Virus record (IMG/VR): IMGVR_UViG_3300042922_001018
Length of the DNA stretch: 64,000 bases
Reading direction: 5' to 3' (one strand)
Source: a virus
Taxonomy: Duplodnaviria; Heunggongvirae; Uroviricota; Caudoviricetes
Below, one piece after another: positions 1-64,000 of this stretch. Within the stretch, counting starts at the first letter, position 1. The number at the start of each line of letters is the position of its first letter. The translations under genes were made by a program, and so were the position numbers. A model generated the notes under the pieces. It did no database searches and had not been told where the DNA came from. It saw only the letters and a program-made list of their open reading frames with translations.

Positions 1-297
1 CTCGCGCTGTACACGGTCTAGAGCGGTCTCTTCGCCTTCACGGCGCTTCCGTTCCTGGTCAAGCCAGAATCGGAACTCAGGAGTCTCCGTCATTCGGATG
101 AAGGCATTGCGCTTGTTGCGCTTCTGCTCACGGTTGTCACGAGCTTCGCCGACCGCGCCGGACGCGGTATGCACGATGCGTACACCTGTCTTCGCGCGGT
201 CGCGATGCTGTCCACCAGCGCCGGAGACGGTGAACGTCTGCACGTCACAGTCGTCCAGCGTCACGCTGAACAATGGGGCATCGCTTCTTGTCGTCAT
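1..297 (-). CDS. GGQ-motif peptide chain release factor-like protein (RF-1 domain; ArfB/PrfH-like), 3' end outside window
   Basis: Not in ORF track; hand translation from ATG 297: MTTRSDAPLFSVTLDDCDVQTFTVSGAGGQHRDRAKTGVRIVHTASGAVGEARDNREQKRNKRNAF..., open to base 1; overlaps upstream stop (ATGA). Confidence 0.9.
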   Translation of the reverse strand, partial: MTTRSDAPLFSVTLDDCDVQTFTVSGAGGQHRDRAKTGVRIVHTASGAVGEARDNREQKRNKRNAFIRMTETPEFRFWLDQERKRREGEETALDRVQRE

Positions 298-713
298 GAT
301 GGGAGTCGTTCCTGTACTTGCTCCCACGTCACCTGTTCGGCTCCCCAGAAGCAGACCACGGGGATGTTCTTCTTTACAGCCAACAGCGTAGCACCTCGGG
401 TACCCGCATTGCGCTCACCCGGCTGGAAGAAGGCCAACACCCCGTCAGGCTCTCGCGCAATCATTCGGGCATTGCGACGGTGGCCTGCGGCCTTGTCGGT
501 TGAACCATCCGGCCGCTTCCAGTCAGTCACCGGATGCGGTTCAAGCTGCCAGCCACGACGACCCGCGACTCGCGCGCAGAGCTGGTCGGCGCCACGCGCG
601 GCGCCGTGAATGAGTGTGCCTGTGCCGTGCTTGCGCTCGATGCGTCGGAAGGCGTCATCGACGGTTTCCTCATTGCCGTACTCGCGTGAACCTGTGACCA
701 TGACCGTGAACAT
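294..713 (-). CDS. SLOG/YspA-like (DUF2493-type) protein
   Basis: VMVTGSR, LIHGAARGAD, AGHRRNARM motifs. Confidence 0.8.
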   Translation of the reverse strand: MFTVMVTGSREYGNEETVDDAFRRIERKHGTGTLIHGAARGADQLCARVAGRRGWQLEPHPVTDWKRPDGSTDKAAGHRRNARMIAREPDGVLAFFQPGERNAGTRGATLLAVKKNIPVVCFWGAEQVTWEQVQERLPS

Positions 714-1330
714 CAGTCTTCTCCTGCAATCTCGTGGAGCCAGATGCTACCGGGGATGAAATGCCACTCGGTTCGCGACTCATCGTCAACCATGTTGTTC
801 CACACGGGTTCGCGTGCTTCCCACTTCGCTGAAGCGTTCTCGTCGTCGTAGTAGGAGAACTCCTCTACGCCTTCAATGCCGAGCAGCGCAATGTACGTCT
901 CGTCCACGGCGCTGCACACGATGCGCCCGTAGACGTAGTCCGCATCCCGTCCAGAAGCATCGGCGTAGGGCATCCACAGGTCTACGCGGATAGTGAGGTC
1001 GAACGACGACCAGAGCTGGTGCGGGTGCATGTAGTACGGAGCGAAGTCCGCCAGCAGCTCGATAGCGAACTCTTTGTCGGTGACGCTCCCCTCCCGTAGC
1101 CGATGCCGAACGAATATGGACGGCGAGTAGCCTCGTGGCGCAATGACTTTCGTTACGAAGCCCTCAGCGTTCGACGGGTCGCCTCCGGCCATATCACCGT
1201 GCAGCTCGTCGAGCTTCACGCGCGCATACGGCGCAAGTGCCGCTGGGAGCCGTCCTGCGAGCATAGCGGGGAACGCCCGGTACTGAGAGTACGGAACGCG
1301 GAAGCCGTTGAGGATGCGGACGTTGCTCAT
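713..1330 (-). CDS. hypothetical protein
   Basis: 205 aa ORF translationally coupled to neighbours. Confidence 0.7.
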   Translation of the reverse strand: MSNVRILNGFRVPYSQYRAFPAMLAGRLPAALAPYARVKLDELHGDMAGGDPSNAEGFVTKVIAPRGYSPSIFVRHRLREGSVTDKEFAIELLADFAPYYMHPHQLWSSFDLTIRVDLWMPYADASGRDADYVYGRIVCSAVDETYIALLGIEGVEEFSYYDDENASAKWEAREPVWNNMVDDESRTEWHFIPGSIWLHEIAGED

Positions 1331-1333
1331 CGC

Positions 1334-2194
1334 TCAGTCGTCGCTGAAGCCCCAGTCGTCATCCTCATCGTAGTCGTCGTCGTCCTCATCGTAGTGAGTC
1401 TCGGTGTACTCGACATCGGAGGCTTCGAGAACGACGTAGCGGGTGACGCGCACCTTCTGGTAGTTGCAGTCGCGCGGGACGCTGACGACATCGCGAGGGT
1501 TCACGCGGACGCGGAGGAGCACGCCCTGAGCGAAGCCACTGGCGTATGCGTAGGTGCCTGCGTGCAGTCCTCGCGAGCAGCCACGGTCGATGTTCGAGTC
1601 CACGTACGAACGCTGAATCTCGATGGTCGAGCCGACCTGATTGAGGAGGTGTCCGCGGGTCGGGACGCCGTCGATGATGCCAGGGCCGGAGTGGATGCTG
1701 CGGTAGTCGCGACGGACACCCTTATACGCGATGAAGTCGCCGTCGTTGGTGATGGCGAAGTCGAAGCGGCGCAGGAAGCCGTAGAGCGACTGACGGGACG
1801 CCTCGGAGGGGTTCTGGTAGAGCTTCTCCAGGAACCGCACTGCGGGCTTCCACTTGTCCTCATCGCCGATGCCGTACTTCTCGATGGTACGGCGGATGAA
1901 GCGGGCGATGCCTTCGTCGATGGGGTCGTGGTCGTAGAGGACGTTCGTGCCGTCGTACGTGATGTTGTCGGAGAGCTTCGCGAGCCGGTCACCGATGACG
2001 ACTGCCAGCGAGAGAAGCTCCTCGATGCGTTCGATGTCGTCGGTCTTCTCCACCTCCAGCAGCTCCAGCACCCGGTTGTAATGAGGGCTGTCGCTCAGGA
2101 CGGTCAGCGGAAGGCCCGTCGGCCGATAGATGGTGATGGCCGATGGGATGTTCTCGCCCTCGCCGGGCGTGTACGTGCTGTACGGAAGTACCAT
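1334..2194 (-). CDS. rIIB: RIIB-like protein
   Basis: LYQNPS, DGDFIAYKGV, CSRGLHAG, VNPRDVVSVPRD motifs; follows rIIA. Confidence 0.88.
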   Translation of the reverse strand: MVLPYSTYTPGEGENIPSAITIYRPTGLPLTVLSDSPHYNRVLELLEVEKTDDIERIEELLSLAVVIGDRLAKLSDNITYDGTNVLYDHDPIDEGIARFIRRTIEKYGIGDEDKWKPAVRFLEKLYQNPSEASRQSLYGFLRRFDFAITNDGDFIAYKGVRRDYRSIHSGPGIIDGVPTRGHLLNQVGSTIEIQRSYVDSNIDRGCSRGLHAGTYAYASGFAQGVLLRVRVNPRDVVSVPRDCNYQKVRVTRYVVLEASDVEYTETHYDEDDDDYDEDDDWGFSDD

Positions 2195-2224
2195 GATTGT
2201 GTCCTCTCGGGCCTCAGTCTAGCA

Positions 2225-4645
2225 TCACTCTACGACGTTGAGAAGCTGGTCGTAGGCAGCGTTCACGTAGAGCACCGCGTGCTTGATGCGACCGTCTCCG
2301 CGCTCCAGCCCAGACAGCAGCGGGTACCGCTCGATGATGGTCAGCTCAGTGATGTAATCGTGAACGGCAAGAACACGCTCGCGCTGGTCTTCAGTCAGCC
2401 CGAGGGTGTGAACGTTCTGCTGCACCGTCGTAGTGAAGTTCTCCTTGTCACCCCGCCAGTAGCTCACACGGGCGCCCTTGCGGAGCATCGCGAGGAACTG
2501 TTCGACGGAGTGAGAGGGACGCTTCCCGCCTTCGCGGAAGATAGGGTCTTTCAGCTCGTCAAGGCGTGGTTCCAGCTTCATCATGACGGCCTGGGACTTC
2601 GACTCGGTCCACAGCGCCATCGAGGTGTCAGCGGCTTCGAACTCATCCACGAGACTCTCGAAGAGTTCAGTGACGACCTCATCGAGCGGGCGAATACCGG
2701 GCGCGTCCTGGATGAGGTCTTCGAGCTTCTGTGAAGCACGCAGCACGATGACACGATAGCCCGCACGGCTGACCTGCTTCATGACATCGAGGGCGAGTTC
2801 TGCCGCCAGCCGTCCAGGGTGCGCGCCACGGTCCGCGAGCTTCGCCACGAGGTCTGCGGCGGTACCCGTTGCGGCCTGCGAGTCGGGAAGGACGTAAGCC
2901 ATCTTCCCGCCGCCACCGACACGCTCGTTCTCCAGGAGCGCCCGTTGGGTCTCGGTTGCATCCTCAGGGATTTCGACGCGCTCCCCCAGGATGAAAGTCT
3001 CCATCTCGGAGTTGTCCATCGAGTCGGTGTTCAGGCGCGCCCGGTCGGAGGTAGATGACAGCGCAGGCTGGAGGACCGAGTAGTCTCGCTTCTCGCGGGC
3101 CGCACGCTTCACGTAATCGCTTCGCGACCGCCGCGCCGAAGCATCCCGTCGGTACTCGCGCCGCTCCTCCATCGCCTCTTCTTCGATGCTCTGGACCGGC
3201 ACGAACTGTGCCAGCTCACGGAACCACGGGGAGAAGTCCTCGGGGCGTCCGAGCGTGATGTAGCGCGTCGTCGTTTCGACGGTCTCGACACCCGCGCGGC
3301 GGAGCCACCGCTCGTAGTCGCGGATGTCGCGTTCAGCGTTGCTGATGGTCTTCGAGTAGTCGTCGGGCAGCGTGTACACGACCGTCAGCTCATCGAGAGT
3401 CTCCGGGGCGTCGTGGGTGTCCGCGTGCTTGATGGAACGCGCCGTGTACCGGGTTCCGGTGTTGCGTGGTGCCACCTCAGACAGGTAAGGCGGGCGCACA
3501 TAACGAAGGTGGTCTTCCGGCGTCACGGCGATGAACTCGCCTGTTGCCTTGCCTTCCTCGTTGAGCCTCGGCCGCTCCTGGGCGGGGAAGAACGGGACTT
3601 CCCCCTTCGTAGGAATCACTTCACCGTGCCACGTGCTCAGCTCCTCCTGGAGGAACTTCGGAAGGGAGCTGTGGTAGAGCAGCGCTTCGTTCCGCGATGA
3701 GTTCTCGATGCGGGCCGCGGCCTGCACACGGAACTCTTCCACCCATGCCTCAGCGATGCGCGTGATGGTTTCGCGGCTCTGGGACACTGCCCGAATGCCT
3801 TCACGGCTGGTCTCAACCTTGACCTGGCCGTTCGGAAGTGAGAGGAAGATGCGCTTCGCACCGTCGATGCGCGACACAACGCCGCCGTCGAGTTCGGACG
3901 TGATGTCGTACCGGACGCCGAGAATCTCGGCTGACGCGCCCTTGAACCCTTCCACCGCGTCTTCGTCGAGTGCGTACCAGCCATGCTCACCGATGCGCTG
4001 GAACTGCGTCGGGTTGTGCAGGCTGTACTTCGGCGCCTGGCCGTTGACGAGGATGCTGCCGGGCGGGTAGGAGATGAACAGGTTCTCGGCAGCGGCCTGC
4101 ATCGCATCGACATCCGCAACGGGGATGCAGACGGTGACACCGTTCGGCTCATCCGTCTCCTCGTAACCGATGAACTTGAAGTCGGGGATGCCGTCTTCGT
4201 CGCGGATGACCGCGATGGTGTGCTTCTCGCCGTTCTTGATGGTGATGAGCGAGAACGACGGCGTGATAGCGAGTGGGGACTTGGACCCGAGGCCGAACCC
4301 GCCGCGTTCCTCATTCGAGCCACGCTTATCGGATGCGCCGACCTTCGAGTAGGTGTCGCGGATGTCCGCCTTCGACATCCCTGTTCCCCAGTCCTGAATC
4401 ACGAGGACCGGGTTGAGCGAACTCGGCAGAGAGATTTCGATGGGACGGGTCTGCTTCGCGCGGATGTGCGCGTCGGCAGCGTTCGACCCCAGCTCTTGCA
4501 GGATGGCTCGCCACGGGTTCTTGTACAGCGACTCCGAGATGGACTGGAGGAGGAAGACCGTAGCTTCCTCGTCGATGGTCAGCTTGATGCTGTCCTTGAC
4601 ATCGACGTTGTCTTCGACCGTACCCTTGATGCTTTCGATAATCAT
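2225..4645 (-). CDS. rIIA: RIIA-like protein with N-terminal GHKL ATPase domain
   Basis: LYKNPWRAILQELGSNAADAH, DWGTGMS, GGFGLGSK; adjacent to rIIB. Confidence 0.88.
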   Translation of the reverse strand: MIIESIKGTVEDNVDVKDSIKLTIDEEATVFLLQSISESLYKNPWRAILQELGSNAADAHIRAKQTRPIEISLPSSLNPVLVIQDWGTGMSKADIRDTYSKVGASDKRGSNEERGGFGLGSKSPLAITPSFSLITIKNGEKHTIAVIRDEDGIPDFKFIGYEETDEPNGVTVCIPVADVDAMQAAAENLFISYPPGSILVNGQAPKYSLHNPTQFQRIGEHGWYALDEDAVEGFKGASAEILGVRYDITSELDGGVVSRIDGAKRIFLSLPNGQVKVETSREGIRAVSQSRETITRIAEAWVEEFRVQAAARIENSSRNEALLYHSSLPKFLQEELSTWHGEVIPTKGEVPFFPAQERPRLNEEGKATGEFIAVTPEDHLRYVRPPYLSEVAPRNTGTRYTARSIKHADTHDAPETLDELTVVYTLPDDYSKTISNAERDIRDYERWLRRAGVETVETTTRYITLGRPEDFSPWFRELAQFVPVQSIEEEAMEERREYRRDASARRSRSDYVKRAAREKRDYSVLQPALSSTSDRARLNTDSMDNSEMETFILGERVEIPEDATETQRALLENERVGGGGKMAYVLPDSQAATGTAADLVAKLADRGAHPGRLAAELALDVMKQVSRAGYRVIVLRASQKLEDLIQDAPGIRPLDEVVTELFESLVDEFEAADTSMALWTESKSQAVMMKLEPRLDELKDPIFREGGKRPSHSVEQFLAMLRKGARVSYWRGDKENFTTTVQQNVHTLGLTEDQRERVLAVHDYITELTIIERYPLLSGLERGDGRIKHAVLYVNAAYDQLLNVVE

Positions 4646-4678
4646 GCGGCTGCAAGCCTTCCTCTGCGAGTCCCTGCC

Positions 4679-4708
4679 ACCCTAGCAGACGATACGGGGA
4701 AGTGTCAA
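4679..4708 (-). promoter_or_regulatory. sigmaA-type promoter for rIIA operon
   Basis: Minus strand TTGACA-18 nt-TAGGGT with TG extension. Confidence 0.6.
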
Positions 4709-4757
4709 TGTGAGGGATAGTGCACATCCACCCTAATGTGCACTATCCCTCACATTG
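4706..4757. terminator. 22-bp perfect inverted repeat (probable terminator)
   Basis: CAATGTGAGGGATAGTGCACAT / ATGTGCACTATCCCTCACATTG, 8-nt loop, just after stop of 4759..5538. Confidence 0.7.
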
Positions 4758-4758
4758 C

Positions 4759-5538
4759 TCAGCGGCCGGAGAGAATCCCGCGGAGCACTTCAGCGCACTT
4801 CTCGGCTGGTACAACCTCGTTCCGGTGCACAAGCACGATACGCACGTCCGGCGTCTTGCGGCGGGCGCCGAGCACATCGTTGACGAGGGCGCGGTCGTCA
4901 CGGCCTCCATTGAGAAGGAGGAAGACGACATCAGCGGTCTGCACGGCTCGTGTCATGTCGGTGCACACTTCAACGGCAGTCTCGTTCCGCGCACGGTCCA
5001 GCAGGTCGAGAGACGTGGTGTGAAGGACGACGGCGGGCCGCTGCGGGTTCTCGAAGCCTCGGCCTTCACGGAGCGAGACGGTCTCCAGGTCAGTCTCGTA
5101 CGCGCGCTCCAGAATCTTGCGGATAGCGGCGGTGTTGCCACGGACGGGACCGACGAACGTGAAGCGGTAGTACCAGCCGCGGGGGAACTCGGTAATCCAG
5201 TTGTACCGCTGCATCCCCGTGTTCGGGTCCAGGTACGTGATGGGGGCACCATCCGGGTTCTCAGCGCGGGCGCGGGCTGAGAGCAGCCCGTAGCGAGCGC
5301 GCGTGCGACGCACGAAGGAGACGCTGCGCTTCACCTTGTTTGCAATCTGGCTGTCAGAAAGGCCTTCCTCGTATGCCGCCATGACTGCGACGACATCGGT
5401 GGGAAGCTCCTCACTGATGAACACGCAGTCGTCACACAGCGCTTGGTTCTTGGGTCGGGCCTGACCGCAACGGGGGCAGGACGGCTTGCTGGAGGAGGTG
5501 GTCGCGGACGAGCCGACGAGGGTGCCAGTGATACTCAT
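4759..5538 (-). CDS. Zn-ribbon plus HTH protein, putative regulator
   Basis: CPRC...CDDC; GLSDSQIANKVKRSVSFVRR HTH-like segment. Confidence 0.6.
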   Translation of the reverse strand: MSITGTLVGSSATTSSSKPSCPRCGQARPKNQALCDDCVFISEELPTDVVAVMAAYEEGLSDSQIANKVKRSVSFVRRTRARYGLLSARARAENPDGAPITYLDPNTGMQRYNWITEFPRGWYYRFTFVGPVRGNTAAIRKILERAYETDLETVSLREGRGFENPQRPAVVLHTTSLDLLDRARNETAVEVCTDMTRAVQTADVVFLLLNGGRDDRALVNDVLGARRKTPDVRIVLVHRNEVVPAEKCAEVLRGILSGR

Positions 5539-5594
5539 ACACCCTTTATGCAGCTCGTTCCAAGTTACCTGTCAACTTTAGCCCTTGACAAGGA

Positions 5595-5632
5595 ACAGGT
5601 TTTCCTGTATACGCGATTACAGGTTTTCCTGT
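5595..5632. promoter_or_regulatory. two palindromic ACAGGTTTTCCTGT boxes (operator-like)
   Basis: Identical 14-mers at 5595 and 5619, next to TTGACA hexamers on both strands. Confidence 0.5.
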
Positions 5633-5662
5633 TCGCTGGTATCTGCCACAGGAGCGCTCTTT

Positions 5663-5833
5663 TCAGGCGGACTGCTTGTCGTAATAGACGACGGTGGGGA
5701 CTTCTTCGCCCAGGATAGCGAGGATGTCGCGAGCAAGAGGAATAGCGCGCTCAGGGACCGGACCGTAGGTGCCCCGTTCGATTTCATAACACAGTTGCCG
5801 TATGCGTGTGATGACATCGAAATCGGCCGTCAT
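5663..5833 (-). CDS. small hypothetical protein (MTADFDVITRIRQLC...)
   Basis: C-terminal part of ORF 5663..6232 that does not overlap the + gene. Confidence 0.55.
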   Translation of the reverse strand: MTADFDVITRIRQLCYEIERGTYGPVPERAIPLARDILAILGEEVPTVVYYDKQSA

Positions 5834-5887
5834 AGCAGCGAGTCTATCAGACGCATACTCGACCCATGGGATGCTAGGCTGTGAGGC

Positions 5888-6406
5888 ATGAAGAAGCCGT
5901 TGAAGCTCCTGCCGTTCATCCTGCTTGCGTCCATCTTCGCTGTGTGGATGACGACCGCGGGGATGACCGGGCAGGCTTCGCTCGAAGCAGAGTTCGCGAA
6001 GGCGGAGCAGCGTCTCGCCGATGGAACCGGGACTCAAATCACGGTCCAGTCGGAAGGTCAGGACCGTATCCGAACTGGTCGTCGTGCATCCTACAAGTGG
6101 TGCTACAAGTTCGAGTATCAGGCGGATGGCTACTCGGTGCCTTTCACTGAAAAGCGCTGGTGCGAACGCTCGCAGACCAGCGAGCCTGTGTCGGCCACCC
6201 TGGTGTACCGGGAAGACTTCCCGCAGATTCACTACTGGGTACGCTCCGACGCCACTGAGGAGATGTACTACGGTACGAGCATTCAGCTCTGGTCAGGCTG
6301 GGCAAGCGGCGCGGCTGCGCTCGGCCTGTCTGGGTTTGCGGTCATCTCTGCTGTGGTGAACCGCAAGCGAAAGACCCCGTCAGCCGAAGCCAACGGGGTC
6401 TCATAG
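5888..6406 (+). CDS. membrane protein with N- and C-terminal TM helices
   Basis: Hydrophobic ends; leaderless TGCTAGGCT-N7-ATG. Confidence 0.75.
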   Translation: MKKPLKLLPFILLASIFAVWMTTAGMTGQASLEAEFAKAEQRLADGTGTQITVQSEGQDRIRTGRRASYKWCYKFEYQADGYSVPFTEKRWCERSQTSEPVSATLVYREDFPQIHYWVRSDATEEMYYGTSIQLWSGWASGAAALGLSGFAVISAVVNRKRKTPSAEANGVS

Positions 6407-6413
6407 CGGCGAC

Positions 6414-6635
6414 TCAGTCGTCGAGGATTTTCGTCTCCCAGGTGCCGTCCGGCCGCTGGTTGGCGATGCCCGCCTTGCCTGTCGTCATGGCCTCCATCAT
6501 GAAGTTCCATGCCGGGTCACCCTCGCGGATGCTCCCATCGGCGCGGTAGTCAAGCGGGTTGTCCACAGGCGCGTCCCGCATGTCGTTGGACGGCTCCGCC
6601 TCTGTCTTCGCCTTCTTCCGACTGAACCAGCCCAT
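6414..6635 (-). CDS. small hypothetical protein
   Basis: Coupled to upstream gene. Confidence 0.65.
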   Translation of the reverse strand: MGWFSRKKAKTEAEPSNDMRDAPVDNPLDYRADGSIREGDPAWNFMMEAMTTGKAGIANQRPDGTWETKILDD

Positions 6636-7372
6636 CAGACCGAGGCGGGGTCGGAGTTGAAGCCGATGTACGCGGCGCCGACGATGAAACGGTCATCGTA
6701 CGCGAGCGTTTCATCCGCAGCCGCATCGTTTGCCGAGAAGTCGAGCAGCGTGAACGCGTAGTATGCCGTCAGCGCGAGGTTGTGGAACCCCGTCGCCTCA
6801 TCGACCGAGCGACCCGCCCAGTATTCGTTGACGTGATGCTGGAGCAGCGAGTAGTACACGCCCCAGTTCTTCGTCTCGGCGACTCCGAGCGTCCCGTAGA
6901 CCTCCGCGACCATCGCGAGGGGACGCAGCGGGATGAGGTCGTACCGAGCCGTCACGCCTTCAACCACGCGGTCCGGGTCTTTCATGTTCTCGTCGTTCTC
7001 GCGGTATGCCAGCGGGGCACGGGTGAAGCTCTCGCCCACGTAGTCGTACTGGCGGTCGTCGAACTCCGGGTGCATCTCCTGCGACTCGATGAGCGTGAAA
7101 GCGTGCCAGGCCACCGACGAAAGGTGGCTGAGCTGCATCTCGATGTCGATGTTCTCACCAGCCCAGAAGAGGTTCGCGTGGCGCTGGAGGGCAGAGTACG
7201 ACTTCGACTGCTCGTAGCCGCGACGGAAGTTGTGCGCGTCGTACTTGCGGGCACCGTTGCCGTAGAGGGTCGCCAGCTCTCGTAGAGCGAAAGGCGGGAT
7301 GAGCGCGTAGGCCTGCTTCTTCACGCCCTTCGCACCGCCGGTCGATGAGACGCTTCGTGTTTCCTTCGTCAT
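6635..7372 (-). CDS. dATP/dGTP diphosphohydrolase-like (DUF5664) protein with tandem domains
   Basis: YALIPP..GARKY..HNFRRG..ALQRH..WAGENID..SHL; degenerate second copy YDLIP..WAGRSVDEATGFHNL. Confidence 0.8.
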   Translation of the reverse strand: MTKETRSVSSTGGAKGVKKQAYALIPPFALRELATLYGNGARKYDAHNFRRGYEQSKSYSALQRHANLFWAGENIDIEMQLSHLSSVAWHAFTLIESQEMHPEFDDRQYDYVGESFTRAPLAYRENDENMKDPDRVVEGVTARYDLIPLRPLAMVAEVYGTLGVAETKNWGVYYSLLQHHVNEYWAGRSVDEATGFHNLALTAYYAFTLLDFSANDAAADETLAYDDRFIVGAAYIGFNSDPASV

Positions 7373-8964
7373 GCGTTGTTCCTGTTCTTCTTGATGTCAG
7401 CGGTGATACCTGCGATGTCGAGACCCGAGAACGCCTTCTTCGCGATGGCCTTCTCCTGAGCGAACGTTTTCTTCTTCTCTTCCTCCGACGTGGCGGCACC
7501 TGAGAAGGTCTCGACCCACTCTACACCCAGCGGGTCGAGATGCCGCTGGGCGCGAGTGACGGCCACGTAGGAGAGCATGACCTCTTCCACGGACACCGTG
7601 TCACCACGAGGCGCTCGGAAGTCATCGGCAACGGTGACCTGGAACCACTCCAGACCCTTCGCCGCGTGAGCGGTCGAGACGATGGTCCGCGCCTGTCCTG
7701 CCTCCACGCAGTTGTCGATGGAGCGGACCACAGCGTCAGGGCCGTAGTCGTCGATGAGGGAGACGAGCTTTCCCAGCTCAGCGTCAGCCTCTTCCTCGAC
7801 ATGGTTCTGAACCTGCTTCCAGGAGCCGAACATCGAGAGGTCAGCGTGATTCGTCTTGCCCTTGTCGTGGAGTTCCTTCGCCGCAACGGCGAGCTTCCGA
7901 AGCTCCTGTGGGACGTGGCGTCCGCCGATAGCCGTGGAGTGGCCCTGCTGCTGCGCCTTCGCCAGCTCGACCAGCGCGCCCATGTTGGTGCGGGTGAGGA
8001 TGGCTTCCGGCTGACGCTTCGTTGCGCGGAACACACTGGAAGGCAGTCCGGGCATACCGCTGAGACGGAAGTCACCGAGGAGCGCTAGGAAGCGGTTCGC
8101 GTAGTCCGCGATGGCGTCTCCGAAGCGGAAGGACTGTGAGAGGTCATACCCAGTGCCACCGAACGCGTCCATCGCAGAGATAGCGCCACGCCACCCGTAG
8201 ATGGCCTGTGCCCGGTCGCCGACGACGACGACCTGAGCGTTCTTCTGGGACTCGATGAGGCCAATCATCAGGGGGTCCGTGTCCTGCGCCTCGTCCAGCA
8301 GGATGAAGTCGTAAGGTAGCTCGGGGTTGGAGAGCGCGTACATCTTCAGGTAGTGGTCGTGGCTGAACTTCAGCTTGCCGTCGAGCGCGACGACATCGTT
8401 CCAGTACGACTTCGCGTACCCGAGAACATAGTCGCCGAGCTGGCGCTTGCCTTCCTCGGTGAGGCGGAACGCCGGGTCGAACGCGATGTGGGAGACCTGG
8501 AACTCCGTGTCGGCCGAATGGCAGAAGCCGGAGACGGCGCTTTCCACGAGCTTGACAAGCTGCTGAGCGCTCACGGCGCCAACAGAGCCACCATCGTTCA
8601 GGCCACGGAGGCTGAACTTCCCCTGGCGGTTGATGCTCAGCACGTCCGCCTTGTCGGTCCAACGCTGCCACTTGCTCGCGTTCATCCGGTGCTGACGCGG
8701 AGCGCCGAACTCGGCATAGGCGAGGGAGTGGATGGTCCGCGAGACGACAGGGGTGCCAGCGAAGCGTCGCTGTGCTTCCTCGGCGATGGGCTTGTTGAAC
8801 GCGAGGTAGATGCCGTTCTGGCCCTTCGGCTTCGCCTCATCCGCAAGAAGCCGAAGCGAGGCGGTCTTTCCCGTCCCCGCTCCTGCGTTGATGACGAGGT
8901 TCTGGCCGGTACGGAAACCGTCGCGAATGGCTACTTGCTCGTCTGTAGGAGAAAACTCAGGCAC
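7369..8964 (-). CDS. UvrD/REP-like SF1 helicase
   Basis: AGAGTGKT, DEAQD, VGDRAQAIYGWRG, TAHAAKGLE, YVAVTRA. Confidence 0.92.
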   Translation of the reverse strand: MPEFSPTDEQVAIRDGFRTGQNLVINAGAGTGKTASLRLLADEAKPKGQNGIYLAFNKPIAEEAQRRFAGTPVVSRTIHSLAYAEFGAPRQHRMNASKWQRWTDKADVLSINRQGKFSLRGLNDGGSVGAVSAQQLVKLVESAVSGFCHSADTEFQVSHIAFDPAFRLTEEGKRQLGDYVLGYAKSYWNDVVALDGKLKFSHDHYLKMYALSNPELPYDFILLDEAQDTDPLMIGLIESQKNAQVVVVGDRAQAIYGWRGAISAMDAFGGTGYDLSQSFRFGDAIADYANRFLALLGDFRLSGMPGLPSSVFRATKRQPEAILTRTNMGALVELAKAQQQGHSTAIGGRHVPQELRKLAVAAKELHDKGKTNHADLSMFGSWKQVQNHVEEEADAELGKLVSLIDDYGPDAVVRSIDNCVEAGQARTIVSTAHAAKGLEWFQVTVADDFRAPRGDTVSVEEVMLSYVAVTRAQRHLDPLGVEWVETFSGAATSEEEKKKTFAQEKAIAKKAFSGLDIAGITADIKKNRNNA

Positions 8965-9505
8965 CCGCCAAGCCTAACACATGTCCGCGCGGACGAACCG
9001 GCCGAACCATGATTTGCACTGGCTCATCGGGAGACTCCATCGCCACTTCGTCACCGGGATTACCCAGCGGCAGGAAGCCCTCCGCCGCATACAGCGGCCC
9101 CACTCCGGCGGAGACCCGCGTGAAGTACGAAAGCCCTACCGCTGCACGTTCCGCGTCGGCATGTTCGAGTGCCCGGCTGAGAAGCGCACGAGCGATGCCA
9201 GACCGACGAGCGGACGGCACAGTGAACAGTCTGCTCACTTCGTAGTAGCTCGTGTATCCAGCCAGCGCTCGCTGCATCGGTTCCCAAATGGGGAGGGACA
9301 GGCTGACGTGACCAACTACTTCGTCACCGTCCAGTGCGATGAAGCGCGCCAGCGTTTTCCCGTCGGATGTGTCGAGGTAGCCGTCGATTCCCTGTTCGCG
9401 CTGAAGTGGCGTAGGGTACTGCTCCTGTGCTGCGAACATCTCGGCGGTTGCGGAACGCAGCGCGTCGCTGTAACGACCTTCGTATGGGAGGTATCGAGCT
9501 GTCAC
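8957..9505 (-). CDS. GNAT acetyltransferase
   Basis: VSRLFTVPSARRSGIARALL, LYAAEGF. Confidence 0.85.
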   Translation of the reverse strand: MTARYLPYEGRYSDALRSATAEMFAAQEQYPTPLQREQGIDGYLDTSDGKTLARFIALDGDEVVGHVSLSLPIWEPMQRALAGYTSYYEVSRLFTVPSARRSGIARALLSRALEHADAERAAVGLSYFTRVSAGVGPLYAAEGFLPLGNPGDEVAMESPDEPVQIMVRPVRPRGHVLGLAGA

Positions 9506-10128
9506 TGGTCTTCGAGACGACGGCGCGGCCGACGCTCCGTGTTCTCCTGTGCTGCTTCGACTGCGTCCCTGGTCGCAGAATCGCTCAGAACGGCCTTCTC
9601 GTCGTCTGTGAGGACCGAAATGCTCTCCCGCGTCCCGTACAGCGTCTTGACGTACTCGGCGTGCTCAGCGGCTTCGTCCTCGCTAACGAGTGCGACGTTC
9701 GGCTCCTTCGCCTCGCCCTTGACGTACTCCTCACCGTTGCCCGTACGGCGCATGGTGTACTCGCCGTTGCGACGTTCCAGCACGAGACCGATGCCGTGCG
9801 CGATGTACGAGTTCTTGCCGCGCACGTCGGCCTCGTCATCAGGGAAGTCCTTCGTCAGCTTGAACGCGTCGCCGACATCGAGGTTCAGCCCGTATCGCTC
9901 ATTGATGGCCTTCAGGTTCGCCCGCGCGGCTCGAAGGTCACCCTGCTCGTTCTTGACGCGCTGGTAGAGGAAGAGAGCAGTCGCGATGACGAACAGGCCC
10001 ACGGTGCCCCAGACCCAGTTCACGTACGTCGTGATGACGGCGATGAAGATGGGAGCGATAGACAGGCAGAGCAGGGCCATGCCGATGTAGCTGAGGTTCT
10101 TGTTGGGCTTGTAGAGGACGATGTTCAT
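9502..10128 (-). CDS. membrane protein (2 N-terminal TM)
   Basis: Hydrophobic N-terminus; leaderless promoter. Confidence 0.75.
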   Translation of the reverse strand: MNIVLYKPNKNLSYIGMALLCLSIAPIFIAVITTYVNWVWGTVGLFVIATALFLYQRVKNEQGDLRAARANLKAINERYGLNLDVGDAFKLTKDFPDDEADVRGKNSYIAHGIGLVLERRNGEYTMRRTGNGEEYVKGEAKEPNVALVSEDEAAEHAEYVKTLYGTRESISVLTDDEKAVLSDSATRDAVEAAQENTERRPRRRLEDQ

Positions 10129-10165
10129 TCGTACAGCCTAGCACTTGCTGCTGTGGTCGCTGCGC

Positions 10166-10597
10166 TCAGTACAGCTCTCGCTGCGGCGGCGTGTAAGGCG
10201 CACCATCGTGGTCCAAGTCCTCACCCGCATCGTACTCGGTCGCTGCGACCCGAAGGGAATCCCGCGAGCTACGCCGGACATGGCGGATGCGCTCGCGTCG
10301 GTTCTTCTTCTCCCACCGCCCCGTGTCCCGGTTGACCCACATCATCCCCTTGTGACAGGGAGCCAGGAGGCCACCCAACTGCGACGAGTCCACGTCCACG
10401 GTGCAGAAGTCCGCGAACGTGCCCTGAAGTGTCTTCACCCGGTCGTACTCACCGTCGGCGTTCTTGACGAGACGGTCGTAGTAGTGGTCCCGGCCGAAGA
10501 GGACATGCGAGTGGTACTCGTAGCGACGAACATCCGGGTACGCCGCATCGTCGCGCACCATCACGTGATGCGGCAAGTCTTTCCTCGTGCGGGACAT
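10166..10597 (-). CDS. basic MSRT-family protein, paralog 1
   Basis: MSRTRKDLPHHV; TGCTAGGCT-N7-ATG supports start 10597. Confidence 0.75.
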   Translation of the reverse strand: MSRTRKDLPHHVMVRDDAAYPDVRRYEYHSHVLFGRDHYYDRLVKNADGEYDRVKTLQGTFADFCTVDVDSSQLGGLLAPCHKGMMWVNRDTGRWEKKNRRERIRHVRRSSRDSLRVAATEYDAGEDLDHDGAPYTPPQRELY

Positions 10598-10617
10598 AGC
10601 GCTCAGCCTAGCACGAA

Positions 10618-11148
10618 TCAGTACCACCAGGAAGCCCCGCGGCGGTGGCGGGTTTCCAGCACGTCGAAGCTGTCCTCGATGTCACCGTTGGCGCGGTACT
10701 CAGCGACGTGGCGTCGCAAGGTGTCGCGAACGTGGCGCCGGTCACCCGCGTACCAGTCGCGCTCCTCAGCCTGGCTGTTGCCCTGGCGCATGCGGCCGAA
10801 GGCGGGACGGCAGGGCGGCAGGATGCCAGCGGGCAGGTCACGCGGGTGGATGTCCGCGGTGCAGTAATCCGCGAAGTGACCCACGACCACCGACTCGAAG
10901 CGGTACCGCTTCACGAGACGCTTCTCGTACCGGTAGACCGGCCACTGCCCGCTCGTGTCGAGAACGGCGCGGTCCACCTCTTCGATGGTGAAGAGCGGGT
11001 TGCCGCGCTCGTCCTTCATCATCCGGGTGCGGTGGCGCGCACGACCGAACATGAAGTGCCAGTGGAGCGCGTAACGGGGGTTCTCCGGGTAAGCCGTCTT
11101 GTCGCGAGCGATGACATCGTACGGCCGGTCCTTGTCCGTGCGGGACAT
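10618..11148 (-). CDS. basic MSRT-family protein, paralog 2
   Basis: MSRTDKDRPYDV; AGGAG RBS. Confidence 0.75.
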   Translation of the reverse strand: MSRTDKDRPYDVIARDKTAYPENPRYALHWHFMFGRARHRTRMMKDERGNPLFTIEEVDRAVLDTSGQWPVYRYEKRLVKRYRFESVVVGHFADYCTADIHPRDLPAGILPPCRPAFGRMRQGNSQAEERDWYAGDRRHVRDTLRRHVAEYRANGDIEDSFDVLETRHRRGASWWY

Positions 11149-11271
11149 GGTGTTCTCTCCTTAGTGCAAGATGCGCGAAACAACCGTGACGCAGGTACGT
11201 CACGGTGCACGTCGCGCTAGGCAAGGTGCCTAACTATGCACTAGGTGGAAGAACTTCATGGAGCTATCGTA

Positions 11272-12237
11272 TCACACGATTGTTTCAAGTGAATGAGCAT
11301 CCAGAGCCGCAAGGACCGCGCGCACCACAGGAGGCGGTGTAGCGCGGGTGATTTGGGTGAACACCGACTTCCGGTTTCCCGCGAACTTCGTGGTGGGGGT
11401 GAACCCCTGAAGAAGTGCGGCCTCCTCTGGCGAGATGAGACGGGACTGCATCTGCGTCACCGGCGTCTGCACAACGTCGCGGTACAGGAGGCGTTCGCGC
11501 GCATTCGGTCGTTCGTTGAACGAGTCGATGAGCACAAGGTCGCGTGCGCGCGGCGTGAGAGTGCGGATGGGGACGCTCAGCGGCGTGCAGACGCGCTCGG
11601 AGAGGAACCACAGGTCCGGCGGGAGGCTCAACACGTCAGCAGCGCTACGCCAGAGCGGGAGGCTGTCATCCGTGCGGTACGGCGCCTGATGGTTGTACCG
11701 AGAGTGAGTCGGCGCGGGACACTTCGCTTCCACGCCATCGCGACGAGCGAGGAGATAGGCGCGAGGTCGAAGCTGAGCGACGCCGTACTGTTCAGCGTGC
11801 AGGATGCCTGCCCACACGCTGTACCCGATGGCGCGGAACACGTCAGCGACGGCCTCGAAGAGAGGCAGGTACTCCGGCTCTTGCTCGAAAGCGGCAGCTC
11901 GCGGGAGGAATCGAGCAACATGCGTCACGGGGAGCAGCGCGTCTCCGACATCTTCCAGCTCACGGAGTGCGGCCATGTCATCCCACAGACCGCCGTGGAT
12001 GCGTTCCGCAAGCTGCGCGGGCTTGACACCCTTCGGCAGCGGCAGGTAGGCCCAGTACAGGTCGGTGGGGAACTCCCGCACCGTGTCGAAGTCCCAGATG
12101 TCCACGAAAGGTGTGGACAGACCGAGAAGGCTGCGAGTGGCAAGCAAGTCGTCCATGACGCCGAGGTCTTGGGTTTTCGAGCCGTACTCCTTCGCGGCTA
12201 CGGTCACGCCGATACCGCCGAATGCGTTGAGAATCAC
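11272..12237 (-). CDS. degenerate DNA cytosine-5 methyltransferase-like protein
   Basis: NAFGGIG, YGVAQLRPRAYLLA, EAALLQGF, ATPPP; catalytic PC and ENV absent. Confidence 0.7.
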   Translation of the reverse strand: MILNAFGGIGVTVAAKEYGSKTQDLGVMDDLLATRSLLGLSTPFVDIWDFDTVREFPTDLYWAYLPLPKGVKPAQLAERIHGGLWDDMAALRELEDVGDALLPVTHVARFLPRAAAFEQEPEYLPLFEAVADVFRAIGYSVWAGILHAEQYGVAQLRPRAYLLARRDGVEAKCPAPTHSRYNHQAPYRTDDSLPLWRSAADVLSLPPDLWFLSERVCTPLSVPIRTLTPRARDLVLIDSFNERPNARERLLYRDVVQTPVTQMQSRLISPEEAALLQGFTPTTKFAGNRKSVFTQITRATPPPVVRAVLAALDAHSLETIV

Positions 12238-12557
12238 GCTGCTACATACTCCTTCTGGGCGCGAAGGGATTCCATCTTGCCTGCACGCCTCGTCTGCTTG
12301 GTCTTCTTACGGCGTCCGTCGCGGTCAGTACACATCGGGCATCCACACGTAGAGACGTGGGAGAACCAGTCGTAGCGGCAGCGGAGACGCACGTACCGAG
12401 GGTTGTCGTGGAGGTACATCTCGCGGGCCTCTGCCATGGACGGCAGTTCGCAGGGCGCGCCATCGCGATGGTCATGGTCTTCCTCGAAACGGACCTTCGT
12501 GTCGGCCGTATCGAAAGCTCGAACGAGAGGAGGCCGAGTCTTACGAGTCCTGGACAT
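12234..12557 (-). CDS. basic MSRT-family protein, paralog 3
   Basis: MSRTRKTRPPLV, HDH..C..C..CGCPMC; leaderless promoter. Confidence 0.75.
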   Translation of the reverse strand: MSRTRKTRPPLVRAFDTADTKVRFEEDHDHRDGAPCELPSMAEAREMYLHDNPRYVRLRCRYDWFSHVSTCGCPMCTDRDGRRKKTKQTRRAGKMESLRAQKEYVAA

Positions 12558-12569
12558 GGCCTCAGTCTA

Positions 12570-13148
12570 TCACGATGCAGCGGGGAGGGATGTTGCCCCA
12601 GGCAATGTACAGGTTCCGAGGTAGTGCAGGCGCTCGTACGGGATGCCTTGCGACGATGCGTAGATGTCAGCCCAGCACTCGCTGTCGAGAGTTCCCATAC
12701 CGGTGGTTGTAGACCCGCCAACCGGCCAGGCTCCGCGAGCTTGAAGGATGTGCGCGTATTCGTGGATGAGGACGTAGACATGCTCGTCTTCGCCCATCTC
12801 CGGGGACAAGTAGATGCGCTCCGGGGAGGTGCCCATGTAGACGCAGCCGCCCTTGCTTATTGCGCCGTTGGCATCCGGCTGCGCGGCACAGTTCAGCTCC
12901 GGGTCTTCAGTGTAGACGAGCTGAACTCCGTCAGCTTCGATGCGCTCAGCCAGTTCGTCAGACGACAACACGGCGCTGCCGGTCACGACTTCGTCCTGCT
13001 TCGTGGTGCTCGACTCGGTGCCGAGGTACCAGCCGCCCATCAGCAGCGCCAGGCCGATGATGACGGCGATAGGGTACATCAGGATGCTTGTGCGCCGCTT
13101 CTCTGGCGGCGCCGCAATGATGTCGATGTCAGTGGTGACGGTGTTCAT
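12570..13148 (-). CDS. membrane-anchored HExxH zinc metallopeptidase-like protein
   Basis: TM then VLIHEYAHILQ...ECWAD. Confidence 0.75.
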   Translation of the reverse strand: MNTVTTDIDIIAAPPEKRRTSILMYPIAVIIGLALLMGGWYLGTESSTTKQDEVVTGSAVLSSDELAERIEADGVQLVYTEDPELNCAAQPDANGAISKGGCVYMGTSPERIYLSPEMGEDEHVYVLIHEYAHILQARGAWPVGGSTTTGMGTLDSECWADIYASSQGIPYERLHYLGTCTLPGATSLPAAS

Positions 13149-13858
13149 GCAGCCTTCGACTCTTCGGCCAACGCGGCCTCGACACGGGCAAGGTCTTCAG
13201 CGAAGTCAACTTCGATGGCAGTGTACGGCGTGATGTCAACCGGCTCGAAAGCGATACGCGACGCAGAAGCGGACAGCTCGATAGCGCGCTCGAAATAGTC
13301 CTGCTCGCGCACAGCATTCAGCCAGTACAGGAACTCGCCCTTGTCGTCGGCCGAGATGTAGTTGATGCCTACAGCTTCACCGAGAGCCACGGTGGGCGAG
13401 ATGTCCTTGGAGATGCGGTCGATGTGCCCGTACTCGTCCAGCGTGTACTTGACTTCCTCATCCGCTACCCGCGAGCGGTCAACCGCCACCCCGTTCCGGC
13501 CGGTCACAACGATGGGCTGAAACGCCCGAAGAACGCCTTCATCGAACACAAGGTCGCCGTTTACCCAGAGCACGCCTTCATCGAAGGGCGTCCCGTGCAT
13601 AGCGCCGAGTAGCGTCTTCGCGGTATTCGTTGAAGCGAAGTCCGCGTTGTAGTGCTTCCGGATGTCCGGGTAGGCGTCCACAATGTCTTCGACCTGATGG
13701 CCTACTGCAATCGTGATGGAGGCTTCGGGGAACACGGAACGAAAAGCTCGAAGCTGGCGCTCCAGGATGGTCGTGCCGTCGCCGACTGGCGTCAGAGACT
13801 TCGGGAACGGCTTGCCGAGACGCGTTCCCTTCCCCGCTGCCAGGATGACGATGTGCAC
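13145..13858 (-). CDS. NTP transferase (phosphocholine cytidylyltransferase-like)
   Basis: ILAAGKGTRL..PKSL, NGDLVF, EVDFAEDL. Confidence 0.85.
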   Translation of the reverse strand: MHIVILAAGKGTRLGKPFPKSLTPVGDGTTILERQLRAFRSVFPEASITIAVGHQVEDIVDAYPDIRKHYNADFASTNTAKTLLGAMHGTPFDEGVLWVNGDLVFDEGVLRAFQPIVVTGRNGVAVDRSRVADEEVKYTLDEYGHIDRISKDISPTVALGEAVGINYISADDKGEFLYWLNAVREQDYFERAIELSASASRIAFEPVDITPYTAIEVDFAEDLARVEAALAEESKAA

Positions 13859-13947
13859 GTCACCCAGGATACCATCACGCTCGCAGGACGGGCGGTTAGC
13901 CTACTCGGCGAGCCAGGAAGATGCCGACTGGCACGAGGTCGAATCCG

Positions 13948-14907
13948 TCATCTCCCCGACGCCGCAATCGACTGAGGAGGCACCACGGTCAGCGTGACGG
14001 TATCATCACGGCCTTCCAGGAGACGGGGACGCGCCTCGAACGTCTCTCGCAGCTCGTCATCCGAATGCTTCCGGATGTCCACCGATACCCACTCGCCGCC
14101 GTCCCAGTCCAGGCTCCGGTCCCACGGGCAGATGACGCGGCGCCACTTGTAGTGCGAGTGGCGTTCGGTGTCCGTCGGGTCAGTGGGGTTCACACTCGAA
14201 TACTGCATGACCATCGTGTTGTGGACCTTGCGTGCCGGGTCTGCTTCCAAGGCAAGGAAGTCCTCCGGTGCCAGACGCTCGACGACGAACTGGAACACAC
14301 GGAACACCTCGCCATGACCGACGGCCACCATGTTCTCCACACCGTCACGACGGTAGAAGGAAGTCATCAGCGACTCGACCCGGCCCCGCAGACCGGTCGC
14401 GAGCGACTCGCCGCCCTGCGGCTTCCAGTACCACTCGTGCAGCGAACGGACACGACGCGTTGCGTCATCCATCGCTCGGTGCGAAACGACCTCGCCCCAG
14501 TCGCGCTCGCGCAGACGGTCTTCGACGCGCCATTCGCCGTCCAGGTGGAGATGGAACGCCGTCTCACGGGTACGAACGTGAGGGGAGACGTAGAACCGGT
14601 CGAAGCCTGCGTGCGGAGTCCCCGCCTCGATGTACTCGCGGATACGCTCCGCGCGCTCGACACTTCCCATCGCTTCGGCGAACTGGAGAGCGTCCTGCGC
14701 TTCGCGGAGCGCTTCAGCGAACAGCCACTCGCCAGCCGCTTCTGCCTGCTCTACACCGAGCGGGGACAGACGCATGTAGCTGTCATGACGCCCATCGTAA
14801 GCGTCGATGGGCAGCTCGGTCTCACGTCCCGCCTTGATGAGGCGCTGCGCGACGTTCGCCTCGGACTCGCCGTGGCGGATGAGCGTGAGTCGTGTGGGGA
14901 GCGTCAT
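13948..14907 (-). CDS. histidine phosphatase family protein
   Basis: LIRHGESEAN, SPHVRTRETA, ERDWG, GES, VGHG. Confidence 0.9.
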   Translation of the reverse strand: MTLPTRLTLIRHGESEANVAQRLIKAGRETELPIDAYDGRHDSYMRLSPLGVEQAEAAGEWLFAEALREAQDALQFAEAMGSVERAERIREYIEAGTPHAGFDRFYVSPHVRTRETAFHLHLDGEWRVEDRLRERDWGEVVSHRAMDDATRRVRSLHEWYWKPQGGESLATGLRGRVESLMTSFYRRDGVENMVAVGHGEVFRVFQFVVERLAPEDFLALEADPARKVHNTMVMQYSSVNPTDPTDTERHSHYKWRRVICPWDRSLDWDGGEWVSVDIRKHSDDELRETFEARPRLLEGRDDTVTLTVVPPQSIAASGR

Positions 14908-14940
14908 GGCACCAGTGTACCACGACAGGACGAGAGCTGT

Positions 14941-15129
14941 CTACCGACGCTGTGTCTGAAGGTCGCGCCGTGCCGCAGCCGCGGACTTACCTTCACCGAC
15001 GATGAAGTGACCCTGGACGCTGCGGCCGGTCACGTAGTAGTTCCACCCGAGAGGCCACTTGCGCTTCTTCGCGAGCAACCGGAAAGTGGGGTGGTCCGGG
15101 AGGCGGTCGTACGAGCGAGTCGTTCTCAT
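14941..15129 (-). CDS. small basic hypothetical protein
   Basis: Coupled to macrodomain gene. Confidence 0.55.
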   Translation of the reverse strand: MRTTRSYDRLPDHPTFRLLAKKRKWPLGWNYYVTGRSVQGHFIVGEGKSAAAARRDLQTQRR

Positions 15130-15572
15130 CGGTCGAAAGTCCAGACCTCGATGTCAACACCGTGCTTCGTGGACAGAGCGTCATAGACAGGTTCCACATC
15201 ATCCCACTGGAGACCGCCGATGCCACAGCCGATGAGCGGAAGAGCGATGCGGTCGAACCCCTGGGTCGCGGCGTGGCCGAGAGCGCGGTCTAGGCCGTCC
15301 TCCAGCCATTCCAGACGCGCGTTCGCGCCGGGAGCGTCCTGCGACGCGATGTTGTACACGTCGGGCTTCTCCGGGTCTTTCCAATAGAACACGCGGCCCG
15401 GCTGGAGGAGCTTCTGCGCACAGTGAGCCGCGTACTGCTCATACATTGCCGGGTACTCACGGCGGAACCGCACCGCGATGCCTGCGCCCATGACACCGAA
15501 GACGTTGACACCATGGCCGAGAGCCGGAGCGTCCGAGTCGAACAAGTCGCCGGAGAAGTGGAGAAGGGTCAT
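15126..15572 (-). CDS. macrodomain (ADP-ribose processing) protein
   Basis: GDLF, HGVNVFGVMGAGIA, LPLIGCGIGGLQW. Confidence 0.9.
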   Translation of the reverse strand: MTLLHFSGDLFDSDAPALGHGVNVFGVMGAGIAVRFRREYPAMYEQYAAHCAQKLLQPGRVFYWKDPEKPDVYNIASQDAPGANARLEWLEDGLDRALGHAATQGFDRIALPLIGCGIGGLQWDDVEPVYDALSTKHGVDIEVWTFDR

Positions 15573-15611
15573 GCCGCTGAGCCTACCACAGTTTCATCGC
15601 GAGTAGGGTGC

Positions 15612-16136
15612 TCAGCTTCGGAAATGCGTGATGCCGAGCTGGGCCGCATGCAGGACCACTACGAAGTACATCGCGTCCTGCGAAACGCCAGACTCCTCCG
15701 CTACCCACTTCGAGAACTCCGAGTCGTACAGGCCGTCGAGACGGTTCTTCTCGGTGCTCGCGCCCGAGAGGTCAGCGCCACGGACTTCGGCGGTAACGGC
15801 CGAATCCGGCGCTGCCGCACCGATGTAGCCTAGGTTCCAGATGAAGGGTTCGGGGAGGCTCTCGTTCACCATTCGAGTGTTGATGTCAGCCGAGTTCAGG
15901 ATGCTGTCCCAGTAAGCGGTCTTCTGCGCATCTGTCGCCTCGATGCCGCGCGTGTTGAGCTGTGCTCCAATCGCGCGCTCAGAGATTTCGTACTCCTGGT
16001 CAGTCGTGTCAGTCACGCCGTCTTCCGTCGCGACTGATGGAGTCGGCGGAAGAGGAGGCGTCGAAGGTGCGCACGCGCTGAGCGTCAACGCCAGAGCGGC
16101 TGCGGAGACGAAGAGAACGAGACGATTACGAGGCAT
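15612..16136 (-). CDS. lipoprotein, family A
   Basis: Lipobox LSAC, Pro/Thr linker. Confidence 0.8.
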   Translation of the reverse strand: MPRNRLVLFVSAAALALTLSACAPSTPPLPPTPSVATEDGVTDTTDQEYEISERAIGAQLNTRGIEATDAQKTAYWDSILNSADINTRMVNESLPEPFIWNLGYIGAAAPDSAVTAEVRGADLSGASTEKNRLDGLYDSEFSKWVAEESGVSQDAMYFVVVLHAAQLGITHFRS

Positions 16137-16150
16137 GTACCCATCTTACC

Positions 16151-16741
16151 TTACGGAGTCAGCGATGAGAACTGTGGACCGCAGAGCGTGGCAAGACCCA
16201 TCTTGATGATGGGAGCATACCCGCGTTCAACGACCTCATCCGCGACCGCGTAGTTGAGAGCTTCCGCAGTCTCATTGATGATGCGCTGTGCCATCTGGTC
16301 GATAGGCGTCGCGGTCGTGTCTGCCTGCGCTTCTGCACATCCGACGTACAGAACGTTCAGGAGATAGTCGCCTGTCGGAGCGACGCCTTCGAGCTTCTCG
16401 ATGACCGACGCATACGTCTGCCCCTGGTCGTCGAGGATAGGCTCCCCGCCCAGGCCCGCCTGGCTGAGGAAGAGAGCCTCCGCCGTCGCGTCTCGCTCTA
16501 CGCCCTGCGGGTCCACGCCCTCACGGGGGAAAGTCTCCAGAGGTGACGCGCCCGGTGTAGGCGTCGCGTCCGGCGTCGTGGTGGGCGTAGGTGTCGCGGT
16601 CACGACAGGCGCGTCCGGCATCTTGATAGTGCCCCGAGTCGTAGAGGTCGGCGTGGGAGCAGGCTCAGGCGCAGAGCAACCGGCGAACAGAAGCGTCGCG
16701 GCTACAACGGCCGCTGCGCTAGCAACGGTCTTGAACTTCAT
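16151..16741 (-). CDS. lipoprotein, family A
   Basis: Lipobox FAGC; YLLNVLYVGC. Confidence 0.8.
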   Translation of the reverse strand: MKFKTVASAAAVVAATLLFAGCSAPEPAPTPTSTTRGTIKMPDAPVVTATPTPTTTPDATPTPGASPLETFPREGVDPQGVERDATAEALFLSQAGLGGEPILDDQGQTYASVIEKLEGVAPTGDYLLNVLYVGCAEAQADTTATPIDQMAQRIINETAEALNYAVADEVVERGYAPIIKMGLATLCGPQFSSLTP

Positions 16742-17379
16742 CCTCGGAAGACTCCATTTTCCAGGTCACGTCGAGCTTGCTCGTCGAACAGGGGGACACA
16801 GACGTACGAGTAGCTGGTCGTGGCCGCAGCCATGTACGCCGTGGAGAGTTCTGCATCCTCAGAGGAGGAGAAGCCCACCCACATCGGAACTTCGGCCAGC
16901 GCCTTAGTGAAAGCGTCATTCAGACTGAGGTTCTGGCTCTGGTATGCCTGCACAGCATTGCAGAGCTTGTACGTCAGGTTCAGCACGTAGTCGGTCGTGG
17001 GGGCAGTACCGCCCGCCTGGATGATTTTCTGGACCGGAAGCTCCTCAGTGCGGTCCGACGGCACGACGTAGGCCGAGTCGGTCTTCACACCGACGGCGAT
17101 GAGGGCTTCATCTTCGAGAATGGGGTATTGCGGAAGACCGCCCGTCTGGACTCCGCTCGCAGGAAGGATTTCCGTTGACGGTGCAACCAGCTCTTCCGGC
17201 TCTTCCGCAGGTGACTCTGACGGTTCCGAAGATGATGTGGGGTCAGCGCCCGGAGATTGAATGCCGCCAGGGTCCGTGGGCAACGGCCCAGGCGTGTTCG
17301 TGGTTGGCGCACACGCAGTCAGCATCAGGGCGACGCTCACTGCGGCGAGAATGCCGGGGAGAACCTTCAGCTTCTTCAT
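16738..17379 (-). CDS. lipoprotein, family A
   Basis: Lipobox LTAC; YVLNLTYKLC. Confidence 0.8.
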   Translation of the reverse strand: MKKLKVLPGILAAVSVALMLTACAPTTNTPGPLPTDPGGIQSPGADPTSSSEPSESPAEEPEELVAPSTEILPASGVQTGGLPQYPILEDEALIAVGVKTDSAYVVPSDRTEELPVQKIIQAGGTAPTTDYVLNLTYKLCNAVQAYQSQNLSLNDAFTKALAEVPMWVGFSSSEDAELSTAYMAAATTSYSYVCVPLFDEQARRDLENGVFRG

Positions 17380-17921
17380 TCCGCACCCTCCTTCGGCGTG
17401 TACCCATCGAACGGAGTCAGCACGGGTTCACAGAGGAGCGACATTCCGCGGAACATCAGTTCACTGTAGACGTTGGCCTGCCGCGACTCAGCCGCGTAGC
17501 CGGTGACTTCGGGGAGCTTCGCGTAGAGGGACTCGACGAGAGCCTGGATGTTCTCAGCTTGACCGGTCTGCTGCTTGGCCTGGTCGCAACCCCAGTAAGT
17601 GAGGTTGAGCGCGTATTCCGCCGTGGGTACCGTGGCACCGCTCTCCTCAGCATAGTCGGGGAAGCTGAGTGCGCCTGGCTCTGGTTCGGCACTGGGAACG
17701 TCGCCGAGACTAGCGAAGCTCAACATCTGGTTCTCAGCTTCGGTGTTGCGCTCGAACCCGATGGAGTCCACCTCTGTCTCCGAGATGACCTCAGTGCTGG
17801 GAGCGACCGCCGGAGCAGGGGTGCTGGTCACGTCGGGCGGAAGGGGAGGCTCGGAAGCGGTGCAGCCCGCAAGCAGGAGCGCAGCGACGAGCGGTACGCC
17901 TACAGCGATAAGTCGCTTCAT
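17376..17921 (-). CDS. lipoprotein, family A
   Basis: Start MKRLIAV with AGGAG RBS; lipobox LAGC; YALNLTYWGC. Confidence 0.8.
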   Translation of the reverse strand: MKRLIAVGVPLVAALLLAGCTASEPPLPPDVTSTPAPAVAPSTEVISETEVDSIGFERNTEAENQMLSFASLGDVPSAEPEPGALSFPDYAEESGATVPTAEYALNLTYWGCDQAKQQTGQAENIQALVESLYAKLPEVTGYAAESRQANVYSELMFRGMSLLCEPVLTPFDGYTPKEGAE

Positions 17922-17966
17922 CGGTGCGCTCCTGTCTTGACGGCCGCGGATTTCACAACCGTGTTG

Positions 17967-18038
17967 TGGAGAGGGTGGGACTTGAACCCACATCCTTACG
18001 CTGAAGAACGCGTTGCTCTGAACCTGAGCTACCTCCCC
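17967..18038 (-). ncRNA. tRNA-like RNA with irregular anticodon arm
   Basis: Normal acceptor, D and T arms; ACGC/GCGT stem closing 8-nt GTTCTTCA. Confidence 0.7.
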
Positions 18039-18126
18039 GAGGACTGGCGGGCAAGCGCCCGCCAGCTAGAGCAAAGCTCTACGTGAACAGTGTAGCACAC
18101 GCGGAATGCTCCATAGTGGATGAAGT

Positions 18127-18327
18127 TCAGAGGGGTCCGTGCTCAGCTTCCCAAGCCGCCCACTCTTCTGGGGTCTTCGGTCGTTCGCGTTCGAGCCAGT
18201 AGTCGAGCGTACCGTCTTCGTACGCCTTCTTGACTTCCAGGTACGTGTCGTAGCGACCGAGACCCACTCCGACATCAACGCCCGCGTCGAACTGTGGGTC
18301 GCTGTGCGGCTTCTGCATGTCTGCCAT
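18127..18327 (-). CDS. small hypothetical protein
   Basis: MADMQKPH...; GAAAGGA RBS. Confidence 0.6.
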   Translation of the reverse strand: MADMQKPHSDPQFDAGVDVGVGLGRYDTYLEVKKAYEDGTLDYWLERERPKTPEEWAAWEAEHGPL

Positions 18328-18341
18328 ATCGTTCCTTTCTG

Positions 18342-18415
18342 TGCAGCTAAGAGGACTTGAACCTCTGACCTCCACCGTGTCAAGGTGGCGCTCTAACCGC
18401 CTGAGCTATAGCTGC
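18342..18415 (-). tRNA. tRNA-Val(GAC)
   Basis: Cloverleaf; loop TTGACAC. Confidence 0.92.
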
Positions 18416-18768
18416 GTGATGCCCTAGCGAGCGACGCTCGCGTCGGACTTCACATGCGTTCGGTGAACGATGTGATGCCCTTGGAGCCTGCGCCGCGGTC
18501 GGCTCCAGAAGCGGTGAGCAGGGACTTTGCTCCCGGTGGACAGCCCGCACCTCCGCGGAGGTCGTTGCAACAGCAGGCCGTTAGTTCGCCAGAGACAACT
18601 CACACCCACCCCGCGCTCTGACAGACGGATTGTGGGAGAGCTACGACACGACACTCGACTTGTCCTCGTCGTGTTGCAGCCGTCTACAGCCTACCACGCG
18701 TGGTAGACATTGTGCCCTAGCGAGCGAAGCCCGCACCGGACCCGACATGCGGCCGTTGGCCGATGGTG

Positions 18769-18841
18769 TGCCCTCGACAGGAATCGAACCTGCGACCTCT
18801 GGTACCGGAAACCAGCCTTCTATCCACTGAAGTACGAGGGC
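18769..18841 (-). tRNA. tRNA-Arg(CCG)
   Basis: Cloverleaf; loop TTCCGGT. Confidence 0.9.
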
Positions 18842-18896
18842 AAAGGAAAACGCGGCCCGGTATCTAATCGGACCGCGTCTCCACCCCACGCCCCTT

Positions 18897-18971
18897 GATT
18901 GCAAGAGGGGACTTGAACCCCTGGCCCATACGCCTTGTGGCGTCGCTCTTCCAACTGAGCTACAAGCAATC
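18897..18971 (-). ncRNA. tRNA-like RNA with 4-nt loop in place of anticodon loop
   Basis: Good D and T arms; ACGCC-ACAA-GGCGT. Confidence 0.72.
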
Positions 18972-18997
18972 GCAGGATGTGGAGTTATTGCGAGGGT

Positions 18998-19064
18998 GAG
19001 AGACCCTGGGATTCGAACCCGGCGCCCGAAGGCGCTTCACCCGCGTGCTCGCGTTCAGTCTCTC
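18998..19064 (-). ncRNA. minimal tRNA-like RNA with UUCG-capped arm
   Basis: GAGAGAC/GTCTCTC stem, GGGTTCGAATCCC T arm, GCGCC-TTCG-GGCGC hairpin. Confidence 0.6.
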
Positions 19065-19142
19065 GGCCGAATGGTTACAGCCATCCGGTTGTATCGCCCG
19101 CTGTAACGAGCGACATGTACAGCGTACCACACGTCTCAGACA

Positions 19143-19412
19143 TCACTGTCGTTCGTCGGAACGCTCGTTCAGGAAGGCGTGAAGCGCCTCATCGGACACC
19201 TTCGCGCGTACCGTCCGGGCATGCACCCAGCGCTTGATGTGGTTGGCATCATTCCACAGACCGCGGAACGCGGCGGGGAGGAAGTAGAACAGCGGCAGGA
19301 GAATCCAGAAACCGCCTGGCAGCCCGTTGTAGAGGAGGGGCATGGCGAAAATCCCCAGGAGCAGGGTCGCGATGAAAGTGGCTACGGGCCACCGTGACAT
19401 GAGCGCGCGCAT
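19143..19412 (-). CDS. small membrane protein
   Basis: 2 TM; TGGTACACT-N6-ATG. Confidence 0.65.
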   Translation of the reverse strand: MRALMSRWPVATFIATLLLGIFAMPLLYNGLPGGFWILLPLFYFLPAAFRGLWNDANHIKRWVHARTVRAKVSDEALHAFLNERSDERQ

Positions 19413-19443
19413 AGGGCGAGTGTACCACGGTTCCGCCGAAAGC

Positions 19444-19759
19444 GAACACACCTGTAAGCCGGGTTCTGTCCAGGACGCGAGTCCCTGGGCTGCCATCTTT
19501 CTGAAGCGCAGAGCGCCCCGCGGCTTAGCCGCTGCCACTTACCCGTCCATCATCGAGGCACGACGCCCTAGGACTGTTTGTGTTGCACCGGTCCTCACCC
19601 TACTTCTTAGGCTGGGCTTAGTGGTATGAAGGTGTCAAGTTCGGCACGTTAGTCACCGAATCAGTAACCAACGTGCCGACTCTGACACTCCCACATGGAT
19701 GTCGTGTTGGTGCCCGGACTTTCCTCAACGCTTATGCGCTGCGACAGCCTGGTGTGTTC
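19444..19759 (-). ncRNA. rnpB: RNase P RNA with atypical specificity domain
   Basis: GAGGAAAGTCCGGGC and GACAGAACCCGGCTTA universal P4 motifs; P1 GAACACACC/GGTGTGTTC; P5 GCACC/GGTGC. Confidence 0.92.
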
Positions 19760-19837
19760 TGGAGGCGCTGACGGGATTTGAACCCGCGATTGTACGGTTT
19801 TGCAGACCGTTCCCTTTGGCCGCTCGGGCACAACGCC
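19760..19837 (-). tRNA. tRNA-Cys(GCA)
   Basis: Cloverleaf, U73, encoded CCA. Confidence 0.93.
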
Positions 19838-19842
19838 GTGTA

Positions 19843-20418
19843 TCAGTCGTCTTCTGACGAACCGAAGAGGGAGGACAGCGGCCCCGGCTGTCCAGATTCA
19901 GGAGGGTTCTCGATGCCATGCACTGACAAGGCCGTGAAGAAGGTACAGATGGCGAACGCGAACGCGAAGATACCCACAGCCATCTTCCTGGCGTCCGAGA
20001 TTTCGCCAAGGGTGTCATCAAGACGCTCGCGGGGGAACTTGTCCCAGGCTTCCGGGTTCTCGGCCTTGTACGTTCTGACGAGCGACATGAGCAGCGAATC
20101 GGTCAACGGGGTGAACTTCTTCACCGCCCGGCTGTCGGCCGTCGGAAGCGCGTACATGCTCGACGCTGAAGGCAGGAGGATGCGTTCCAGCCGCGAGTAG
20201 ACATCACCGGGGCGGTAGATGACGACGGTCGCTGTAGATGATGCCCCAATGCTGGAAGCGTTCGTCGTCATCTTCACCCCGGACTTCGGGTCGATGATGA
20301 CGAACTTCCGGTCGATGACTCGGAGGATGTAGCGGTCTCCGAAGACGTGGTCTGCGGACGTTGCGATGTCCTCCCGGTAGTAAACCCGTTCCAGGCCGGT
20401 GATTTCGAGCTTAGCCAC
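19843..20418 (-). CDS. membrane protein (C-terminal TM)
   Basis: Probable GTG start 20418 with GGAGG RBS. Confidence 0.65.
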   Translation of the reverse strand: MAKLEITGLERVYYREDIATSADHVFGDRYILRVIDRKFVIIDPKSGVKMTTNASSIGASSTATVVIYRPGDVYSRLERILLPSASSMYALPTADSRAVKKFTPLTDSLLMSLVRTYKAENPEAWDKFPRERLDDTLGEISDARKMAVGIFAFAFAICTFFTALSVHGIENPPESGQPGPLSSLFGSSEDD

Positions 20419-20641
20419 GGTCAACCTCCAGTCGGCGAATGACGAGCCAGTACATCGCCTGTTGGAATCCGATGAGAACCGTGAGCGACACAATGGCCAT
20501 CGTGGCGTACGCGAAGATGTCGCCGTCGAGGAGGGACACGAAGTCGAAGATGTACGGCACGCCGCGCACGAGGAGCAGGAACACTGCGCCGATGGCGAAG
20601 AAGACGATACCGGCGCCGAGCGCCTGAAGCTGCTGCTTCAT
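20411..20641 (-). CDS. small membrane protein
   Basis: 2 TM, coupled. Confidence 0.7.
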   Translation of the reverse strand: MKQQLQALGAGIVFFAIGAVFLLLVRGVPYIFDFVSLLDGDIFAYATMAIVSLTVLIGFQQAMYWLVIRRLEVDRG

Positions 20642-20994
20642 CAGTTGACCTTCCCGATGGCGAAGATGACTTCGCGGGCGATGACAAAGAGAACCAGCGG
20701 CACGCCACCGGCAAGAAGGACCAGGCCGATGATGTCCCAGAACGGTCCAGGAACTCGCTCGGTGGCATACACGAGGCTCGCGGTGAGTGTACCCAGAAGG
20801 TACGACACGATGGCTGCGGCCGGGACTGCGGCAAGGACACCGAGCGCTTTCAAGCTAGCCCGGCCCATCGTGTCGGGTTCCCGGTCAGCGTCGGCGTACT
20901 TCAGATACGCCGACCGCTTCCAGTAGGCCAGTGCGGACATCACCCCGATGAGCAGGAAGATGAGCACCGCGTGGACGATGGACATTGCGAACAT
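20641..20994 (-). CDS. membrane protein (3 TM)
   Basis: Hydrophobic; TGGTAGGCT upstream. Confidence 0.7.
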   Translation of the reverse strand: MFAMSIVHAVLIFLLIGVMSALAYWKRSAYLKYADADREPDTMGRASLKALGVLAAVPAAAIVSYLLGTLTASLVYATERVPGPFWDIIGLVLLAGGVPLVLFVIAREVIFAIGKVN

Positions 20995-21039
20995 GTTCCG
21001 AGCCTACCACGAGTCTCGGCCGTCCGCCCAGTCGTTACG

Positions 21040-21113
<74 letters not shown>

Positions 21114-21194
21114 TGGAGCCATCGGTTGTTACGGAGTCCCATGACTTACTCCGGGCGCGAGAGGCGAGCGCTACGCCCCTCGTTTACGCCGTTG

Positions 21195-21265
21195 CTCCCC
21201 GTCCAGGACTCGAACCCAGGCGACTGGGTCCAACGCCCAGCGTGCTGCCATTACACCAACGGGGA
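21195..21265 (-). tRNA. tRNA-Gln(TTG), G33 variant
   Basis: Gln-type D arm; loop CGTTGGA. Confidence 0.82.
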
Positions 21266-21467
21266 ATAGGGTATCCTGACGAGCTACCCTGGAGCGTTCT
21301 CCGTGACCGTGCAGACCCGAAGGCCCGGACAGTGCGGCAAGAACGACATCGGCACGCCCTCGCCAGAGCGCCTTAGACGCCCTGACTCTCTTTTCGGGGG
21401 CTGCGACCCTGCCTGATGTGTTTTCGCGGCGTACGCCCGCTTGTGGCGCCGTTCCGTGCATCGTGCG

Positions 21468-21540
21468 CTCCCCCGCCTGGACTCGAACCAAGAACAACTG
21501 AACCAGAATCAGCCGTGTTACCGAATTACACCACGGGGGA
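21468..21540 (-). tRNA. tRNA-Gln(CTG)
   Basis: Cloverleaf; loop TTCTGGT. Confidence 0.92.
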
Positions 21541-21600
21541 ATAGGAGTGTCCGTGGAATCTGACACTCCTGAAGATGTCCGAGTTTACGGACAAGTTGAG

Positions 21601-21765
21601 GACCGGCGCTCTGCCTGGTTGAGCTACCACCCGCGTGTGCGAGGTGAATCCGCCGACGCCGCTAGCAAGCGTCTTGGCGAACCGTTACGGTCTTCCCGAT
21701 TCATCGTGCGCACGAGTCGTCGTTCAGACCGGAACGCCGGGATTTGAACCCGTATCTCCGGCCGG
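21601..21765 (-). ncRNA. circularly permuted tRNA mimic (YrlA-like) with ~90-nt acceptor-loop insert
   Basis: T arm (ACGGGTTCAAATCCCGG) precedes D arm (TAGCTCAACCAGGCAGAGC); ends GCCGG/CCGGT pair. Confidence 0.65.
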
Positions 21766-21840
21766 TGGGCGTGACGGGACTTGAACCCGCGAATCGTTCC
21801 ATTATGAGTGGAGTGCCTTGACCAGCTTGGCTACACGCCC
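21766..21840 (-). tRNA. tRNA-CAT (Ile2 or Met)
   Basis: Cloverleaf; loop CTCATAA. Confidence 0.88.
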
Positions 21841-21844
21841 ATGC

Positions 21845-21890
21845 CAACTATACACATTCGTTATCATGTAACAACAAATGTGTATAGTTG
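21845..21890. repeat. AT-rich 14-bp inverted repeat
   Basis: CAACTATACACATT / AATGTGTATAGTTG. Confidence 0.8.
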
Positions 21891-21894
21891 ACGA

Positions 21895-21969
21895 TGGAGC
21901 CGACAGCGGGGATTGAACCCGCGACCCCCGTATTACGAGTACGGTGCTCTACCACTGAGCTATGTCGGC
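21895..21969 (-). tRNA. tRNA-Thr(CGT)
   Basis: Cloverleaf, encoded CCA. Confidence 0.93.
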
Positions 21970-21972
21970 ACT

Positions 21973-22176
21973 GCCAGGGTGCTACGGGATTCTACCTCTC
22001 CAAGTGTGAGGCCAGCCACCGCCGTCGCGATGACCGCTGCTTTCGCAGTCCGTAGTCGTTCTTACACGGACGAGGGCTTGGAGTCCCTGCCGTCAAACGG
22101 GAGATTACGCAACTGACCTTTCGGTGACGAGCTTTACTGAGACAACCGGAGCCTCAATCCCGCCGTACAACCTGGC
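21973..22176 (-). ncRNA. structured ~200-nt RNA, possibly manA-motif-like
   Basis: Ends pair (GCCAGGTTG/CACCCTGGC); contains GTTGTCTCAGTAAA and GNRA hairpins; flanked by tRNAs; no credible ORF. Confidence 0.45.
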
Positions 22177-22187
22177 TTCCCGTTCTG

Positions 22188-22260
22188 TGCCACCAGCGGG
22201 GTTCGAACCCGAGACCTCGCCCTTACCATGGGCGCGCTCTACCAACTGAGCTATGGCGGC
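22188..22260 (-). tRNA. tRNA-Thr(GGT)
   Basis: Cloverleaf; loop ATGGTAA. Confidence 0.9.
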
Positions 22261-22289
22261 ATCGCCCGATTGGGACCGGGCCTATCCTG

Positions 22290-22361
22290 AGCCACCAGTG
22301 AGGATTGAACTCACGACCTCTTCCTTACCAAGGAAGCGCTCTACCACTGAGCTATGGCGGC
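22290..22361 (-). tRNA. tRNA-Thr(GGT)
   Basis: Cloverleaf; loop TTGGTAA. Confidence 0.92.
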
Positions 22362-22364
22362 ATG

Positions 22365-22705
22365 ACCCAGCCAGCTAGCCGACCGTCCGGAAGGCTGCCG
22401 CTGGGCGCATGTTCGGGCTACTGCCCGGACTTCATGGTATCAGACAGTGTGCGATTAGGCCAAACACTCTGACGGTAGTACATCCGGCTACGCGGTTACC
22501 AACCCGCTTTCGGTTTCGGAGCGCGTTCGCCGCACGCTCCTACTCGATACGACCGGCCTTCCCCTGAGTCCGTGGTTCAGGGCATCCCGTGGGGTCTGTG
22601 TATGCGACTTCAACGAGCGTGTTGCAACACGCACCGTCCGCGACAAGCGCGGCCCCCTCGTGACTCCTTAGATGATGACGTTCTAGGCCAACATTCTGAC
22701 GGATA
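22365..22705 (-). ncRNA. candidate ~340-nt structured RNA starting with a 23S rRNA L11-site-like segment
   Basis: GAATGTTGGCCTAGAACGTCATCATCTAAGGAGT at 5' end; multiple hairpins; no credible ORF. Confidence 0.45.
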
Positions 22706-22708
22706 CCG

Positions 22709-22778
22709 TGCCGGAGTGGGACTCGAACCCACGCCCTCCAGCCCTTTCAAGGCGGCGCTCCCCTGGAGCTGTCCAGCT
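22709..22778 (-). ncRNA. degenerate tRNA-like RNA (Phe-like GAA loop)
   Basis: T arm intact, shortened D loop, bulged anticodon stem. Confidence 0.6.
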
Positions 22779-22793
22779 AGACCTTTCAGTCCG

Positions 22794-22867
22794 TACCTGC
22801 GGGGAGGCTTGAACTCCCGACCTCGCGATTATGAGTCGCGCGCTCTCACCAACTGAGCTACACAGGC
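22794..22867 (-). tRNA. tRNA-CAT (elongator Met or Ile2)
   Basis: Cloverleaf; loop CTCATAA. Confidence 0.9.
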
Positions 22868-22899
22868 ATAAGGGCGCGAGCGCCCCCGTGGAGAGGCTA

Positions 22900-23778
22900 T
22901 CACGCCTCGCCAGGTTCCGGTGTCCAGAAGTCCGCGATGAGACCCTTGTGGTCGCTCACCGGCAAATCTCCCAGCTCCGGGTCGTAGAACGTCTCCGAAC
23001 CGAACGTCCGGGCCGCGGCAGGCTGCCCCGCGCTACCCCAAGCCCATTCGTAAGCCATGATGTAGTCGATGCGCCGCTTCGGCGTCTGCTCCGGACGGTA
23101 GATGGAGCCAACCGACTCGAAGGTGCGCTTCGACCAATGATTCACGTCACCTGACGTGTGCCCCGATTGTTCCGGGTCACCGCACTCGTTCCACGCATCC
23201 AACCAGAGCGTCGAATCATCTTCTACACCCAGGTCCAGACCGCGAAGATACCGAACCGTCCGAGATTCGGGTACAGCGTTCAGGTCTCCCGCAAGCAGAA
23301 TGATGGGACGGTGCTGCCGGTGGTGTCCACCGGGCTGACGAGTGAAGATGTCGTGAGCGTTCACGCTCACATGCCGCGCTTCCTTCATCCGGGACTTCTC
23401 GAACCCGGCGCCCCACTTGAAGTGCGCGTTGAAGATGTAGACGGCGCGGCCATCGACTTCCGATTTCGACACGAGTACCGGCACGTTCACGTCCGGCGTC
23501 TGCATCTTCACGTTCAGCTCGTGCACGGCGATGGGGTGACGGGACAGGGTGATGTTCCCGTACTCACCTTTCTTCGTTTCGCCGATGACCTTGTAATCCA
23601 TCCCCAGCTTGAAGCTCAGGACATCACCGACGTAGAAGCCCGCCGCCTCAGGGCCGGGCACTTCCTGAAGGCACAAGAAGTCGAGGTCTTCGAACTTCAG
23701 CGTGTCTACGAGAAGGTCAAGCCGCTCTTTGAGCAGCTTCGGCTCTTTGAGCAGGTTCAGGGTCGCAACGCGTATCAC
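22900..23778 (-). CDS. endonuclease/exonuclease/phosphatase (EEP) family protein
   Basis: ATLN, LQEV, AGDLN, RIDYI, SDH motifs. Confidence 0.92.
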   Translation of the reverse strand: MIRVATLNLLKEPKLLKERLDLLVDTLKFEDLDFLCLQEVPGPEAAGFYVGDVLSFKLGMDYKVIGETKKGEYGNITLSRHPIAVHELNVKMQTPDVNVPVLVSKSEVDGRAVYIFNAHFKWGAGFEKSRMKEARHVSVNAHDIFTRQPGGHHRQHRPIILLAGDLNAVPESRTVRYLRGLDLGVEDDSTLWLDAWNECGDPEQSGHTSGDVNHWSKRTFESVGSIYRPEQTPKRRIDYIMAYEWAWGSAGQPAAARTFGSETFYDPELGDLPVSDHKGLIADFWTPEPGEA

Positions 23779-23810
23779 GTCACGACCCTATCACGAAACT
23801 GCGCCCTACG

Positions 23811-24047
23811 CTACTGAGCGATAGGCTGCGCGGTCTTACGCGCGTGGACTTCGAGCGGCGATTCCGCCGGGAGTCGGGCACCGTACACCTGAGCGTAATC
23901 GGCAGCACGGTCGCGCTCCTCGCGGAGCATGTCCATGTCGTCACGCGTCGCAGGCGTATCGCGAGACTCGATGTAGTTTCGGGTGGCGATGTACGCCTCC
24001 ACAGGGTTGAGCTTTCCGCGCTTCTTCCCTACGCCTTTCAAAGACAT
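23811..24047 (-). CDS. small hypothetical protein
   Basis: MSLKGVGKKRG...; GAAAGGA RBS. Confidence 0.6.
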   Translation of the reverse strand: MSLKGVGKKRGKLNPVEAYIATRNYIESRDTPATRDDMDMLREERDRAADYAQVYGARLPAESPLEVHARKTAQPIAQ

Positions 24048-24104
24048 GATGAATCCTTTCTGGGGCCAGTCTAGTGGCCGTCGTCGTGCGCTGCGATGCA
24101 GCGC

Positions 24105-24180
24105 TGGTGCCCCCGACCCGAATCGAACGGGCAACCGACGGATTAGAAGGCCGTTGCTCTATCCGTTGAGCTACGGGGGC
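24105..24180 (-). tRNA. tRNA-Arg(TCT)
   Basis: Cloverleaf, encoded CCA. Confidence 0.92.
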
Positions 24181-24193
24181 GTAGAAGAACTTG

Positions 24194-24266
24194 TGCCGAC
24201 TGTGGGACTCGAACCCACAACCCCCGCATTACAAGTGCGGTGCGCTACCAGTTGCGCCAAGTCGGC
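24194..24266 (-). tRNA. tRNA-Thr(TGT)
   Basis: Cloverleaf; loop CTTGTAA. Confidence 0.92.
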
Positions 24267-24335
24267 ATGCGACGGGAGGCCTCACCCGCTTGGGGCAACC
24301 TACGCGACCGAAGCCGCCGCTCTTCGGCCGAACCG

Positions 24336-24407
24336 AGCGGATGACGAGATTCGAACTCGCGACCCTCACCTTGGCAAGGTGATGCGCTACCACTGCGCTA
24401 CATCCGC
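24336..24407 (-). tRNA. tRNA-Gly(GCC)
   Basis: Cloverleaf; loop TTGCCAA. Confidence 0.93.
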
Positions 24408-24452
24408 GTATGCAACTACTCTAGCACGCGCTCGTTGCCCTTCACGTTACTG

Positions 24453-24528
24453 CGGAAGCGGTAGGGGTCGAACCTACAGACCTTCTCGGCACCGGATTAC
24501 GACCGGCTGCTCTCCCCAGCGCGCCTCC
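24453..24528 (-). ncRNA. tRNA-like RNA: Ser-like acceptor/G73, long variable arm, loop TCGTAAT, abnormal D arm
   Basis: GGAGGCG/CGCTTCC-G; T arm GTAGGTTCGACCCCTAC. Confidence 0.62.
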
Positions 24529-24608
24529 ACGACTCTCCAACCGGTATCGGTGTCGCTTCTGACGCTGCCTGATTGAACTGCACTTCCATGAGACTCCGTG
24601 GAGTCTTG

Positions 24609-24681
24609 TGGGACCAACGGGGATTGAACCCGTGACCTTTCGATTTTCAGTCGAACGCTCTACCAACTGAGCTACAGCCCC
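24609..24681 (-). tRNA. tRNA-Phe(GAA)
   Basis: Cloverleaf; loop CTGAAAA. Confidence 0.93.
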
Positions 24682-24855
24682 ATCCGGCCCGCCCAGCTCA
24701 ACCGCCATGAGCTATCGGGCAGACCTTCCCGTGAACGCGGTGCTTCGCCGCAATGTCCCCGCCTGGGAGCACGAGCACTCCCACCGAGTAAGGTTGCGAG
24801 AGGGGACGGAATCCTCCCACATCCAGACCACGGACCTAAGCCCGTGACCGTAGCG

Positions 24856-24929
24856 TAGCCGAGGGGAGACTTGAACTCCCGACCTTTGCATTATCAGTGC
24901 AACGCTCTAACCAACTGAGCTACACGGCT
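24856..24929 (-). tRNA. tRNA-Ile(GAT)
   Basis: Cloverleaf; loop CTGATAA. Confidence 0.92.
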
Positions 24930-25058
24930 GTAGCCAGGGTAGCCTTACGGCTAGCTTCACGAGTCGCCCTGGCGCCGACTCACTACCCTTCTGACCACTC
25001 CGGGTGGGGCGCTCGCAGACTAGGCGTTTGCCTGTTCTCAGCGCTCTCATTCGAGCTG

Positions 25059-25132
25059 TTGCGGGAGGTGGATTTGAACCACCGGCCTCCAGGTTATGAG
25101 CCTGGCGGGCTACCGAGCTGCCCTACCCCGCG
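25059..25132 (-). tRNA. tRNA-fMet(CAT)
   Basis: C1:A72 mismatch, CGCGGGG start. Confidence 0.9.
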
Positions 25133-25315
25133 TCAAGGTCACACGTGACCTGCTACTGTATTCGTGTCCTGAGCGCCCGGTTCATAACGCCGAGCAGGAC
25201 GTTTTCATTGCGAGGAGTCACCGAGGGCCGCAGCATTACTCGGTAACCCAGTTAGCTGGAGAGCTTACGCCGACGCACCAACTGTTCCTACGTGACCAGT
25301 GTAGCACACTAGTTG

Positions 25316-25388
25316 TGACCCCAGCGGGATTCGAACCCGCGCTAACGCCGTGAAAGGGCGCCGTCCTGGGCCGCTAAACGATGGGGCC
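25316..25388 (-). tRNA. tRNA-Glu(TTC)
   Basis: Cloverleaf; loop CTTTCAC. Confidence 0.92.
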
Positions 25389-25570
25389 AGGTGGTTCCCG
25401 AGCGAAGAATCCGGCTCGGGAACCAGTTCGCAGCGACCCCAGCTATCAGCCCACCCAGCGCAGTGAACCTATCCGAGACCGGCGCTCTGCCGGGCTGCTG
25501 ACATTGAGCTTATCACACCGCGAGCGAGACGACAAGCTAAGACACGCCGGAGATGCACTCCGACGCCATG

Positions 25571-25643
25571 TGACCCCAGCGGGATTCGAACCCGCGTTAC
25601 CGCCGTGAGAGGGCGACGTACTAGGCCGCTATACGATGGGGCC
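25571..25643 (-). tRNA. tRNA-Glu(CTC)
   Basis: Cloverleaf; loop CTCTCAC. Confidence 0.92.
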
Positions 25644-25665
25644 ATACGAACCGCAGTGCGGTCCT

Positions 25666-26172
25666 TCAGCTCCCCATGTGCGCGTCCACAAGCTCGTCAA
25701 GGAACTCGCGGAGACGGTTACGGGGAACCTTCTCGATACGAGCTGCTCCGGCCTGGAGCTGCTCGTCGAAGTGTTTCAATAGTGCCTCTGCGTCGAGGTG
25801 CAACCGACGCGCCAGCCGAGGCACGTCTTCGTTCTTCTTGTACTCGGCCGGGCCGACGGGGGTCGGCGCGCTATCGGCTGACGCAGCGCTCACGATACGG
25901 ATGCCCCGCAGTCGTGAGAGGCGGTGGTTATACCCCGCCGGTTGCAGCGCGTGTATCGCGTCATTCGTGACGAACCCTAGAAGCATCTTGTCCCGTTGAG
26001 CGGCCCAAGCGGACACCTCGTCGTAGGAGCGAGGGATGCTCAGGTATCGCATGAACTCTGCAACATCAGCGGATACGTGTCTTCCCGCGTACCCTGGGCC
26101 GGGGACGATTCGCCTCCCGTCCAGATGGCCGACGAGGAAGTAAGTCCGCTGGTGCTTAGCTGCAAGAGTCAC
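25666..26172 (-). CDS. hypothetical protein
   Basis: 168 aa; TGATACACT-N6-GTG leaderless start. Confidence 0.65.
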   Translation of the reverse strand: MTLAAKHQRTYFLVGHLDGRRIVPGPGYAGRHVSADVAEFMRYLSIPRSYDEVSAWAAQRDKMLLGFVTNDAIHALQPAGYNHRLSRLRGIRIVSAASADSAPTPVGPAEYKKNEDVPRLARRLHLDAEALLKHFDEQLQAGAARIEKVPRNRLREFLDELVDAHMGS

Positions 26173-26325
26173 CGGACCAGTGTATCAAGCCTGTACAGGC
26201 GGGGACGGTACGACATTACGCATCTCCGGTTCGCGGGGCAACCCGCCTGTCAGTTCTATCCGCTTCGAGCGGTTTTCTCATGAGCCTGCGTTTACGCCTG
26301 AATCGTGAGAAAACTCGAAGCGTTG

Positions 26326-26411
26326 CGGAGGGCAAGGGATTTGAACCCTTGTGCGCTTGCACGCTCACCGTTTTCAAGACGGGCACCTTAGGCCAACTCA
26401 GTCAGCCCTCC
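26326..26411 (-). tRNA. tRNA-Ser(TGA)
   Basis: Long variable arm, G73. Confidence 0.92.
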
Positions 26412-26511
26412 ATGCTTGCGTCCGCGGACCCGCTCAACCCACGATGCTCTGCTGCGTTTCCGCCCTGAAGCTTGTCGTGAACGTCGCGCCCCGCGGACGC
26501 AAGTTGTGACA

Positions 26512-26596
26512 GTCTCGGCAAGAGGATTCGAACCTACTCTTGGGGTAGCTGACCCCACGGCTCCACGCCGCTACTTTTTCTCGAATCGAACGAGAC
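26512..26596 (-). ncRNA. highly derived tRNA-like RNA
   Basis: GTCTCG/CGAGAC terminal stem, AGGTTCGAATCCT T loop, TGGGG-TCAGCTA-CCCCA arm. Confidence 0.45.
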
Positions 26597-26687
26597 GCAA
26601 CCAGCACCGAGACTGCAAGAGATTCCAGGAGCCTCTCCACGAGAAGCGCCCTGGAACATACATCTAGGTCTCGCGAATGAGACCCTG

Positions 26688-26776
26688 CGGAGCGAGAGGG
26701 ATTTGAACCCTCGATGCCCTTGCGGGCATACCACCTTTCCAGGGTGGCGCACTAGGCCGGACTATGCGACCGCTCC
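26688..26776 (-). tRNA. tRNA-Ser(GGA)
   Basis: Long variable arm, G73. Confidence 0.93.
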
Positions 26777-27199
26777 AGGCTCCGACCTCCCCGGCAGATT
26801 GAACCGCCAGTAACCCGTTGTCGGAATCACGGGGATTTTGGACCTGGCACCAGACCCAAGAAAATGAGGGGCACAAACCATGTGCCAACCCTTGTCTTTC
26901 CCATCGCTTTCTTCGCTACGCGTACGCTTCACGATGAGGGTGTCAAGACCGCCCCCGAATCGAACGGGGAACATCCTCCGTGAGTATGAAGCCTCTGACA
27001 GCGTCATACCCTCTACCCGGTAGTGGGTGCCGGACTCGAACCGAACTCCTAAGAGCGCGCATTGTTCCTAAAACCGGCCATGTCGTGAGGAACGCCTCCC
27101 CGCGACAGGACCAGCCCAATGGTGCCGGGCGCCTGCCTGTTCTACCCTCTACCGGCAGCCACCGCACGGAAGAGCGACCAACCTGCGTGATGACTGTCG

Positions 27200-27272
27200 T
27201 ACCCCGACTCGGATTCGAACCGAGAACCTCCGGTGTTTGAAGCCGTCGCCTCTGCCATTGGGCTACCAGGGT
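27200..27272 (-). tRNA. tRNA-Leu(CAA), short variable loop
   Basis: Leu-type D loop; loop TTCAAAC; weak anticodon stem. Confidence 0.78.
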
Positions 27273-27317
27273 GTATGAGACAACTTTACAGGATGTCTCA
27301 GTCTGTTGTCAAGTCGG

Positions 27318-27701
27318 TTACCACCAGACCCGGACGACGTACTTTCCGTGAGGAAGTTCGCCCTTGCTGATGAGGTCGGCAAGGATGTAGTCCGGCTCAG
27401 GGGCCGAACGGATGAGCTTGATTTCCTCGCTACGGTCAGCGGGCGACGCCGCGTCCAGCCATCGTTGGAGGCTGTCGAACCCGGAGTATTCGCGCTCCTC
27501 TTCGAGGTTCGCGATGAGCTGCTCCACCATGTCCTCGTCCATGTCGTAGACGACGTGTGAATCGTTGGGGAGCATATCGCCCGTCTGCTGACCGATGTAC
27601 TTCCGCCCGTAGAAGCGGGTAGCGATGGCGTCGAGAGTGTCGGGGCCGTCGTGGTCCAGCATGTCCATGATGAACACGTTCTCTTGCTGCGGTGTATGCA
27701 C
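27318..27701 (-). CDS. acidic hypothetical protein
   Basis: 127 aa; leaderless TAGACT upstream. Confidence 0.7.
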   Translation of the reverse strand: MHTPQQENVFIMDMLDHDGPDTLDAIATRFYGRKYIGQQTGDMLPNDSHVVYDMDEDMVEQLIANLEEEREYSGFDSLQRWLDAASPADRSEEIKLIRSAPEPDYILADLISKGELPHGKYVVRVWW

Positions 27702-27740
27702 GCGGCTAGTCTACATCATGAAAACGACTTGCGTCAGACG

Positions 27741-27829
27741 CGGAGCGAGAGGGATTTGAACCCTCGGTTCCCTTACGGGAACACCACCTTAGCAGGGTGG
27801 CGCACTAGGCCGGACTATGCGACCGCTCC
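27741..27829 (-). tRNA. tRNA-Ser(GCT)
   Basis: Long variable arm, G73. Confidence 0.93.
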
Positions 27830-27883
27830 ATTCGGCTGGATTAAGCGCCAGCCCGCTGTGTGGATTCCAACAGCAGAATCTCG

Positions 27884-27956
27884 TACCCCGCCCCGGACTC
27901 GAACCGGGAACTCCCAGATTTTAAGTCCGTTGCCTCTGCCGTTGGGCTAGCGGGGC
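27884..27956 (-). tRNA. tRNA-Leu(TAA), short variable loop
   Basis: Loop CTTAAAA. Confidence 0.88.
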
Positions 27957-28406
27957 TTAGTCGCCTCCGCCACCACCTCCGCCGCCACCACCTCCACCGC
28001 CGTCGCCACCCGACGAACCTCCAGTGTCGCCGCCATAAGAACTGGGCGAGTCGTAGCTGGGGGTGTCGGAGTAACTCGGAGTATCGGACTGGGGGCGCGG
28101 GTTGTTGTCGTAGCTGCTGGTAGTAGCGAGGAAGGCGACGGATGCTGCTCCCGCCGATGCTCCCCCGTCCCCACTGTCATTGCGGCGTTCCTCGCGAAGA
28201 CGCGCGCGGGTGAGAGGAGCCTCAGCCGGTGCGGTACGCGAGACGGTTGCGACCGGGGCACTGGGCGTGATGCGAGGCATCGCTTCGGTCATTGGGGCAG
28301 CGGTTTCTGTCGTCGCGGTCTTCCGTCTGGCGCGTACGACCAGGAGGACGATGACGACGATTGCGACGAGGACAAGTGCCCCTCCGATGATGAACTCTGG
28401 CTGCAT
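27957..28406 (-). CDS. N-terminal TM protein with Gly/Ser-rich tail
   Basis: TM, poly-Gly C-terminus; leaderless promoter. Confidence 0.75.
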   Translation of the reverse strand: MQPEFIIGGALVLVAIVVIVLLVVRARRKTATTETAAPMTEAMPRITPSAPVATVSRTAPAEAPLTRARLREERRNDSGDGGASAGAASVAFLATTSSYDNNPRPQSDTPSYSDTPSYDSPSSYGGDTGGSSGGDGGGGGGGGGGGGGD

Positions 28407-28429
28407 GGTGCTATCTTAGCACCTCTGTG

Positions 28430-28502
28430 TGCCCGCGGCCGGATTTGAACCGGCGACCTACCGATTAGGAGTCGGTCGCTCTATCCGCTGAGCTACGCAG
28501 GC
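28430..28502 (-). tRNA. tRNA-Arg(CCT)
   Basis: Cloverleaf; loop CTCCTAA. Confidence 0.93.
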
Positions 28503-28814
28503 TTAGCCTTTGCTGATGCGATTGTAGAACGCTTCCAGCTCGTCGGGACTGTACGTGTGCCACACATCGAAGCCGAGAGCGCCCGCGGTCTGGAACACAG
28601 CGAAGGTCGTTCCGACTGCCATCATGATGGCGATGGCACCTACCGCCATGCCGATGAGTGCGAAACCGGGGTGCGAGCGTTCGCGCCTCGCGATGAAGAG
28701 CGAGACCGTGCTGACGATGAACCCGACGAATGGGACGAAGGCCAAGGTCAACCCGACGACGCTTGTCAGGTTCGCGTCCTGAAGCTTAGGCTTCGGTGTG
28801 GCTACCGTTGTCAT
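28503..28814 (-). CDS. small membrane protein (DUF4190-like)
   Basis: Two TM with basic loop; TGGTACCCT-N6-ATG. Confidence 0.7.
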   Translation of the reverse strand: MTTVATPKPKLQDANLTSVVGLTLAFVPFVGFIVSTVSLFIARRERSHPGFALIGMAVGAIAIMMAVGTTFAVFQTAGALGFDVWHTYSPDELEAFYNRISKG

Positions 28815-28843
28815 GGGGCTAGGGTACCACATGGGTTAGCGAG

Positions 28844-28934
28844 CGGAGCGGGTGGGATTTGAACCCACGGAACGGGATGAACCGTTCACCTGATTTCGAA
28901 TCAAGCGCACTCGGCCGGACTATGCGACCGCTCC
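28844..28934 (-). tRNA. tRNA-Ser(CGA)
   Basis: Long variable arm, G73. Confidence 0.92.
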
Positions 28935-29040
28935 ATAGGGCAAGGACTCCTTAGGTAGCGACCCCAGGAGGTTGAGACTTCCGCACAGGCCTCGCCAGCC
29001 CCATGCTCCCACCCGAAGGCAGGCTCTCGAAGTTGTTTCC

Positions 29041-29117
29041 GCCCCGAGGGTGGACTTGAACCACCGACCCTCCGCACCAACTGGGGGTGTTCCGCCGTCA
29101 CGAACTTGCAGCGGGGA
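29041..29117 (-). ncRNA. degenerate tRNA-like RNA
   Basis: T arm GGTGGTTCAAGTCCACC and D-like GTTC..GAAC; no regular anticodon arm. Confidence 0.5.
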
Positions 29118-29230
29118 CAGCATCCGGGAACCTCCCGGAACGCAGTTTCCTGCGCGTAGAGGTCAGTGAGTTGTTCGCAGGTTGAACGCGTATTGCCTGC
29201 GACCGCTTCTCTGCATCAGCGGTACGTCAC

Positions 29231-29314
29231 GAACCGGACAGGCTACCCAGCCAGTCGTTTTACCAAGCCGTCTATGTGGCACAGGCGGGGACTCGAACCC
29301 CTTGCATCCGGTTC
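29231..29314 (-). ncRNA. circularly permuted tRNA mimic (YrlA-like)
   Basis: Ends GAACCGGA/TCCGGTTC pair; T arm, then acceptor-like stem closed by CCA loop. Confidence 0.58.
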
Positions 29315-29317
29315 TCG

Positions 29318-29701
29318 TGGAGATGGGGGGAATCGAACCCCCGTCCATTGTCATCTTTCCAGGCCTTCTACGAGCGTATCCTCTTGTTCTTCCTGTCCGT
29401 CGCGGCGTTGGAGGCACCGGAGCGCGGGGACACCACACCCTCATACTCAGTACCGCCGAGTGTGAGACTCGGTACTGCGCCTGTGTCTTGGGTTTGATAC
29501 CGGGCCGTCCAGGTGTTCAGGCTACCTGATTGACGGTGCGGCAGACCTCATTGAGGCCGTCGCGGCTTACGCTGCGAGGGCGAGGTCGTTGCGAGTTGCG
29601 TTGGCATCTCTTGGTGGACTGGCATTGATGCGGGGTTACCAGACCAATCCCCGGCTCGCTTCTCCTCGAAGCAACTGACGATGTCGAAACCGGTCATCCC
29701 C
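29318..29701 (-). ncRNA. ssrA: tmRNA, tag ANATRNDLALAA
   Basis: 5' GGGGATGACCGGTTTCGAC; 3' GACGGGGGTTCGATTCCCCCCATCTCCA (G3:U); tag frame 29605-29567. Confidence 0.95.
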
Positions 29702-29827
29702 AGTCGTGACCTGCCGAAGCGGGTCACTGGTTGAGAAACAGGACAAGTTCGTTTACACAGGCCTCGTCACGCCTCGATACAACTCATCCCCGGCCGTTTC
29801 TCCTGACCGTTGAGGGACTTCGTTTCG

Positions 29828-29899
29828 CACGCCTGCCTGGACTCGAACCAAGAACAAAGGTACCAGAAACCTCCGTGTTGCCAATTACACCACAAGCGT
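29828..29899 (-). tRNA. tRNA-Gln(CTG)
   Basis: Cloverleaf; loop TTCTGGT. Confidence 0.9.
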
Positions 29900-30047
29900 A
29901 TAGCGCCGAAGCGCTGTCATGCATCCGATATCTCGTATCGGAAACCGTTGAGCTACATCTCGTTCTCGGAGAAGCTGCGCGAACCTCTCTGGCCGATGTC
30001 ACGGACCCGAACCGTACGCCACCATCATCGACTGTCTCTTAGAACGA

Positions 30048-30099
30048 GCGGGCGAGGAGTTGAACCCACCGTCTCCCGAGCGTGCATCGGGTGCTCTCT
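30048..30099 (-). pseudogene. 5'-truncated tRNA-like fragment
   Basis: CCCGA-TGCACGC-TCGGG arm and T-like loop directly after tRNA-His; no 5' D/acceptor strand. Confidence 0.45.
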
Positions 30100-30101
30100 A
30101 G

Positions 30102-30175
30102 GGTGAATAACGGGATTCGAACCCGCGACATCCGCGACCACAACGCGGCGCTCTACCGACTGAGCTATATCCACC
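30102..30175 (-). tRNA. tRNA-His(GTG)
   Basis: G-1:C73; loop TTGTGGT. Confidence 0.93.
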
Positions 30176-30415
30176 ATGCGCCGTTGCGGCTACCTGCTCC
30201 GCGGGAGTCGAACCCAACGGACAGCGGGATTTGAACCCGTAGCGACAACAGCCTTCGCGCTGCTCGCCCCGTGGCGAGTTGTTCAGCGCTGACCGAACCT
30301 GGGGTGCATGCTGCGTCAGGTTCAGAAGAAGTGAGGGACGGGCGGCATAACGCGTACTTGGAAGCGTCCGTGCACAGACTTGTATTCCGACCGCCAGAGG
30401 CCGACCCCGCCCCCG

Positions 30416-30488
30416 TGGACCCAGAGGGACTTGAACCCCCGACATCCTCGGTGTAAACGAGGCGCTCTACCAACTGAGCTATAAGTCC
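30416..30488 (-). tRNA. tRNA-Val(TAC)
   Basis: Cloverleaf; loop TTTACAC. Confidence 0.93.
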
Positions 30489-30571
30489 ATTCGAGTGTCC
30501 GATGCAAGCACCGTCAGACGCACTCGACGCCTGTGACCGCTTATTTCTAGGGTGCAGTTCACTATACCCCG

Positions 30572-30670
30572 TACCCTCTGCGGGACTCGAACCCGCACCT
30601 TGTATCCAGGCTTCGAAAACGCGCTTCCCTGCCGGGGGCTAAGGTTCCCCAACCTCGTACCTTCTGGGTA
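30572..30670 (-). ncRNA. derived tRNA-like RNA
   Basis: Perfect T arm GCGGGTTCGAGTCCCGC; TACCC/GGGTA ends; remainder non-canonical. Confidence 0.45.
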
Positions 30671-31105
30671 GCGAGGCCCGGTCCCGGTGCATCCGCAACG
30701 TTCCTGGAATGACACCCCACCGTTTTTGGGCCGCTCTTCCTTTTGAGCTAAGAAGGTATGCAAGTGGGACTCGCCCGGCTCAGGCTTCACCCACATCCGC
30801 CGTCCCGGACCCATTTCGCACCGAACAGTGGCGGGATTCCTTCGTTTGTCGAACACGCGAAGTGTTCAGTCGCCAGACGACTGGCTGCTCTACCCCGAGC
30901 CAGGGCCGTGGTTCTTGCGGTGCCACGGTACCGTCGGGGCGCCAACCCCTGCTCCTGGCGAATCAGGCATGATGTGAGCGTACAGCATTCATAGCGAGTA
31001 CGCAAGTGGCAAGGCCCGTTAGCCCTCGGGTAGCGAGACGCGTCCCGCCGACTTGCGGAAGCAACGCCGCGCATCTTTTGCTGAGTTGCCCCTCAGCGAG
31101 CCTTG

Positions 31106-31177
31106 CTCCCCCGACTGGATTCGAACCAGTGACGCATCGGTTAACAGCCGAACGCTCTGCCGCTGAGCTACAGGGGA
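31106..31177 (-). tRNA. tRNA-Asn(GTT)
   Basis: Cloverleaf; loop CTGTTAA. Confidence 0.92.
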
Positions 31178-31402
31178 ATAGTGGTGGACGACCCTCACGC
31201 CGCCCGGCCTCACACCGGGACTGAGGCTTGCTTCGCAAGCTGCCTCTCTTCAACGTTGGGCTACGGTCTAGGGGTCGCCCGGTGACGGCTGTTTGTGTCA
31301 TAGGGGCCGTCGGTCCCCATCTCGGGAGAGTCTAGAATCTCCGAGCACGGCGCGTACGCGACGCTGTGTTACAAGCGCCACGGTTTGTATGCCGTCGTAC
31401 AG

Positions 31403-31475
31403 TGGACCTGAGGGGAATCGAACCCCTGACCTCCTCGATGCGAACGAGGCGCGCTACCAACTGCGCTACAGGCCC
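31403..31475 (-). tRNA. tRNA-Ala(CGC)
   Basis: G3:U70; loop TTCGCAT. Confidence 0.93.
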
Positions 31476-31629
31476 GTATGGGCCGACCCGTTGACTGCCC
31501 TCCGGTTTACACACCGGTTCGTGTGGCTGCCCTCCCTCAGTCGCGCGTACGGGTCAAGCCGCGCGGGTGTTCTTTCCTACAGCCGAGGGGAGCGCGAGGC
31601 GCTCTTGCTTCCGCTCCGAGGAGCGGCAG

Positions 31630-31712
31630 TGCCGGACACGGGACTCGAACCCGCACGAGCTAATGCTCACTGCGACCTGAACGCAGCGCGTCTACCATTC
31701 CGCCAATCCGGC
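31630..31712 (-). tRNA. tRNA-Leu(CAG)
   Basis: Long variable arm. Confidence 0.93.
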
Positions 31713-31870
31713 ATAGCAGCGAGCGCCCGAAGACACCCACCGCCACGACGAGCCACCTGTTCTAGCCAGTCCTCTACTGACCCCGGAGTGGTAGCTCCGT
31801 AACCCGCTCGTCATCGGGGTCACAGCTCCTTTCTAGATGCCTCGGGCGAGACTATGCTGTGACTGCTCGG

Positions 31871-31943
31871 TACCCCGCATCGGACTTGAACCGATAACCT
31901 TCCGACCCTAAATCGGACGCCTCTTCCATTGGGCTAGCAGGGC
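31871..31943 (-). tRNA. tRNA-Leu(TAG), short variable loop
   Basis: Loop TTTAGGG. Confidence 0.88.
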
Positions 31944-32038
31944 GAATGGAGCCGCGAGCAAATACCACCGACTGCTCCTTCTCCTCTTCCAGCCCGGATT
32001 GTGGGATGCCGCTGGAAGCGGGCCTCCGAGGAGGCTTG

Positions 32039-32125
32039 TGCGCATGACTGGACTCGAACCAGCACGCCCGTTGTATAGGGCACGGCGACCTCAACGCCGC
32101 GTGTCTACCATTCCACCACATGCGC
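32039..32125 (-). tRNA. tRNA-Leu(GAG)
   Basis: Long variable arm. Confidence 0.93.
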
Positions 32126-32363
32126 ATACAAGGCCGACTCAGTTGTGAACGTGGTCCGCACCTTGCTTACCGTTCTCAGCCGGTGTGTCTGCCTGCCGTA
32201 ACGTGGCAGGGGCCAGAAGGTTCCGTTTCCAGCTCGACGCCTCATGTTGTCGCCAATGAGGAGCTATCCGTCTACGTGACGGCCCGCTCCGAGTACGACT
32301 CGGAGTTCATTGGTGTCGCTACTCGCCAGTAGCGCTCTTTCACGGTGTACGTCCCACCGGCCG

Positions 32364-32436
32364 TGCCCTCAGAGGGACTCGAACCCCCGACCCCCTCATC
32401 CGTAGTGAGGTGCTCTATCCACTGAGCTATGAAGGC
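32364..32436 (-). tRNA. tRNA-Arg(ACG)
   Basis: Cloverleaf; loop CTACGGA. Confidence 0.93.
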
Positions 32437-32634
32437 GTACGGACTCGACACAGCCGCTAAGCCACGCCTGTCCGCGACGGACACTACCCAGCCGCCCTGG
32501 GGCACTCCCTGTCGCCGTGCACGCGCCTGGATATCGAACCGATTTCTCACGGTCTTGTCCTCAACTCCAGGTCTAGGAACTCGCACCAGCCCCGGCGAGT
32601 TGGGGTTACGTCGGGCGGGAAACTCGACGCGTTG

Positions 32635-32707
32635 CTGGAATAGAAGGACTCGAACCTTCAACCTACCGGTTAACAGCCGGTCGCTCTGCCGATTGAGCTA
32701 TACTCCA
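32635..32707 (-). tRNA. tRNA-Asn(GTT)
   Basis: Cloverleaf; loop CTGTTAA. Confidence 0.92.
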
Positions 32708-32713
32708 ATACTG

Positions 32714-32979
32714 TGACCCACCCCACCGGGACTCGAACTCGACTCGCAAGTCACTAGGCTTACGAATCGCTCGGACGCTCGCGCAATCCGACCGGACGTG
32801 TCGTTCGCGACCACGACTGCACAGAGCAAGCCGCCGTCCACCTAAGTGGACCCGCCCCGTTTCCGAGGGCCGCTGAGACCAGATGGTTTCCCACCATGCC
32901 TCCCGAAGTAGCCTCTTGGCAGCCCTCGGGCGGTTTAGGTGTAGACCACCGCGTGTACCAATTCCGCCATAAAGCGGTC
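32714..32979 (-). ncRNA. tRNA-scaffolded RNA with ~190-nt multi-hairpin variable region
   Basis: Leu-type D arm at 5' end, 10-nt anticodon-position loop, T arm and paired acceptor at 3' end. Confidence 0.65.
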
Positions 32980-33005
32980 ACATTGAAACGTCTTGCGACG
33001 TTCCG

Positions 33006-33078
<73 letters not shown>

Positions 33079-33082
33079 ATAA

Positions 33083-33193
33083 CCTACCGTCTCGTTCATA
33101 GAGCCAGCCCGCTCTGCCGATTGAGCTACCGCCCCTTAGAGGAGCGAATGGGACTCGAACCCACAACCGGCCAGCCGTGCACGATACGGCAAG
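33083..33193 (-). ncRNA. YrlA-like Y RNA (circularly permuted tRNA mimic)
   Basis: Long terminal stem, then T arm, acceptor stem closed by CTA loop, then D arm. Confidence 0.85.
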
Positions 33194-33250
33194 TCCCTCC
33201 AACGCTCCGGAGCGCTGGGTTGAATCGAACGCTTGCAACCGTCCGACCAG

Positions 33251-33324
33251 TCGGGATAACAGGATTTGAACCTGCGACTTCTCGCTCCCAAAGCGAGCGC
33301 TCTACCAAGCTGAGCTACACCCCG
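33251..33324 (-). tRNA. tRNA-Pro(TGG)
   Basis: Cloverleaf; loop TTTGGGA. Confidence 0.93.
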
Positions 33325-33563
33325 ATGTGAGCTGTATCGGGCATCCCCGCCGGACTTCTCGCGTGTCGCAAGACACGCGATTCACCGGAGCGACTTCATC
33401 ACGGGGTTCGCGCCCTAAGGGTACGCGTTACCGCGACTGGTCACTGTTCATGAACACGTGGAGTCCAAACCTTTAGGCGCCCGTCGGCCCCTGTCAAGGT
33501 CTGTCGCTCCTCCGCCTTGGAGCACGCCCGTTACCGGGTCGAGGTGAGTGTTCATCACCACCG

Positions 33564-33636
33564 TGGAGCCTAGGAGATTCGAACTCCTGACATCCTGCTT
33601 GCAAAGCAGGCGCTCTACCAACTGAGCTAAGGCCCC
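33564..33636 (-). tRNA. tRNA-Ala(TGC)
   Basis: G3:U70; loop TTTGCAA. Confidence 0.93.
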
Positions 33637-33878
33637 ATTCGGTTCAGGAAGATGCGAGACTCGGCCTTGCTCACGGGTGCCCCCGCGAACTACCTCCACT
33701 CGACGCTGTGTTCTGTCTTCCATCGCCTAGAAGTTGTCGCACCGTTCCATCATCCCGGCAACCCCTTGCGGGACCAGTCGGAGAATCGAACTCCCCGGAA
33801 ACTTCAACTTCCTAAGCACGAGCGTACCATGCATCCACATCGTACGCAAGTCGAGAACTCGATGAGTCTCGAAGAATC

Positions 33879-33957
33879 AAGGGAGCGCGCTCTTATGCCG
33901 ATTGCACCACCCCGCCCGACCGGGCGGGGACGGGACTCGAACCCGTATCTCTCCCTT
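33879..33957 (-). ncRNA. compact circularly permuted tRNA mimic (YrlA-like)
   Basis: AAGGGAG/CTCCCTT ends; T arm; CCCCGCCCG/CGGGCGGGG closed acceptor; D-like segment last. Confidence 0.75.
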
Positions 33958-33959
33958 CG

Positions 33960-34033
33960 TCTGGGTAACAGGATTTGAACCTGCGACCTCCGCGTCCCGA
34001 ACGCGGCGCTCTACCAAGCTGAGCCATACCCAG
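33960..34033 (-). tRNA. tRNA-Pro(CGG)
   Basis: Cloverleaf; loop TTCGGGA. Confidence 0.92.
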
Positions 34034-34226
34034 TCATCGAATGGTCAGACGCCCTGTCGAACAGGTTCGGCCCTGGTCACTCCGGACTCGCAAGCTGTTT
34101 TCTGATTTCACTCGACTTTACAGTTCCACGCGGCGAACTCCCCATCCACGGCGCTCACCGTGACCGAGGAGTGGACCCCGGCGCCGTACACTAGCGCGGA
34201 GCTACTTGCGCTAGGTGTCGAACTTG

Positions 34227-34300
34227 CGACCCTGACGGGACTTGAACCCGCGACCTCCGCCGTGACAGGGCGGCACGCTAACCAACTGCGCTACAGGGCC
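34227..34300 (-). tRNA. tRNA-Asp(GTC)
   Basis: Cloverleaf, G73. Confidence 0.93.
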
Positions 34301-34377
34301 ATAGGCGGACCGAAGTGTCAACCCGCCATGGCAACACCCTAACGTGGGTGTCAGACGACAACCGAATGGTTGCACTG

Positions 34378-34451
34378 CGAGACCGACGGGACTTGAACCC
34401 GCGACTTCCACCGTGACAGGGTGGCACTCTAACCGACTGAGCTACGGCCCC
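34378..34451 (-). tRNA. tRNA-Asp(GTC)
   Basis: Cloverleaf, G73. Confidence 0.92.
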
Positions 34452-34572
34452 AGAGAACGACAAGTAGTGGTGCATCCCGCCTGCGCCCCATTCAGGCGCG
34501 CCGACCCATATAGGGCCGAAGGCACTTCTCGTCGCAGGAACAGTCCACGATGCACTCGCTCGCCGTTCTTTG

Positions 34573-34646
34573 TCGCCCACGCTGATTTCGAGTCAGCGAC
34601 CTCCGTCCCCCTATGGGACGGTGCTCTACCTCTGAGCTAGTGAGCG
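34573..34646 (-). ncRNA. tRNA-like RNA with 9-nt anticodon-position loop
   Basis: CCGTC-CCATAGGGG-GACGG; T loop CTCGAAA. Confidence 0.68.
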
Positions 34647-34979
34647 TCAACGCCACCGTAGCGGCGCCGTGGTGTTCTACAGCCGCTCCGATGCCTCGGC
34701 CTACGGACTGCTCACCACTCGGGACTTTCACCCGTGTGACCCCCGCTCGCGCCCTTCCTATGTATTGCGACGCGGCGTCCGAGGCGGTCGCTATCTCCGC
34801 CTCAGTGTTCTACTCGGCCCTAGGTCTTGCCGAGTCACGCGTGACCCACCCGGAGGCGTCACGCTTACAGTTTCAAGCTGGGCACTTGTTCCCTACACTG
34901 CCAGGAAGTCGGTTTCACGCTGACCGACCTAACGGGGAGGACGACACGCAGCGAACGTATCGGCGGACCCTGTCACCAG

Positions 34980-35052
<73 letters not shown>

Positions 35053-35383
35053 ACACAGACCGCCTACCAGTTGACCGCTGGTCGGCTTCCGGACGCTTCA
35101 GAGAAGGTCAACTGTCCTTCACGCCGGGTACCCTCGTCTGCAAGGGGTTGACTCAACAGGCGGACTCCCGAGTCGAAGGAGCGGGATGAACCGAAGCCAG
35201 GACACCATCCTGCTCACAATGAGTATGCTTCGGCATGACTGCCCTACGCCGTGCGTAGCACGGTCGCTGATGGAGTGGTCTCAGAAAGCTTAGGGCTGCT
35301 TCGCGCTCCGTATCGCTAGGCTGCCAGTATTACGGCGGACCGCATTGACCTTATCCTGAGAGAGCAAGACCTTGCTTGCTACG

Positions 35384-35456
35384 AGGGACGTGGGGGATTC
35401 GAACCCCCGTCATCACTTTGGAAGAGTGAGGTACTAGGCCTCTATACGAACATCCC
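35384..35456 (-). tRNA. tRNA-Gly(TCC)
   Basis: Loop CTTCCAA, U73; Glu-like D arm. Confidence 0.88.
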
Positions 35457-35714
35457 ATAGCCTGATTCACGGTTGTTGTTACCGAGAGTCGCTCGCACCA
35501 TCGAGCACAGGCCGCTGACTGTTTCGCGCATCGGAGGTAGATGGTTGCAACGTCCGAGTCGCCATGCGTCAAGGACACCTACCTGTTCCCGCTTACGGCG
35601 GTGAAGCTATTCGACTTGCTCACACTCTGCTGACAGCCAACGGATTCCGTAAGCTCTCAGCAAGAGTGCGAGCGCAGGTCGCTACCCCTGTCCTATCCGT
35701 CAGACTGGAACGGT

Positions 35715-35912
35715 CTAGTTGCCACTCTCGAAGAGAGCAGTTTCAAGTTCGTCGCGACTCGACAGCGGCATGACCCGCCAGAAGTAGTCACCGTCATCCT
35801 CCGGAAGCCGGAACTCCAGCTCCCCGATTTCTTCAGCGCTGAACGGTCCGTACACCGTGGTGTAGTCCGCGTCGCCGTCGCTCCGTACGATGACGTGTGT
35901 CTTGTCACTCAT
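35715..35912 (-). CDS. small acidic hypothetical protein
   Basis: TGATAGAGT-N6-ATG. Confidence 0.65.
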   Translation of the reverse strand: MSDKTHVIVRSDGDADYTTVYGPFSAEEIGELEFRLPEDDGDYFWRVMPLSSRDELETALFESGN

Positions 35913-36086
35913 TCCCCTACTCTATCACGAGATGAGGGGACCAGACCGGCCGCTGACGCACGCGATTTGCGGCTCCACCGTCCACACGGCCGGTCATGGG
36001 GTCTGCGCTAAAGTCAAAGACTGGGCGATTCGTCAAAATGAACCCATCAGCCGGGAGACAAGCGGCGCATTCGCCTGCTATTCCTG

Positions 36087-36158
36087 TAGGCCCATAGGGA
36101 ATCGAACCCTAGACACTCGGATTAAAAGTCCGCAGCTCTACCACTGAGCTATAGGCCC
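36087..36158 (-). tRNA. tRNA-Lys(TTT)
   Basis: Cloverleaf; loop CTTTTAA. Confidence 0.92.
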
Positions 36159-36292
36159 GCAGCACGCTGCACCTTTGCCATTTACGCCACCACAGCGTCA
36201 GGGTCATTGGATAAGGCGAGCTTCACCTTGGATGCCCACCGTAGCTTCCGTCCGCCTTGGTAGTGCGACGCGAGAAGCATGGTGAGCAGGGG

Positions 36293-36377
36293 TGGTGCCA
36301 GTGGAGAGATTCGAACTCCCGAAGCATTACACGGCTGATTTACAGTCAGCTCCCTTTGGCCACTTGGGTACACTGGC
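36293..36377 (-). tRNA. tRNA-Tyr(GTA)
   Basis: Long variable arm, encoded CCA. Confidence 0.93.
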
Positions 36378-36535
36378 ATTCATTCGCCCGACCGGAAGCC
36401 GGGTGAATCAATAGCGGATTGAGACCGAGTCTGCGGGGCTACCCACTCCCTCGAAGAAGACGCTGCCTCCTACCGCTCTATGGTTGGTCGGCTACCCCTC
36501 TTTCCGCTTCATGACGCGAGGTCGAGGAGACCTTG

Positions 36536-36608
36536 TGCACCCCCTGGGACTTGAACCCAGAACCCACTGATTAAGAGTCAGTTGCTCTGCCGATTGAGCT
36601 AGAGGTGC
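36536..36608 (-). tRNA. tRNA-Lys(CTT)
   Basis: Cloverleaf; loop CTCTTAA. Confidence 0.93.
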
Positions 36609-36824
36609 GTAGCCAAGGGCGCTCCCCGGCAGTTCCATCGCTTCGAGCAGTGCGCTCGCGAGGCATACCGATTAGCGGCCCTTGGCCGTTAAAACTTCAT
36701 CCACTATGGAGTTCCCAAAGAACACCCGCCGTATCAACTTCCGTCTCCCGACGAAAGAGGTTGCCCACCATGGTGGGGGCGGTGGACTCGACGTTACCGG
36801 GTTACCCCGATTCTGTCAAGTTCG

Positions 36825-36897
36825 CGGGTCTGACAGGACTTGAACCTGCAACCGGCGGTTTTGGAGACCGCTGCTCTACCAATTGAGCTACATACCC
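36825..36897 (-). tRNA. tRNA-Trp(CCA)
   Basis: Cloverleaf; loop CTCCAAA, G73. Confidence 0.92.
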
Positions 36898-37018
36898 ATG
36901 TATCTTGCTGTTGAGTTATACGAGAAGAGGCCTCCCGGTGTGGGAAGCCTCTGGGTTTTGGTCCGATTTCTCGGACTTCTCGGTCTGATTCTTGTGAACC
37001 ATCCGGGTCTGCTTTCGC

Positions 37019-37171
37019 TTACCGGTTGACCTCCAGAGGCTGCGCCGTCCCATCGAAGCTATACGGCTTCTGGGTGCGCCAATTCGCCTTCGACAGGTGA
37101 ATGGACGCGGGGGATTCGACGGCGCCACAAAGCACTGCGCGTCCTGCGCCTTGCTTCATTTTGTTCGCCAT
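37019..37171 (-). CDS. possible 50-aa peptide leading the RNA island
   Basis: MANKMKQG...; AAGGAG RBS. Confidence 0.4.
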   Translation of the reverse strand: MANKMKQGAGRAVLCGAVESPASIHLSKANWRTQKPYSFDGTAQPLEVNR

Positions 37172-37347
37172 GCGAATCTCCTTGGTTGGTGACCTGGGTA
37201 GGTCGTTCGTGTTCACTCTAGCACACGCACCCGAAGATGTGTGAACTATGTCGTGCGTACTTCGTGTAGGCGGCGGATGTAGACCCGTGATTCCGTCCAA
37301 CAACAAGCAGCCTATCACACGTTCCGAAGAACGCGCAACCCCTAGTT

Positions 37348-37902
37348 TCAGGGAAGGTCGTCAGCGGGAGAGAAGAACTCCGGAGACGTGCGCGCCCGCT
37401 CATGCGCAGCGCGAACCTCGGGGTCAGCGAGAGCCAGCTCTTCCAGCGGCATCGCCACGCGCGGCTGAGAGGCCAGGCTGCTCGTGCGCATGAGATTCAG
37501 CCGCTCCCCGGAAGACTGAATCATCCGGCGCATGGCGTCCGAGAACTCTGGCGAGATGGAGTGGTAATGCCCCAGCATCGAGGTCAGCGCCGCACGCGAC
37601 TCGGGAGACATGTCCTCGTTCTCGGCTGCCTTCGCCTTCAACTCCTCGATAGTCAGCGGCTCTTCCGCGGGCAGCAGCGCCCGCAGCGTGTCAACGTCGA
37701 TAGAAACTTCACGGGTCTCGAACCCCTGTCCATCGTCGTACACCTCTTCTCGGAGGATACGACGCGCTTCCTCAACGGCGTCATCATGCGCTGACGATGA
37801 TGCGTCCAGAACGACTTCCGGAGACGACCCCGACTTCTCAGCGAACTTGCCGTCAGATGAACGCGGCGTCTCGAACGGGTCGAAGTAGCGAGGCCCAGGC
37901 AT
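37348..37902 (-). CDS. PR..DG.F..PE-tagged protein 1
   Basis: N-term ETPRSSDGKFAEKSGSSPEVVL. Confidence 0.8.
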   Translation of the reverse strand: MPGPRYFDPFETPRSSDGKFAEKSGSSPEVVLDASSSAHDDAVEEARRILREEVYDDGQGFETREVSIDVDTLRALLPAEEPLTIEELKAKAAENEDMSPESRAALTSMLGHYHSISPEFSDAMRRMIQSSGERLNLMRTSSLASQPRVAMPLEELALADPEVRAAHERARTSPEFFSPADDLP

Positions 37903-38180
37903 CAGTCGTCCCAGCGGTCATCGAAGCCGTGGGCGTCCGTTGTCCGCAGAGCGTCCGGGTCGGCATTCCCCACGATACCAGCGTAGTACGCGGCTTCGGC
38001 TTCAGTGTCATGGTTCGAGCAGTGGTAGTCCACGTCGCACTCGCACTCGCGGCCGGGAAGGAGAAAGCCGTTCTGCGGACCGGGAATGTCGGCGTCCAGT
38101 GCAACCTCGGGCGACGCGCCGGTCTTCTCGGCGAACTTGCCATCGGTTGCTCGCACGACTTCGTTTTCGTTGAAGCTCAT
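37902..38180 (-). CDS. PR..DG.F..PE-tagged protein 2 (Cys/His-rich body)
   Basis: MSFNENEVVRATDGKFAEKTGASPEVAL; GCCTACA-N7-ATG. Confidence 0.8.
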   Translation of the reverse strand: MSFNENEVVRATDGKFAEKTGASPEVALDADIPGPQNGFLLPGRECECDVDYHCSNHDTEAEAAYYAGIVGNADPDALRTTDAHGFDDRWDD

Positions 38181-38196
38181 GAACGGATGTAGGCGG

Positions 38197-39270
38197 TCAA
38201 GCGACCGCGCCATTCCATACGCGCTGGGCGAAAGCCATCTCGTCCCCGTCGCAGTCAGCCTGGTACGGGCCGCGCCACGTAGGGACGATGACCTTCGCCA
38301 TGCAGTCGGCCAGCAGTTCCAGCCCGGCATTCCCCGTGGTGAACAGCGCAGCCAGCGTTGGGGAGTCGATGAGCGCCCAGTAGTTCTTGAACTGAATCTG
38401 ATGAGCGTACTCGTGAGCCATCGGCCCCATCCAGTAGCCCTTCGAGTTGCCTGCGACACGATTCGCTACGATGACGCGACCATCCGGGTGAGCACACGCG
38501 ATAGCCGCTGCCATCTCACATACGATGTCCGCCCGCTCTAGATGCACCCATCCGCCGCCCACTGCGTCTAACGCAGAACGAGCGCCTGCCAGAACGGGGT
38601 CTGTGGCAGGCGCTGCGTTTGTATTCGCGGAAGGGTCAGGTGTCGGTGGAGGCTCCTCGTTCGGGTCTAGGCCTTCACGCTGCTCCCGTTCCAGCTCTTG
38701 CTGTTCTTGTTCAGCGCGAAGACGTTCCTGCTCCGCGTCGTATTCCTGGACTTCGGTCCGCAGAACGTTCATCGCGTCTCGTACTGTAGCCGTGGAGTTC
38801 GCCACGACGGCTGGATTCTCGCGTTCAGCCGCTACCCGGTCCTGCTCAGCAGAGACCGTTCGCTCGAACCCGGAGACATCCACCTTCGGCCGAGCCTCAT
38901 CGAGGAGAGCTGCGGCTTCGCCCAACGTGGTGAGGAAGCCTTCCCGGCTAGCGAGAAGCTCCTCCTGCGTCGCGATAGTCGCGTCTTTCTCCGCCACCGC
39001 CGACTCTAGCTCAGCGATACGCGCCTCAGCGTCCCCCGTCTGTTGACGGGCTTCCGCCGAAGTCGATTCCAGCTCAGCCACGCGCGCACTCGCCGAAGCG
39101 TACTGCGCGCCGAAGAAGATTGCAGCGATGATTGCGATGACTGCCACAGCGAGCATGGCAGCGAACATTGTCACCTTGACCCGAGAGAGTCGCTTCTCCT
39201 GGCGACGACGCTTCGCCCCGTCATGGTTGACGAGGATTTGCGCCGAGCTGTCGTCGAATAGTTCGCTCAT
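38197..39270 (-). CDS. TM + coiled-coil + HExxH metallopeptidase-like protein
   Basis: MAHEYAHQIQ...ELLADC; paralog of 12570..13148. Confidence 0.78.
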   Translation of the reverse strand: MSELFDDSSAQILVNHDGAKRRRQEKRLSRVKVTMFAAMLAVAVIAIIAAIFFGAQYASASARVAELESTSAEARQQTGDAEARIAELESAVAEKDATIATQEELLASREGFLTTLGEAAALLDEARPKVDVSGFERTVSAEQDRVAAERENPAVVANSTATVRDAMNVLRTEVQEYDAEQERLRAEQEQQELEREQREGLDPNEEPPPTPDPSANTNAAPATDPVLAGARSALDAVGGGWVHLERADIVCEMAAAIACAHPDGRVIVANRVAGNSKGYWMGPMAHEYAHQIQFKNYWALIDSPTLAALFTTGNAGLELLADCMAKVIVPTWRGPYQADCDGDEMAFAQRVWNGAVA

Positions 39271-39698
39271 ACTCCAGCCAGGCCGTCATCTCGGTCGTCG
39301 GAGCCGGGGCGGCGAGGCTTCAGTAGCCCCTTCTGGTGAGACTTCTCAGCCTCAGCGTCAGCGAGGCGACGCTCGTCGTCCACCGGCTGTGGGGTGCCGA
39401 ACCCGGTGATGAGCGCCTCATCCTTCGAGCCGAAGGGAAGCGCCTTGAAGCGGAACCGTTCGAACTCGTTGAGGACGCGCGAGACATCCTGCGCGGAGCC
39501 GTGAACCTCGATGATGGCGATGCGCGTCTGACTGTCCTTCCAGCCGTACGCGCCATGCGCCGAGTAGTTCACAGACGACCCGTCGAGAACGCTCCAGACG
39601 CGCCACAGGCGACGAAGGTTCGCGGCAACCCGAATGAACCTGGGGGTGGACAGACTCGTGTCTGCCTCGGGGCGCTCCAGAACAGCAGCCTCAGACAT
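39267..39698 (-). CDS. hypothetical protein
   Basis: MSEAAVLERPE...; GAGG RBS. Confidence 0.65.
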   Translation of the reverse strand: MSEAAVLERPEADTSLSTPRFIRVAANLRRLWRVWSVLDGSSVNYSAHGAYGWKDSQTRIAIIEVHGSAQDVSRVLNEFERFRFKALPFGSKDEALITGFGTPQPVDDERRLADAEAEKSHQKGLLKPRRPGSDDRDDGLAGV

Positions 39699-40305
39699 AA
39701 GCGATTCCTCTCGCGCTGGGGGTAAGAAGCTCGGGGATAACCGTCGCCCACTCACTCCAATGATACATCCTACGACCCGGCGTTGCGACGTTGTAGGGGT
39801 GGTCGAAAACGACGTGCTCCCAGAAGGGCGCGATGGCGCCCGTGATGACCGGCTTGTCATCGAGCAGCACGTCACCGAACTCGGTGGTCTTGTCCCACTT
39901 CAGCACGGCGCTATGCGCCAGTTCCGGGGAGAAGTCACGGCCGAGCGCGAGAATCTTGTCGCTCGCGCACGTCGGGTTCGAGGCCGTCGGCGCAGAGCAG
40001 ACCTTCGTCAGGACGCCCTGCATCGCCGAGATTTCAGCCATGGCCTCCTGCGCGCCTTCCATGACCGGAATGCGCTTGTAGAAGTGCGGCAGGTCGAAGA
40101 CGAGCTGCTTCTGCTCCTGGGTCAGAAGCGGAGCGTTGACCATGGGGTTGTAGTCCAGACGCGCCAGGCGGTCCGGCACCGGTACATGCGGGAACCGCTG
40201 TCCTACTTCCTCCCAGAACAGAGCGTCCCAGTCGTAGAGGACATTGTCCATGTCCACCAGGAAGATGAACGGCCGGTCGCTGAACGGCCTAATGATGTCG
40301 TTCAC
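39691..40305 (-). CDS. 5'(3')-deoxyribonucleotidase (HAD, NT5C-like)
   Basis: VDMDNVL, DKT..GDVLLDDKP, FDHPYN. Confidence 0.9.
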   Translation of the reverse strand: MNDIIRPFSDRPFIFLVDMDNVLYDWDALFWEEVGQRFPHVPVPDRLARLDYNPMVNAPLLTQEQKQLVFDLPHFYKRIPVMEGAQEAMAEISAMQGVLTKVCSAPTASNPTCASDKILALGRDFSPELAHSAVLKWDKTTEFGDVLLDDKPVITGAIAPFWEHVVFDHPYNVATPGRRMYHWSEWATVIPELLTPSARGIAYV

Positions 40306-40562
40306 TGCATCCCACTTTCGTCAGTCGTGCTGTTCATCGTACCACTGGTCTCAGAGGACGAGTCGAATCGCTCAGACGCGAAGTCTCCGTTGTGTCGCAA
40401 CGCCTCGGCTTCCAGGAACTCCAGGTTCTCGGGAGAGTCCTTCATAAAGCCCCAACGCAGCGGATTTTGAGGGCACTCGAAGCACTCAACCATCAAGGTC
40501 AGGTGCGTGTCCTCGGGACTCAAAGAGACCGGGACGACCGTAGCACGATGCTCATTCGGCAT
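40302..40562 (-). CDS. small CxxC...H protein
   Basis: ECFECP...HN; coupled. Confidence 0.6.
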   Translation of the reverse strand: MPNEHRATVVPVSLSPEDTHLTLMVECFECPQNPLRWGFMKDSPENLEFLEAEALRHNGDFASERFDSSSETSGTMNSTTDESGMQ

Positions 40563-41235
40563 CCGAAGCCTCCAGCTCCGTTCCTTCGGCGTTCATGTCG
40601 CCGAAGTTTGCCACCGTGAAAGGACCGGCATGAGTCCATGCGAAGACGAAGTTCGAGCCGTCACCTTCAAGGTCACCGAAGGACACCACCCAGGAAGTCT
40701 CGCTTCCCAGAAGCTCATTGAACCGCTCATCGTCCTTGTAAGACAGCACGCAAGGAAGTTCATCCAGGCCGAGGTGACACTGCGCGGAACCATCCGAGAA
40801 CAGCGTAGCCTGGACCGTGCCGTACTCGAACTGGACCGTTGCACCTTCGACGCGCTCGCGACCCTGCTCGAAGAACCATCCAGCGGAGAGAAGGATGAGC
40901 GCCCCGAGAAGGGAAGCAGCGACGAGCGGGAAGAGAGCATTAGCGAGAGTGCGCCAGAACGTCGGGCGGAGGGGAGAGTCAGCAATCTCCGGGTCGTCGG
41001 CCGCAATCGTCTGAGCCGCGCCATACTCGCGGAAACGCCTGGCCGCATGAGAGCTGATGAACCACGCTACGACGCCGACGATGAGGAAACCTGCGGCAGC
41101 CCACGGGATTGTGTCCGGGTTCGCCGCGAACAGCAGTTCCGCTCGACGGTCTACCGCACCGACAGCCTTGAAGCCGAACAACGCGGTGAACACGACGAGG
41201 GCGAAGGCCACAACGGGCCACAGAACGAAACGCAT
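40552..41235 (-). CDS. membrane protein (3 TM)
   Basis: Hydrophobic segments. Confidence 0.72.
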   Translation of the reverse strand: MRFVLWPVVAFALVVFTALFGFKAVGAVDRRAELLFAANPDTIPWAAAGFLIVGVVAWFISSHAARRFREYGAAQTIAADDPEIADSPLRPTFWRTLANALFPLVAASLLGALILLSAGWFFEQGRERVEGATVQFEYGTVQATLFSDGSAQCHLGLDELPCVLSYKDDERFNELLGSETSWVVSFGDLEGDGSNFVFAWTHAGPFTVANFGDMNAEGTELEASDAE

Positions 41236-42056
41236 CAGACTCCTACCAGGCCCATTCTCTTGGGCTGTACCATAGTGTACACGTATTCGTCGGGTACGTT
41301 ATCGGCGACGATGCGCGCGGCGACACGAGGGTCGGTGACGCCGATGCCACGAAGGCGTGTCGCCTCGGCCGGGGAGCATCCTGCGGCGACCAGGAACGGA
41401 AGTGCCTCGATGAGGTCGTCACGCTCGAACCCGTGCGGACCGGTCTCGCAGAGAGACGCCCACGCAAGGGAGTCCCGGCGAGGACCGCGCACCATACCGA
41501 GCTGTGCCAGAATCTTGCGCATCGTGTCCGTGGACAGGCGGCTGAGGAAGGCCTGAGCGTTGTACCCCGACTTAGCCTCCTCGTGGACTTCGTAGAGGCG
41601 CTCGAAGTAGTCGTACGGGATGTTGAACTCAGCGACCGTCTGCACGAACGCTTCGCCGAGAACGTGGGAACCATTCATCACGCGGCTGAGGGTGGCTTCG
41701 AACCATGTCTTCGCTGCCTTCTCGTCCATGCCGAAGCACAGAACCAGAGGGTGAACATCCGGGTTCGCCGCGAGAAGCCGCTCGGTGAAGCCGACGAGAC
41801 CGTCAGCGGCGGCAGCGTTGAACGCGGCTTCATTCTTCAGATAGCCCCGCGCCCATGCTCGGGCCGGGCGAACGCTGGTATGCCGACGATTGCGAAGAGC
41901 GACGCGAAGCCCGGTGTAGAAGTTCGACTTGATGAACCGACGCTCGGCGTAGAAGGCATCTTCCGTCTTGTCCGGACGCATGCCGACGATGACCTGCTTC
42001 ATCAGGTCCAGCGGCGCCAGGGGAATCGAAAGCACCATCTTCGTCATGAGGTTCAT
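41235..42056 (-). CDS. hypothetical protein, GVP.EY-repeat family
   Basis: C-terminal DNVPDEY; start estimated. Confidence 0.65.
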   Translation of the reverse strand: MNLMTKMVLSIPLAPLDLMKQVIVGMRPDKTEDAFYAERRFIKSNFYTGLRVALRNRRHTSVRPARAWARGYLKNEAAFNAAAADGLVGFTERLLAANPDVHPLVLCFGMDEKAAKTWFEATLSRVMNGSHVLGEAFVQTVAEFNIPYDYFERLYEVHEEAKSGYNAQAFLSRLSTDTMRKILAQLGMVRGPRRDSLAWASLCETGPHGFERDDLIEALPFLVAAGCSPAEATRLRGIGVTDPRVAARIVADNVPDEYVYTMVQPKRMGLVGV

Positions 42057-42156
42057 ACCCACGAGAATAACACGAGCGCTGTCCTCCTGCAAGTCGAGGC
42101 GTGGATTGACACCCCGCGAGCTGGCATGATACGCTCGCGGGGACGAAAGGAATCGA

Positions 42157-42660
42157 GTGCCTCGTAAGCTAGACTTCAACGCAGACCCACTGCTGTTGCC
42201 CGGTATCGGCGCGCCTCGAATCACCGTCAAGCACCAGGGTGCTTACCATCTCACCTCCGCCTACGTCCGCGCCGGTTCCTGGGCGAAGGGCATCTTCATC
42301 GTCGAGGTGGACAGCCGCGAGAAGCGCATCGAGGTGCCCTCGTATTCGTACGCTTCGTTCGGCACTCCCGCCTACGGAGACGAGGTGCCTGGTGTCGCTG
42401 AAGTCTGCATTGGTCCGCGTGGCGACGGTGACTCGACTATCTTCTACACGGAAGACGATGCCGCAGAAGCGCCCGAAGATGTGGACATTGACGCATGGAC
42501 GACGCTGAGCATCCAGTTCCCGCGGCCGTGGACAACTCGCATCCCCACACGACTGCGAAAGCTACTGCGTATCCCCGCACACGACTGGCACTTCTCCGTC
42601 GATGAGAACTACGACAAGTACGGCTTCGTGTTCATTGCGTACCGCTACCGCGGTCTCTGA
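42157..42660 (+). CDS. hypothetical protein
   Basis: 167 aa; AAAGGA RBS; divergent. Confidence 0.7.
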   Translation: MPRKLDFNADPLLLPGIGAPRITVKHQGAYHLTSAYVRAGSWAKGIFIVEVDSREKRIEVPSYSYASFGTPAYGDEVPGVAEVCIGPRGDGDSTIFYTEDDAAEAPEDVDIDAWTTLSIQFPRPWTTRIPTRLRKLLRIPAHDWHFSVDENYDKYGFVFIAYRYRGL

Positions 42661-42662
42661 AG

Positions 42663-43406
42663 TCAGCGGCGACGGCCGTGCGACTCGGAGTCGCGCTGGG
42701 CAATACGCGCGTCCCGCTCAGCCATGAAGCTGTCGAACTCGTCAGTCTGACGGAAGTCGCGCAGGTCTTCACGGAGCTGCTCCAGCTCGGCCAGGATACG
42801 GCTGTCGTACGGCTCGAAGCCTGACTGGTCGAAGCCTGCATCCGTGCAGAACGCGTATCGTGCGCGTACTGTTTCTACGGTGCCCTGGGCACCACCGATT
42901 GTGACGGGCGACTGACGAACCTTCGCCGCCTCGATGTCGCTTCCCGTGAGGTCAGCGTAGTACCACATCTGGAGCGCGCGAGCAACCTCGCGCGCCTCAT
43001 GACGGGGGATTTCCGGCTCGTAGGAAGCCGCCCACTGCTGTTCGGCACTCTGAGCGCCACTGGCGCGGGCGCTATCGACCTTGGTAATCCAGGCAGCAGG
43101 GTTCGCCTCCTGCTGGACCTCCCAGTCCGGGTTCATGTCGTAGAGCGCCTGTCCTGCCGCGTCCGCGCCGCTTTCGATGTAGCGGGTGCGTGCGATGGCG
43201 TAGGAGACCCGCATGGCGTCCAGCGCCGACGAGGGAACCGGGACACTCTTCCAGAACCGGATGACCTGCTCCGCGTTGGTGTAGCTGGCAGGCGGGTACT
43301 CGAAGCTTGCGTCGCCGAACTCGTTCAAGCCGATTTCTGGAGCAGAGCCTTCCTTCTCCGAGAACTGGCCGGTGGCGGTACGGGGTTGCATGTCACTCAT
43401 GGTCAT
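42663..43406 (-). CDS. PR..DG.F..PE-tagged protein 3
   Basis: QPRTATGQFSEKEGSAPEIGL; GCCTACA-N7-ATG. Confidence 0.8.
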   Translation of the reverse strand: MTMSDMQPRTATGQFSEKEGSAPEIGLNEFGDASFEYPPASYTNAEQVIRFWKSVPVPSSALDAMRVSYAIARTRYIESGADAAGQALYDMNPDWEVQQEANPAAWITKVDSARASGAQSAEQQWAASYEPEIPRHEAREVARALQMWYYADLTGSDIEAAKVRQSPVTIGGAQGTVETVRARYAFCTDAGFDQSGFEPYDSRILAELEQLREDLRDFRQTDEFDSFMAERDARIAQRDSESHGRRR

Positions 43407-43428
43407 AGTTCAGTGTAGGCAGGAGCGC

Positions 43429-46400
43429 TCAACGGAAGCGAGGCGGCGTCGAAGCGCTCGAACCCGGCTGCGGCGCCACGGACGGTGCCGCAGCCTTACC
43501 GTCCAGGATGAGCCGTCGTGTCGGTCCTGCGGTCGGCGTGGCCGGTCCTGCGTTGCCTCCAGGAATGACGCGACGCGTCTGCGGCGTGCCAACGCCACTC
43601 AGCTTCGTGTTCGGGTCAAAGAGAATCTGACGCGGTGCGACCTTCGCGAACGGAGTCGCCGAGTTCGCGGGGGCCGCAGGAAGCGGCGGGACCGGACGGC
43701 CAGCGACCGGAGCACCCGTTACCGGGGTACGGGGCTTCGGAGGACGCGAGGACGGCGCTGGGGCCGAACCGCCGCCACCGTCGCGACGGTCGCGACGCGT
43801 CTGGTTGTTCGCCTTCTGCTGCTCCGCAGCCTGCACAGCCTGCTCCGCCTGGTAGTTGCGGTATGCCGCCATACGGTCACGTCCCGTGACGTTCGACGCT
43901 GCGCGCTTCGTAACGCCCCACGCCGCGCCAGAGGCCTTCGCCGTGGCGTAGGTTGCTCCGACTGCGGTCGCACCGATGACCCACGAGGAGCCTGCGGTCA
44001 TGACGCCGCCACCGACGACAGCCGCGCCGACGGCCACCTTCTTGGCGTCCGACTTCAGACGGTCCTGACGCGCGATGCGGAAGCCGACCTCGTCGAACGT
44101 ACCGTTCTCGTCGGTGTACTGCGCCCGCAGGTCGTCGCCACGGATGTGCTGAATCGGGTGCGCCATCGTGTTCGCGGTCGCCTTGACACCGTTCCACAGC
44201 TCGGAGCGACGCTCGGCCACGTTCTGCTTCGTGCTGAGCCATGCGTTGCGCATACCGTCCGCGCCCGCGGCACGCAGGTTGCGAGGGCCGTTGGCGGTGC
44301 CACCAGCCGCGAGGCCACCGGCCACCCGAGCTTCGGACTTCTGCTGAGAGGCGTACACGCGAGCAGCCATGCGCTCCTGACGCGCTGCGGCGTGTGCCTG
44401 CTGGCGCTGGTCGCGACGAGCAGAACCGAGGAACCCGCCAGCCGCAGCGCCACCGGCAGCCGCAGCGGCCGTACCCAGACCCTTGCCTGCACCAGCGGCA
44501 CTCGCTGCACCAGCCGCAGCCGTACCAACGCCACCAGCGGCAGCGCCCGCGGCACCGAGACCACGTCCAGCCGCACCCTTGCCTCCGGTAGCCGGAGCGA
44601 GCATGCCGCGGCCCATCGAAGCGCGGCGCTCGGCCATCGTCGTGCCGAAGCGACCACCCGAGACCTTGCTGAGGGCGGAAGAGCCAGCGCCCTGGATAGC
44701 CTGACGGCCCGAACGTTCGATAGCGCTCCGAGCCATACGGCCACCGATGAAGCCGCCGACAGCGCCACCCGCCGCTCCAGAGGCGAGACCGTAAGCGATG
44801 CCGCCCTTCATGGACATCGGCGAAGGCATCTTCAGCACCTTCTTGAAAATCATGTTCAGCGAGATGACCGCTAGCACAGGAGCCGCAGCCGCCCATCCCA
44901 GGGCCATGACGGTACCAGCGCCGAAGGAGCCGTTACCGAACTGCACCAGGATGAACGTGGTGAGAACCACCACGGAAAGCAGGACAAGCGACAGCGCTGC
45001 GAACAGCATCGACCCGATGAACTGCTTAGCCGCCGCCCCGAGCTGCTCCAGACCGTTCGCACGGAAGAGCGCCAGAATCATGATGGGCAGGATGGTAATG
45101 GTGCCGAGGACCACGAAGAGCTTCGCGATGACAACGGCAAGCGCCATGCCGAAGAAAATGCACATCATGATGAACGCGCTTACTGCGTAAATCAGCAGCG
45201 GGAACATGTTGCCAGCCGCGTTAGCGCCGTTCAGCGATGCGAGGTAATCCTGGATGTTCGCCTGCGTCGAAGCGTTCGAGATGTTCTCGGTCTTCTTCTC
45301 GATGTCGCTCATGGTGTAGCCGACCGAGAGACCACCCTCGAACTCGTTGTCCGTAGGCTTCTTGTTCCACCACTTCTGGCACTCGTCGGCAGCAACCCCC
45401 GAGAGCTGGTCCCAGCCCGTACGCCACTGCCACGTGCCAGCGCCACGGTTCGACGGCTCACAACCGGCCCAGCCGACCATCGCGCGCTGAATCTGCTCAG
45501 CCGAGGAGGCGGTCCAGACGAGCTGTCCCGTGTCACGAGCGCTCGCCGGGATGCCCGACGCGGCCGTGAAGTCGGCAGCGTTACGGGCGGGAGTCTGAGT
45601 CCAGCCATCCAGGAGACGGCAGTAGGAGTATTCAGCGTACTGGCTGGTTCCGAGCTGAGCGCTCTTCCAGACGGGCAGACCCGTCGTACGCCACATCGAG
45701 TCCATCGTCTGCGTCAGAGCGATACGAGGGGTCGCCAGAGCCGTCGGAGACGCACTCTCGCGGAAGCGCTTGTCGTACAGGTTGACGGACTCCGCGCAGA
45801 GGTTGTTGTTCGCAGTTCCCGGCGCACGGGAGCGGTCCGCGTCAATCTGGCCGCTGGTCTGAGTCTGAACGGTAGCGAGAACTGCACCGACAGGGACGCT
45901 TGCGGCGGTCGAGAGGGAGTCGTTCGCGATGGTGACAATCCAGCCCGGCGAACCGACGCCAGGCTTGTACTGACCGCCCGCAGTGGTCGTGGAGTTCTGC
46001 GCTCCGACCACCATAACGACGAACACGGCCATCGTCGCGACCAGCCCGGCGATACGCCGGAAGAGCATAGCGCTGGCGCCTGGCCCGGCCTTACGCCAGG
46101 ATGCGAACATCCAGATGCCCACCACCACAATCAAGATGAGAGGGATGAGAGCTACGCCGGAAGATGGATTCAGCATCGACTGGCCGAGGGTGGCGCCGAT
46201 TTGGTCCATCTGTGCACCCAGCATGTTGATGGGTTCGAAGTTGATAGCGAGGTCAGCGACCCACTGCGAGACGGTCCAGAAGCCGTTGCCGACGGCCATG
46301 ATGTTGCCCTGGAGCATCGTGCGCGAAGCGGCGTTCATCAGGTCGCCGATGGCCCACATGTCGTACTTGTTCTGGAAGCTCGCCGTAGCGTCACGCCAGC

Positions 46401-46869
46401 GATTCAGCAGAAGGTTCTGCGAGATAGCCGCACGCTCTGCCTGGGCCTCAGGGGACATGTACGGGCCACACGAGCCATCACAGGCTCCGATGGGCGCCCG
46501 GCTGCCATCCGCTGAAGTGATACCGCTGGGCAGGGCGGTAGACGATGCCTGTTGCTGCGTCGGCGCTCCATCGACGAAAGCAACAGCACCCTGCCCAGCG
46601 GATTCCGGGGTCGCGCCGATGACGGCAGGCGCGACAGAGTTGGCGATGGAGTCAGAAGGCTCCACGGATGCGACAGCCACACCGGTAACGGCGACCGTCG
46701 CGAGCATCAGACCAGCGAGAGCTGCGATGCCGGTCTTTGCGAAGCGTCCACGCCACGTTGCGCGCTTCGATGAATCTTTGGCCTTGCGGGGCGTGCCCGT
46801 CAGGCGTGCGCGGGAAGCCTCAGCAGCCTCATGCATCGGAAGGAAGATGCCACCAGTCACTTTAGCCAT
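43429..46869 (-). CDS. large polytopic membrane protein, VirB6/TrbL/TcpH-like architecture
   Basis: Multiple TM blocks, Cys-containing extracellular domain, long Ala/Gly-rich and Pro-rich tail; family is inference. Confidence 0.55.
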   Translation of the reverse strand: MAKVTGGIFLPMHEAAEASRARLTGTPRKAKDSSKRATWRGRFAKTGIAALAGLMLATVAVTGVAVASVEPSDSIANSVAPAVIGATPESAGQGAVAFVDGAPTQQQASSTALPSGITSADGSRAPIGACDGSCGPYMSPEAQAERAAISQNLLLNRWRDATASFQNKYDMWAIGDLMNAASRTMLQGNIMAVGNGFWTVSQWVADLAINFEPINMLGAQMDQIGATLGQSMLNPSSGVALIPLILIVVVGIWMFASWRKAGPGASAMLFRRIAGLVATMAVFVVMVVGAQNSTTTAGGQYKPGVGSPGWIVTIANDSLSTAASVPVGAVLATVQTQTSGQIDADRSRAPGTANNNLCAESVNLYDKRFRESASPTALATPRIALTQTMDSMWRTTGLPVWKSAQLGTSQYAEYSYCRLLDGWTQTPARNAADFTAASGIPASARDTGQLVWTASSAEQIQRAMVGWAGCEPSNRGAGTWQWRTGWDQLSGVAADECQKWWNKKPTDNEFEGGLSVGYTMSDIEKKTENISNASTQANIQDYLASLNGANAAGNMFPLLIYAVSAFIMMCIFFGMALAVVIAKLFVVLGTITILPIMILALFRANGLEQLGAAAKQFIGSMLFAALSLVLLSVVVLTTFILVQFGNGSFGAGTVMALGWAAAAPVLAVISLNMIFKKVLKMPSPMSMKGGIAYGLASGAAGGAVGGFIGGRMARSAIERSGRQAIQGAGSSALSKVSGGRFGTTMAERRASMGRGMLAPATGGKGAAGRGLGAAGAAAGGVGTAAAGAASAAGAGKGLGTAAAAAGGAAAGGFLGSARRDQRQQAHAAARQERMAARVYASQQKSEARVAGGLAAGGTANGPRNLRAAGADGMRNAWLSTKQNVAERRSELWNGVKATANTMAHPIQHIRGDDLRAQYTDENGTFDEVGFRIARQDRLKSDAKKVAVGAAVVGGGVMTAGSSWVIGATAVGATYATAKASGAAWGVTKRAASNVTGRDRMAAYRNYQAEQAVQAAEQQKANNQTRRDRRDGGGGSAPAPSSRPPKPRTPVTGAPVAGRPVPPLPAAPANSATPFAKVAPRQILFDPNTKLSGVGTPQTRRVIPGGNAGPATPTAGPTRRLILDGKAAAPSVAPQPGSSASTPPRFR

Positions 46870-47342
46870 CCTTCGGTATCAATCTGCTGCTTGCGACGCC
46901 GTGGCGTCGGGGTGGTCAGGACCGCGGTAGGTGCGACCTGTTCGTATTCGGGACGAAGCTCGATGTCCAGCGGACCGACCATAGCCAGATACGAAGGAGA
47001 GATGGTTTCGTTACATACGAATACTACACCATTCTGCGCCTTACGCTTGTCCCACATGGCCTCGTAACGACGAAGGCCGAGACCGTCGCGCGTACGACCC
47101 TCCACGAAGAAGAAGGTCAGGGCCACGACAATGAGGGGGATGGTCAGAAGAACTACTACGCCCGGCATCATGCCGAACGAGAAGGCGACCGGAGCAATAA
47201 GGCCCACAGGGATAAGAGAAGCCAGGAGAGCCATCACGGTCACGATGAACGACCGACGCGAGATTTCGAACGTCGCCAGGACCATTGTCCGGCCGGTGTT
47301 CTTCTTCGCGCCAGTCAGGCTGGTCATCGAGAACATGTACAT
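46857..47342 (-). CDS. two-TM protein, PrgI/TcpE (VirB3)-like architecture
   Basis: TM hairpin then RTRDGL basic region; family is inference. Confidence 0.5.
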   Translation of the reverse strand: MYMFSMTSLTGAKKNTGRTMVLATFEISRRSFIVTVMALLASLIPVGLIAPVAFSFGMMPGVVVLLTIPLIVVALTFFFVEGRTRDGLGLRRYEAMWDKRKAQNGVVFVCNETISPSYLAMVGPLDIELRPEYEQVAPTAVLTTPTPRRRKQQIDTEGWLK

Positions 47343-47434
47343 GGTTGTTACCTATTATCCCATCTGGGCGAACGAGAAGTGGCCGAGCACCCGAAGGTGA
47401 CGGCCACTTCCCTGCCGTTGGAAGGCCGTCGGGG

Positions 47435-47728
47435 TTACCGTACGACCGAGTTGACGATGGTGATGAGGAAGCCGACGATGAACTGAAGAACACCGATGAT
47501 GGCCGGAATGACGAGCTGTGGACCAGCCAGTGCGCCCGCGAGGACGACGGCAATCCACGGGAAGCCCTGCATGCCAGCCCCGCCACCCTTGCGTCGCTGC
47601 CACAGCCATACGACCACGGAGATGACGAGGATGACCACACCCAGCACCGTCATGAACGTCAGAACGTTCGACGGTACGACTGCGATGAGACGGTTCCAGC
47701 CGTCCACCCAGTTGAGGCCACTACCCAT
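47435..47728 (-). CDS. small two-TM protein, TcpD/VirB2-like architecture
   Basis: 97 aa, two hydrophobic helices, basic Gly loop; GAAAGG RBS. Confidence 0.5.
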   Translation of the reverse strand: MGSGLNWVDGWNRLIAVVPSNVLTFMTVLGVVILVISVVVWLWQRRKGGGAGMQGFPWIAVVLAGALAGPQLVIPAIIGVLQFIVGFLITIVNSVVR

Positions 47729-47866
47729 TGTTGTCTACCTTTCGCTAAGAACCGCTTGATGCGGGCATAGGGGTTGTAGGCGGCGAACGGGTCGCGGGTG
47801 TCACTGTAAGAGACTTGGAGCGCCTCCTATGCACCCATCAGAATAGCAAGTCCACGCATCAAGAGT

Positions 47867-47919
47867 GAACGCGGTGCCAACCCCGAGATAGCTGTCATCT
47901 CAGGGTTGGCACCGCGTTC
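47867..47919. terminator. long inverted repeat, probable terminator
   Basis: GAACGCGGTGCCAACCC / GGGTTGGCACCGCGTTC after stop of 47931 gene. Confidence 0.7.
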
Positions 47920-47930
47920 GGTAGAAGGAG

Positions 47931-48713
47931 TCAGCAGCCCGCCAGAACCGAGGTGAGCGCCTGCTGGTCCGCGGCCGGAATCGTCAGCTCATACTTCTGG
48001 AGGACGGACGTGAAGTCAACGGCATATGTGCAGTGGTAGGAAGCCGAAGCGGGCATCCACGTGGACGGTCCCTGGTCCGACTTGGAACCGTTCTGCGGTC
48101 CGTCCACGGCCTTCAAGTTGATGGGGTCGTTGGCGAAGAGGATGCGCGTGTCCTGGTCCCAGCTCTCAGCGCCGTTCTGCCAAGCCCAGCTCAGCGGGAT
48201 GACGTGGTCAATCTGGACAGCCATCGAGTCGCCCGTGTTCTTGCCGAAAGCGTTCGTGTGAACGAAGTCGATGGTCTTGCCGGTGTACACATCGTTCAGG
48301 ACGCCGACCTGGACCTCGCAGTCGCCCCGGAAAGTCTCGAACGAAGCGAAGTCACGCTTCAGGATGTCGTTGCGCGTGTCGCAGCCGTTGCCGTCCACGT
48401 CAATCCATCCGTCGCCGAACTGCGCCTTGCGGTCATAGTCCGTGCTCGGGTCAGCCTGCGTCGCCGGAAGCGAAGCGACGAATGCGCTTGCCTCATCGTA
48501 GATGTCGCCCGCGACCGGCTGCTCAGGAGCCGTGGACTCGACAGGGGCCGGAACGACCGCCGACTCGGTCGGCGCCGGGGAGAAGGTCTCGACCGCGGCG
48601 GGGCGCTGTGCCTGCATCGCGTTGAACCCGGCGACAGCGACCAGGACGGCCCCGAGGAACACCAGGATGCCGATGATGGCGACCGGGCGGAAGAAGCGGT
48701 GAGAGTTCGTCAT
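47931..48713 (-). CDS. secreted/membrane HNH nuclease (DUF1524-like)
   Basis: TM; CDTRNDILKRD, QIDHVIPL, ANDPINL, NGSKSD. Confidence 0.88.
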   Translation of the reverse strand: MTNSHRFFRPVAIIGILVFLGAVLVAVAGFNAMQAQRPAAVETFSPAPTESAVVPAPVESTAPEQPVAGDIYDEASAFVASLPATQADPSTDYDRKAQFGDGWIDVDGNGCDTRNDILKRDFASFETFRGDCEVQVGVLNDVYTGKTIDFVHTNAFGKNTGDSMAVQIDHVIPLSWAWQNGAESWDQDTRILFANDPINLKAVDGPQNGSKSDQGPSTWMPASASYHCTYAVDFTSVLQKYELTIPAADQQALTSVLAGC

Positions 48714-48858
48714 GTGTATCAGTGTACAGACGAACCACTGTCAACGCAAATTGGATTCCAGAAACGTCAAAGCTGCCGTTGCCGCCCAGGTTCCTCCGAC
48801 AAGGAAGACAATCCCAACGGCACTCAGCAGAATGTTCTGAGTACGGCTCAGCTCCGTA

Positions 48859-49317
48859 TCATCCGGGTGTCGGCTCATCCTCCGCCTTCGGAGCACGGGC
48901 CTGGCCGGTCGTCGCCTTCCAGGGGGTTCCACCGCATCCCAGCGTCAGCGAACACTTCTTCGTGGAAGGTGCGCTGAAGGCCAGGAAAGAGTAACGCTCG
49001 CACTTGTCGCAGACGGCGACTGTAACGCCATCCCCGTCACGGTCCGTTGGGACGCGAAGATACTGGATGATGTCGAGATGCTTCTCCAGCAGCTCACGCT
49101 GGTCGTCCGGAAGGACGAAGCCCATCATGTTCTCCGGCGTCAAGTCCGCGAAGCTCTTGATGTTCTCCGGGAGCAACGGCTCCTCAGCCTTCGCTCGCTC
49201 ACGATTCAGCGTGGTCACGTTCGACTGGGCAGCCTTCATCAGGACAATCGCCAAGTTCGCAGCGCGCGCCAAAGGCGGCAGAACCGGGTTGGTGCGGAAA
49301 GTACGAGAGCGGGCCAC
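48859..49317 (-). CDS. hypothetical protein with C-terminal Zn ribbon
   Basis: CDKC...CSLTLGC. Confidence 0.7.
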   Translation of the reverse strand: MARSRTFRTNPVLPPLARAANLAIVLMKAAQSNVTTLNRERAKAEEPLLPENIKSFADLTPENMMGFVLPDDQRELLEKHLDIIQYLRVPTDRDGDGVTVAVCDKCERYSFLAFSAPSTKKCSLTLGCGGTPWKATTGQARAPKAEDEPTPG

Positions 49318-49354
49318 GGAAGCAGTCTAGCATGACCTCGCCCACATCGCCAAG

Positions 49355-49732
49355 TCAGCGCAAGGCGGGAAGGTACTCGACCGCGACACCCTGGTTCCAG
49401 TAGTGGATGATGGAGAGGATAGAGAACGAGTTCATCAACCCGACCACACCGAACTCAGGTGGGACTGACGCATGCGACAGGAACACAATCTGGTCGGCGG
49501 ACACCTTGCCTGCGGCTGGGATGAACGCATTCGCGTACTCAGGAGCGACACCCTGCTCGTAGAGTCGCTGCACATCGAACGCAGAGAAGCCTACGGGGTC
49601 GTCGTAGACGAGAGCCGTGACAAGCTGGTCCGTGTACTCACGCGGCACATCGGCGCGGCGTAAGTTCTCGTACATCTGCGCTCGGATGGCGTCCTTCATC
49701 TGGTCGAAGGTGACCACTTCTTCACTCGGCAT
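49355..49732 (-). CDS. GVP.EY-repeat family protein
   Basis: DVPREY, GVAPEY, SVPPEF, GVAVEY. Confidence 0.72.
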   Translation of the reverse strand: MPSEEVVTFDQMKDAIRAQMYENLRRADVPREYTDQLVTALVYDDPVGFSAFDVQRLYEQGVAPEYANAFIPAAGKVSADQIVFLSHASVPPEFGVVGLMNSFSILSIIHYWNQGVAVEYLPALR

Positions 49733-49898
49733 GGCGCCGCTCGTCGATGTGCACAGCAAGCAGCCAAGCGCCGGGCGCTCCGGCTCCCAGGATGGCGAGC
49801 ACCAGGCCATCCGTCTGTGCATCGCCCAGCACAAGGCGCGTGACACCCGCGATGGTTGCCACAGCAAGGAGGATGAGCGCCGTACGAAGCTTGTTCAT
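49722..49898 (-). CDS. small two-TM protein
   Basis: MNKLRTALILL... Confidence 0.55.
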   Translation of the reverse strand: MNKLRTALILLAVATIAGVTRLVLGDAQTDGLVLAILGAGAPGAWLLAVHIDERRHAE

Positions 49899-49951
49899 GG
49901 TCCCATCCTTGCACCCCCGTAAAGCGATGTCAAGTCTGCTAGGCTCAGGAC

Positions 49952-50275
49952 GTGCGCTACACCGTCCTTGCCGCCCTAGCGATACTCGGTACGTTGATAG
50001 ACGCAACCGCCTCCTGGTACAGCATCGAACATCTCGGCATCGCCGCTGAAGGCAATCCCATTCTTGACTCGGTGGCATCCACCGTAGGGTTCACTGCCAC
50101 GATGGCGATACGCGCCGTCATCGGAGTTGCCCTCATCGCCGCACTCTACGGTTTCGCGACTCGAAGCAAACGACCACAGGCTAGAAAGCTGGCACGGGCT
50201 GGACTCTGGCTATCTGCCATCGTGCTCGACGCGCTTGCCGTCTACCACGTGGTCGGCATCCTCCTTTACGGCTGA
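49952..50275 (+). CDS. small membrane protein (DUF5658-like)
   Basis: D..T/S..EGNP motif, 3 TM; leaderless promoter. Confidence 0.72.
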   Translation: MRYTVLAALAILGTLIDATASWYSIEHLGIAAEGNPILDSVASTVGFTATMAIRAVIGVALIAALYGFATRSKRPQARKLARAGLWLSAIVLDALAVYHVVGILLYG

Positions 50276-51009
50276 AGCATCACGTCGATGTACTCGGCCG
50301 CGACATTCGCGCAGAGGTAGTCCACATCGTCGGCTGAAAGCTTCATCTCGAAGAACCGCTGCACCAGCACCGGAGGCATCCCGGTCCATGCGCATTTCGC
50401 GACCACGTCCAGATGCCCGGTCCACTTCGCAGGAACTTCCGCCATGTAGCGAATCGGGAACGCTTCATCGAGCAGGACCGTCAGACCACCAAAACGCAGA
50501 GCGGCGCCCATCCGATGAACACCCTTCGCGCCATGAATCTGTACCGCAGTCATGAACTCTTTCGGTTCCAGACCGGTGCGGACCACGGCGGCGATGGCCG
50601 AATGAATCCCCAGCTCAGGTTGCGGGTTCTTCTGCTTGCCGAAGATGCTCTCACGAACCTCTGGGTCGCTGACGAAAGCCAACAGCTCTTCGGCTTCCGG
50701 AGCGGTCTTGAACCACTGGAAGGCCTGTTCAGTGTACAACGCCACAGGAGCCTGGCTCTTGTTGTACTTGCCGTAGATGTCCGGCGGGAAGATGTCCCAC
50801 CGCCCACGCCACATCTCTGCCAGCGCAGAACCCTCCAGGTTGAAGCGGCGTGCAAGAACATCCAAGCCCTGTTCGAGCATGACCGCCCCGCGAGCGAGGT
50901 CATCATCCGAGTGCAGCTTCGCATTGTCACTGCCCCACGGCTTAGCCGCGGCAGGCCAGTTCGGGAGCATCTGCTCGTAACCTTCAGGGGCGAACACGTT
51001 GTCAGTCAC
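50266..51009 (-). CDS. GVP.EY-repeat family protein
   Basis: GMPP.., NVAAEY C-terminus. Confidence 0.7.
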   Translation of the reverse strand: MTDNVFAPEGYEQMLPNWPAAAKPWGSDNAKLHSDDDLARGAVMLEQGLDVLARRFNLEGSALAEMWRGRWDIFPPDIYGKYNKSQAPVALYTEQAFQWFKTAPEAEELLAFVSDPEVRESIFGKQKNPQPELGIHSAIAAVVRTGLEPKEFMTAVQIHGAKGVHRMGAALRFGGLTVLLDEAFPIRYMAEVPAKWTGHLDVVAKCAWTGMPPVLVQRFFEMKLSADDVDYLCANVAAEYIDVMLQP

Positions 51010-51820
51010 GGAACCGAATACCTAGTCTGTCGAAGTCAGGGGTGTCGGCGTTCAACGCCTCACGCGCATAGTCTAGCGGCATACCACTCTCCAACGCAAG
51101 GATGATTTCCTCAGCCGTTCCCCACCAGTCATGCAAGAGCGCCACATCGGCCAGCGGGACACTCCGCTCCCGAGCGAGATGCAGAAGGTCACATCGGACG
51201 AAAGCCGGAACCGTCAGCAAGCCCTGCGTGATGAGTGCCTCTCGGAGCGGCCCTGTGGGCCTGTAGACGAAGAACTCGGCCAGCTCCGGTCCGGAGAAGC
51301 CCTCGTCCAGAAGCCACCGCACAGCGCCATCCTGGGTCGATGCATACAGCCCGGCCGCGAACAGCATGAGCGCGGACTCATCGGAAGCGTCGAGGAACGC
51401 ATTCCGAAACGACTGCGGCATAAGGGCCGCATACGCTGGATGGAAAGCCAGGTCGCGAATGAGGCCCGCCATCTCCTCGGCAGTCAGACGCAGCGCAGCG
51501 GGGACGGCTAGAACGATACTCAGCGCGTTCGTCCGGTCCCCGAAGTCTGAAGGGTCCGCTCCAGAGCTTCGGAGAAAATCCTGCACCTCGTTCTGGTCCT
51601 TGAACGTCTCCGCCGCTTGCAGCCAGTTCATTGCATCGTACGGCGACGGAGATACCCGAGCGCCTACAAGCCTCTCAGCAAGGTCCGGAGTGACGCCCAT
51701 TCGGTTCAACGCCTCAGACATCGGTACCCGCGAGCTACCGTCGGATGAGGCCATCGCGTGTCGCGCGAGAGCGGTCGGTGACTGCGCCTCCACAACGACA
51801 TTCGGCCACTCCACGGTCAC
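51002..51820 (-). CDS. GVP.EY-repeat family protein
   Basis: SGMPLDY C-terminus. Confidence 0.7.
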   Translation of the reverse strand: MTVEWPNVVVEAQSPTALARHAMASSDGSSRVPMSEALNRMGVTPDLAERLVGARVSPSPYDAMNWLQAAETFKDQNEVQDFLRSSGADPSDFGDRTNALSIVLAVPAALRLTAEEMAGLIRDLAFHPAYAALMPQSFRNAFLDASDESALMLFAAGLYASTQDGAVRWLLDEGFSGPELAEFFVYRPTGPLREALITQGLLTVPAFVRCDLLHLARERSVPLADVALLHDWWGTAEEIILALESGMPLDYAREALNADTPDFDRLGIRFRD

Positions 51821-53958
51821 CGCTTCCTAGCGAACTTCTTGCCAGTCGGGGTCTTCAGGAAGCGTTCCAATGCGATGTCGATGAGCTTCATCATGATTTC
51901 CGACGGAGTGTCCAGGTCACGGTCACCCGTTGCCACAGCGACCTGAGTGTCCGCCTGGTCGCCGTAGATGGCCTTCAGGGTCATGCCCTTTCGCAACAGT
52001 GCGCTCTGGATGTGCTCGTCGAGTGTGCCCAAGGCCACCATCGTCGTGAGCATGAGATGGTCTGCGGATGCCCCGACTCGGTGCGACCGGTCCTCAGCCT
52101 GCACAACCATCGCAGGAGTCCAGTCCGTCTCCACGAACAGATGGTCACTCGAACGCGTCAGAGTAACGCCCACACCCACGGCGGTAATGGAGCAGACCAG
52201 CACAGCAACCTCGCCGCGCTGGAAACCATCAATCAGCTCGTCCTTCTCATCCGTCGTCGTACGACCGTCGATAAGACCGGAGCGGCCGAGAGACGGGTCG
52301 AGAGCCGCGACCATAGCATCCGCCGTATCATGGTGATGAACCCAGACGATGAGAGGACGCTCCGGCGCCGAAGCCACGAAGTCCCGAATCCATTCGGCGG
52401 CGATGTCCACCTTCGCGAGCGCTGCCGCCACACGAAGGCGGGAGACGAAACGCAGGTTCGACTTCGCGAACTCCTCCATCTCCTTCCCCTGAGGCAGCTC
52501 GCCGGTCTTCTTCACCGTCGAATCGAACCACTCCTCGATGTGCTCGATGATGGCCTTGTGCGCTTCTCGATACGCCTTCAGTTCCACCTCAACGGCCAAC
52601 TCGCTACGGAGCTTCTTCGGGAGGTTGGGGAGCACCTGTGCCTTCGTACGACGTACCCACACGTGCTGTTCAAGCTTCTGCCGCAGCTCACCGAGCGTCG
52701 TCTTCCGAGGCACCCAGGCATCGAACGAGTTCTGGTAGCAGTAGCGCTCCAGGAACTTCTCCGCACCGCCGAAGACAGGACCGAGATGCCCGGTGAAGTC
52801 CAGCAGTGCCACGAGTTCCTGCGGACTCTGGAACACAGGCGTGCCCGTAAGACAAATGGGCAGCTCTGCCTGGTATCCGAGAGCAATCATCGCGCGAGCA
52901 CGATGCGAGGTCGGCGTCTTGATACGGTGCGCTTCGTCAAGGATGACTGCCTGCGGCGCCCACGCGAGCATCCTCTTCAACAGCTCGGGACGGGCGCCGA
53001 GAAGAGAGTCGGCAACGACGATGACGCCGCTCTCGGGGAACTCCGGCTCTTTCTTCTTCGAGCTGATGACAACCACTTCGCTATCCGGGAACTGGCCTCC
53101 CAGAGTGGGTAGTCCGGAACGCTTCGCCTCACGCGCCCAGTGGGTAAGAACGACAGGCGGAGCCGCGATGAGTGTCCGCCGGACACCCTTGATGGACGCA
53201 GCCGCAAGGGCCTGAAGGGACTTGCCGACCCCAGGCTCATCGAACAATCCGAAGTGTCCGGCCGCAACCGCCATCGAGCCGACACGCTGGTACGGGAAGA
53301 GGTTGATTTCGTCGCCACCGAACCACTCCGGCACATCCCCGATAGCGTCGATGAGGCGTTGAGCTTCCTCATCGTTGATGTCGAGGATAGTCGTCGCCTT
53401 CGCGATGTCGGCCACGCCAGCGGCAATGTCCGAGCGGGTGTGTACTCGGGCGACATTCTCCCGTGCCAGCTCGATGACTTCACCCATGAAGATGACCCCA
53501 GGGCGAGGCTCACCGTTCAGGAGCGCGTCGGTGACAGGCATCTCGAACCGGGAAGTCGCCTTGTCCCAGCGGGTGCCGTTCCCCAAGCGCTTCTTCGCTT
53601 CGTCGTATCCGGCAAGCCTGTGACGCGCGAGCAGACCACTCTTCGTGGCGTTCAAGATGACGACCGGCTCGAACAGCTCGTTGAGAGAGGTCAGACCTTC
53701 GAACGTAGGGTCGGTAGCAAGCGAGTAGTCCACGGAGATACCCGCGCGTTCGAATAGCGCGTCCGGCATGATTCCGTCACGGGTACCGCGCACCAGCCAC
53801 CAGCCCGACTGGCGACTGAAATAAGCGCCCAGCCACTCCATGAACTGAAGCATGTTCTTCTCACCGTTGTGAGGATGAATGGCCGTCGGCTCTACTCGAA
53901 CCTCCAGATACGGGTTCCAGCGAGTGCCGCGGAGCCGCGCGTATCCAGTATGTGCCAC
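51817..53958 (-). CDS. SNF2-family (SF2) helicase
   Basis: DEPGVGKS, DEAH, LTGTP, GVGVTLT, QAEDRSHRVG. Confidence 0.92.
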   Translation of the reverse strand: MAHTGYARLRGTRWNPYLEVRVEPTAIHPHNGEKNMLQFMEWLGAYFSRQSGWWLVRGTRDGIMPDALFERAGISVDYSLATDPTFEGLTSLNELFEPVVILNATKSGLLARHRLAGYDEAKKRLGNGTRWDKATSRFEMPVTDALLNGEPRPGVIFMGEVIELARENVARVHTRSDIAAGVADIAKATTILDINDEEAQRLIDAIGDVPEWFGGDEINLFPYQRVGSMAVAAGHFGLFDEPGVGKSLQALAAASIKGVRRTLIAAPPVVLTHWAREAKRSGLPTLGGQFPDSEVVVISSKKKEPEFPESGVIVVADSLLGARPELLKRMLAWAPQAVILDEAHRIKTPTSHRARAMIALGYQAELPICLTGTPVFQSPQELVALLDFTGHLGPVFGGAEKFLERYCYQNSFDAWVPRKTTLGELRQKLEQHVWVRRTKAQVLPNLPKKLRSELAVEVELKAYREAHKAIIEHIEEWFDSTVKKTGELPQGKEMEEFAKSNLRFVSRLRVAAALAKVDIAAEWIRDFVASAPERPLIVWVHHHDTADAMVAALDPSLGRSGLIDGRTTTDEKDELIDGFQRGEVAVLVCSITAVGVGVTLTRSSDHLFVETDWTPAMVVQAEDRSHRVGASADHLMLTTMVALGTLDEHIQSALLRKGMTLKAIYGDQADTQVAVATGDRDLDTPSEIMMKLIDIALERFLKTPTGKKFARKR

Positions 53959-53992
53959 TGGGCTATCCTAGCACAAGGCTCGCAGGTAGAGC

Positions 53993-54466
53993 CTACGCGC
54001 AGGCGTCGTCCATCGACACATTGATTCCCGCATCCCCTAGCACCGTCACGTCAGGGTGGGCAGCGGCATACGCCGTATGGATGACCATTTGCGATTCGAC
54101 ATCCTCGGCGTAGACGGAGAGGTCAAGGTAGTCGTACCTGCCCTGTTCAACCGAACCACACACGGCTTCGATGATGGCTTCCGGCATGTCTTCATAGAAC
54201 TCCGCTGCGACGGGGACACTGACGAAGACACCCAGTTCCAGCGCGAAACCGTTCTTGTGCGAAGTGACCGTAGTCTCGCTCTCCGGTACGGCTAGCGAGA
54301 TGGCTTCCTTCATGTCTGCAATACTTCCCGACCCCGAGTCATCCCCGACAATCGGTCGTATCTCATCGCGCAAGGCGGCACAGCCTGTCAGCCCTCCCAG
54401 GAGGAACAACGAGAGACCGACAGCCACTATGGCAGCCTGTATCCTGGTCTTCTCAGCCATGCCCAA
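53993..54466 (-). CDS. lipoprotein, family B
   Basis: Lipobox LTGC; IIEAVC, terminal Cys. Confidence 0.78.
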   Translation of the reverse strand: MGMAEKTRIQAAIVAVGLSLFLLGGLTGCAALRDEIRPIVGDDSGSGSIADMKEAISLAVPESETTVTSHKNGFALELGVFVSVPVAAEFYEDMPEAIIEAVCGSVEQGRYDYLDLSVYAEDVESQMVIHTAYAAAHPDVTVLGDAGINVSMDDACA

Positions 54467-54493
54467 TATCCCTCTCGTGCACCTGACTTATAG

Positions 54494-54994
54494 TCAGGAT
54501 GACCCTAACTTGTTCTCCAACGACCCAGGGGTCGGTCGGGGAACGGGTGCAGGCGATACCTCGCACACCTCGGGGAGAGAGAACACGGCCGTAGTACGGT
54601 GACCAATCACAAGGTCATCACCGTACATCTCTTTGCCCACCGAGAGAACATCGTAATAGTCGTGGCTGTCCTTCTGCGAGAACGAGATGTCTACCCCGTC
54701 GAAAGGGCCACCCTCGTCGCAGACGACGTTGACTGCGCGTACGATGTCGTCGGGCTGCACCTCTTCAAGGTCATCCACCGCGATGTCGAACCCGAGACTG
54801 TACGTGAAGCCGCTCAGGCTGCCTCCGCCGAGCACCTCAGAGTCCGGGAACGCCTCCTCGACAGCGGCGATGACCTCCTCCGCCTGAGCATCAGCGCCAT
54901 CACGATTCAGTTCGCTCGACAGTGCGTTGCAACCGGTGAGTACACTCACCAGAACGAGACCGCCGCCAAGAGCCGCGGCATGCTTCAGACGCAT
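54494..54994 (-). CDS. lipoprotein, family B
   Basis: Lipobox LTGC; VNVVC. Confidence 0.78.
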   Translation of the reverse strand: MRLKHAAALGGGLVLVSVLTGCNALSSELNRDGADAQAEEVIAAVEEAFPDSEVLGGGSLSGFTYSLGFDIAVDDLEEVQPDDIVRAVNVVCDEGGPFDGVDISFSQKDSHDYYDVLSVGKEMYGDDLVIGHRTTAVFSLPEVCEVSPAPVPRPTPGSLENKLGSS

Positions 54995-55431
54995 GCCTTG
55001 CCCAAGTCCACTTCGCCTTCCGGCGTCAGCGCACCGGTTGCGCTGTACAGCTCGGTGAGCATCGGCTGGACATCCGTGGGGGTCTCTGCTCCCGCGCTAC
55101 CCAGCGAGAGACGCAGGAAGTCGAAGTTCCCGCTGCTCGATTGGCAGACGGCGGTGACAAGACGCTGGATGTCCTCGGTTGCCGGGACAGCCTCCGTCGG
55201 TGCCTTGACCGTGACGCTCAGGGCGCGAATAGCGCCAGAACCAGAAGCTTCGACGATGGTCTCCGACTCGGGCGGCACGACCTCGGCGACAGCCGTCTTC
55301 ACAACTTCAGTGGCCGGAGTTCCGTCAGAAAGAGTCGGCTGGTTGTCCTCGGCTGAAGGAGAGCTGCACCCTACGAGCGCCATGACGAGGACAGCAAGGG
55401 AAGCTCCGAGAGCGGCACGGTTCGTTTTCAC
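54985..55431 (-). CDS. lipoprotein, family B
   Basis: Lipobox LVGC; VTAVC, terminal Cys. Confidence 0.78.
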   Translation of the reverse strand: MKTNRAALGASLAVLVMALVGCSSPSAEDNQPTLSDGTPATEVVKTAVAEVVPPESETIVEASGSGAIRALSVTVKAPTEAVPATEDIQRLVTAVCQSSSGNFDFLRLSLGSAGAETPTDVQPMLTELYSATGALTPEGEVDLGKACV

Positions 55432-55440
55432 TCCTGAAGT

Positions 55441-56184
55441 CTACAGTATCGTCAGGTATTCCAGTGGCACCCCGTCACGCCAACCGGCGCGTGCTGCGAG
55501 CGCTGTTATCTGAGCCTCCATGCACTGAGCGAGGTATGCGGAGGGAACGCCGTCCCGGTAGCAGCGTTCAACGTCCATCGCGTCTACCCACAGAGCATCG
55601 TCAGACAACGAGACGAAGACATCGCGAAGGTAATCGGGCGGAACGCCTACAGACTCGGTGTAAGCCGCACGCTCACACAGCGCTGCCACTGTGACCCAAC
55701 CCATCCACTTCCCCGTGGAGAGAGCGCGAAGATACTCAGGCGTCGCACCACGCTCTAAGGCAGCAACCAGCGCTTCGTAGGCAGGCAACTGCGCCTCGAT
55801 GAAGAACGAGCCGAGCACTTCACCTATAGGAAGCGTCTGTTTGCGAAAGTCGTTGAGCATGTCCATGTAGATGCTGCGCTCCAACGGCGAGCCGAGTGCC
55901 CCCGTCAGACCGCATGCTCGGACGAACGGAGCAAAACGTACGCAATCCTGTGGCGACGCCTGCATCCATTTCAGGTTCTTGAAGAGGAAGGCAACAGACC
56001 GGGAAACCTCATCACTGTCGATGATTCCTCCGCGCGCCACCACGGCCCTAGCCGGAGCGCAGTCGGCGACGAACTGCCTCAGCTCATCGACGTTGCGGAG
56101 TTCCCACTTGTAGTCGTGGAGCCAGGTGGCATCGTACACACCCCATGCAGTGAGCTGGATGTGCGCACGATACCACCCGAACAT
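55441..56184 (-). CDS. GVP.EY-repeat family protein
   Basis: GATPEY, GVPPDY, GVPSAY, GVPLEY. Confidence 0.72.
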   Translation of the reverse strand: MFGWYRAHIQLTAWGVYDATWLHDYKWELRNVDELRQFVADCAPARAVVARGGIIDSDEVSRSVAFLFKNLKWMQASPQDCVRFAPFVRACGLTGALGSPLERSIYMDMLNDFRKQTLPIGEVLGSFFIEAQLPAYEALVAALERGATPEYLRALSTGKWMGWVTVAALCERAAYTESVGVPPDYLRDVFVSLSDDALWVDAMDVERCYRDGVPSAYLAQCMEAQITALAARAGWRDGVPLEYLTIL

Positions 56185-56186
56185 GC

Positions 56187-57410
56187 TCAGCCCTTCACGC
56201 AGAGGCGTGTCTCCAGGAACGCTTCGACCTCGACCAGCTCAGACTGCGCGCGGATGACCGCGTGCACGTCCTTGTAGGCCTCCGGAAGCTCATCCAGGAT
56301 GCCCGCGTCACGGCGCGACTCGATGTTCCCGAGCTGGCGCTTGATTTCTGCCTGACCGTCATCGTCGCCCCGGAACTTCTCCTTCGCCTTGTTACGCGAC
56401 AGCACGCGACCGGCGCCGTGTGATGCGGAGAAGAACGACTTCGGGTTACCCAGCCCACGGACCACGTAAGAACCGGTCGCCATCGAGCCAGGGATGAGCG
56501 CAAGCTCCCCCTTCGTCGCACGGATAGCGCCCTTTCGGGTCACCAGCATGCTCTCGCCGTCGATGACCTCCTCAGACACGTAGTTGTGGTGGACGTTGAT
56601 GTCCGGCTCGAACGTGACCTTCTTCGAGTCGCCGTAGTGCTCCACGACGGCCCGCTTCACGAGCGCCATCATGATGGCACGTGAACGGAGAGCGTACTCC
56701 TGCGCCCACATGAGGTCGTGGCGGTATGCGTCCATCTGCGCCGTGCCCGAAAGGAACACCGCCATGTCTGCATCGGCGATGCCTTCGTTGTGCGAAAGCC
56801 CCTTCGCAACGGAGATGTGGTAGTCCGCCAGCATCTTCCCGATGTTGCGCGAGCCGGAGTGCAGCGTCAGCCAGACATTGCCGTCGGCATCGGTACAGAC
56901 CTCAATGAAGTGGTTGCCTCGGCCGAGCGTGCCAATCTGCGACTGCGCCTTGCTCTCGATACCACGGACGTACGGCGTGAGGTCGCGGTATGCGCCCCAG
57001 AACTTGTCCCAGCCGCGGTCCAGACCGTACCGACGCACGTTGACGGGCGTGTCGTGGCCCTCGTGGCCGAGAGGAATCGCGCCCTCGATGGCAGCGCGCA
57101 GCGCAGGAAGACGCTCCAGGTCTTCGACCTTCAGGGAAGTCTTCGTCGCCACGACGCCGCATCCGATGTCCACGCCGACCGCAGACGGCGCAACAGCCTG
57201 CTTCATCGCGATGACAGAGCCAACCGTGGCTCCCTTACCAAGGTGCACATCCGGCATGACGCGGACGCCGTGGACCCACGGCAACTCGGCGATGTTCCGG
57301 AGCTGCTGTAGAGCGGCCTGCTCCACATCCTGCTCATGTGCCCACATCAGGGTAGGCGCGGCGGCGCCGCGAAGCGTTACAGGGAACTCGTGAACAGTCA
57401 TGCGGCCCAC
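56187..57410 (-). CDS. rtcB: RtcB RNA ligase
   Basis: MPDVH.GKG, VGVDIGCG, GNHFIE, LHSGSR, HHNY, SHGAGR, DELPEAYK. Confidence 0.96.
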   Translation of the reverse strand: MGRMTVHEFPVTLRGAAAPTLMWAHEQDVEQAALQQLRNIAELPWVHGVRVMPDVHLGKGATVGSVIAMKQAVAPSAVGVDIGCGVVATKTSLKVEDLERLPALRAAIEGAIPLGHEGHDTPVNVRRYGLDRGWDKFWGAYRDLTPYVRGIESKAQSQIGTLGRGNHFIEVCTDADGNVWLTLHSGSRNIGKMLADYHISVAKGLSHNEGIADADMAVFLSGTAQMDAYRHDLMWAQEYALRSRAIMMALVKRAVVEHYGDSKKVTFEPDINVHHNYVSEEVIDGESMLVTRKGAIRATKGELALIPGSMATGSYVVRGLGNPKSFFSASHGAGRVLSRNKAKEKFRGDDDGQAEIKRQLGNIESRRDAGILDELPEAYKDVHAVIRAQSELVEVEAFLETRLCVKG

Positions 57411-57434
57411 GATAGCACAAAATCGTGGCGCTCG

Positions 57435-58208
57435 CTAGCCTCCAGCGACCACCAGAGCCGCATACTCAGGCGCTAGGCCATCCGTCCAGCAGGAGAGGAC
57501 GATTTCGTGCGCCCGGAAACCTGCGAAGTAGTCAGAGGATGCGCTCACGAGAGACGTGACTAGCTCAACTGAGTAGGCAACGGGGACGCCTTCAATCGTG
57601 AGCCGCATGATGACATCGTGGTACGTCGCCAACGCCTTCAACTGTTCACCGCGGTACCCCTGACGGATAGCTAGCGCAGTGTACTCGAACCGTCCAGCCG
57701 TACGGTTCACCCACTCATGGAATGGGTCAGCCTTCTTGCCTTCACCGCCCCAGCGCCAGGCATCCTCCCACTCCAGTTCGACCACGAAACTCCGGGTCTG
57801 GTCCTTCTGGAGTTCTGAGAAAGCTTGGAGATGCTCCAGCGGCTCATCTTTCAGGAGAAGGATGCCAGCGAGGGCTGGCACACTCCCTGAGAGTGCGATG
57901 CCCTCACGACCTCGTTCCCAGCCGAACAGAAGCTCGCCCGGCGTCTTACCTTCACGAGCAGCGAGAGGAGCAAGGAACCTCTCAACGTTCGGGTTGTACC
58001 CGTAAGAGGGCTTCTCCCCGAGTTCTGCACGCATCTGCTCAAACAGCTCCGGCCGCGACTTATACGACTCCGCGAGAGCGCGTCCAATCAGCGGGGTCGC
58101 CTGCTCCATGAAGTCGCGAGTGTACCCGCCTCCGGTGAAGACGTTCGGAAACCACTCCGGCAGGGCATAGTCAGCGACCATCTTCGGAGTGCAGAAGGGC
58201 GTTGTCAC
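57435..58208 (-). CDS. GVP.EY-repeat family protein
   Basis: GVPVAY, GLAPEY. Confidence 0.7.
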   Translation of the reverse strand: MTTPFCTPKMVADYALPEWFPNVFTGGGYTRDFMEQATPLIGRALAESYKSRPELFEQMRAELGEKPSYGYNPNVERFLAPLAAREGKTPGELLFGWERGREGIALSGSVPALAGILLLKDEPLEHLQAFSELQKDQTRSFVVELEWEDAWRWGGEGKKADPFHEWVNRTAGRFEYTALAIRQGYRGEQLKALATYHDVIMRLTIEGVPVAYSVELVTSLVSASSDYFAGFRAHEIVLSCWTDGLAPEYAALVVAGG

Positions 58209-58230
58209 ACCTTCAGTCTACCGCAGAAGT

Positions 58231-58461
58231 TCAGGACGAGTAGCCGGAGAACATGTCCGATTCGTAGTAGTGGTCCTGGGAGCGCGAATAGTCCCGCTCT
58301 TCCCAGTCACGCTCCTGGGAGCGCCACTCCTGGCCCTGGCGTTCCTGCTCGATGAGGAGGTCTTCTTCGACCTGAGCCGGGTCTAGGATGAAGACTTCCG
58401 GAGCCGAACCCGTCTGCGCGGTGAACCGCCCGAGGTCGTCACGGTTCGCCTCGTTGCTCAT
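58231..58461 (-). CDS. PR..DG.F..PE-tagged protein 4 (divergent tag)
   Basis: NRDDLGRFTAQTGSAPEVFIL. Confidence 0.72.
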   Translation of the reverse strand: MSNEANRDDLGRFTAQTGSAPEVFILDPAQVEEDLLIEQERQGQEWRSQERDWEERDYSRSQDHYYESDMFSGYSS

Positions 58462-58769
58462 GCCGCGAACAGCTCGAACTCTTCGAACTCGACTGCGCCG
58501 CCACGGACATCGAACTCCACAATCTTCCTGGGGAGGACGACACGGAGCGGGGCGTTCGGAAGCGGCGGGCCGTGGACAATGAGCTTCTCACCCTCATCCA
58601 CCCAGTCAGGGATGCGGACGACTCGGCTGCCGTAGCTTGTCTTGCGTCCGAGCGGGTCCAGCAGCGCGATTACCAGCTCGTCGCGCGTTTCAGGGGTAAC
58701 GATTGTCATGTTCACAGTGTACCTTTCGCCAGCAACTCTGCTGGTCACTTGTCCTTCGAATCGAGCCAA
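58458..58769 (-). CDS. small hypothetical protein (true start probably downstream of 58769)
   Basis: Fills gap between tagged genes; ATGA coupling. Confidence 0.55.
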   Translation of the reverse strand: MARFEGQVTSRVAGERYTVNMTIVTPETRDELVIALLDPLGRKTSYGSRVVRIPDWVDEGEKLIVHGPPLPNAPLRVVLPRKIVEFDVRGGAVEFEEFELFAA

Positions 58770-59764
58770 GACAGGAGAGCCTCGGCCTTTCGCTGCTTCT
58801 GCGTGAAGACAGTTGCCGCACGGGTCGCTTCGAGTCCATCACGCAACGCACTCGAACGGGTCGCGTATCCATTCTTCGCGAGGGACTCGATTTCCTCCTG
58901 GTACGGTCCGCTCCACTCGTCGCCCGAGAGGGAGCGGGCTACGGCGATGGCCTCTGCGTCCGTTGGCGCTACCGTCGTACGCTTCGGTGAGTCGGCGATT
59001 GCACCTGCGTCCAGCCCTTCAGCGTCCTTCAGGGCGGTCCAGCGGTCGCTTGCAACAACGGCCTCATCGAGCTGTTCGCGAAGGTCCGCGTATGCGTAAG
59101 GGCTGCCGTACGTTCCGGGGTCGTGCTCGTTGACGAACTTGATGAACTGCATACGGTCTTCTGACGTGTTCGCGACCAGGGAAGGGGAGAACTCTTCCGG
59201 CTTGTACGTCGTCGAGAACTCCAGCATGACGCTGTTCCAGCTCTCCCCGTTGTCGATAATCTCGGCACCGAACCGGTCCCGGAAGAACTTCTCGACGATG
59301 GGGTAGGCGTCATCGAGTTCGTCGGGCGTGAAGTCATCAGCCCAGAGCATGTCCTCGTAGTAGTTTCCGGTGAGGAGGATGTCACCGTCGTCTGTGAGAC
59401 GCGCATACGGGTTGGTCATCTCGCCACCGGAAGGCTCCCACTCGACATCGCTCAGGTCCATGTCGTAGCCGTCTTCGCTGGGAAGGTCGAAACGCTTCTC
59501 CTTGAACTGTGTCGGTAGGCCCCAATCGCGCTCCCCACCCTCGCGCATGTTCTCGATGACTTCGTCCAGAGTCTCGCGCGGTTCGGTGGCCGGGATACCG
59601 AGTTGGGCGCGAATGCCTTCCTCAGTGAAGGTGTCCCCCTGGTAACGGTACAGCGTGTTCTCGTTCGTCGGAGGGGAAGTCAGCTCGAACTCGGGAGCGG
59701 CGCCAAGCTTCTCAGCGAAGGTTCCGTCAGTCGCGCGCGGGTGGTCGGTCTCAGAGAAAGTCAT
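58745..59764 (-). CDS. PR..DG.F..PE-tagged protein 5 (acidic)
   Basis: DHPRATDGTFAEKLGAAPEFEL; GCCTACA-N7-ATG. Confidence 0.82.
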   Translation of the reverse strand: MTFSETDHPRATDGTFAEKLGAAPEFELTSPPTNENTLYRYQGDTFTEEGIRAQLGIPATEPRETLDEVIENMREGGERDWGLPTQFKEKRFDLPSEDGYDMDLSDVEWEPSGGEMTNPYARLTDDGDILLTGNYYEDMLWADDFTPDELDDAYPIVEKFFRDRFGAEIIDNGESWNSVMLEFSTTYKPEEFSPSLVANTSEDRMQFIKFVNEHDPGTYGSPYAYADLREQLDEAVVASDRWTALKDAEGLDAGAIADSPKRTTVAPTDAEAIAVARSLSGDEWSGPYQEEIESLAKNGYATRSSALRDGLEATRAATVFTQKQRKAEALLSWLDSKDK

Positions 59765-59927
59765 GCCTGGATGTAGGCGGTGCCGCGAACTTCTAGAAGC
59801 GACAGATGCCCAGCGCGCGACTCAGTGACACAGAGTCCACAGCCGCCCATCTGTCAGGCAAGTCCACACTACGCACACTGCTCATAGGCTCGATGTAGAG
59901 CGTTGTGTCCTGCGCCCAGCCCGCCGG

Positions 59928-60482
59928 TCAGTTGAGTCGGTAGAGGTAGAACGTCTCATCGTCCGTCTCGATTTCAGTCTCTTCACCATCGTACTGCGCG
60001 AGGTACGGGCCACGGCCGTCTTCCTCGATGGCCCGTTCGACGAAACCTTCCGAGCCGCCATCGGCAAGACCATCGACCATCCGCTTGATGTTCTCCTGGT
60101 GCTTCTCGCCGCCGCCCGAGTCGTTCGCGAGCGCCAAGAACACGCTTACGTCGAGACCCGTCTCCTTAGCGAGAAATCCGCTACCCATGCTCCACATGTT
60201 CTCGTCGATGTAGAGCTTCGCGGCGTCCTGCGCCTGCTCTTCCGTACCGACCCCGTACTCAACTTCACGGCCGTCCGCGTCGATGGCTGTGAACGTGGGG
60301 AGGTGTTCGTAGTGCGTGTCGCCAGTCGAAGTGACGCCGCTGGCGTCGATACCCAGGTGTTCTGCCAATGCGACGCGAGCCTCAGAGGTCTCATCGTCCA
60401 GTTCCAGCTCGGGCGCAGCGCCCAGCTTCTCGGCGAACTTACCGTCAGTGGAACGTGGGTGCTCGGTCTCAGAGAAAGTCAT
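59928..60482 (-). CDS. PR..DG.F..PE-tagged protein 6 (acidic)
   Basis: EHPRSTDGKFAEKLGAAPELEL; paralog of next gene. Confidence 0.82.
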   Translation of the reverse strand: MTFSETEHPRSTDGKFAEKLGAAPELELDDETSEARVALAEHLGIDASGVTSTGDTHYEHLPTFTAIDADGREVEYGVGTEEQAQDAAKLYIDENMWSMGSGFLAKETGLDVSVFLALANDSGGGEKHQENIKRMVDGLADGGSEGFVERAIEEDGRGPYLAQYDGEETEIETDDETFYLYRLN

Positions 60483-60504
60483 GCCCGGATGTAGGCGGTC
60501 GCGG

Positions 60505-61044
60505 TCAGTTCAGCCGGTAGAGATAAAGAGTCTGGCCGTCTGCTGCCGCGATTTCGTTCTCCTCGAAATCGTATCCGGCGAGAAGCTGACCGCGACCGTT
60601 CTCCGCGATGAATCGCTTCCCCGCTCCCACTGAGCCACCATCAGCGTGCTCATCGAGCAGACGCGTGAGTTCCTCCAGGTTTTCAGTCCCCTCATCCGCC
60701 GTCTCGTCCAGCTCGGCGAACACCGCCTCGTCCAGACCTGTCTCTTTGGCGAGGTGGGAGTTGGTGAGCGCCCAGATGTTCTTCTGGAACGATTCTTCGG
60801 CCGCAGTCGTGGCCTGTCCATCCGTACCGATAGCGTATTCCTCCTCACCGACCCGGAACGTCGGAAGGTTGTCGTAGTGGACGTAGTCGTCTCCTACCAC
60901 ATCCGCTACGTCCACTTCGAGATGGTCGGCAAGCACAGAGCGGATAGCTTCAGTGTCGGCGATGCTTACCTCCGGTGCTGCGCCGAGCTTCTCAGCGAAC
61001 TTGCCATCGGATGCTCGCGGGTGCTCAGTATTGTCGAAGGTCAT
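60505..61044 (-). CDS. PR..DG.F..PE-tagged protein 7 (acidic)
   Basis: EHPRASDGKFAEKLGAAPEVSI; both paralogs end YLYRLN. Confidence 0.82.
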   Translation of the reverse strand: MTFDNTEHPRASDGKFAEKLGAAPEVSIADTEAIRSVLADHLEVDVADVVGDDYVHYDNLPTFRVGEEEYAIGTDGQATTAAEESFQKNIWALTNSHLAKETGLDEAVFAELDETADEGTENLEELTRLLDEHADGGSVGAGKRFIAENGRGQLLAGYDFEENEIAAADGQTLYLYRLN

Positions 61045-61107
61045 GAACCGCTGTAGGCGGTTGTAGGAACCCTACAACAGAAACCGGCCATCCTTGTACA
61101 CGTCAAA

Positions 61108-61157
61108 CAAGCCCGTGCAGAATAGTGCCAGCAGCGGCACTATTCTGCACGGGCTTG
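61108..61157. terminator. 22-bp perfect inverted repeat
   Basis: CAAGCCCGTGCAGAATAGTGCC / GGCACTATTCTGCACGGGCTTG. Confidence 0.72.
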
Positions 61158-61177
61158 TAGGAACCCTACAAGGAATC

Positions 61178-61687
61178 TCAGATGAGCTTGTCGGGAACGT
61201 ACAGGAAGACGGGGTCGCTCTCGAAAACGTCAGACGCGTGGAACCCGCCGTACGAGTTCGTGAACATGCAGTCGCCGAACTCTTCAGAGTCCAGGTTCAC
61301 GAAGCCGGGAGCGAACGTGAACGTGGACTCCGGCTCGGACTCGTGCTCGCGGATGTGGACGACCAGACCGATGGTCTGAGGGCCGGACTCGTTGACCATA
61401 GCGACAAGGTCGGGACGCTCAGAGGCCGGGAAGGTCTCGACGACCAGCTCCGGGTTGCGAGCGAGGATGAACTCCTCCGAGAAGACGTTGCCCTTGTCCT
61501 CGGGGTCGTCCACGTAGGCGGACGCCCAGACGGCCGAGTGAATCTCACCGTCGGTGTCGATGTGTCCGGGGATGAGAGTCGCGACGTGCATCATCGGCTC
61601 GTCATACGACTGCGGGTCCGTCAGGTAATCCTCGGGCTGCACGATGAACTTGACGACGGAGCCAGGGTTCGTGGGGAGCTTGTCCAT
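61178..61687 (-). CDS. acidic hypothetical protein
   Basis: 169 aa; leaderless promoter. Confidence 0.7.
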   Translation of the reverse strand: MDKLPTNPGSVVKFIVQPEDYLTDPQSYDEPMMHVATLIPGHIDTDGEIHSAVWASAYVDDPEDKGNVFSEEFILARNPELVVETFPASERPDLVAMVNESGPQTIGLVVHIREHESEPESTFTFAPGFVNLDSEEFGDCMFTNSYGGFHASDVFESDPVFLYVPDKLI

Positions 61688-61733
61688 ACCTCTACGGTAG
61701 CACCCCGGCTCCGTCGTGTCAAGCGCGTGGTAT

Positions 61734-62465
61734 TCAGCCGAACAGTTGCTCGTCCGTGGTGTAAAGGCGTACGTTGGTCGTGTATGTGCGCTCAGGCGGC
61801 GCCCATCCGCCTTCCGTCTTTCGGTTCCAGGCTTCAGCGATGTTCAGAGCGCCGTGGTAGGCAAGCGAAGCATCGCGTGTCCACTGGCCGTCTGGTGTGT
61901 GCAGAGCACCGTTAGGCGCTTCGATGAACACCTCGACACTCTGTTGTGGAGTTCCTACATTCGCTGTACGCACAGAGTATTCGAAAGGAGGCATCTCGCC
62001 ATTCGATACGGCTTCCTTCACCCGGTTCGTCACGCGCTGTCCCACAACATCAGCTCGCTCCCAGCCGTCGTACAAGGCTCCTACCTGAGTTACGCGGCCG
62101 TCCGCGCGGTCAAGTCGAACGGGCGGCGGCGGAACCGGACGGTCGTTCGAGAACCGGCCCAGAGCGATGCACACGGCCTGATGCATTGGGTCGTTCGGGG
62201 AAAGCTGGGAGCCTTCCTCGTCCACGACGTAAACGGCTTCCGGGGCCGCGCGCACCGCGTATGCCCGGTCGTCGAAAGTGCCGACGAACGAGCCATCACT
62301 ACGCCACATCACCCGGCCGAACAGCTCGTCGATAGTGTCCTCAGGGGCGACGTTGGCCGCAGAAGGCGCGGGCGGGAGAAGCGAAATCTCCGGAGTGGAG
62401 CCATGCTTCTCGGCGAACCGTCCGTCAGTTGCGCGGGGCTGGTTGAAGGAATCCCAGGTACTCAT
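61734..62465 (-). CDS. PR..DG.F..PE-tagged protein 8
   Basis: MSTWDSFNQPRATDGRFAEKHGSTPEISL; GCCTACA-N7-ATG. Confidence 0.82.
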   Translation of the reverse strand: MSTWDSFNQPRATDGRFAEKHGSTPEISLLPPAPSAANVAPEDTIDELFGRVMWRSDGSFVGTFDDRAYAVRAAPEAVYVVDEEGSQLSPNDPMHQAVCIALGRFSNDRPVPPPPVRLDRADGRVTQVGALYDGWERADVVGQRVTNRVKEAVSNGEMPPFEYSVRTANVGTPQQSVEVFIEAPNGALHTPDGQWTRDASLAYHGALNIAEAWNRKTEGGWAPPERTYTTNVRLYTTDEQLFG

Positions 62466-62484
62466 GTCTTCGTGTAGGCAGCGG

Positions 62485-63105
62485 TCAATACCAGCCGACA
62501 GACTGGGAATGGTCCCATGCCCCGCAAGGTGTCCCATACCGCGAACCGATGTACCCGAGACCCCACGAAATCTGAGTCGCCGGGTTAGTCTCCCAGTCTG
62601 CGCCCGCACTCGCCATCTTCGACCCTGGAAGAGCCTGGGGAATACCGTGCGCACCAGACGAGCTGTTGTGCGCGTTGATGTTCCAGCCGCTCTCCTTGTT
62701 CCACAACGCTACGAGGCAGCCAAGCTGGTCGCTGTCCCAACCGCGAGCAGCGACCTGCTCGGCAGCGATAGCCTGTGCTCCTTCGGGGTTGGAAGGTGCG
62801 GCCGGGTAGCTGCGAGGAGCGGACCCTCGAACTGGCTGTTTCTCCTCGACGGGCGGCGGGACAGGCTTCGGCTTCTCGATGACGACCACGCTGTACGAAT
62901 AGCGCTCTAGAGAGGTCTGCGCCGCATCCGCCGAGACAGTGAATGTCTGAACATCCGACATCTCGGTCGCGGTGCCGTCAGGAGCTACAGCGGCCCACGC
63001 CGGAGCGAAAGAGAGCGTAGCGACTGCCGCAGCCCCGATGAGACCGAGCGTTAGCGCGCGGGCGCGCCGAAGAACAGATGAACGCATGAGAAGCCGGAAG
63101 ACCAC
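62485..63105 (-). CDS. secreted lytic transglycosylase-like protein
   Basis: Signal peptide; LWNKESGWN..A.NSSSGAHGIPQALPG, YIGSRYG. Confidence 0.88.
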   Translation of the reverse strand: MVFRLLMRSSVLRRARALTLGLIGAAAVATLSFAPAWAAVAPDGTATEMSDVQTFTVSADAAQTSLERYSYSVVVIEKPKPVPPPVEEKQPVRGSAPRSYPAAPSNPEGAQAIAAEQVAARGWDSDQLGCLVALWNKESGWNINAHNSSSGAHGIPQALPGSKMASAGADWETNPATQISWGLGYIGSRYGTPCGAWDHSQSVGWY

Positions 63106-63116
63106 CTACCGGCGAG

Positions 63117-64000
<884 letters not shown>

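Follow-up and report, generated by a model that had tools for sequence, protein, structure and literature searches.

A putative RNase P RNA without a canonical specificity domain in the tRNA array of a large phage

RNase P RNA, a ribozyme found universally in cells, binds the tRNA elbow through an interleaved T-loop module formed by its CR-II and CR-III regions within P7–P14. The consensus of these two regions, reportedly given by Chen and Pace in 1997, is AGARA and UGNAA. Archaeal type T RNAs indicate that loss of the specificity domain (S-domain) is tolerated in nature (PMC3579882). These RNAs, from Thermoproteaceae, have an archaeal catalytic domain with a P2 of only 3 bp, a shortened P15 and no P18, and are associated with the archaeal proteins Pop5, Rpp30 and Rpp29. 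The catalytic domain (C-domain) of the E. coli RNA is active alone, ~100-fold below the full RNA (PMC5839562, Table 1). This engineered RNA (Eco CP RPR) acts in trans, is stimulated by the C5 protein (RnpA) and requires a P6-like pairing (PMC5839562). In a literature search that lay mostly outside subscription journals and included a 2024 RNase P review and a 2020 huge-phage survey, no published virus-encoded RNase P RNA was found, and no published natural bacterial-type RNase P RNA without a specificity domain. A virus-encoded RNase P RNA therefore appears to be unpublished.

The window analysed here is a 64-kb stretch of viral DNA (IMG/VR record IMGVR_UViG_3300042922_001018), which, judging by its genes, is a fragment of a large, uncultured, actinophage-like phage, probably of an actinobacterium. 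It encodes homologs of rIIA and rIIB, a transglycosylase, a ribonucleotide reductase subunit, UvrD-like and SNF2-like helicases and, at 56187–57410, an RtcB that is closest to the RtcB proteins of Microbacterium phages (54% identity). Most other ORFs match no known family. Hallmark genes, sequenced phage relatives and the lack of a cellular housekeeping set mark the window as part of a phage genome, and no virion structural genes are present in the 64 kb. Megablast of positions 1–20000 and tblastn of a 1146-aa ORF against phages gave no match. An ORF at 47931–48713 (−) contains a GmrSD C-terminal endonuclease domain (E 1.7e-15) and may encode a nuclease that acts in phage-host or phage-phage conflict. 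The full window sequence is present in three soil-metagenome DNA runs, possibly its source samples, and no RNA run was listed with it.

A co-oriented RNA gene array extends over 17966–36897 (−) and comprises ~53 tRNAs, a tmRNA, an SRP-like RNA and a YrlA-like RNA, the presumed substrates of the RNA described below. The default Rfam scan of the window found 50 tRNAs, the tmRNA and the small SRP RNA, all on the (−) strand at ~17.9–36.9 kb, and ARAGORN found 53 tRNAs and the tmRNA. Most of the array tRNAs score as canonical, and a 3′ CCA is encoded in only 4 of the 53. Four tRNA-like genes, all on the (−) strand, are aberrant (17966–18038, 18897–18969, 22708–22778 and 34572–34646): ARAGORN assigns two-base 'anticodons' to two of them, which we interpret as anticodon loops of abnormal size, and the Rfam tRNA model misses the other two. 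The four may be degenerate tRNAs or tRNA-like RNAs. The tmRNA (29315–29701 (−), 116.8 bits, tag peptide ANATRNDLALAA) is located inside the tRNA array. The small SRP (4.5S-like) RNA (26412–26503 (−)) scores 40.4 bits against a gathering score of 40, with a well-matched domain IV motif, UCAGGGCGGAAACGCAGCAG; as it lies directly 5′ of tRNA-Ser(TGA), RNase P cleavage of this tRNA would form the SRP RNA 3′ end. An SRP RNA gene is unusual in a phage. The YrlA-like (Y-RNA-like) RNA (33081–33192 (−)) stays below the gathering score of 69 with 37.5 bits (local E 8.5e-7), has clear T-arm-like and D-arm-like modules and overlaps an odd 'tRNA-Thr' called by ARAGORN at 33139–33208. In some bacteria, an RtcB gene adjoins Y RNA genes. 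A sub-threshold LOOT RNA (32836–32941 (−), 33.6 bits; gathering score, 46.4) lies in a gap of the tRNA array and matches the CCUAAACC...GGCAUGG core.

Within this array, at 19439–19760 (−), is a gene for a putative RNase P RNA. In a permissive Infernal cmscan of positions 19000–20200, its 322 nt matched RF00010 (bacterial RNase P class A) with 91.5 bits and an E-value of 3.1e-28, model positions 1–367 being covered, and RF00010 was the top-scoring model of the RNase P clan. The initial annotation had placed an RNase P RNA, encoded by a virus-like element, at 19444–19759. The Infernal limits are at most 5 nt off, the earlier ones corresponding to the outermost P1 pairs (P1 starts at 19759), and the score together with the phage gene context bears out that a virus-like element carries the gene. 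The 91.5 bits lie below the Rfam gathering score of 100 bits for RF00010, and the gene is missing from the default, gathering-threshold Rfam scan of the window. Both are explained by the ~140 model positions of the S-domain that the alignment jumps by local ends, with 113 unaligned nucleotides in their place. Taken together, these matches identify the window RNA as an RNase P RNA derived from bacterial type A. Its 5′ end abuts a tRNA-Cys(GCA) gene (19763–19837 (−); Rfam tRNA 55.9 bits, also called by ARAGORN), and the ribozyme starts right after the CCA encoded by this tRNA (19762–19760), as read directly in the sequence. On the other side, no downstream tRNA defines the 3′ end of the RNA in the window phage. 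No promoter-like sites were found near the ribozyme gene, and terminator-like sites occurred at chance level only. A small hydrophobic ORF (19143–19397 (−)) is located immediately downstream of the ribozyme, and a gene for a 39-aa 'membrane protein' follows the ribozyme-plus-tRNA unit of Microbacterium phages, so the synteny of a small downstream ORF may be conserved between them.

A blastn search against phage genomes returned four records only, all from 192-kb Microbacterium foliorum phages (A3Wally, Zooman, Big4 and one more). In these phages a ~215-nt version of the RNA lies between two tRNA-Arg genes, 0–4 nt from each, and matches RF00010 end to end with 51–72 bits; the GenBank records leave the gene, at about 2930–3150 of the four loci, without annotation. 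The tRNA isotype labels of A3Wally differ from those of its relatives at equivalent positions. A pattern search for the family added two contigs from IMG/VR (171 and 202 kb) and five from metagenomes. Two of these, L203 and L206, come from sister phages that are syntenic with the window and 77–79% identical to it over the tRNA array. Two further candidates (L202 and L208) were discarded as chance pattern matches without P4 strands. A covariance model built for the stretch from P4 to P15 (R1, 150 positions) scored 153 bits on the window gene, 125–158 bits on the 13 members and at most 31 bits on all other RNase P RNAs compared, and had no match in 883 kb of unrelated viral DNA, which argues that the family is discrete. 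A scan of IMG/VR with the 14-mer GCAACACAAACAGT returned chance loci only, none of them R1-positive, and became a negative control.

The family is not the only RNase P RNA found in phage tRNA arrays. Among the IMG/VR loci with both P4 strands, 18 of 47 were inside tRNA arrays, mostly on contigs above 100 kb (100–500 kb), and the distance between the P4 strands ranged from 129 to 279 nt, which suggests that phage RNase P RNAs range from full-size to minimal. The other RNAs share the location within tRNA arrays but belong to different sequence families (at most 31 bits with R1), several of them retaining the whole S-domain or a partly reduced one. The tRNA array of a 190-kb IMG/VR contig (L174) contains an RNase P RNA (10583–10816 (+)) with only 129 nt between its P4 strands. 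It keeps P7–P9 and a CR-II-like stretch and then jumps to the 3′ side of L15, lacking P12–P14, the return strand of P5 and the 5′ strand of P15; it represents either a defective copy or a further minimal design.

The elements of the catalytic domain are given with window coordinates, all on the (−) strand. The 5′ strand of P1 (19751–19759) pairs with 19444–19452, with compensatory changes in 8 of 9 pairs, and that of P2 (19743–19749) pairs with 19488–19494 (4 of 7 pairs). The P3 hairpin (19726–19741) is placed by the cmscan alignment, and its pairs are kept in relatives. CR-I (19713–19725), composed of J3/4 and the P4 5′ strand with its bulged U, pairs with 19456–19463; all cells of P4 are paired, both sides change in 4 of 8 pairs, and L201 and L204 contribute further double changes. 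P5 is formed by 19709–19712 and 19586–19589 (3 of 4 pairs compensatory). The segment right after P5, 19701–19705, pairs with the five-base loop of P17 (19560–19564) in the P6 pseudoknot, which reads ACGAC/GUCGU in the window and is represented by six different complementary sequence pairs across 10 homologs, with 100% pairing and compensatory changes in 4 of 5 pairs. J5/15 (GCAA), P15, P16, P17 and L15 occupy 19536–19585, as placed by cmscan and by covariation in P15 and P16 (2 of 4 pairs in the latter). L15 reads CGGGUA in the window, with an invariant GGU at 19541–19543. CR-IV (J18-2, AGAAAGAU, 19495–19502) contains invariant A, G, A, G, A, U and G columns, and CR-V (ACAGAACCCGGCUUA, 19455–19469), formed by J2/4 and the P4 3′ strand, is an exact match to the bacterial consensus. 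At the P18 position (19503–19532) there are two small hairpins (19520–19532 and 19503–19519), present only in the window, L203 and L206, with the loops UAA and UCU and with compensatory changes in the second; a P18 with a GNRA loop that would dock into P8 was thus not found, and outside the window subgroup the hairpins are absent. A P19-like hairpin in J2/4 (19471–19487) is shared by the same three RNAs, with one compensatory pair, and has another form in L201.

Covariation in homologs, which had been suggested as a check together with the comparison to RNase P models by Infernal (the latter gave the end-to-end RF00010 match with the S-domain skipped), was counted on ten homologs with a structure written from the window sequence. 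Standard pairs were formed in 91.8% of the cells, compared with 80.7% when shuffled and 35–38% when the partners were slid by 1–3 columns. Pairs with changes on both sides numbered 31, compared with 16.3 ± 2.3 in the shuffled controls (0 of 500 reached 31) and 4–8 in the slid ones. P1, P2, P4, P5, P6 and P16 are backed by covariation in 10–13 homologs, and both pseudoknots, P4 and P6, covary. CR-I, CR-IV, CR-V, the bulged U of P4, two adenosines of J5/15 and the GGU of L15 are invariant, although the cores are only 65–75% identical between subgroups, and the core of the window RNA is 91% identical to that of L203 and L206, well above the surrounding array. The conservation of the core above its flanks, the covariation of the fold and the invariance of the catalytic residues indicate that purifying selection maintains the RNase P fold and residues needed only in catalysis. 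By this comparison, the catalytic domain is complete and under selection. The initial annotation had listed P1, P2, P3, both P4 strands, P5 and P15 with GGU, all of which are present in the Infernal alignment, and its 'plausible' P6 is now supported by the compensatory changes and represents a trait of type A, not of type B.

The region between the P5 strands is built to the same plan in all members: a P6 strand, a 3-bp helix at the P7 position, a 4-bp GUGG/CCAC stem, a strand of 26–28 nt and the return strand of the P7-like helix. The P7-like helix (19697–19699, paired with 19592–19594) was read from motif-anchored positions, because the MAFFT and covariance-model alignments place the Microbacterium phages 1–2 nt out of register in the conserved strand, so that the helix appears only 53% paired in the alignment count. 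The window group has U-A as the outer pair of this helix, most Microbacterium phages have G-C, one of their close relatives has C-G, and four sequences have A·A; the helix is probably real, as far as these substitutions can tell. The stem at the P8 position (19621–19694) is formed by GUGG 19691–19694 and CCAC 19621–19624, is invariant in 13 sequences and encloses a 66-nt arm (19625–19690). In line with the ~60-nt near-perfect hairpin described in the initial annotation, the arm contains inverted repeats at 19632–19659 and 19661–19688 and folds with −43.7 kcal/mol (z = −7.9 relative to shuffles). The length of the corresponding loop is 5 nt in the Microbacterium phages, 19 nt in the sister phage L206, 23–30 nt in L201, L204 and L161, 66 nt in the window and L203, and 71 nt in L205; whatever its length, the loop content folds as a helix in every member. 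The arm is 58–60% identical between the window and its sister phages, compared with the 91% of the core. The 66-nt hairpin is thus best described as a lineage-specific, fast-evolving extension of the P8-position stem, predicted not to be essential to the design. It is not a dispersed repeat, as the arm sequence occurs nowhere else in the window.

Direct reading between the P5 strands finds no AGARA or UGNAA strings, in agreement with the earlier observation that CR-II/CR-III motifs are missing there. A normal P7–P14 domain, which would have spoken against the annotation, does not appear in the alignment either, since ~140 positions are skipped. Of the canonical P7–P14 S-domain, what is left is the P7-like helix and one hairpin, and the comparison indicates that the canonical P9–P14/CR-II/CR-III specificity domain is lost. 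The proposal that the S-domain was replaced by the hairpin therefore stands only in its first part: the canonical domain is missing, but the hairpin is not its substitute, as its loop varies between 5 and 71 nt, with only 19 nt in L206.

The position of P9–P14 is taken by a near-invariant strand of 26 nt, UAAGCCCAGCCUAAGAAGUAGGGUGA (19595–19620 (−)), which is 26–28 nt long in 13 of 13 members and is the most conserved segment of the RNA. Flanks included, the window and L201 do not differ in this strand at all (100% identity), although their cores are 67% identical, and it differs from the version of the Microbacterium phages by three substitutions and two one-base insertions. The strand is found in this family only, and not in the other RNase P RNAs of phage arrays. 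Infernal leaves it unaligned to RF00010, and in an nhmmer search it showed no similarity to 46 other RNase P RNAs (best E 1.3). The strand was inspected by eye for stretches resembling CR-II (GC.CAG) and CR-III (GGGUGA..), but in view of the nhmmer result homology to these regions is not claimed. Internal helices (GCCC/GGGU or CAC/GUG) had no register valid in both subgroups, and no internal covariation was found in the strand. Complementarity to the phage tRNAs was likewise rejected: the mean duplex energy was −17.4, compared with −16.0 ± 1.1 for shuffled sequences, 9.5% of which equalled it. The strand may be a minimal binding site for substrate or protein, or a structural brace. A further-reaching idea, which we regard as tentative, is that the strand, clamped by the P7-like helix and the P8-position stem, forms a new compact module that functionally replaces the ~150-nt S-domain by binding the substrate or recruiting a phage protein. 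If so, this would be a new natural RNase P RNA architecture, evolved in phages, and one small ribozyme, co-transcribed with its substrates, would mature the tRNAs, tmRNA, SRP RNA and Y-RNA-like RNA of the array.

When the phage RNA is compared with bacterial type A RNAs (E. coli M1 RNA, rnpB), P1–P5, the P4 pseudoknot with CR-I and CR-V, CR-IV, the J5/15 adenosines, P15–P17 with the L15 GGU and the type-A-specific P6 pseudoknot are common to both. Unlike type A, it has no P9–P14, CR-II/CR-III, GNRA L18 or P8 receptor logic, is encoded inside a phage tRNA array and scores below the curated threshold of RF00010. Archaeal type T RNAs (PMC3579882) are similar in being natural, in having a complete catalytic domain with P6 while most of the S-domain is missing, and in being missed by the standard Rfam model. 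However, the phage RNA has bacterial signatures (a covarying P2 of 7 bp, the L15 GGU loop and bacterial CR sequences), its context is that of an actinophage, and its best model is class A. The resemblance to type T is convergent and no sign of membership. With Eco CP RPR (PMC5839562) it shares the absence of an S-domain and the P6-like pairing. The activity of that RNA is a precedent that the phage design can work, but it is artificial and lacks the conserved strand, P7-like clamp and P8-position stem kept in the phage family.

We consider it likely that the window encodes a functional, type A-derived phage RNase P ribozyme RNA, which would be made from the polycistronic array and, with host RnpA, would cut the 5′ leaders of phage RNAs. 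The ribozyme gene is co-oriented with the RNA genes and packed against them, which suggests that it would be transcribed within the tRNA/tmRNA/SRP array and freed by the enzymes that process tRNA ends; in the Microbacterium phages, the RNase P cut of the downstream tRNA would itself make the ribozyme 3′ end. Substrates would be bound by the catalytic domain, through the P4 core, J5/15 with the −1 nucleotide, the L15 GGU with any 3′ CCA and, after assembly with host RnpA, the protein with the leader. Host RNase P would in this way be supplemented, or the phage made independent of it, when ~55 RNase P substrates are made at once, and an extra RNase P under its own control is plausibly what the phage gains. 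Expression, catalysis and this benefit are inferred. Four points weigh against this reading: in E. coli constructs, an RNA without the S-domain is ~100-fold less active; the L15–CCA contact is doubtful, as with CCA encoded by 4 of 53 tRNAs it may be unavailable at 5′ cleavage; the Rfam score is below the gathering score; and the RNA 3′ end has no downstream tRNA. The suggestion that the ribozyme has an altered substrate range for odd tRNA-like RNAs was not supported, as most tRNAs of the array are canonical and the same mini-ribozyme occurs in ordinary arrays of cultured phages. In a weaker form of this idea, the tmRNA, 4.5S-like and YrlA-like RNAs may be non-tRNA targets; for tmRNA and 4.5S RNA, processing by RNase P is well established (PMC11143913).

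The protein partner is a point on which another explanation has to be weighed. A search for RnpA (PF00825), which found the protein in 10 of 14 control genomes, found none in A3Wally, Zooman and the two IMG/VR contigs (89–96% complete). Since the RNA keeps all parts that contact RnpA and the complete relatives encode no RnpA, we infer that the host protein is the likely partner of the window RNA. The same ribozyme might instead work with a dedicated phage protein, with the strand and/or the arm binding a protein that supplies recognition of the tRNA elbow. Such a role would suit a strand that is conserved above all other parts of the RNA, is unlike any known RNase P element and shows neither internal covariation nor significant complementarity to phage tRNAs; most neighbouring ORFs belong to no known family, and the authors of the type T study leave open an undiscovered specificity subunit (PMC3579882). 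However, no candidate protein was found, the RnpA-binding parts of the C-domain (P3, P4, J18/2, J2/4) are fully kept, and the free variation of the arm in sequence and length means that it cannot be a conserved binding site. We regard a dedicated phage protein in place of host RnpA as unlikely, although a phage protein cofactor may be encoded outside the window fragment.

The kept RnpA-binding surface, combined with the missing domain for efficient tRNA binding, would also suit an RNA that is no enzyme itself and acts as a decoy, soaking up host RnpA or pre-tRNA and shutting down host tRNA maturation. This we consider very unlikely, because the bulged U of P4, the adenosines of P4 and J5/15 and the GGU of L15, which are needed only for chemistry or substrate docking, do not vary between lineages that are 65–75% identical, and because RNase P activity, not its loss, is what a phage with its own ~53 tRNA genes needs. 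The sub-threshold Rfam score, the large internal deletion relative to type A and the L174 copy, which looks internally deleted across P12–P15, could be read as signs of a functionless sequence, be it a decaying pseudogene, a chance piece of host rnpB or an assembly chimera. Such an origin is highly improbable given the compensatory covariation in every core helix and a core that is more conserved than its flanks. Moreover, the relatives show no random, non-compensatory decay, the gene keeps its position in three soil phages that share synteny and also in cultured phages with complete genomes, and the full window sequence is present in the three independent runs (possibly source samples). A functional ribozyme thus remains the preferred reading.

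In summary, the window adds a discrete family of RNase P RNAs with a near-invariant strand, identifies the hairpin as a variable and probably dispensable arm and shows the ribozyme alongside genes for tmRNA, an SRP-like RNA and a YrlA-like RNA. Such RNase P RNA genes at present escape annotation pipelines and the Rfam thresholds. Because four members belong to Microbacterium foliorum phages in culture, their expression, activity and the effect of knock-outs can be tested directly. The family would represent a natural experiment on the minimal RNA for accurate tRNA 5′ maturation and on substitutes for reading the tRNA elbow. More generally, RNase P RNA recurs, in miniaturised form, beside the tRNA genes of phages, which would extend the known phage takeover of translation (tRNAs, tmRNA and, here, SRP RNA) to RNA processing.

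What the first reader, a model, noticed from the sequence alone, without database searches (positions are those of the whole stretch)
32714..32979. Giant tRNA: Leu-type scaffold carrying a ~190-nt structured insert
Seen: 5' acceptor strand and Leu-type D arm (GGCGGAATTGGTACACGC), stem GTGGT/ACCGC with a 10-nt loop, then about 190 nt of consecutive hairpins (e.g. ATGGT-GGGAA-ACCAT, GCCCTCG-GAAA-CGGGGC, GTCCAC-TTAG-GTGGAC), then T arm and matching acceptor strand. I see no group I intron core. Inference: a natural tRNA-scaffolded RNA that displays a functional domain at the variable arm.
Basis: partly seen in the sequence, partly recalled or inferred. Interest (0 to 1): 0.72.

Follow-up and report, generated by a model that had tools for sequence, protein, structure and literature searches.

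The report
tRNA-shaped RNA with large insert
Between two ordinary tRNA genes of a giant soil plasmid-like element lies a roughly 270-base RNA gene that keeps the frame of a leucine tRNA but has about 190 bases of tightly folded RNA where the anticodon arm should be, so it probably cannot decode; I found no relatives, so its function is open.

Summary
On the minus strand at 32713-32981 there is a tRNA-like frame around about 190 nt of hairpins. The frame has a 7-bp terminal stem, a leucine-type D arm, a 6-bp extra arm and a T arm.

- **Frame is not chance.** ARAGORN calls it only when introns are allowed. It makes no such call in 2000 shuffles or in 43.7 kb of flanking coding DNA.
- **Origin.** The frame is closest to the array's own tRNA-Leu(CAG).
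- **Not a decoding tRNA.** There is no usable anticodon arm. The only "spliced" solution has a poor stem, and its "anticodon" lies inside a hairpin.
- **Not a known intron.** Rfam gives no group I or group II intron hit.
- **The insert is strongly structured.** Fold z is -4.2 to -4.3, against a mean of +0.2 for coding controls. It carries a GAAA-tetraloop-receptor hairpin plus a GAAA hairpin.
- **LOOT resemblance only.** This gives a sub-threshold match to LOOT RNA (33.6 bits against a cut-off of 46.4), but LOOT's long central hairpin is missing.
- **Position of the insert.** It replaces the anticodon arm and swells the variable region, rather than sitting only "at the variable arm".
- **No homologue anywhere I could search**, so conservation and function are untested.

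The scan noted this same stretch once more in an overlapping window, and not on other DNA.

The parts
32985..33004 (-). 8-bp hairpin capped by a GCAA tetraloop (GGAACGUC-GCAA-GACGUUUC). It starts directly after the 3' end of tRNA-Ala(GGC). It may be a 5' extension of the element.
   Evidence: Found by the hairpin scan; sequence. Whether it belongs to the element is inference.
32977..32981 (-). Leader GUGAC. It pairs with the trailer GUCAC (32713-32717) and extends the terminal stem beyond the tRNA-like acceptor.
   Evidence: Sequence. The pairing is present in the MFE and in all constrained folds.
32970..32976 (-). 5' strand of the acceptor-like stem, CGCUUUA.
   Evidence: Pairs with UGGGGUG at 32719-32725 as 3 Watson-Crick and 4 G-U pairs. 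ARAGORN cloverleaf.
32951..32967 (-). Leucine-type D arm, GCG-GAAUUGGUACA-CGC, preceded by U8 and G9.
   Evidence: 18 of 19 positions match the array's tRNA-Leu(CAG). ARAGORN cloverleaf.
32882..32950 (-). Proposed rod standing in the anticodon-arm position. It comprises a 6-bp closing helix GGUGGU/ACCAUC, an internal loop, the receptor helix CACC-UAAA / CAU-GGUG, and a long hairpin.
   Evidence: Helices read from the sequence. The constrained fold is 5.4 kcal/mol above the best tRNA-framed fold. The receptor part is aligned to LOOT by Rfam. This fold competes with an 11-bp helix (i57-67/i112-122) in the MFE, and I could not resolve between them.
32892..32941 (-). Receptor hairpin of the 11-nt GAAA-tetraloop-receptor type: CCUAAA on one strand and CAUGG on the other.
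   Evidence: Aligned to the first hairpin of LOOT. The motif with flanking pairs is unique in 64 kb on both strands. In a further 218 kb of loci it occurs only in a genuine LOOT RNA.
32855..32868 (-). CCUCG-GAAA-CGGGG hairpin, the candidate partner of the receptor.
   Evidence: Docking itself is inference.
32836..32851 (-). GUCCAC-UUAG-GUGGAC hairpin.
   Evidence: Present in every fold. Aligned to the last hairpin of LOOT, whose loop there is of the GNRA type (G, any base, purine, A).
32765..32835 (-). 3' half of the insert. It holds further hairpins, including GUCG-CGAA-CGAC (32800-32811) and GGAUUGC-GCGA-GCGUCC (32773-32789).
   Evidence: Folds. No Rfam match.
32745..32764 (-). Extra (variable) arm: CGUAAG, an 8-nt loop, then CUUGCG.
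   Evidence: ARAGORN cloverleaf. Its 3' part aligns with the variable arm of tRNA-Leu(CAG).
32726..32742 (-). T arm UCGAG-UUCGAGU-CCCGG, with a canonical T loop and one A-C mismatch in the stem.
32713..32725 (-). 3' strand of the acceptor-like stem (UGGGGUG), then discriminator G (32718), then trailer GUCAC. No CCA is encoded. tRNA-Asn begins at 32707.

Best explanation
This is a non-decoding RNA gene built on a tRNA-Leu frame.

**What is kept.** The terminal (acceptor-like) stem, the D arm, the extra arm and the T arm are kept. Together these form the tRNA corner.

**What is replaced.** About 190 nt of hairpins stand in for the anticodon arm and swell the variable region.

**Proposed fold (inference).** A 6-bp helix (GGUGGU/ACCAUC) takes the place of the anticodon stem. 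It continues into a rod that carries a GAAA-tetraloop receptor. A GAAA-capped hairpin from the expanded variable region folds back onto that receptor, which locks the domain into a compact shape.

**Proposed role (inference).** The RNA is made as part of the array transcript. Cleavage at the neighbouring tRNAs sets it free. The tRNA-like frame gives it stability and access to tRNA-handling proteins. The insert is the working part, most likely a binding surface for a protein or another RNA of the translation or tRNA-surveillance machinery.

**Shown:** the frame, the insert, its strong strand-specific structure, the receptor and GAAA motifs, and the absence of a usable anticodon arm.

**Inferred:** docking, processing and binding function.
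For: - **The frame is real.** ARAGORN gives a cloverleaf when an intron is allowed, with 0 calls in 2000 shuffles and 0 in 43.7 kb of coding DNA.
- **Origin.** The frame is closest to the array's tRNA-Leu(CAG) in both its 5' and 3' parts.
- **The corner is intact.** U8, A14, G18G19 and the T loop UUCGAGU with G53-C61 are all there.
- **Strong structure.** Fold z is -4.2 to -4.3, against a coding-control mean of +0.23 and minimum of -1.5.
- **Strand-specific.** The sense strand folds 33.6 kcal/mol better than the antisense strand. Many helices use G-U pairs, which exist only in the transcript of the array's own strand.
- **Motif richness.** Three GNRA-capped hairpins lie in the 298-nt spacer. 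That equals the highest count in any 298-nt stretch of the minus strand, where the mean is 0.32.
- **Rare receptor motif.** With its flanking helices it is unique in the window. In 218 kb of other loci it occurs only in a genuine LOOT RNA. Five chance matches to the bare sequence pattern lack the flanking helices.
- **LOOT match above background.** The score is 33.6 bits, E 1e-4 for the 500-nt search and 4e-3 for the 20-kb array. For comparison, the best hit in 827 kb of two related plasmids is 13.7 bits, and there is no hit at E<=0.01 in 151 actinobacterial genomes.
- **Co-transcription is plausible.** There is no promoter- or terminator-like site within 31500-34500, and the element fills the whole Ala-Asn spacer in the array's orientation.
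- **Context.** The same array holds tmRNA, SRP RNA, an RNase P-like RNA and YrlA-like RNAs.
Against: - **No homologue found**, so there is no covariation and no proof of selection.
- **The secondary structure of the insert is not settled.** The MFE prefers an 11-bp helix that excludes both the receptor hairpin and the GAAA hairpin.
- **The acceptor-like stem is weak** (4 G-U pairs). The T stem has a mismatch. The discriminator is G, whereas the array's Leu tRNAs have A. All three could be signs of decay.
- **Rfam's tRNA model does not call the element**, either whole or in halves. This test has low power: a genuine Leu 5' half scored only 16.6 bits.
- **Leader-trailer pairing is unlike ordinary tRNA precursors.**
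- **No expression data.**
Confidence: 0.45

Rival explanations
1. It is a decaying tRNA-Leu duplicate. A copy of a leucine tRNA gene took up a piece of unrelated GC-rich DNA in its anticodon arm and is now a pseudogene with no role of its own. The hairpins would be a by-product of composition and of the inserted fragment's earlier life.
For: - The element is an orphan in every search.
- The acceptor stem is weak, the T stem has an A-C mismatch and the discriminator is G rather than A.
- All five Leu anticodons are already covered elsewhere in the array.
- Related megaplasmid arrays lack anything similar.
Against: - A fold z of -4.3 is far outside the coding controls of the same composition.
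- The structure is strand-specific.
- The tRNA corner nucleotides are all intact.
- The terminal stem differs completely in sequence from tRNA-Leu(CAG), yet still pairs over 12 positions including leader and trailer.
- A receptor with its flanking helices plus a matching GAAA hairpin is not expected from junk.
Confidence: 0.25
2. It is an intron-bearing tRNA gene. The insert is removed, either by self-splicing or by a protein, and the joined exons give a working tRNA.
For: - ARAGORN proposes a 167-nt intron between i43 and i211. That would give a 94-nt class II tRNA with anticodon UCC.
- Bacterial tRNA genes are known to carry group I introns in the anticodon loop (my own knowledge).
- The P4/P5-like layout with a receptor recalls the P4-P6 domain of small group I introns (my own knowledge, a lead only).
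Against: - No group I or group II intron family appears at E<=10 in a sensitive Rfam search.
- I could place no P3/P7/P8 core by hand.
- The P4-like helix would use bases that the spliced tRNA needs as its anticodon stem.
- The spliced anticodon stem has only 2 Watson-Crick pairs, 2 G-U pairs and a G-G mismatch.
- The "anticodon" UCC lies inside the GCGA-capped hairpin.
- A Gly anticodon on a Leu-type class II body makes no sense for charging, and tRNA-Gly(UCC) already exists at 35383-35456.
Confidence: 0.07
3. The working unit is only the LOOT-like module. It would be a diverged member of the LOOT family brought in by a mobile element that integrates into tRNA genes. The tRNA halves around it would be the scar of the target gene, not a scaffold.
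For: - The sub-threshold LOOT hit spans the whole model.
- Earlier notes of this scan place LOOT in mobile islands that integrate into tRNA genes (I did not check this).
- A genuine LOOT in a viral contig has the same CCUAAAC/GCAUGG receptor variant.
Against: - The score of 33.6 bits is below the curated 46.4.
- LOOT's 43-nt central hairpin is absent, and its last GNRA loop is UUAG here.
- My model of this domain finds the genuine LOOT only at E 4.1, and only over the receptor hairpin. The likeness may therefore be limited to shared building blocks.
- No recombinase or cargo gene is adjacent, because the neighbours are tRNA genes.
- There is no duplicated tRNA segment of the kind integration leaves behind.
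Confidence: 0.13

Closest known systems
LOOT RNA (Rfam RF03000; Weinberg et al. 2017, PMC5737381)
   Same: - A hairpin with a CCUAAAC/GCAUGG tetraloop-receptor internal loop.
- An A-rich linker.
- A GAAA-capped hairpin followed closely by another hairpin.
- The Rfam alignment runs over model positions 1-121.
- Function is unknown in both.
   Different: - The score is 33.6 bits against a cut-off of 46.4.
- The 43-nt central hairpin is replaced by 14 unpaired bases.
- The last loop is UUAG, not GNRA.
- This element sits inside a tRNA frame in a tRNA array of an actinobacterial replicon. By earlier notes, LOOT is a free-standing leader in mobile islands, mostly of Patescibacteria (unchecked).
tmRNA (Rfam RF00023)
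   Same: The two RNA ends form a tRNA-like acceptor/T-arm module, and a large structured domain stands where the anticodon arm would be.
   Different: - There is no tag reading frame and no pseudoknot series.
- The D arm is fully formed here, whereas it is reduced in tmRNA.
- There is no Rfam hit for this element. The array has its own genuine tmRNA at 29315-29701.
Engineered tRNA scaffolds for RNA expression (Ponchon and Dardel 2007; my own knowledge, not read here)
   Same: An RNA of interest is placed in the anticodon-arm position of a tRNA, so that the tRNA body gives processing and stability.
   Different: Those scaffolds are man-made. Here the extra arm region is expanded too, the acceptor stem is weak, and it is extended by leader-trailer pairing.
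Group I introns in bacterial tRNA anticodon loops (tRNA-Leu(UAA) of cyanobacteria, tRNA-Ile of Azoarcus; Rfam RF00028; my own knowledge)
   Same: - An insert of about 170-250 nt in a tRNA gene.
- GAAA tetraloop-receptor contacts.
- A P4/P5-like helix-loop-helix.
   Different: - No Rfam hit at E<=10.
- No P3/P7/P8 core.
- The exons do not give a sound anticodon arm.
YrlA / bacterial Y RNA (Rfam RF02553) and the other tRNA-like RNAs of this array
   Same: These are non-decoding RNAs that keep the tRNA corner. A YrlA-like hit lies 100 nt upstream, at 33081-33192, with 37.5 bits against a cut-off of 69.
   Different: YrlA is circularly permuted, with the T arm before the D arm, whereas this element has the normal order. 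It shows no sequence likeness to the 186-nt tRNA-shaped RNA at 30571-30757 beyond the T arm.

Membership tests
tRNA (RF00005) | Acceptor stem of 7 pairs | tested here: met
   CGCUUUA/UGGGGUG pairs at all 7 positions, but 4 of them are G-U.
tRNA (RF00005) | D arm and T arm carrying the corner nucleotides (U8, A14, G18G19, T loop UUCRANY, G53-C61) | tested here: met
   All are present. The T stem has one A-C mismatch.
tRNA (RF00005) | Anticodon arm: 5-bp stem and 7-nt loop | tested here: not met
   The contiguous stem GUGGU/ACCGC has a 10-nt loop. The "spliced" stem GUGGU/GCGAU has 2 Watson-Crick pairs, 2 G-U pairs and 1 mismatch.
tRNA (RF00005) | Score at or above the curated cut-off, or a default tRNA-finder call | tested here: not met
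   No Rfam tRNA hit at E<=10, whole or in halves. The halves test has low power, since a genuine Leu half scored 16.6 bits. ARAGORN's default run makes no call; it calls the element only with introns allowed.
tRNA-Leu identity (bacterial LeuRS; my own knowledge of Asahara et al.) | Discriminator A73 | tested here: not met
   The base after the 3' strand is G (32718). The array's tRNA-Leu(CAG) and tRNA-Leu(GAG) have A.
Group I intron (RF00028) | Conserved core (P3-P8 pseudoknot, P7 guanosine site), detectable by the family model | tested here: not met
   No hit at E<=10 in a 501-nt search with lax filters. I could place no P3/P7 by hand.
Group I intron (RF00028) | The joined exons restore a functional gene | tested here: not met
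   The best splice found by ARAGORN gives a poor anticodon stem and a Gly anticodon on a Leu-type body.
LOOT RNA (RF03000) | Score at or above the gathering cut-off of 46.4 bits | tested here: not met
   33.6 bits. A genuine LOOT scored 90.9 bits.
LOOT RNA (RF03000) | First hairpin with the CCUAAaC/GCAUGG receptor loop | tested here: met
   CACC-UAAA-CC...GG-CAU-GGUG, aligned by Rfam. It is unique in the window.
LOOT RNA (RF03000) | Long central hairpin (model positions about 41-84) | tested here: not met
   Skipped in the alignment: 43 model positions correspond to 14 unpaired bases here.
LOOT RNA (RF03000) | Two adjoining 3' hairpins with GAAA and GNRA loops | tested here: inconclusive
   The GAAA hairpin is present. 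The second hairpin is present, but its loop is UUAG, and 3 nt separate the two.
tmRNA (RF00023) | Tag reading frame and pseudoknots between tRNA-like ends | tested here: not met
   No tmRNA hit here. The permuted-tmRNA model scores 11.6 bits, E 3.8. ARAGORN finds the array's tmRNA elsewhere.

The most novel reading that the evidence does not exclude
This is a natural counterpart of the laboratory "tRNA scaffold". A mobile element would have turned a leucine tRNA into a carrier that presents a self-locking tetraloop-receptor domain. It would do so in order to bind or distract a host factor that recognises tRNA shape, for example a tRNA-cutting defence enzyme, a synthetase or a tRNA-processing enzyme. 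The element would then be one member of a wider, undescribed set of non-decoding tRNA-shaped RNAs in the tRNA arrays of giant plasmids and phages.
Probability: 0.25. Interest if true: 0.8.

Novelty: new variant of a known kind. Interest (0 to 1): 0.5.

Why it matters
tRNA arrays on phages and large plasmids are usually read as spare decoding capacity, or as protection against host enzymes that cut tRNAs.

A gene that keeps the tRNA corner but swaps the decoding arm for a compact folded domain would change that reading. It would show that these arrays also breed new RNA machines from tRNA parts.

It would also be a natural example of the tRNA-scaffold principle used in RNA engineering. The element is small enough (about 270 nt) for direct structure determination and binding-partner pull-downs.

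At present this weight rests on a single sequence.

Tried and rejected
**Identities tested and rejected**
- Group I or II intron, self-cleaving ribozymes and riboswitches: no Rfam family at E<=10 apart from LOOT.
- Spliced tRNA: rejected on the poor anticodon stem.
- Copy of a piece of 23S rRNA: no similarity to the 23S of Arthrobacter terrae. 16S was not tested.
- Protein-coding: the overlapping ORFs (32760-33047 minus, 32896-33330 plus, 32698-32841 minus) run into tRNA genes and have no Pfam match at E<=1.
- Paralogue in the window: none, apart from T-loop words.

**Homologue searches, all negative**
- blastn against phages and plasmids found only the flanking tRNAs.
- An exact 19-mer and a D-arm-plus-receptor pattern found nothing in viral contigs.
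- The array's nuclease gene as an anchor found nothing in viral or genome contigs.
- A 21-nt tmRNA anchor shared with the Arthrobacter megaplasmids found only A. terrae, which lacks the element.
- 401 Micrococcaceae genomes by BLAST gave only short chance hits.
- My covariance model R1 found nothing in six related plasmids or in A. terrae.
- The LOOT model found nothing in two related plasmids or in 151 actinobacterial genomes.

The Logan and ENA contigs that hold relatives of the neighbouring protein could therefore not be fetched.

**Low-power test**
- The Rfam tRNA model on each half of the element separately gave no hit.

Full report
**Setting**

The window carries 53 tRNA genes and a tmRNA, all on the minus strand between 17.9 and 36.9 kb. 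Rfam adds three things in the same stretch:
- an SRP RNA at 26412-26503;
- an RNase P-like RNA at 19439-19760 (91.5 bits against a cut-off of 100);
- two YrlA-like sub-threshold hits.

No whole genome is held for the window. The protein next to the array occurs on a contig of 450,372 bases. Earlier notes of this scan describe a roughly 450-kb actinobacterial plasmid-like replicon.

Distant relatives are the 375-440-kb Arthrobacter, Pseudarthrobacter and Paenarthrobacter plasmids:
- a 1146-aa protein is 27-30% identical;
- they carry similar tRNA arrays;
- their tmRNAs have nearly the same tag, ANATR(N/S)D(L/Y)ALA(A/V), and share a 22-nt identical stretch with the window's tmRNA.

**The observation**

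I index the RNA as the reverse complement of 32708-32985, so base i lies at window coordinate 32986-i. Reading 5' to 3':

| Part | Sequence | RNA index |
|---|---|---|
| Leader | GUGAC | i5-9 |
| Terminal stem, 5' strand | CGCUUUA | i10-16 |
| Positions 8 and 9 | U, G | i17-18 |
| D arm | GCG-GAAUUGGUACA-CGC | i19-35 |
| Hairpin region | about 190 nt | i36-221 |
| Extra arm | CGUAAG / CUUGCG | i222-241 |
| T arm | UCGAG-UUCGAGU-CCCGG | i244-260 |
| Terminal stem, 3' strand | UGGGGUG | i261-267 |
| Discriminator | G | i268 |
| Trailer (pairs with the leader) | GUCAC | i269-273 |

ARAGORN's default run and the Rfam tRNA model do not call the element. ARAGORN with introns allowed draws a cloverleaf at 32717-32977 with a 167-nt "intron". 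That call is not chance: there were none in 2000 dinucleotide shuffles of the spacer and none in 43.7 kb of flanking coding DNA on both strands.

The only other intron-type calls in the window are the tmRNA and another tRNA-shaped RNA at 30571-30757.

**Origin of the frame**

Among the array's tRNAs, the two ends of the element align best with tRNA-Leu(CAG) at 31629-31712. The D arm matches at 18 of 19 positions. The 3' part matches from about position 42 through the T loop.

Likeness stops after position 26 and resumes near the end of the old anticodon stem. The anticodon arm is therefore what was replaced.

The terminal stem has an entirely different sequence from that of tRNA-Leu(CAG). It still pairs at all seven positions (3 Watson-Crick, 4 G-U) and is lengthened by five leader-trailer pairs. 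The discriminator is G, whereas the array's Leu tRNAs have A. By my own knowledge of LeuRS identity rules, that argues against leucylation.

**Not a decoding or spliced tRNA**

- The contiguous stem GUGGU/ACCGC closes a 10-nt loop.
- The ARAGORN splice gives a stem with 2 Watson-Crick pairs, 2 G-U pairs and a G-G mismatch.
- Its "anticodon" UCC lies inside the GCGA-capped hairpin i197-213.
- tRNA-Gly(UCC) and all five Leu anticodons are already present in the array.
- A sensitive Rfam search of 501 nt found no group I or II intron, ribozyme or riboswitch at E<=10.

**The insert is a structured RNA**

- The MFE of the 278-nt transcript is -131.9 kcal/mol, z -4.18. My own shuffles gave -4.28. 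Thirteen coding stretches of the same length and strand gave a mean z of +0.23 and a minimum of -1.5.
- The insert alone has z -3.24.
- The antisense transcript reaches only -98.3 kcal/mol, z -2.57. This fits the many G-U pairs in the helices.
- The 298-nt spacer holds three GNRA-capped hairpins of at least 4 bp. That is the highest count of any 298-nt stretch of the minus strand, where the mean is 0.32. One of them is an 8-bp GCAA hairpin directly after tRNA-Ala.
- No promoter- or terminator-like site lies within 31500-34500. The element fills the spacer between tRNA-Ala(GGC) and tRNA-Asn(GUU), so it is probably co-transcribed and freed when its neighbours are processed (inference).

**The LOOT-like module**

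Rfam's only non-tRNA hit is LOOT (RF03000) at 32836-32941. It scores 33.6 bits against a cut-off of 46.4. E is 1e-4 for the 500-nt search and 4e-3 for the 20-kb array.

A genuine LOOT fetched from a viral contig scores 90.9 bits and shows the full model:
- a hairpin whose internal loop is CCUAAaC/GCAUGG;
- an A-rich linker;
- a 43-nt hairpin;
- a GAAA hairpin;
- a GNRA hairpin.

By my own knowledge, that internal loop is the 11-nt GAAA-tetraloop receptor with an A-C in place of the usual G-U.

The element here has the receptor hairpin, the linker, the GAAA hairpin and a last hairpin. It lacks the 43-nt hairpin, and its last loop is UUAG.

Evidence that the match stands above background:
- The best LOOT hit in 827 kb of two related plasmids is 13.7 bits.
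- There is no hit at E<=0.01 in 151 actinobacterial genomes.
- The receptor with flanking pairs is unique in the window. In 218 kb of other loci it occurs only in the genuine LOOT. Five chance matches to the bare sequence pattern lack the flanking helices.

Evidence that limits the claim: my single-sequence model of the domain (R1) finds the genuine LOOT only at E 4.1, and only over the receptor hairpin.

I therefore call the module LOOT-like, not a LOOT member.

**Fold model and its limits**

One reading puts a 6-bp helix, GGUGGU(i36-41)/ACCAUC(i99-104), directly under the D arm where the anticodon stem would be. It continues through an internal loop into the receptor helix and a long hairpin. 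The GAAA hairpin (i118-131) then comes from the swollen variable region and can fold back onto the receptor.

| Fold | Energy (kcal/mol) |
|---|---|
| tRNA frame imposed, plus receptor model | -113.3 |
| tRNA frame imposed, best fold | -118.7 |
| No constraint (MFE) | -131.9 |

The lower-energy folds use an 11-bp helix (i57-67/i112-122) that excludes both the receptor hairpin and the GAAA hairpin. Tertiary docking is not part of these energies. Only covariation or probing can decide between the folds.

**Search for relatives**

All searches were negative:
- blastn in phages and plasmids;
- sequence patterns in viral and metagenome contigs.
- a protein anchor in viral and genome contigs;
- a tmRNA anchor, which found only Arthrobacter terrae, and that genome lacks the element;
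- 401 Micrococcaceae genomes;
- model R1 in six related plasmids and A. terrae;
- ARAGORN with introns allowed on related arrays.

The published surveys of tRNA arrays that I read mention a tmRNA and a roughly 430-nt structured RNA in mycobacterial arrays. They mention no intron-bearing or insert-bearing tRNAs (PMC5966550; PMC12803027).

**Verdict**

The reading "tRNA-scaffolded structured RNA" is the best available (0.45). It needs one correction: the insert stands in for the anticodon arm as well as swelling the variable region.

The rivals:
- a decaying tRNA-Leu copy (0.25);
- a LOOT-type module in a tRNA scar (0.13);
- a spliced tRNA (0.07).

Without relatives or expression data the function stays inferred. 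That keeps my interest score at 0.5.

Noticed in passing
window 27199-27272, 27883-27956, 31869-31943, 34572-34646 (minus strand): Four tRNAs with leucine anticodons (CAA, UAA, UAG, UAG) are only 74-75 nt long, so they lack the long extra arm that bacterial tRNA-Leu normally has. Only Leu(CAG) and Leu(GAG) are of the long type.
   Followed up: no
window 29315-29701; L002 24939-25326; L003 31202-31589; L009 476-861: The replicon's tmRNA tag (ANATRNDLALAA) is nearly the same as those of the Arthrobacter and Pseudarthrobacter megaplasmids and of A. terrae. The window, L002 and L003 share an identical 22-nt stretch around the resume codon, and a 21-nt part of it also matches L009. This makes a handy anchor for finding this plasmid family.
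   Followed up: partly
window 26412-26503 (minus strand): A small SRP RNA (40.4 bits, just at the cut-off of 40) starts at the base next to tRNA-Ser(UGA) at 26325-26411.
   Followed up: no
window 19439-19760 (minus strand): A bacterial type A RNase P RNA match of 91.5 bits, below the cut-off of 100, lies inside the tRNA array.
   Followed up: no
window 33081-33192 and 33861-33963 (minus strand): Sub-threshold YrlA (Y RNA-like) matches of 37.5 and 22.6 bits against a cut-off of 69. The first lies just upstream of the tRNA-Ala that precedes the element.
   Followed up: no
window 32985-33004 (minus strand): An 8-bp hairpin with a GCAA loop begins at the base after the discriminator of tRNA-Ala(GGC), where CCA would be added.
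   Followed up: partly
window 17966-18038 and 18897-18969 (minus strand): ARAGORN reports two tRNA-like genes with two-base "anticodons", meaning irregular anticodon loops.
   Followed up: no
RNA i141-144 (window 32842-32845) and i229-232 (window 32754-32757): The UUAG loop of one hairpin is complementary to CUAG in the loop of the extra arm (3 Watson-Crick pairs and 1 G-U). This could be a loop-loop contact or a coincidence.
   Followed up: no

What the first reader, a model, noticed from the sequence alone, without database searches (positions are those of the whole stretch)
37265..62479. Dedicated GCCTACA-N7-ATG promoter motif marks the tagged genes
Seen on minus strand: GCCTACA lies exactly 7 nt before the ATG of six tagged genes (motifs at 38188, 43414, 59772, 60490, 61052, 62473); the other two tagged genes are downstream members of those units. 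The same heptamer occurs at 47775 ahead of the membrane operon and at 37265 ahead of the RNA island. It differs from the TGnTAnnnT elements used by most other genes here. Inference: a leaderless promoter class read by an element-encoded sigma factor or activator (e.g. late regulon), co-regulating cargo proteins, the membrane module and perhaps the tRNA array.
Basis: partly seen in the sequence, partly recalled or inferred. Interest (0 to 1): 0.8.

Follow-up and report, generated by a model that had tools for sequence, protein, structure and literature searches.

The report
Private leaderless promoter for tagged genes
A nine-base box placed exactly seven bases before the start codon of this giant soil plasmid-like element's "address-tagged" genes is very probably the core of an element-specific promoter that makes messages with no leader, and cultured Arthrobacter-type megaplasmids carry a two-base variant of it about 170 times, so it can now be tested at the bench.

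Summary
GCCTACA-N7-ATG occurs six times, all on the minus strand, against 0.05 expected.

The best reading is the -10-region core of a promoter that has no -35 element and starts transcription at the A of the ATG.
- It occupies the position that TGnTANNNT holds in 26 ordinary leaderless promoters of this window, but it is not TANNNT.
- Among 102 tagged genes here and in related soil contigs, 54 have the box at N7 or N8, and 52 of those lack a Shine-Dalgarno sequence. Where the box lies 19-39 nt upstream, a Shine-Dalgarno sequence is usually present.
- Position -1 is always a pyrimidine.
- Strong terminator hairpins sit just upstream of two boxes.

New here: two cultured megaplasmids, pACHL01 of Pseudarthrobacter chlorophenolicus A6 and CP099467, carry the variant CCGCACACA 166 and 178 times. 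pACHL02, in the same host as pACHL01, has none. Untagged genes there add a -35-like CGGKGA. Tagged genes use a form without a -35, as in this element. pACHL01 encodes a helicase-sigma fusion behind its own box.

Who reads the box in this element is inferred, not shown. The link to the tRNA array is not supported.

The scan had already noted this box in other windows of the same genome. Interest 0.65; a new variant of a known kind.

The parts
62473..62481 (-). Box CTGCCTACA, 7 nt before the ATG at 62465 of tagged gene 61734-62465
   Evidence: Orthologues in L060 and L071 keep the weaker variant CTGCCTACT at N7.
61052..61060 (-). Box CCGCCTACA, 7 nt before the ATG at 61044 of tagged gene 60505-61044
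   Evidence: The box is conserved in orthologous loci L046 and L039, where the flanks have diverged.
61111..61154 (-). Intrinsic terminator (20-bp stem followed by TTGTTT) ending about 50 nt upstream of box 61052
60490..60498 (-). Box CCGCCTACA, 7 nt before the ATG at 60482 of tagged gene 59928-60482. It lies in a 22-nt gap after the stop codon of the preceding gene.
59772..59780 (-). Box CCGCCTACA, 7 nt before the ATG at 59764 of tagged gene 58745-59764
58231..58461 (-). Weakly tagged gene, coupled by an ATGA overlap to untagged gene 58459-58709. That gene has its own TACACT-N6-ATG sigma-A-type leaderless promoter.
47775..47783 (-). Box CCGCCTACA. It is followed at N6 by a 7-codon mini-ORF (47768-47745), then by a Shine-Dalgarno sequence (GAAAGG) and gene 47435-47728.
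47867..47919 (-). Perfect 24-bp hairpin (terminator-like) between the GmrSD_C-like gene and box 47775
   Evidence: region z = -7.6.
43429..47728 (-). Membrane operon behind box 47775: a 97-aa protein (3 hydrophobic segments), a 161-aa protein (2 segments) and a 1146-aa protein (7 segments). The 1146-aa protein is 27-30% identical to proteins of Arthrobacter-type megaplasmids.
43414..43422 (-). Box CTGCCTACA, 7 nt before the ATG at 43406 of tagged gene 42663-43406. It lies in a 22-nt gap after the 1146-aa gene.
38188..38196 (-). Box CCGCCTACA, 7 nt before the ATG at 38180 of tagged gene 37902-38180. Tagged gene 37348-37902 follows with a TGATG overlap.
   Evidence: The orthologous arrangement is present in L078.
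37265..37273 (-). Box CCGCCTACA heading an 85-nt leader. The leader contains a sigma-A-like TGcTAGAGT at 37223-37215.
   Evidence: The box and leader are conserved in L078.
37019..37171 (-). Conserved 50-aa ORF with a Shine-Dalgarno sequence (AAGGAG) behind box 37265. The orthologue in L078 differs by an in-frame 3-nt indel.
36926..36952 (-). GC-rich 11-bp hairpin (terminator-like) between the small ORF and tRNA-Trp (36824-36897)
   Evidence: region z = -5.3.

Best explanation
C(C/T)GCCTACA is the -10-region core (positions -16 to -8) of an element-specific promoter class that has no -35 element.

Proposed mechanism:
- RNA polymerase starts at the A of the ATG, 8 nt after the last base of the box. 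The mRNA therefore has no leader and no Shine-Dalgarno sequence, and ribosomes load directly on the 5' AUG, as is common in Actinobacteria.
- Genes downstream in a unit are translated by stop/start overlap.
- The box is not the housekeeping TANNNT. It therefore needs a specificity factor other than sigma-A, most likely a sigma-70-family protein encoded by the element.

The box is this lineage's version of a promoter family that Arthrobacter-type megaplasmids write as CCGCACACA. In those plasmids the tagged genes likewise use a form without a -35 element.

What rests on sequence evidence: geometry, enrichment, conservation, the either/or relation with Shine-Dalgarno sequences, and privacy to the megaplasmid.
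For: 1. Enrichment and strand. There are 6 N7-ATG sites against 0.05 expected. In 253 kb (the window plus 28 related soil contigs found by a tag-only DNA pattern) there are 73 box-like sites. Of these, 53 stand at N7 and 3 at N8 before an ORF of at least 80 aa.

2. Same geometry as proven-type promoters next door. Twenty-six genes in the window have (TGn)TANNNT 6-7 nt before ATG or GTG. The box sits in that slot. The position equivalent to the final T of TANNNT is T in only 5 of 52 boxes.

3. An unbiased census of 102 tagged genes:
- 54 have a box (at most 1 mismatch) at N7 or N8, and 52 of them have no Shine-Dalgarno sequence.
- 8 have the box 19-39 nt upstream, and 6 of them have a Shine-Dalgarno sequence.
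- 40 have no box, and 22 of them have a Shine-Dalgarno sequence. Others have TAGAAT or TAGGAT at N6-7.
- Fisher test, p = 4e-10.
The box therefore tracks a transcript start, not the start codon.

4. Position -1 is C in 42 and T in 10 of 52 boxes, and +1 is A. This is the usual initiation dinucleotide.

5. No upstream element. Information content is below 0.2 bit from -61 to -17. In L050 two tagged genes diverge from a 39-bp gap made of two back-to-back boxes.

6. Strong terminator hairpins lie directly upstream of boxes 61052 and 47775.

7. The box is invariant while the flanks and spacers of orthologues differ.

8. Cultured relatives:
- CCGCACACA occurs 166 times on pACHL01 (reversed control: 1) and 178 times on CP099467. 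It occurs 0 times on pACHL02 of the same host.
- Untagged genes add a -35-like CGGKGA at fixed spacing. The 20 and 22 tagged genes lack it.
- 17 of 18 ATGs predicted from boxes equal RefSeq CDS starts.
- pACHL01 encodes a 990-aa helicase plus sigma-70 (regions 2, 3, 4) fusion whose ATG lies 9 nt after a box.

9. CCGCCTACA-N7-ATG is not enriched in the 401 genomes drawn from the phylum of G001. There were 31 hits in all and at most 2 per genome, with scattered hits to the reversed control as well.
Against: - There is no transcript evidence of any kind. No RNA run holds this DNA, so no start site is mapped.
- A GC-rich -10 region and spacer (typically TCCGGGC) with no -35 element is a hard promoter to melt, and none has been characterised.
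- No sigma or other candidate reader lies in this window (50 proteins scanned) or in the 189 kb of related contigs held. The sigma-like genes that other readers noted elsewhere in the element could not be examined here.
- The host is unknown, so a host alternative sigma is not excluded. The 401-genome test required an ATG at N7 and may not include the host.
- The relatives used for inference share only 27-30% identity in one membrane protein, plus variant forms of both tag and box.
Confidence: 0.72

Rival explanations
1. It is a promoter for leaderless mRNAs, but a host alternative sigma factor reads it. On this view the element plugs its tagged genes into a host stress or developmental regulon.
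For: No reader was found in the window or in the related contigs. The host is unknown. Actinobacteria carry many alternative sigma factors (general knowledge).
Against: pACHL02, which shares a cell with pACHL01, has 0 copies of the variant box against 166 on pACHL01. The box sequence changes with the plasmid lineage, together with the tag. pACHL01 carries its own sigma-70-family gene behind a box. The 401 genomes searched show only background counts.
Confidence: 0.14
2. It is an operator for a repressor or other regulator, like the stoperators of Cluster A mycobacteriophages, and the true promoter lies elsewhere.
For: It is a short asymmetric site repeated in one orientation in short intergenic gaps, like stoperators (general knowledge; mentioned in PMC3203893).
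Against: The distance to the ATG is fixed (51 at N7 and 3 at N8 of 54). No TANNNT is available to serve these ATGs. Terminators lie just upstream. Two divergent tagged genes are separated only by two boxes. In relatives the box pairs with a -35-like element at fixed spacing.
Confidence: 0.05
3. It is an RNA signal: an endonuclease cuts 7 nt downstream of the box in long transcripts and so creates leaderless mRNAs.
For: Four boxes lie in 16-22-nt gaps after an upstream gene on the same strand. The element invests heavily in RNA functions: 54 tRNAs, a tmRNA and RtcB.
Against: Strong terminators directly upstream of two boxes would starve such processing of substrate. The back-to-back divergent boxes in L050 leave no room for precursor promoters. 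The geometry equals that of the -10 hexamers of neighbouring promoters. Relatives have a -35 partner.
Confidence: 0.04
4. It is a translation-start signal in the mRNA, like the start-associated sequences of Cluster K mycobacteriophages. Alternatively, it is merely a flank that was copied along with the tag-coding module.
For: It lies next to start codons of genes that share a 5' coding module. Start-associated sequences lie 3-7 bp before start codons (PMC3203893).
Against: The box has no Shine-Dalgarno core. It also occurs 19-85 nt upstream of genes that have their own Shine-Dalgarno sequence, including untagged genes. The box is invariant while the 7-nt spacer and the tag codons vary. Mismatch counts are largely bimodal: 51 boxes with none and 3 with one at N7/8, against 3 or more in most unboxed genes, with few decaying intermediates.
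Confidence: 0.04

Closest known systems
[quoted passage not shown]
   Same: The -10-region element sits 7 nt before the start codon. There is no Shine-Dalgarno sequence, and -1 is a pyrimidine with +1 an A. Twenty-six canonical examples lie in this same window.
   Different: The sequence is CCGCCTACA, not (TGn)TANNNT, and the final T of the hexamer is missing. It is used by a defined gene set. The start codon is ATG in every boxed tagged gene seen (the scans looked for ATG first), whereas 10 of 28 canonical promoters use GTG.
CCGCACACA promoters of Arthrobacter-type megaplasmids (pACHL01 NC_011879.1, CP099467), found here. I found no publication on them.
   Same: The box is 7/9 identical and has the same orientation. 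The ATG lies 7-8 nt downstream and GGC often precedes it. The tagged genes use a form without a -35 element. The plasmids share a homologous membrane protein and a related tag.
   Different: In those plasmids the box also drives most untagged units, with an added -35-like CGGKGA and a T after the box. In this element, untagged genes use sigma-A-type promoters instead.
T4 late promoters (TATAAATA at -10, no -35, read by the phage sigma gp55; general knowledge)
   Same: An extended -10 box alone, with no -35 element, defines a class of the element's own genes.
   Different: The sequence is unrelated and GC-rich. No gp55 or gp33 homologues were looked for. T4 late mRNAs have leaders.
hrp box / HrpL regulon of type III effectors
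   Same: A dedicated promoter is coupled to proteins that share an N-terminal address.
   Different: The hrp box is a bipartite ECF-type promoter with leaders. No secretion or transfer of the tagged proteins has been shown here.
Start-associated sequences of Cluster K mycobacteriophages (GGGATAGGAGCCC, 3-7 bp before the start codon; PMC3203893)
   Same: A short asymmetric repeat lies just before the ATG of many genes of a mobile element and is absent from hosts.
   Different: Start-associated sequences contain the AGGAG Shine-Dalgarno core and have variable spacing. The box has no Shine-Dalgarno core and fixed spacing, and it also works at a distance from genes that have their own Shine-Dalgarno sequence.

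Membership tests
Actinobacterial sigma-A leaderless promoter | -10 hexamer TANNNT (A at position 2, T at position 6) | tested here: not met
   With TA of the box as hexamer positions 1-2, position 6 is T in 5 of 52 boxes. In the CCTACA register neither A2 nor T6 is present.
Actinobacterial sigma-A leaderless promoter | -10 element ends 6-7 nt before an A/GTG start, with no Shine-Dalgarno sequence | tested here: met
   N7 in 51 and N8 in 3 of 54 boxed tagged genes; 52 of 54 lack a Shine-Dalgarno sequence.
Actinobacterial sigma-A leaderless promoter | Transcription start site coincides with the first base of the start codon | not testable with these tools
   No RNA run holds this DNA.
Alternative sigma-70-family promoter with its own sigma | Conserved -10-region element distinct from the housekeeping one, over-represented before genes | tested here: met
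Alternative sigma-70-family promoter with its own sigma | -35 element at fixed spacing | tested here: not met
   No information from -61 to -17. Met only by the untagged class in the relatives.
Alternative sigma-70-family promoter with its own sigma | Cognate sigma gene on the element | tested here: inconclusive
   None in this window, and the rest of the 450-kb contig could not be reached. Present on pACHL01 and CP099467.
T4-late-type promoter (-10 only) | Extended -10 box is sufficient, with no -35 element | tested here: met
   The divergent back-to-back boxes in L050 agree.
T4-late-type promoter (-10 only) | TATAAATA consensus and gp55/gp33-type factors | tested here: not met
   The box sequence is unrelated. 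The factors were not searched for.
Start-associated sequence (Cluster K phages) | Contains the Shine-Dalgarno core and lies 3-7 bp from the start codon | tested here: not met
   No AGGAG in the box. Spacing is fixed at 7 nt, and the box also occurs 19-85 nt upstream of genes that have their own Shine-Dalgarno sequence.
Stoperator-like operator | Variable position relative to start codons, with a separate promoter | tested here: not met
   Spacing is fixed and no other -10 element is available.

The most novel reading that the evidence does not exclude
A family of giant actinobacterial plasmid-like elements runs a self-contained expression and addressing system.
- An element-encoded sigma reads a private GC-rich box. 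In cultured relatives this sigma is fused to an XPB-like SF2 helicase.
- A subclass of that box without a -35 element makes leaderless mRNAs specifically for proteins that carry a shared N-terminal address tag.
- In pACHL01 one tagged, boxed gene (ACHL_RS22220) is itself faintly sigma-like.
The tagged set may therefore include factors that travel with the DNA and switch on the element in a new cell.
Probability: 0.3. Interest if true: 0.85.

Novelty: new variant of a known kind. Interest (0 to 1): 0.65.

Why it matters
It would show that a giant mobile element keeps a private transcription signal for one functional class of proteins, those carrying a shared address tag, while it uses host-type promoters for the rest.

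Two cultured, sequenced strains carry a two-base variant of the box. They have about 170 copies per plasmid, a clear split into forms with and without a -35 element, and an unusual helicase-sigma fusion as the candidate reader. The hypothesis can therefore be tested with ordinary start-site mapping, reporter fusions and in vitro transcription in Pseudarthrobacter chlorophenolicus A6.

It also gives annotators a rule for calling leaderless starts and operon heads on these plasmids. It offers orthogonal promoter-sigma pairs for high-GC hosts as well.

Tried and rejected
Searches for relatives:
- Megablast and tblastn against GenBank phages found no close relative.
- Viral contigs, searched by protein and by a box+tag pattern, gave nothing.
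- Genome contigs, searched by tag alignment and by tag DNA pattern, gave only chance matches.
- tblastn of a tagged protein against plasmids gave no match.

Access to the rest of the element:
- Metagenome loci are not searchable as whole records.

Expression:
- The look-up of sequencing runs listed no RNA holder, only three soil DNA runs that may be the source.

- A region-3-like sigma motif regex found nothing in the held DNA.
- tblastn of the pACHL01 sigma fusion and of RS22220 against the window plus related contigs found nothing.

Literature:
- Searches for CCGCCTACA, pACHL01 and helicase-sigma fusions returned nothing relevant.

Ideas considered and rejected:
- An antisense RNA matching the box: the plus-strand copies are coding.
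- Pairing of the box with the 16S 3' end: no complementarity (own knowledge).
- A palindromic operator made with the upstream TTGTAGG: present at only 6 of 54 boxes and not conserved as a palindrome among orthologues.

Full report
**What the window is.** The window has 62% G+C, and nearly all genes lie on the minus strand. It carries 54 tRNA genes and a tmRNA at 17966-36897. It belongs to a 450,372-bp contig present in soil metagenome DNA runs. It has no close relative among GenBank phages or IMG/VR contigs. Its 1146-aa membrane protein is 27-30% identical to proteins of 375-608-kb plasmids of Arthrobacter, Pseudarthrobacter, Paenarthrobacter and Curtobacterium.

GCCTACA occurs 15 times (4.7 expected). 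GCCTACA-N7-ATG occurs 6 times (0.05 expected), all on the minus strand at the stated coordinates. All eight named sites share the longer form C[CT]GCCTACA and are intergenic. The other heptamers lack the prefix and lie in coding sequence or in a tRNA.

A tag profile finds eight tagged genes:
- Six start 7 nt after a box, with no Shine-Dalgarno sequence in between.
- One (37902) overlaps the stop codon of a boxed gene (TGATG).
- One (58461) overlaps by ATGA an untagged gene that has its own TACACT-N6-ATG promoter.

**The box sits in the -10 slot.** Twenty-six other minus-strand genes in this window have (TGn)TANNNT 6-7 nt before an ATG or GTG. [quoted passage not shown] The box occupies the same slot before the tagged genes but is not TANNNT. 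The position equivalent to the final T is T in only 5 of 52 boxes.

**Related contigs give an unbiased test.** A DNA pattern that encodes only the tag core (no box) recovered 28 related soil contigs, 189 kb in all. I took a census of 102 tagged genes there and in the window, found by the tag profile alone:

| Box position | Genes | With a Shine-Dalgarno sequence |
|---|---|---|
| Box (at most 1 mismatch) at N7 or N8 | 54 | 2 |
| Box 19-39 nt upstream | 8 | 6 |
| No box | 40 | 22 |

Among the unboxed genes, others have TAGAAT or TAGGAT at N6-7, or overlap the upstream gene. Box at N7/8 and Shine-Dalgarno sequence are close to mutually exclusive (Fisher p = 4e-10). The box therefore follows the transcript start, not the start codon. 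This argues against a translational signal and against simple hitch-hiking with the tag.

Further points from the same data:
- The box is invariant, while the 7-nt spacer, the tag codons and the upstream flanks of orthologues differ.
- Position -1 is C or T in 52 of 52 boxes and +1 is A.
- No position from -61 to -17 carries information.
- In L050 two tagged genes diverge from a 39-bp gap that consists of two back-to-back boxes and their spacers. No upstream element can therefore be required.

**Independent units.** A terminator with a 20-bp stem ends about 50 nt before box 61052. A perfect 24-bp hairpin lies between the preceding gene and box 47775. Transcription must restart at or near these boxes.

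**The two boxes that do not precede tagged genes.**
- Box 47775 is followed at N6 by a 7-codon mini-ORF. A Shine-Dalgarno sequence and three membrane-protein genes follow (97, 161 and 1146 aa, with 3, 2 and 7 hydrophobic segments).
- Box 37265 is conserved in L078. An 85-nt leader follows it and contains a sigma-A-like TGcTAGAGT. Then come a Shine-Dalgarno sequence and a 50-aa ORF whose orthologue differs by an in-frame indel. A GC-rich hairpin follows, before tRNA-Trp. The proposed link to the tRNA array is therefore not supported.

**Cultured relatives use a variant of the box.** Weak tag matches on pACHL01 of Pseudarthrobacter chlorophenolicus A6 led to a variant tag, M..RQPKGIPxGGQFA...EP...L, preceded by CCGCACACA-N7/8-ATG. 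This box is 7/9 identical to CCGCCTACA.

| Plasmid | Copies of CCGCACACA |
|---|---|
| pACHL01 (427 kb) | 166; reversed control 1; about 5 expected by my composition estimate |
| Arthrobacter caoxuetaonis plasmid CP099467 | 178 |
| pACHL02 (158 kb), same host as pACHL01 | 0 |

 On pACHL01, 86 of the copies have an ATG at N7-9 (77 at N8).

In a 37-kb stretch of pACHL01, 17 of 18 ATGs predicted from boxes equal the RefSeq CDS starts. They head runs of tightly packed genes.

Both plasmids show two subclasses:
- Untagged genes: a -35-like CGGKGA(S) at box positions -21 to -15 (G at position -20 in 65/66 and A at -16 in 61/66 on pACHL01), and a T after the box.
- The 20 and 22 tagged genes: no such element, a G before the box, a purine after it, and GG(C/T) before the ATG.

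The form without a -35 element is what this window's element uses. In the leadered copies on pACHL01, the base at the predicted start is a purine in 69 of 75.

pACHL01 encodes a 990-aa protein annotated as a sigma-70-family factor. By Pfam it is an SF2 helicase (ResIII, Helicase_C) fused to sigma regions 2, 3 and 4 and an HA domain. Its ATG lies 9 nt after a box. I found no publication on any of this.

**Who reads the box here.** This is inferred.
- No sigma lies among the 50 window proteins scanned or in the related contigs.
- Other readers of this scan noted sigma-like genes about 40 kb before the window.
- CCGCCTACA-N7-ATG shows only background counts in the 401 genomes drawn from the phylum of G001: 31 hits in all, at most 2 per genome, with scattered hits to the reversed control as well. 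One of those genomes, G002, is unpublished and contributes a single hit. The conclusion does not rest on it.
- A host alternative sigma remains possible. I put it at about 0.14.

**Verdict.** The promoter reading is well supported by sequence evidence. The private-reader part is supported by analogy with cultured relatives. The tRNA-array part is not supported. The scan had already flagged this box in other windows of the same genome. New here are the unbiased census, the terminator and divergent-box arguments, and the variant box with its two subclasses and helicase-sigma fusion in cultured plasmids.

Noticed in passing
L141:2250-5222 (pACHL01 NC_011879.1 377249-380221): A 990-aa protein fuses an SF2 helicase (ResIII/DEAD, Helicase_C; weak XPB/ERCC3-like match) to sigma-70 regions 2, 3 and 4 and an HA domain. 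Its ATG lies 9 nt after a CCGCACACA box. It is a candidate reader of the plasmid's private promoters. I know of no described helicase-sigma fusion.
   Followed up: partly
pACHL01 (L112-L131, L138, L139) and CP099467 (L143-L161): There are two promoter subclasses around the same CCGCACACA core. One has a -35-like CGGKGA plus a T after the box (untagged genes and leadered units). The other has no -35 element and serves the 20 and 22 tagged genes.
   Followed up: yes
L029:402-1439 (pACHL01 ACHL_RS22220): The first gene of the operon that holds the homologue of the window's 1146-aa membrane protein is both tagged and boxed. It gives a sub-threshold Sigma70_r2 match (E = 0.004). The equivalent gene on CP099467 does too.
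   Followed up: partly
L050, about 8100-8150: Two tagged genes diverge from a 39-bp gap: CAT-N7-TGTAGGCGG-N7-CCGCCTACA-N7-ATG. It is a minimal bidirectional pair of boxes.
   Followed up: yes
window 61061-61085; L046, L039, L050, L060: TTGTAGG, the inverse of the box core, is the only k-mer enriched upstream of boxes (6 of 54; 0.2 expected), at about -35 to -29. In the orthologues of window box 61052 it reads TTGTAGGAT or TTGTAGGGT, which could be a tandem sigma-A-type -10 element.
   Followed up: partly
window 47745-47768; L111 (pACHL01 near 16014); L078 3675 onward: Leadered boxes are often followed at N6-7 by a very short ORF (7, 13 or 15 codons) ahead of the gene that has the Shine-Dalgarno sequence. 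These may be leaderless upstream ORFs or chance.
   Followed up: no
L048 near 188: An intact box and spacer are followed by AGG where paralogues have ATG. The tag-coding sequence continues in frame. This is possibly a start-codon loss.
   Followed up: no
window 17966-36897: An array of 54 tRNA genes plus a tmRNA (tag peptide ANATRNDLALAA), all on the minus strand and interspersed with small ORFs that have sigma-A-type leaderless promoters.
   Followed up: no
window 1-17000 and 39000-64000: The gene content points to nucleic-acid metabolism and anti-defence functions: dATP/dGTP diphosphohydrolase, UvrD-like helicase, C5 methylase, macro domain, histidine phosphatase, NT5C, a GmrSD_C-like nuclease, an SNF2 helicase, RtcB, and the small subunit of ribonucleotide reductase.
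   Followed up: partly
window 37019-37171: A 50-aa ORF is nearly identical at the nucleotide level in L078. It lies behind both a box and a sigma-A-like -10 element. Its function is unknown.
   Followed up: partly
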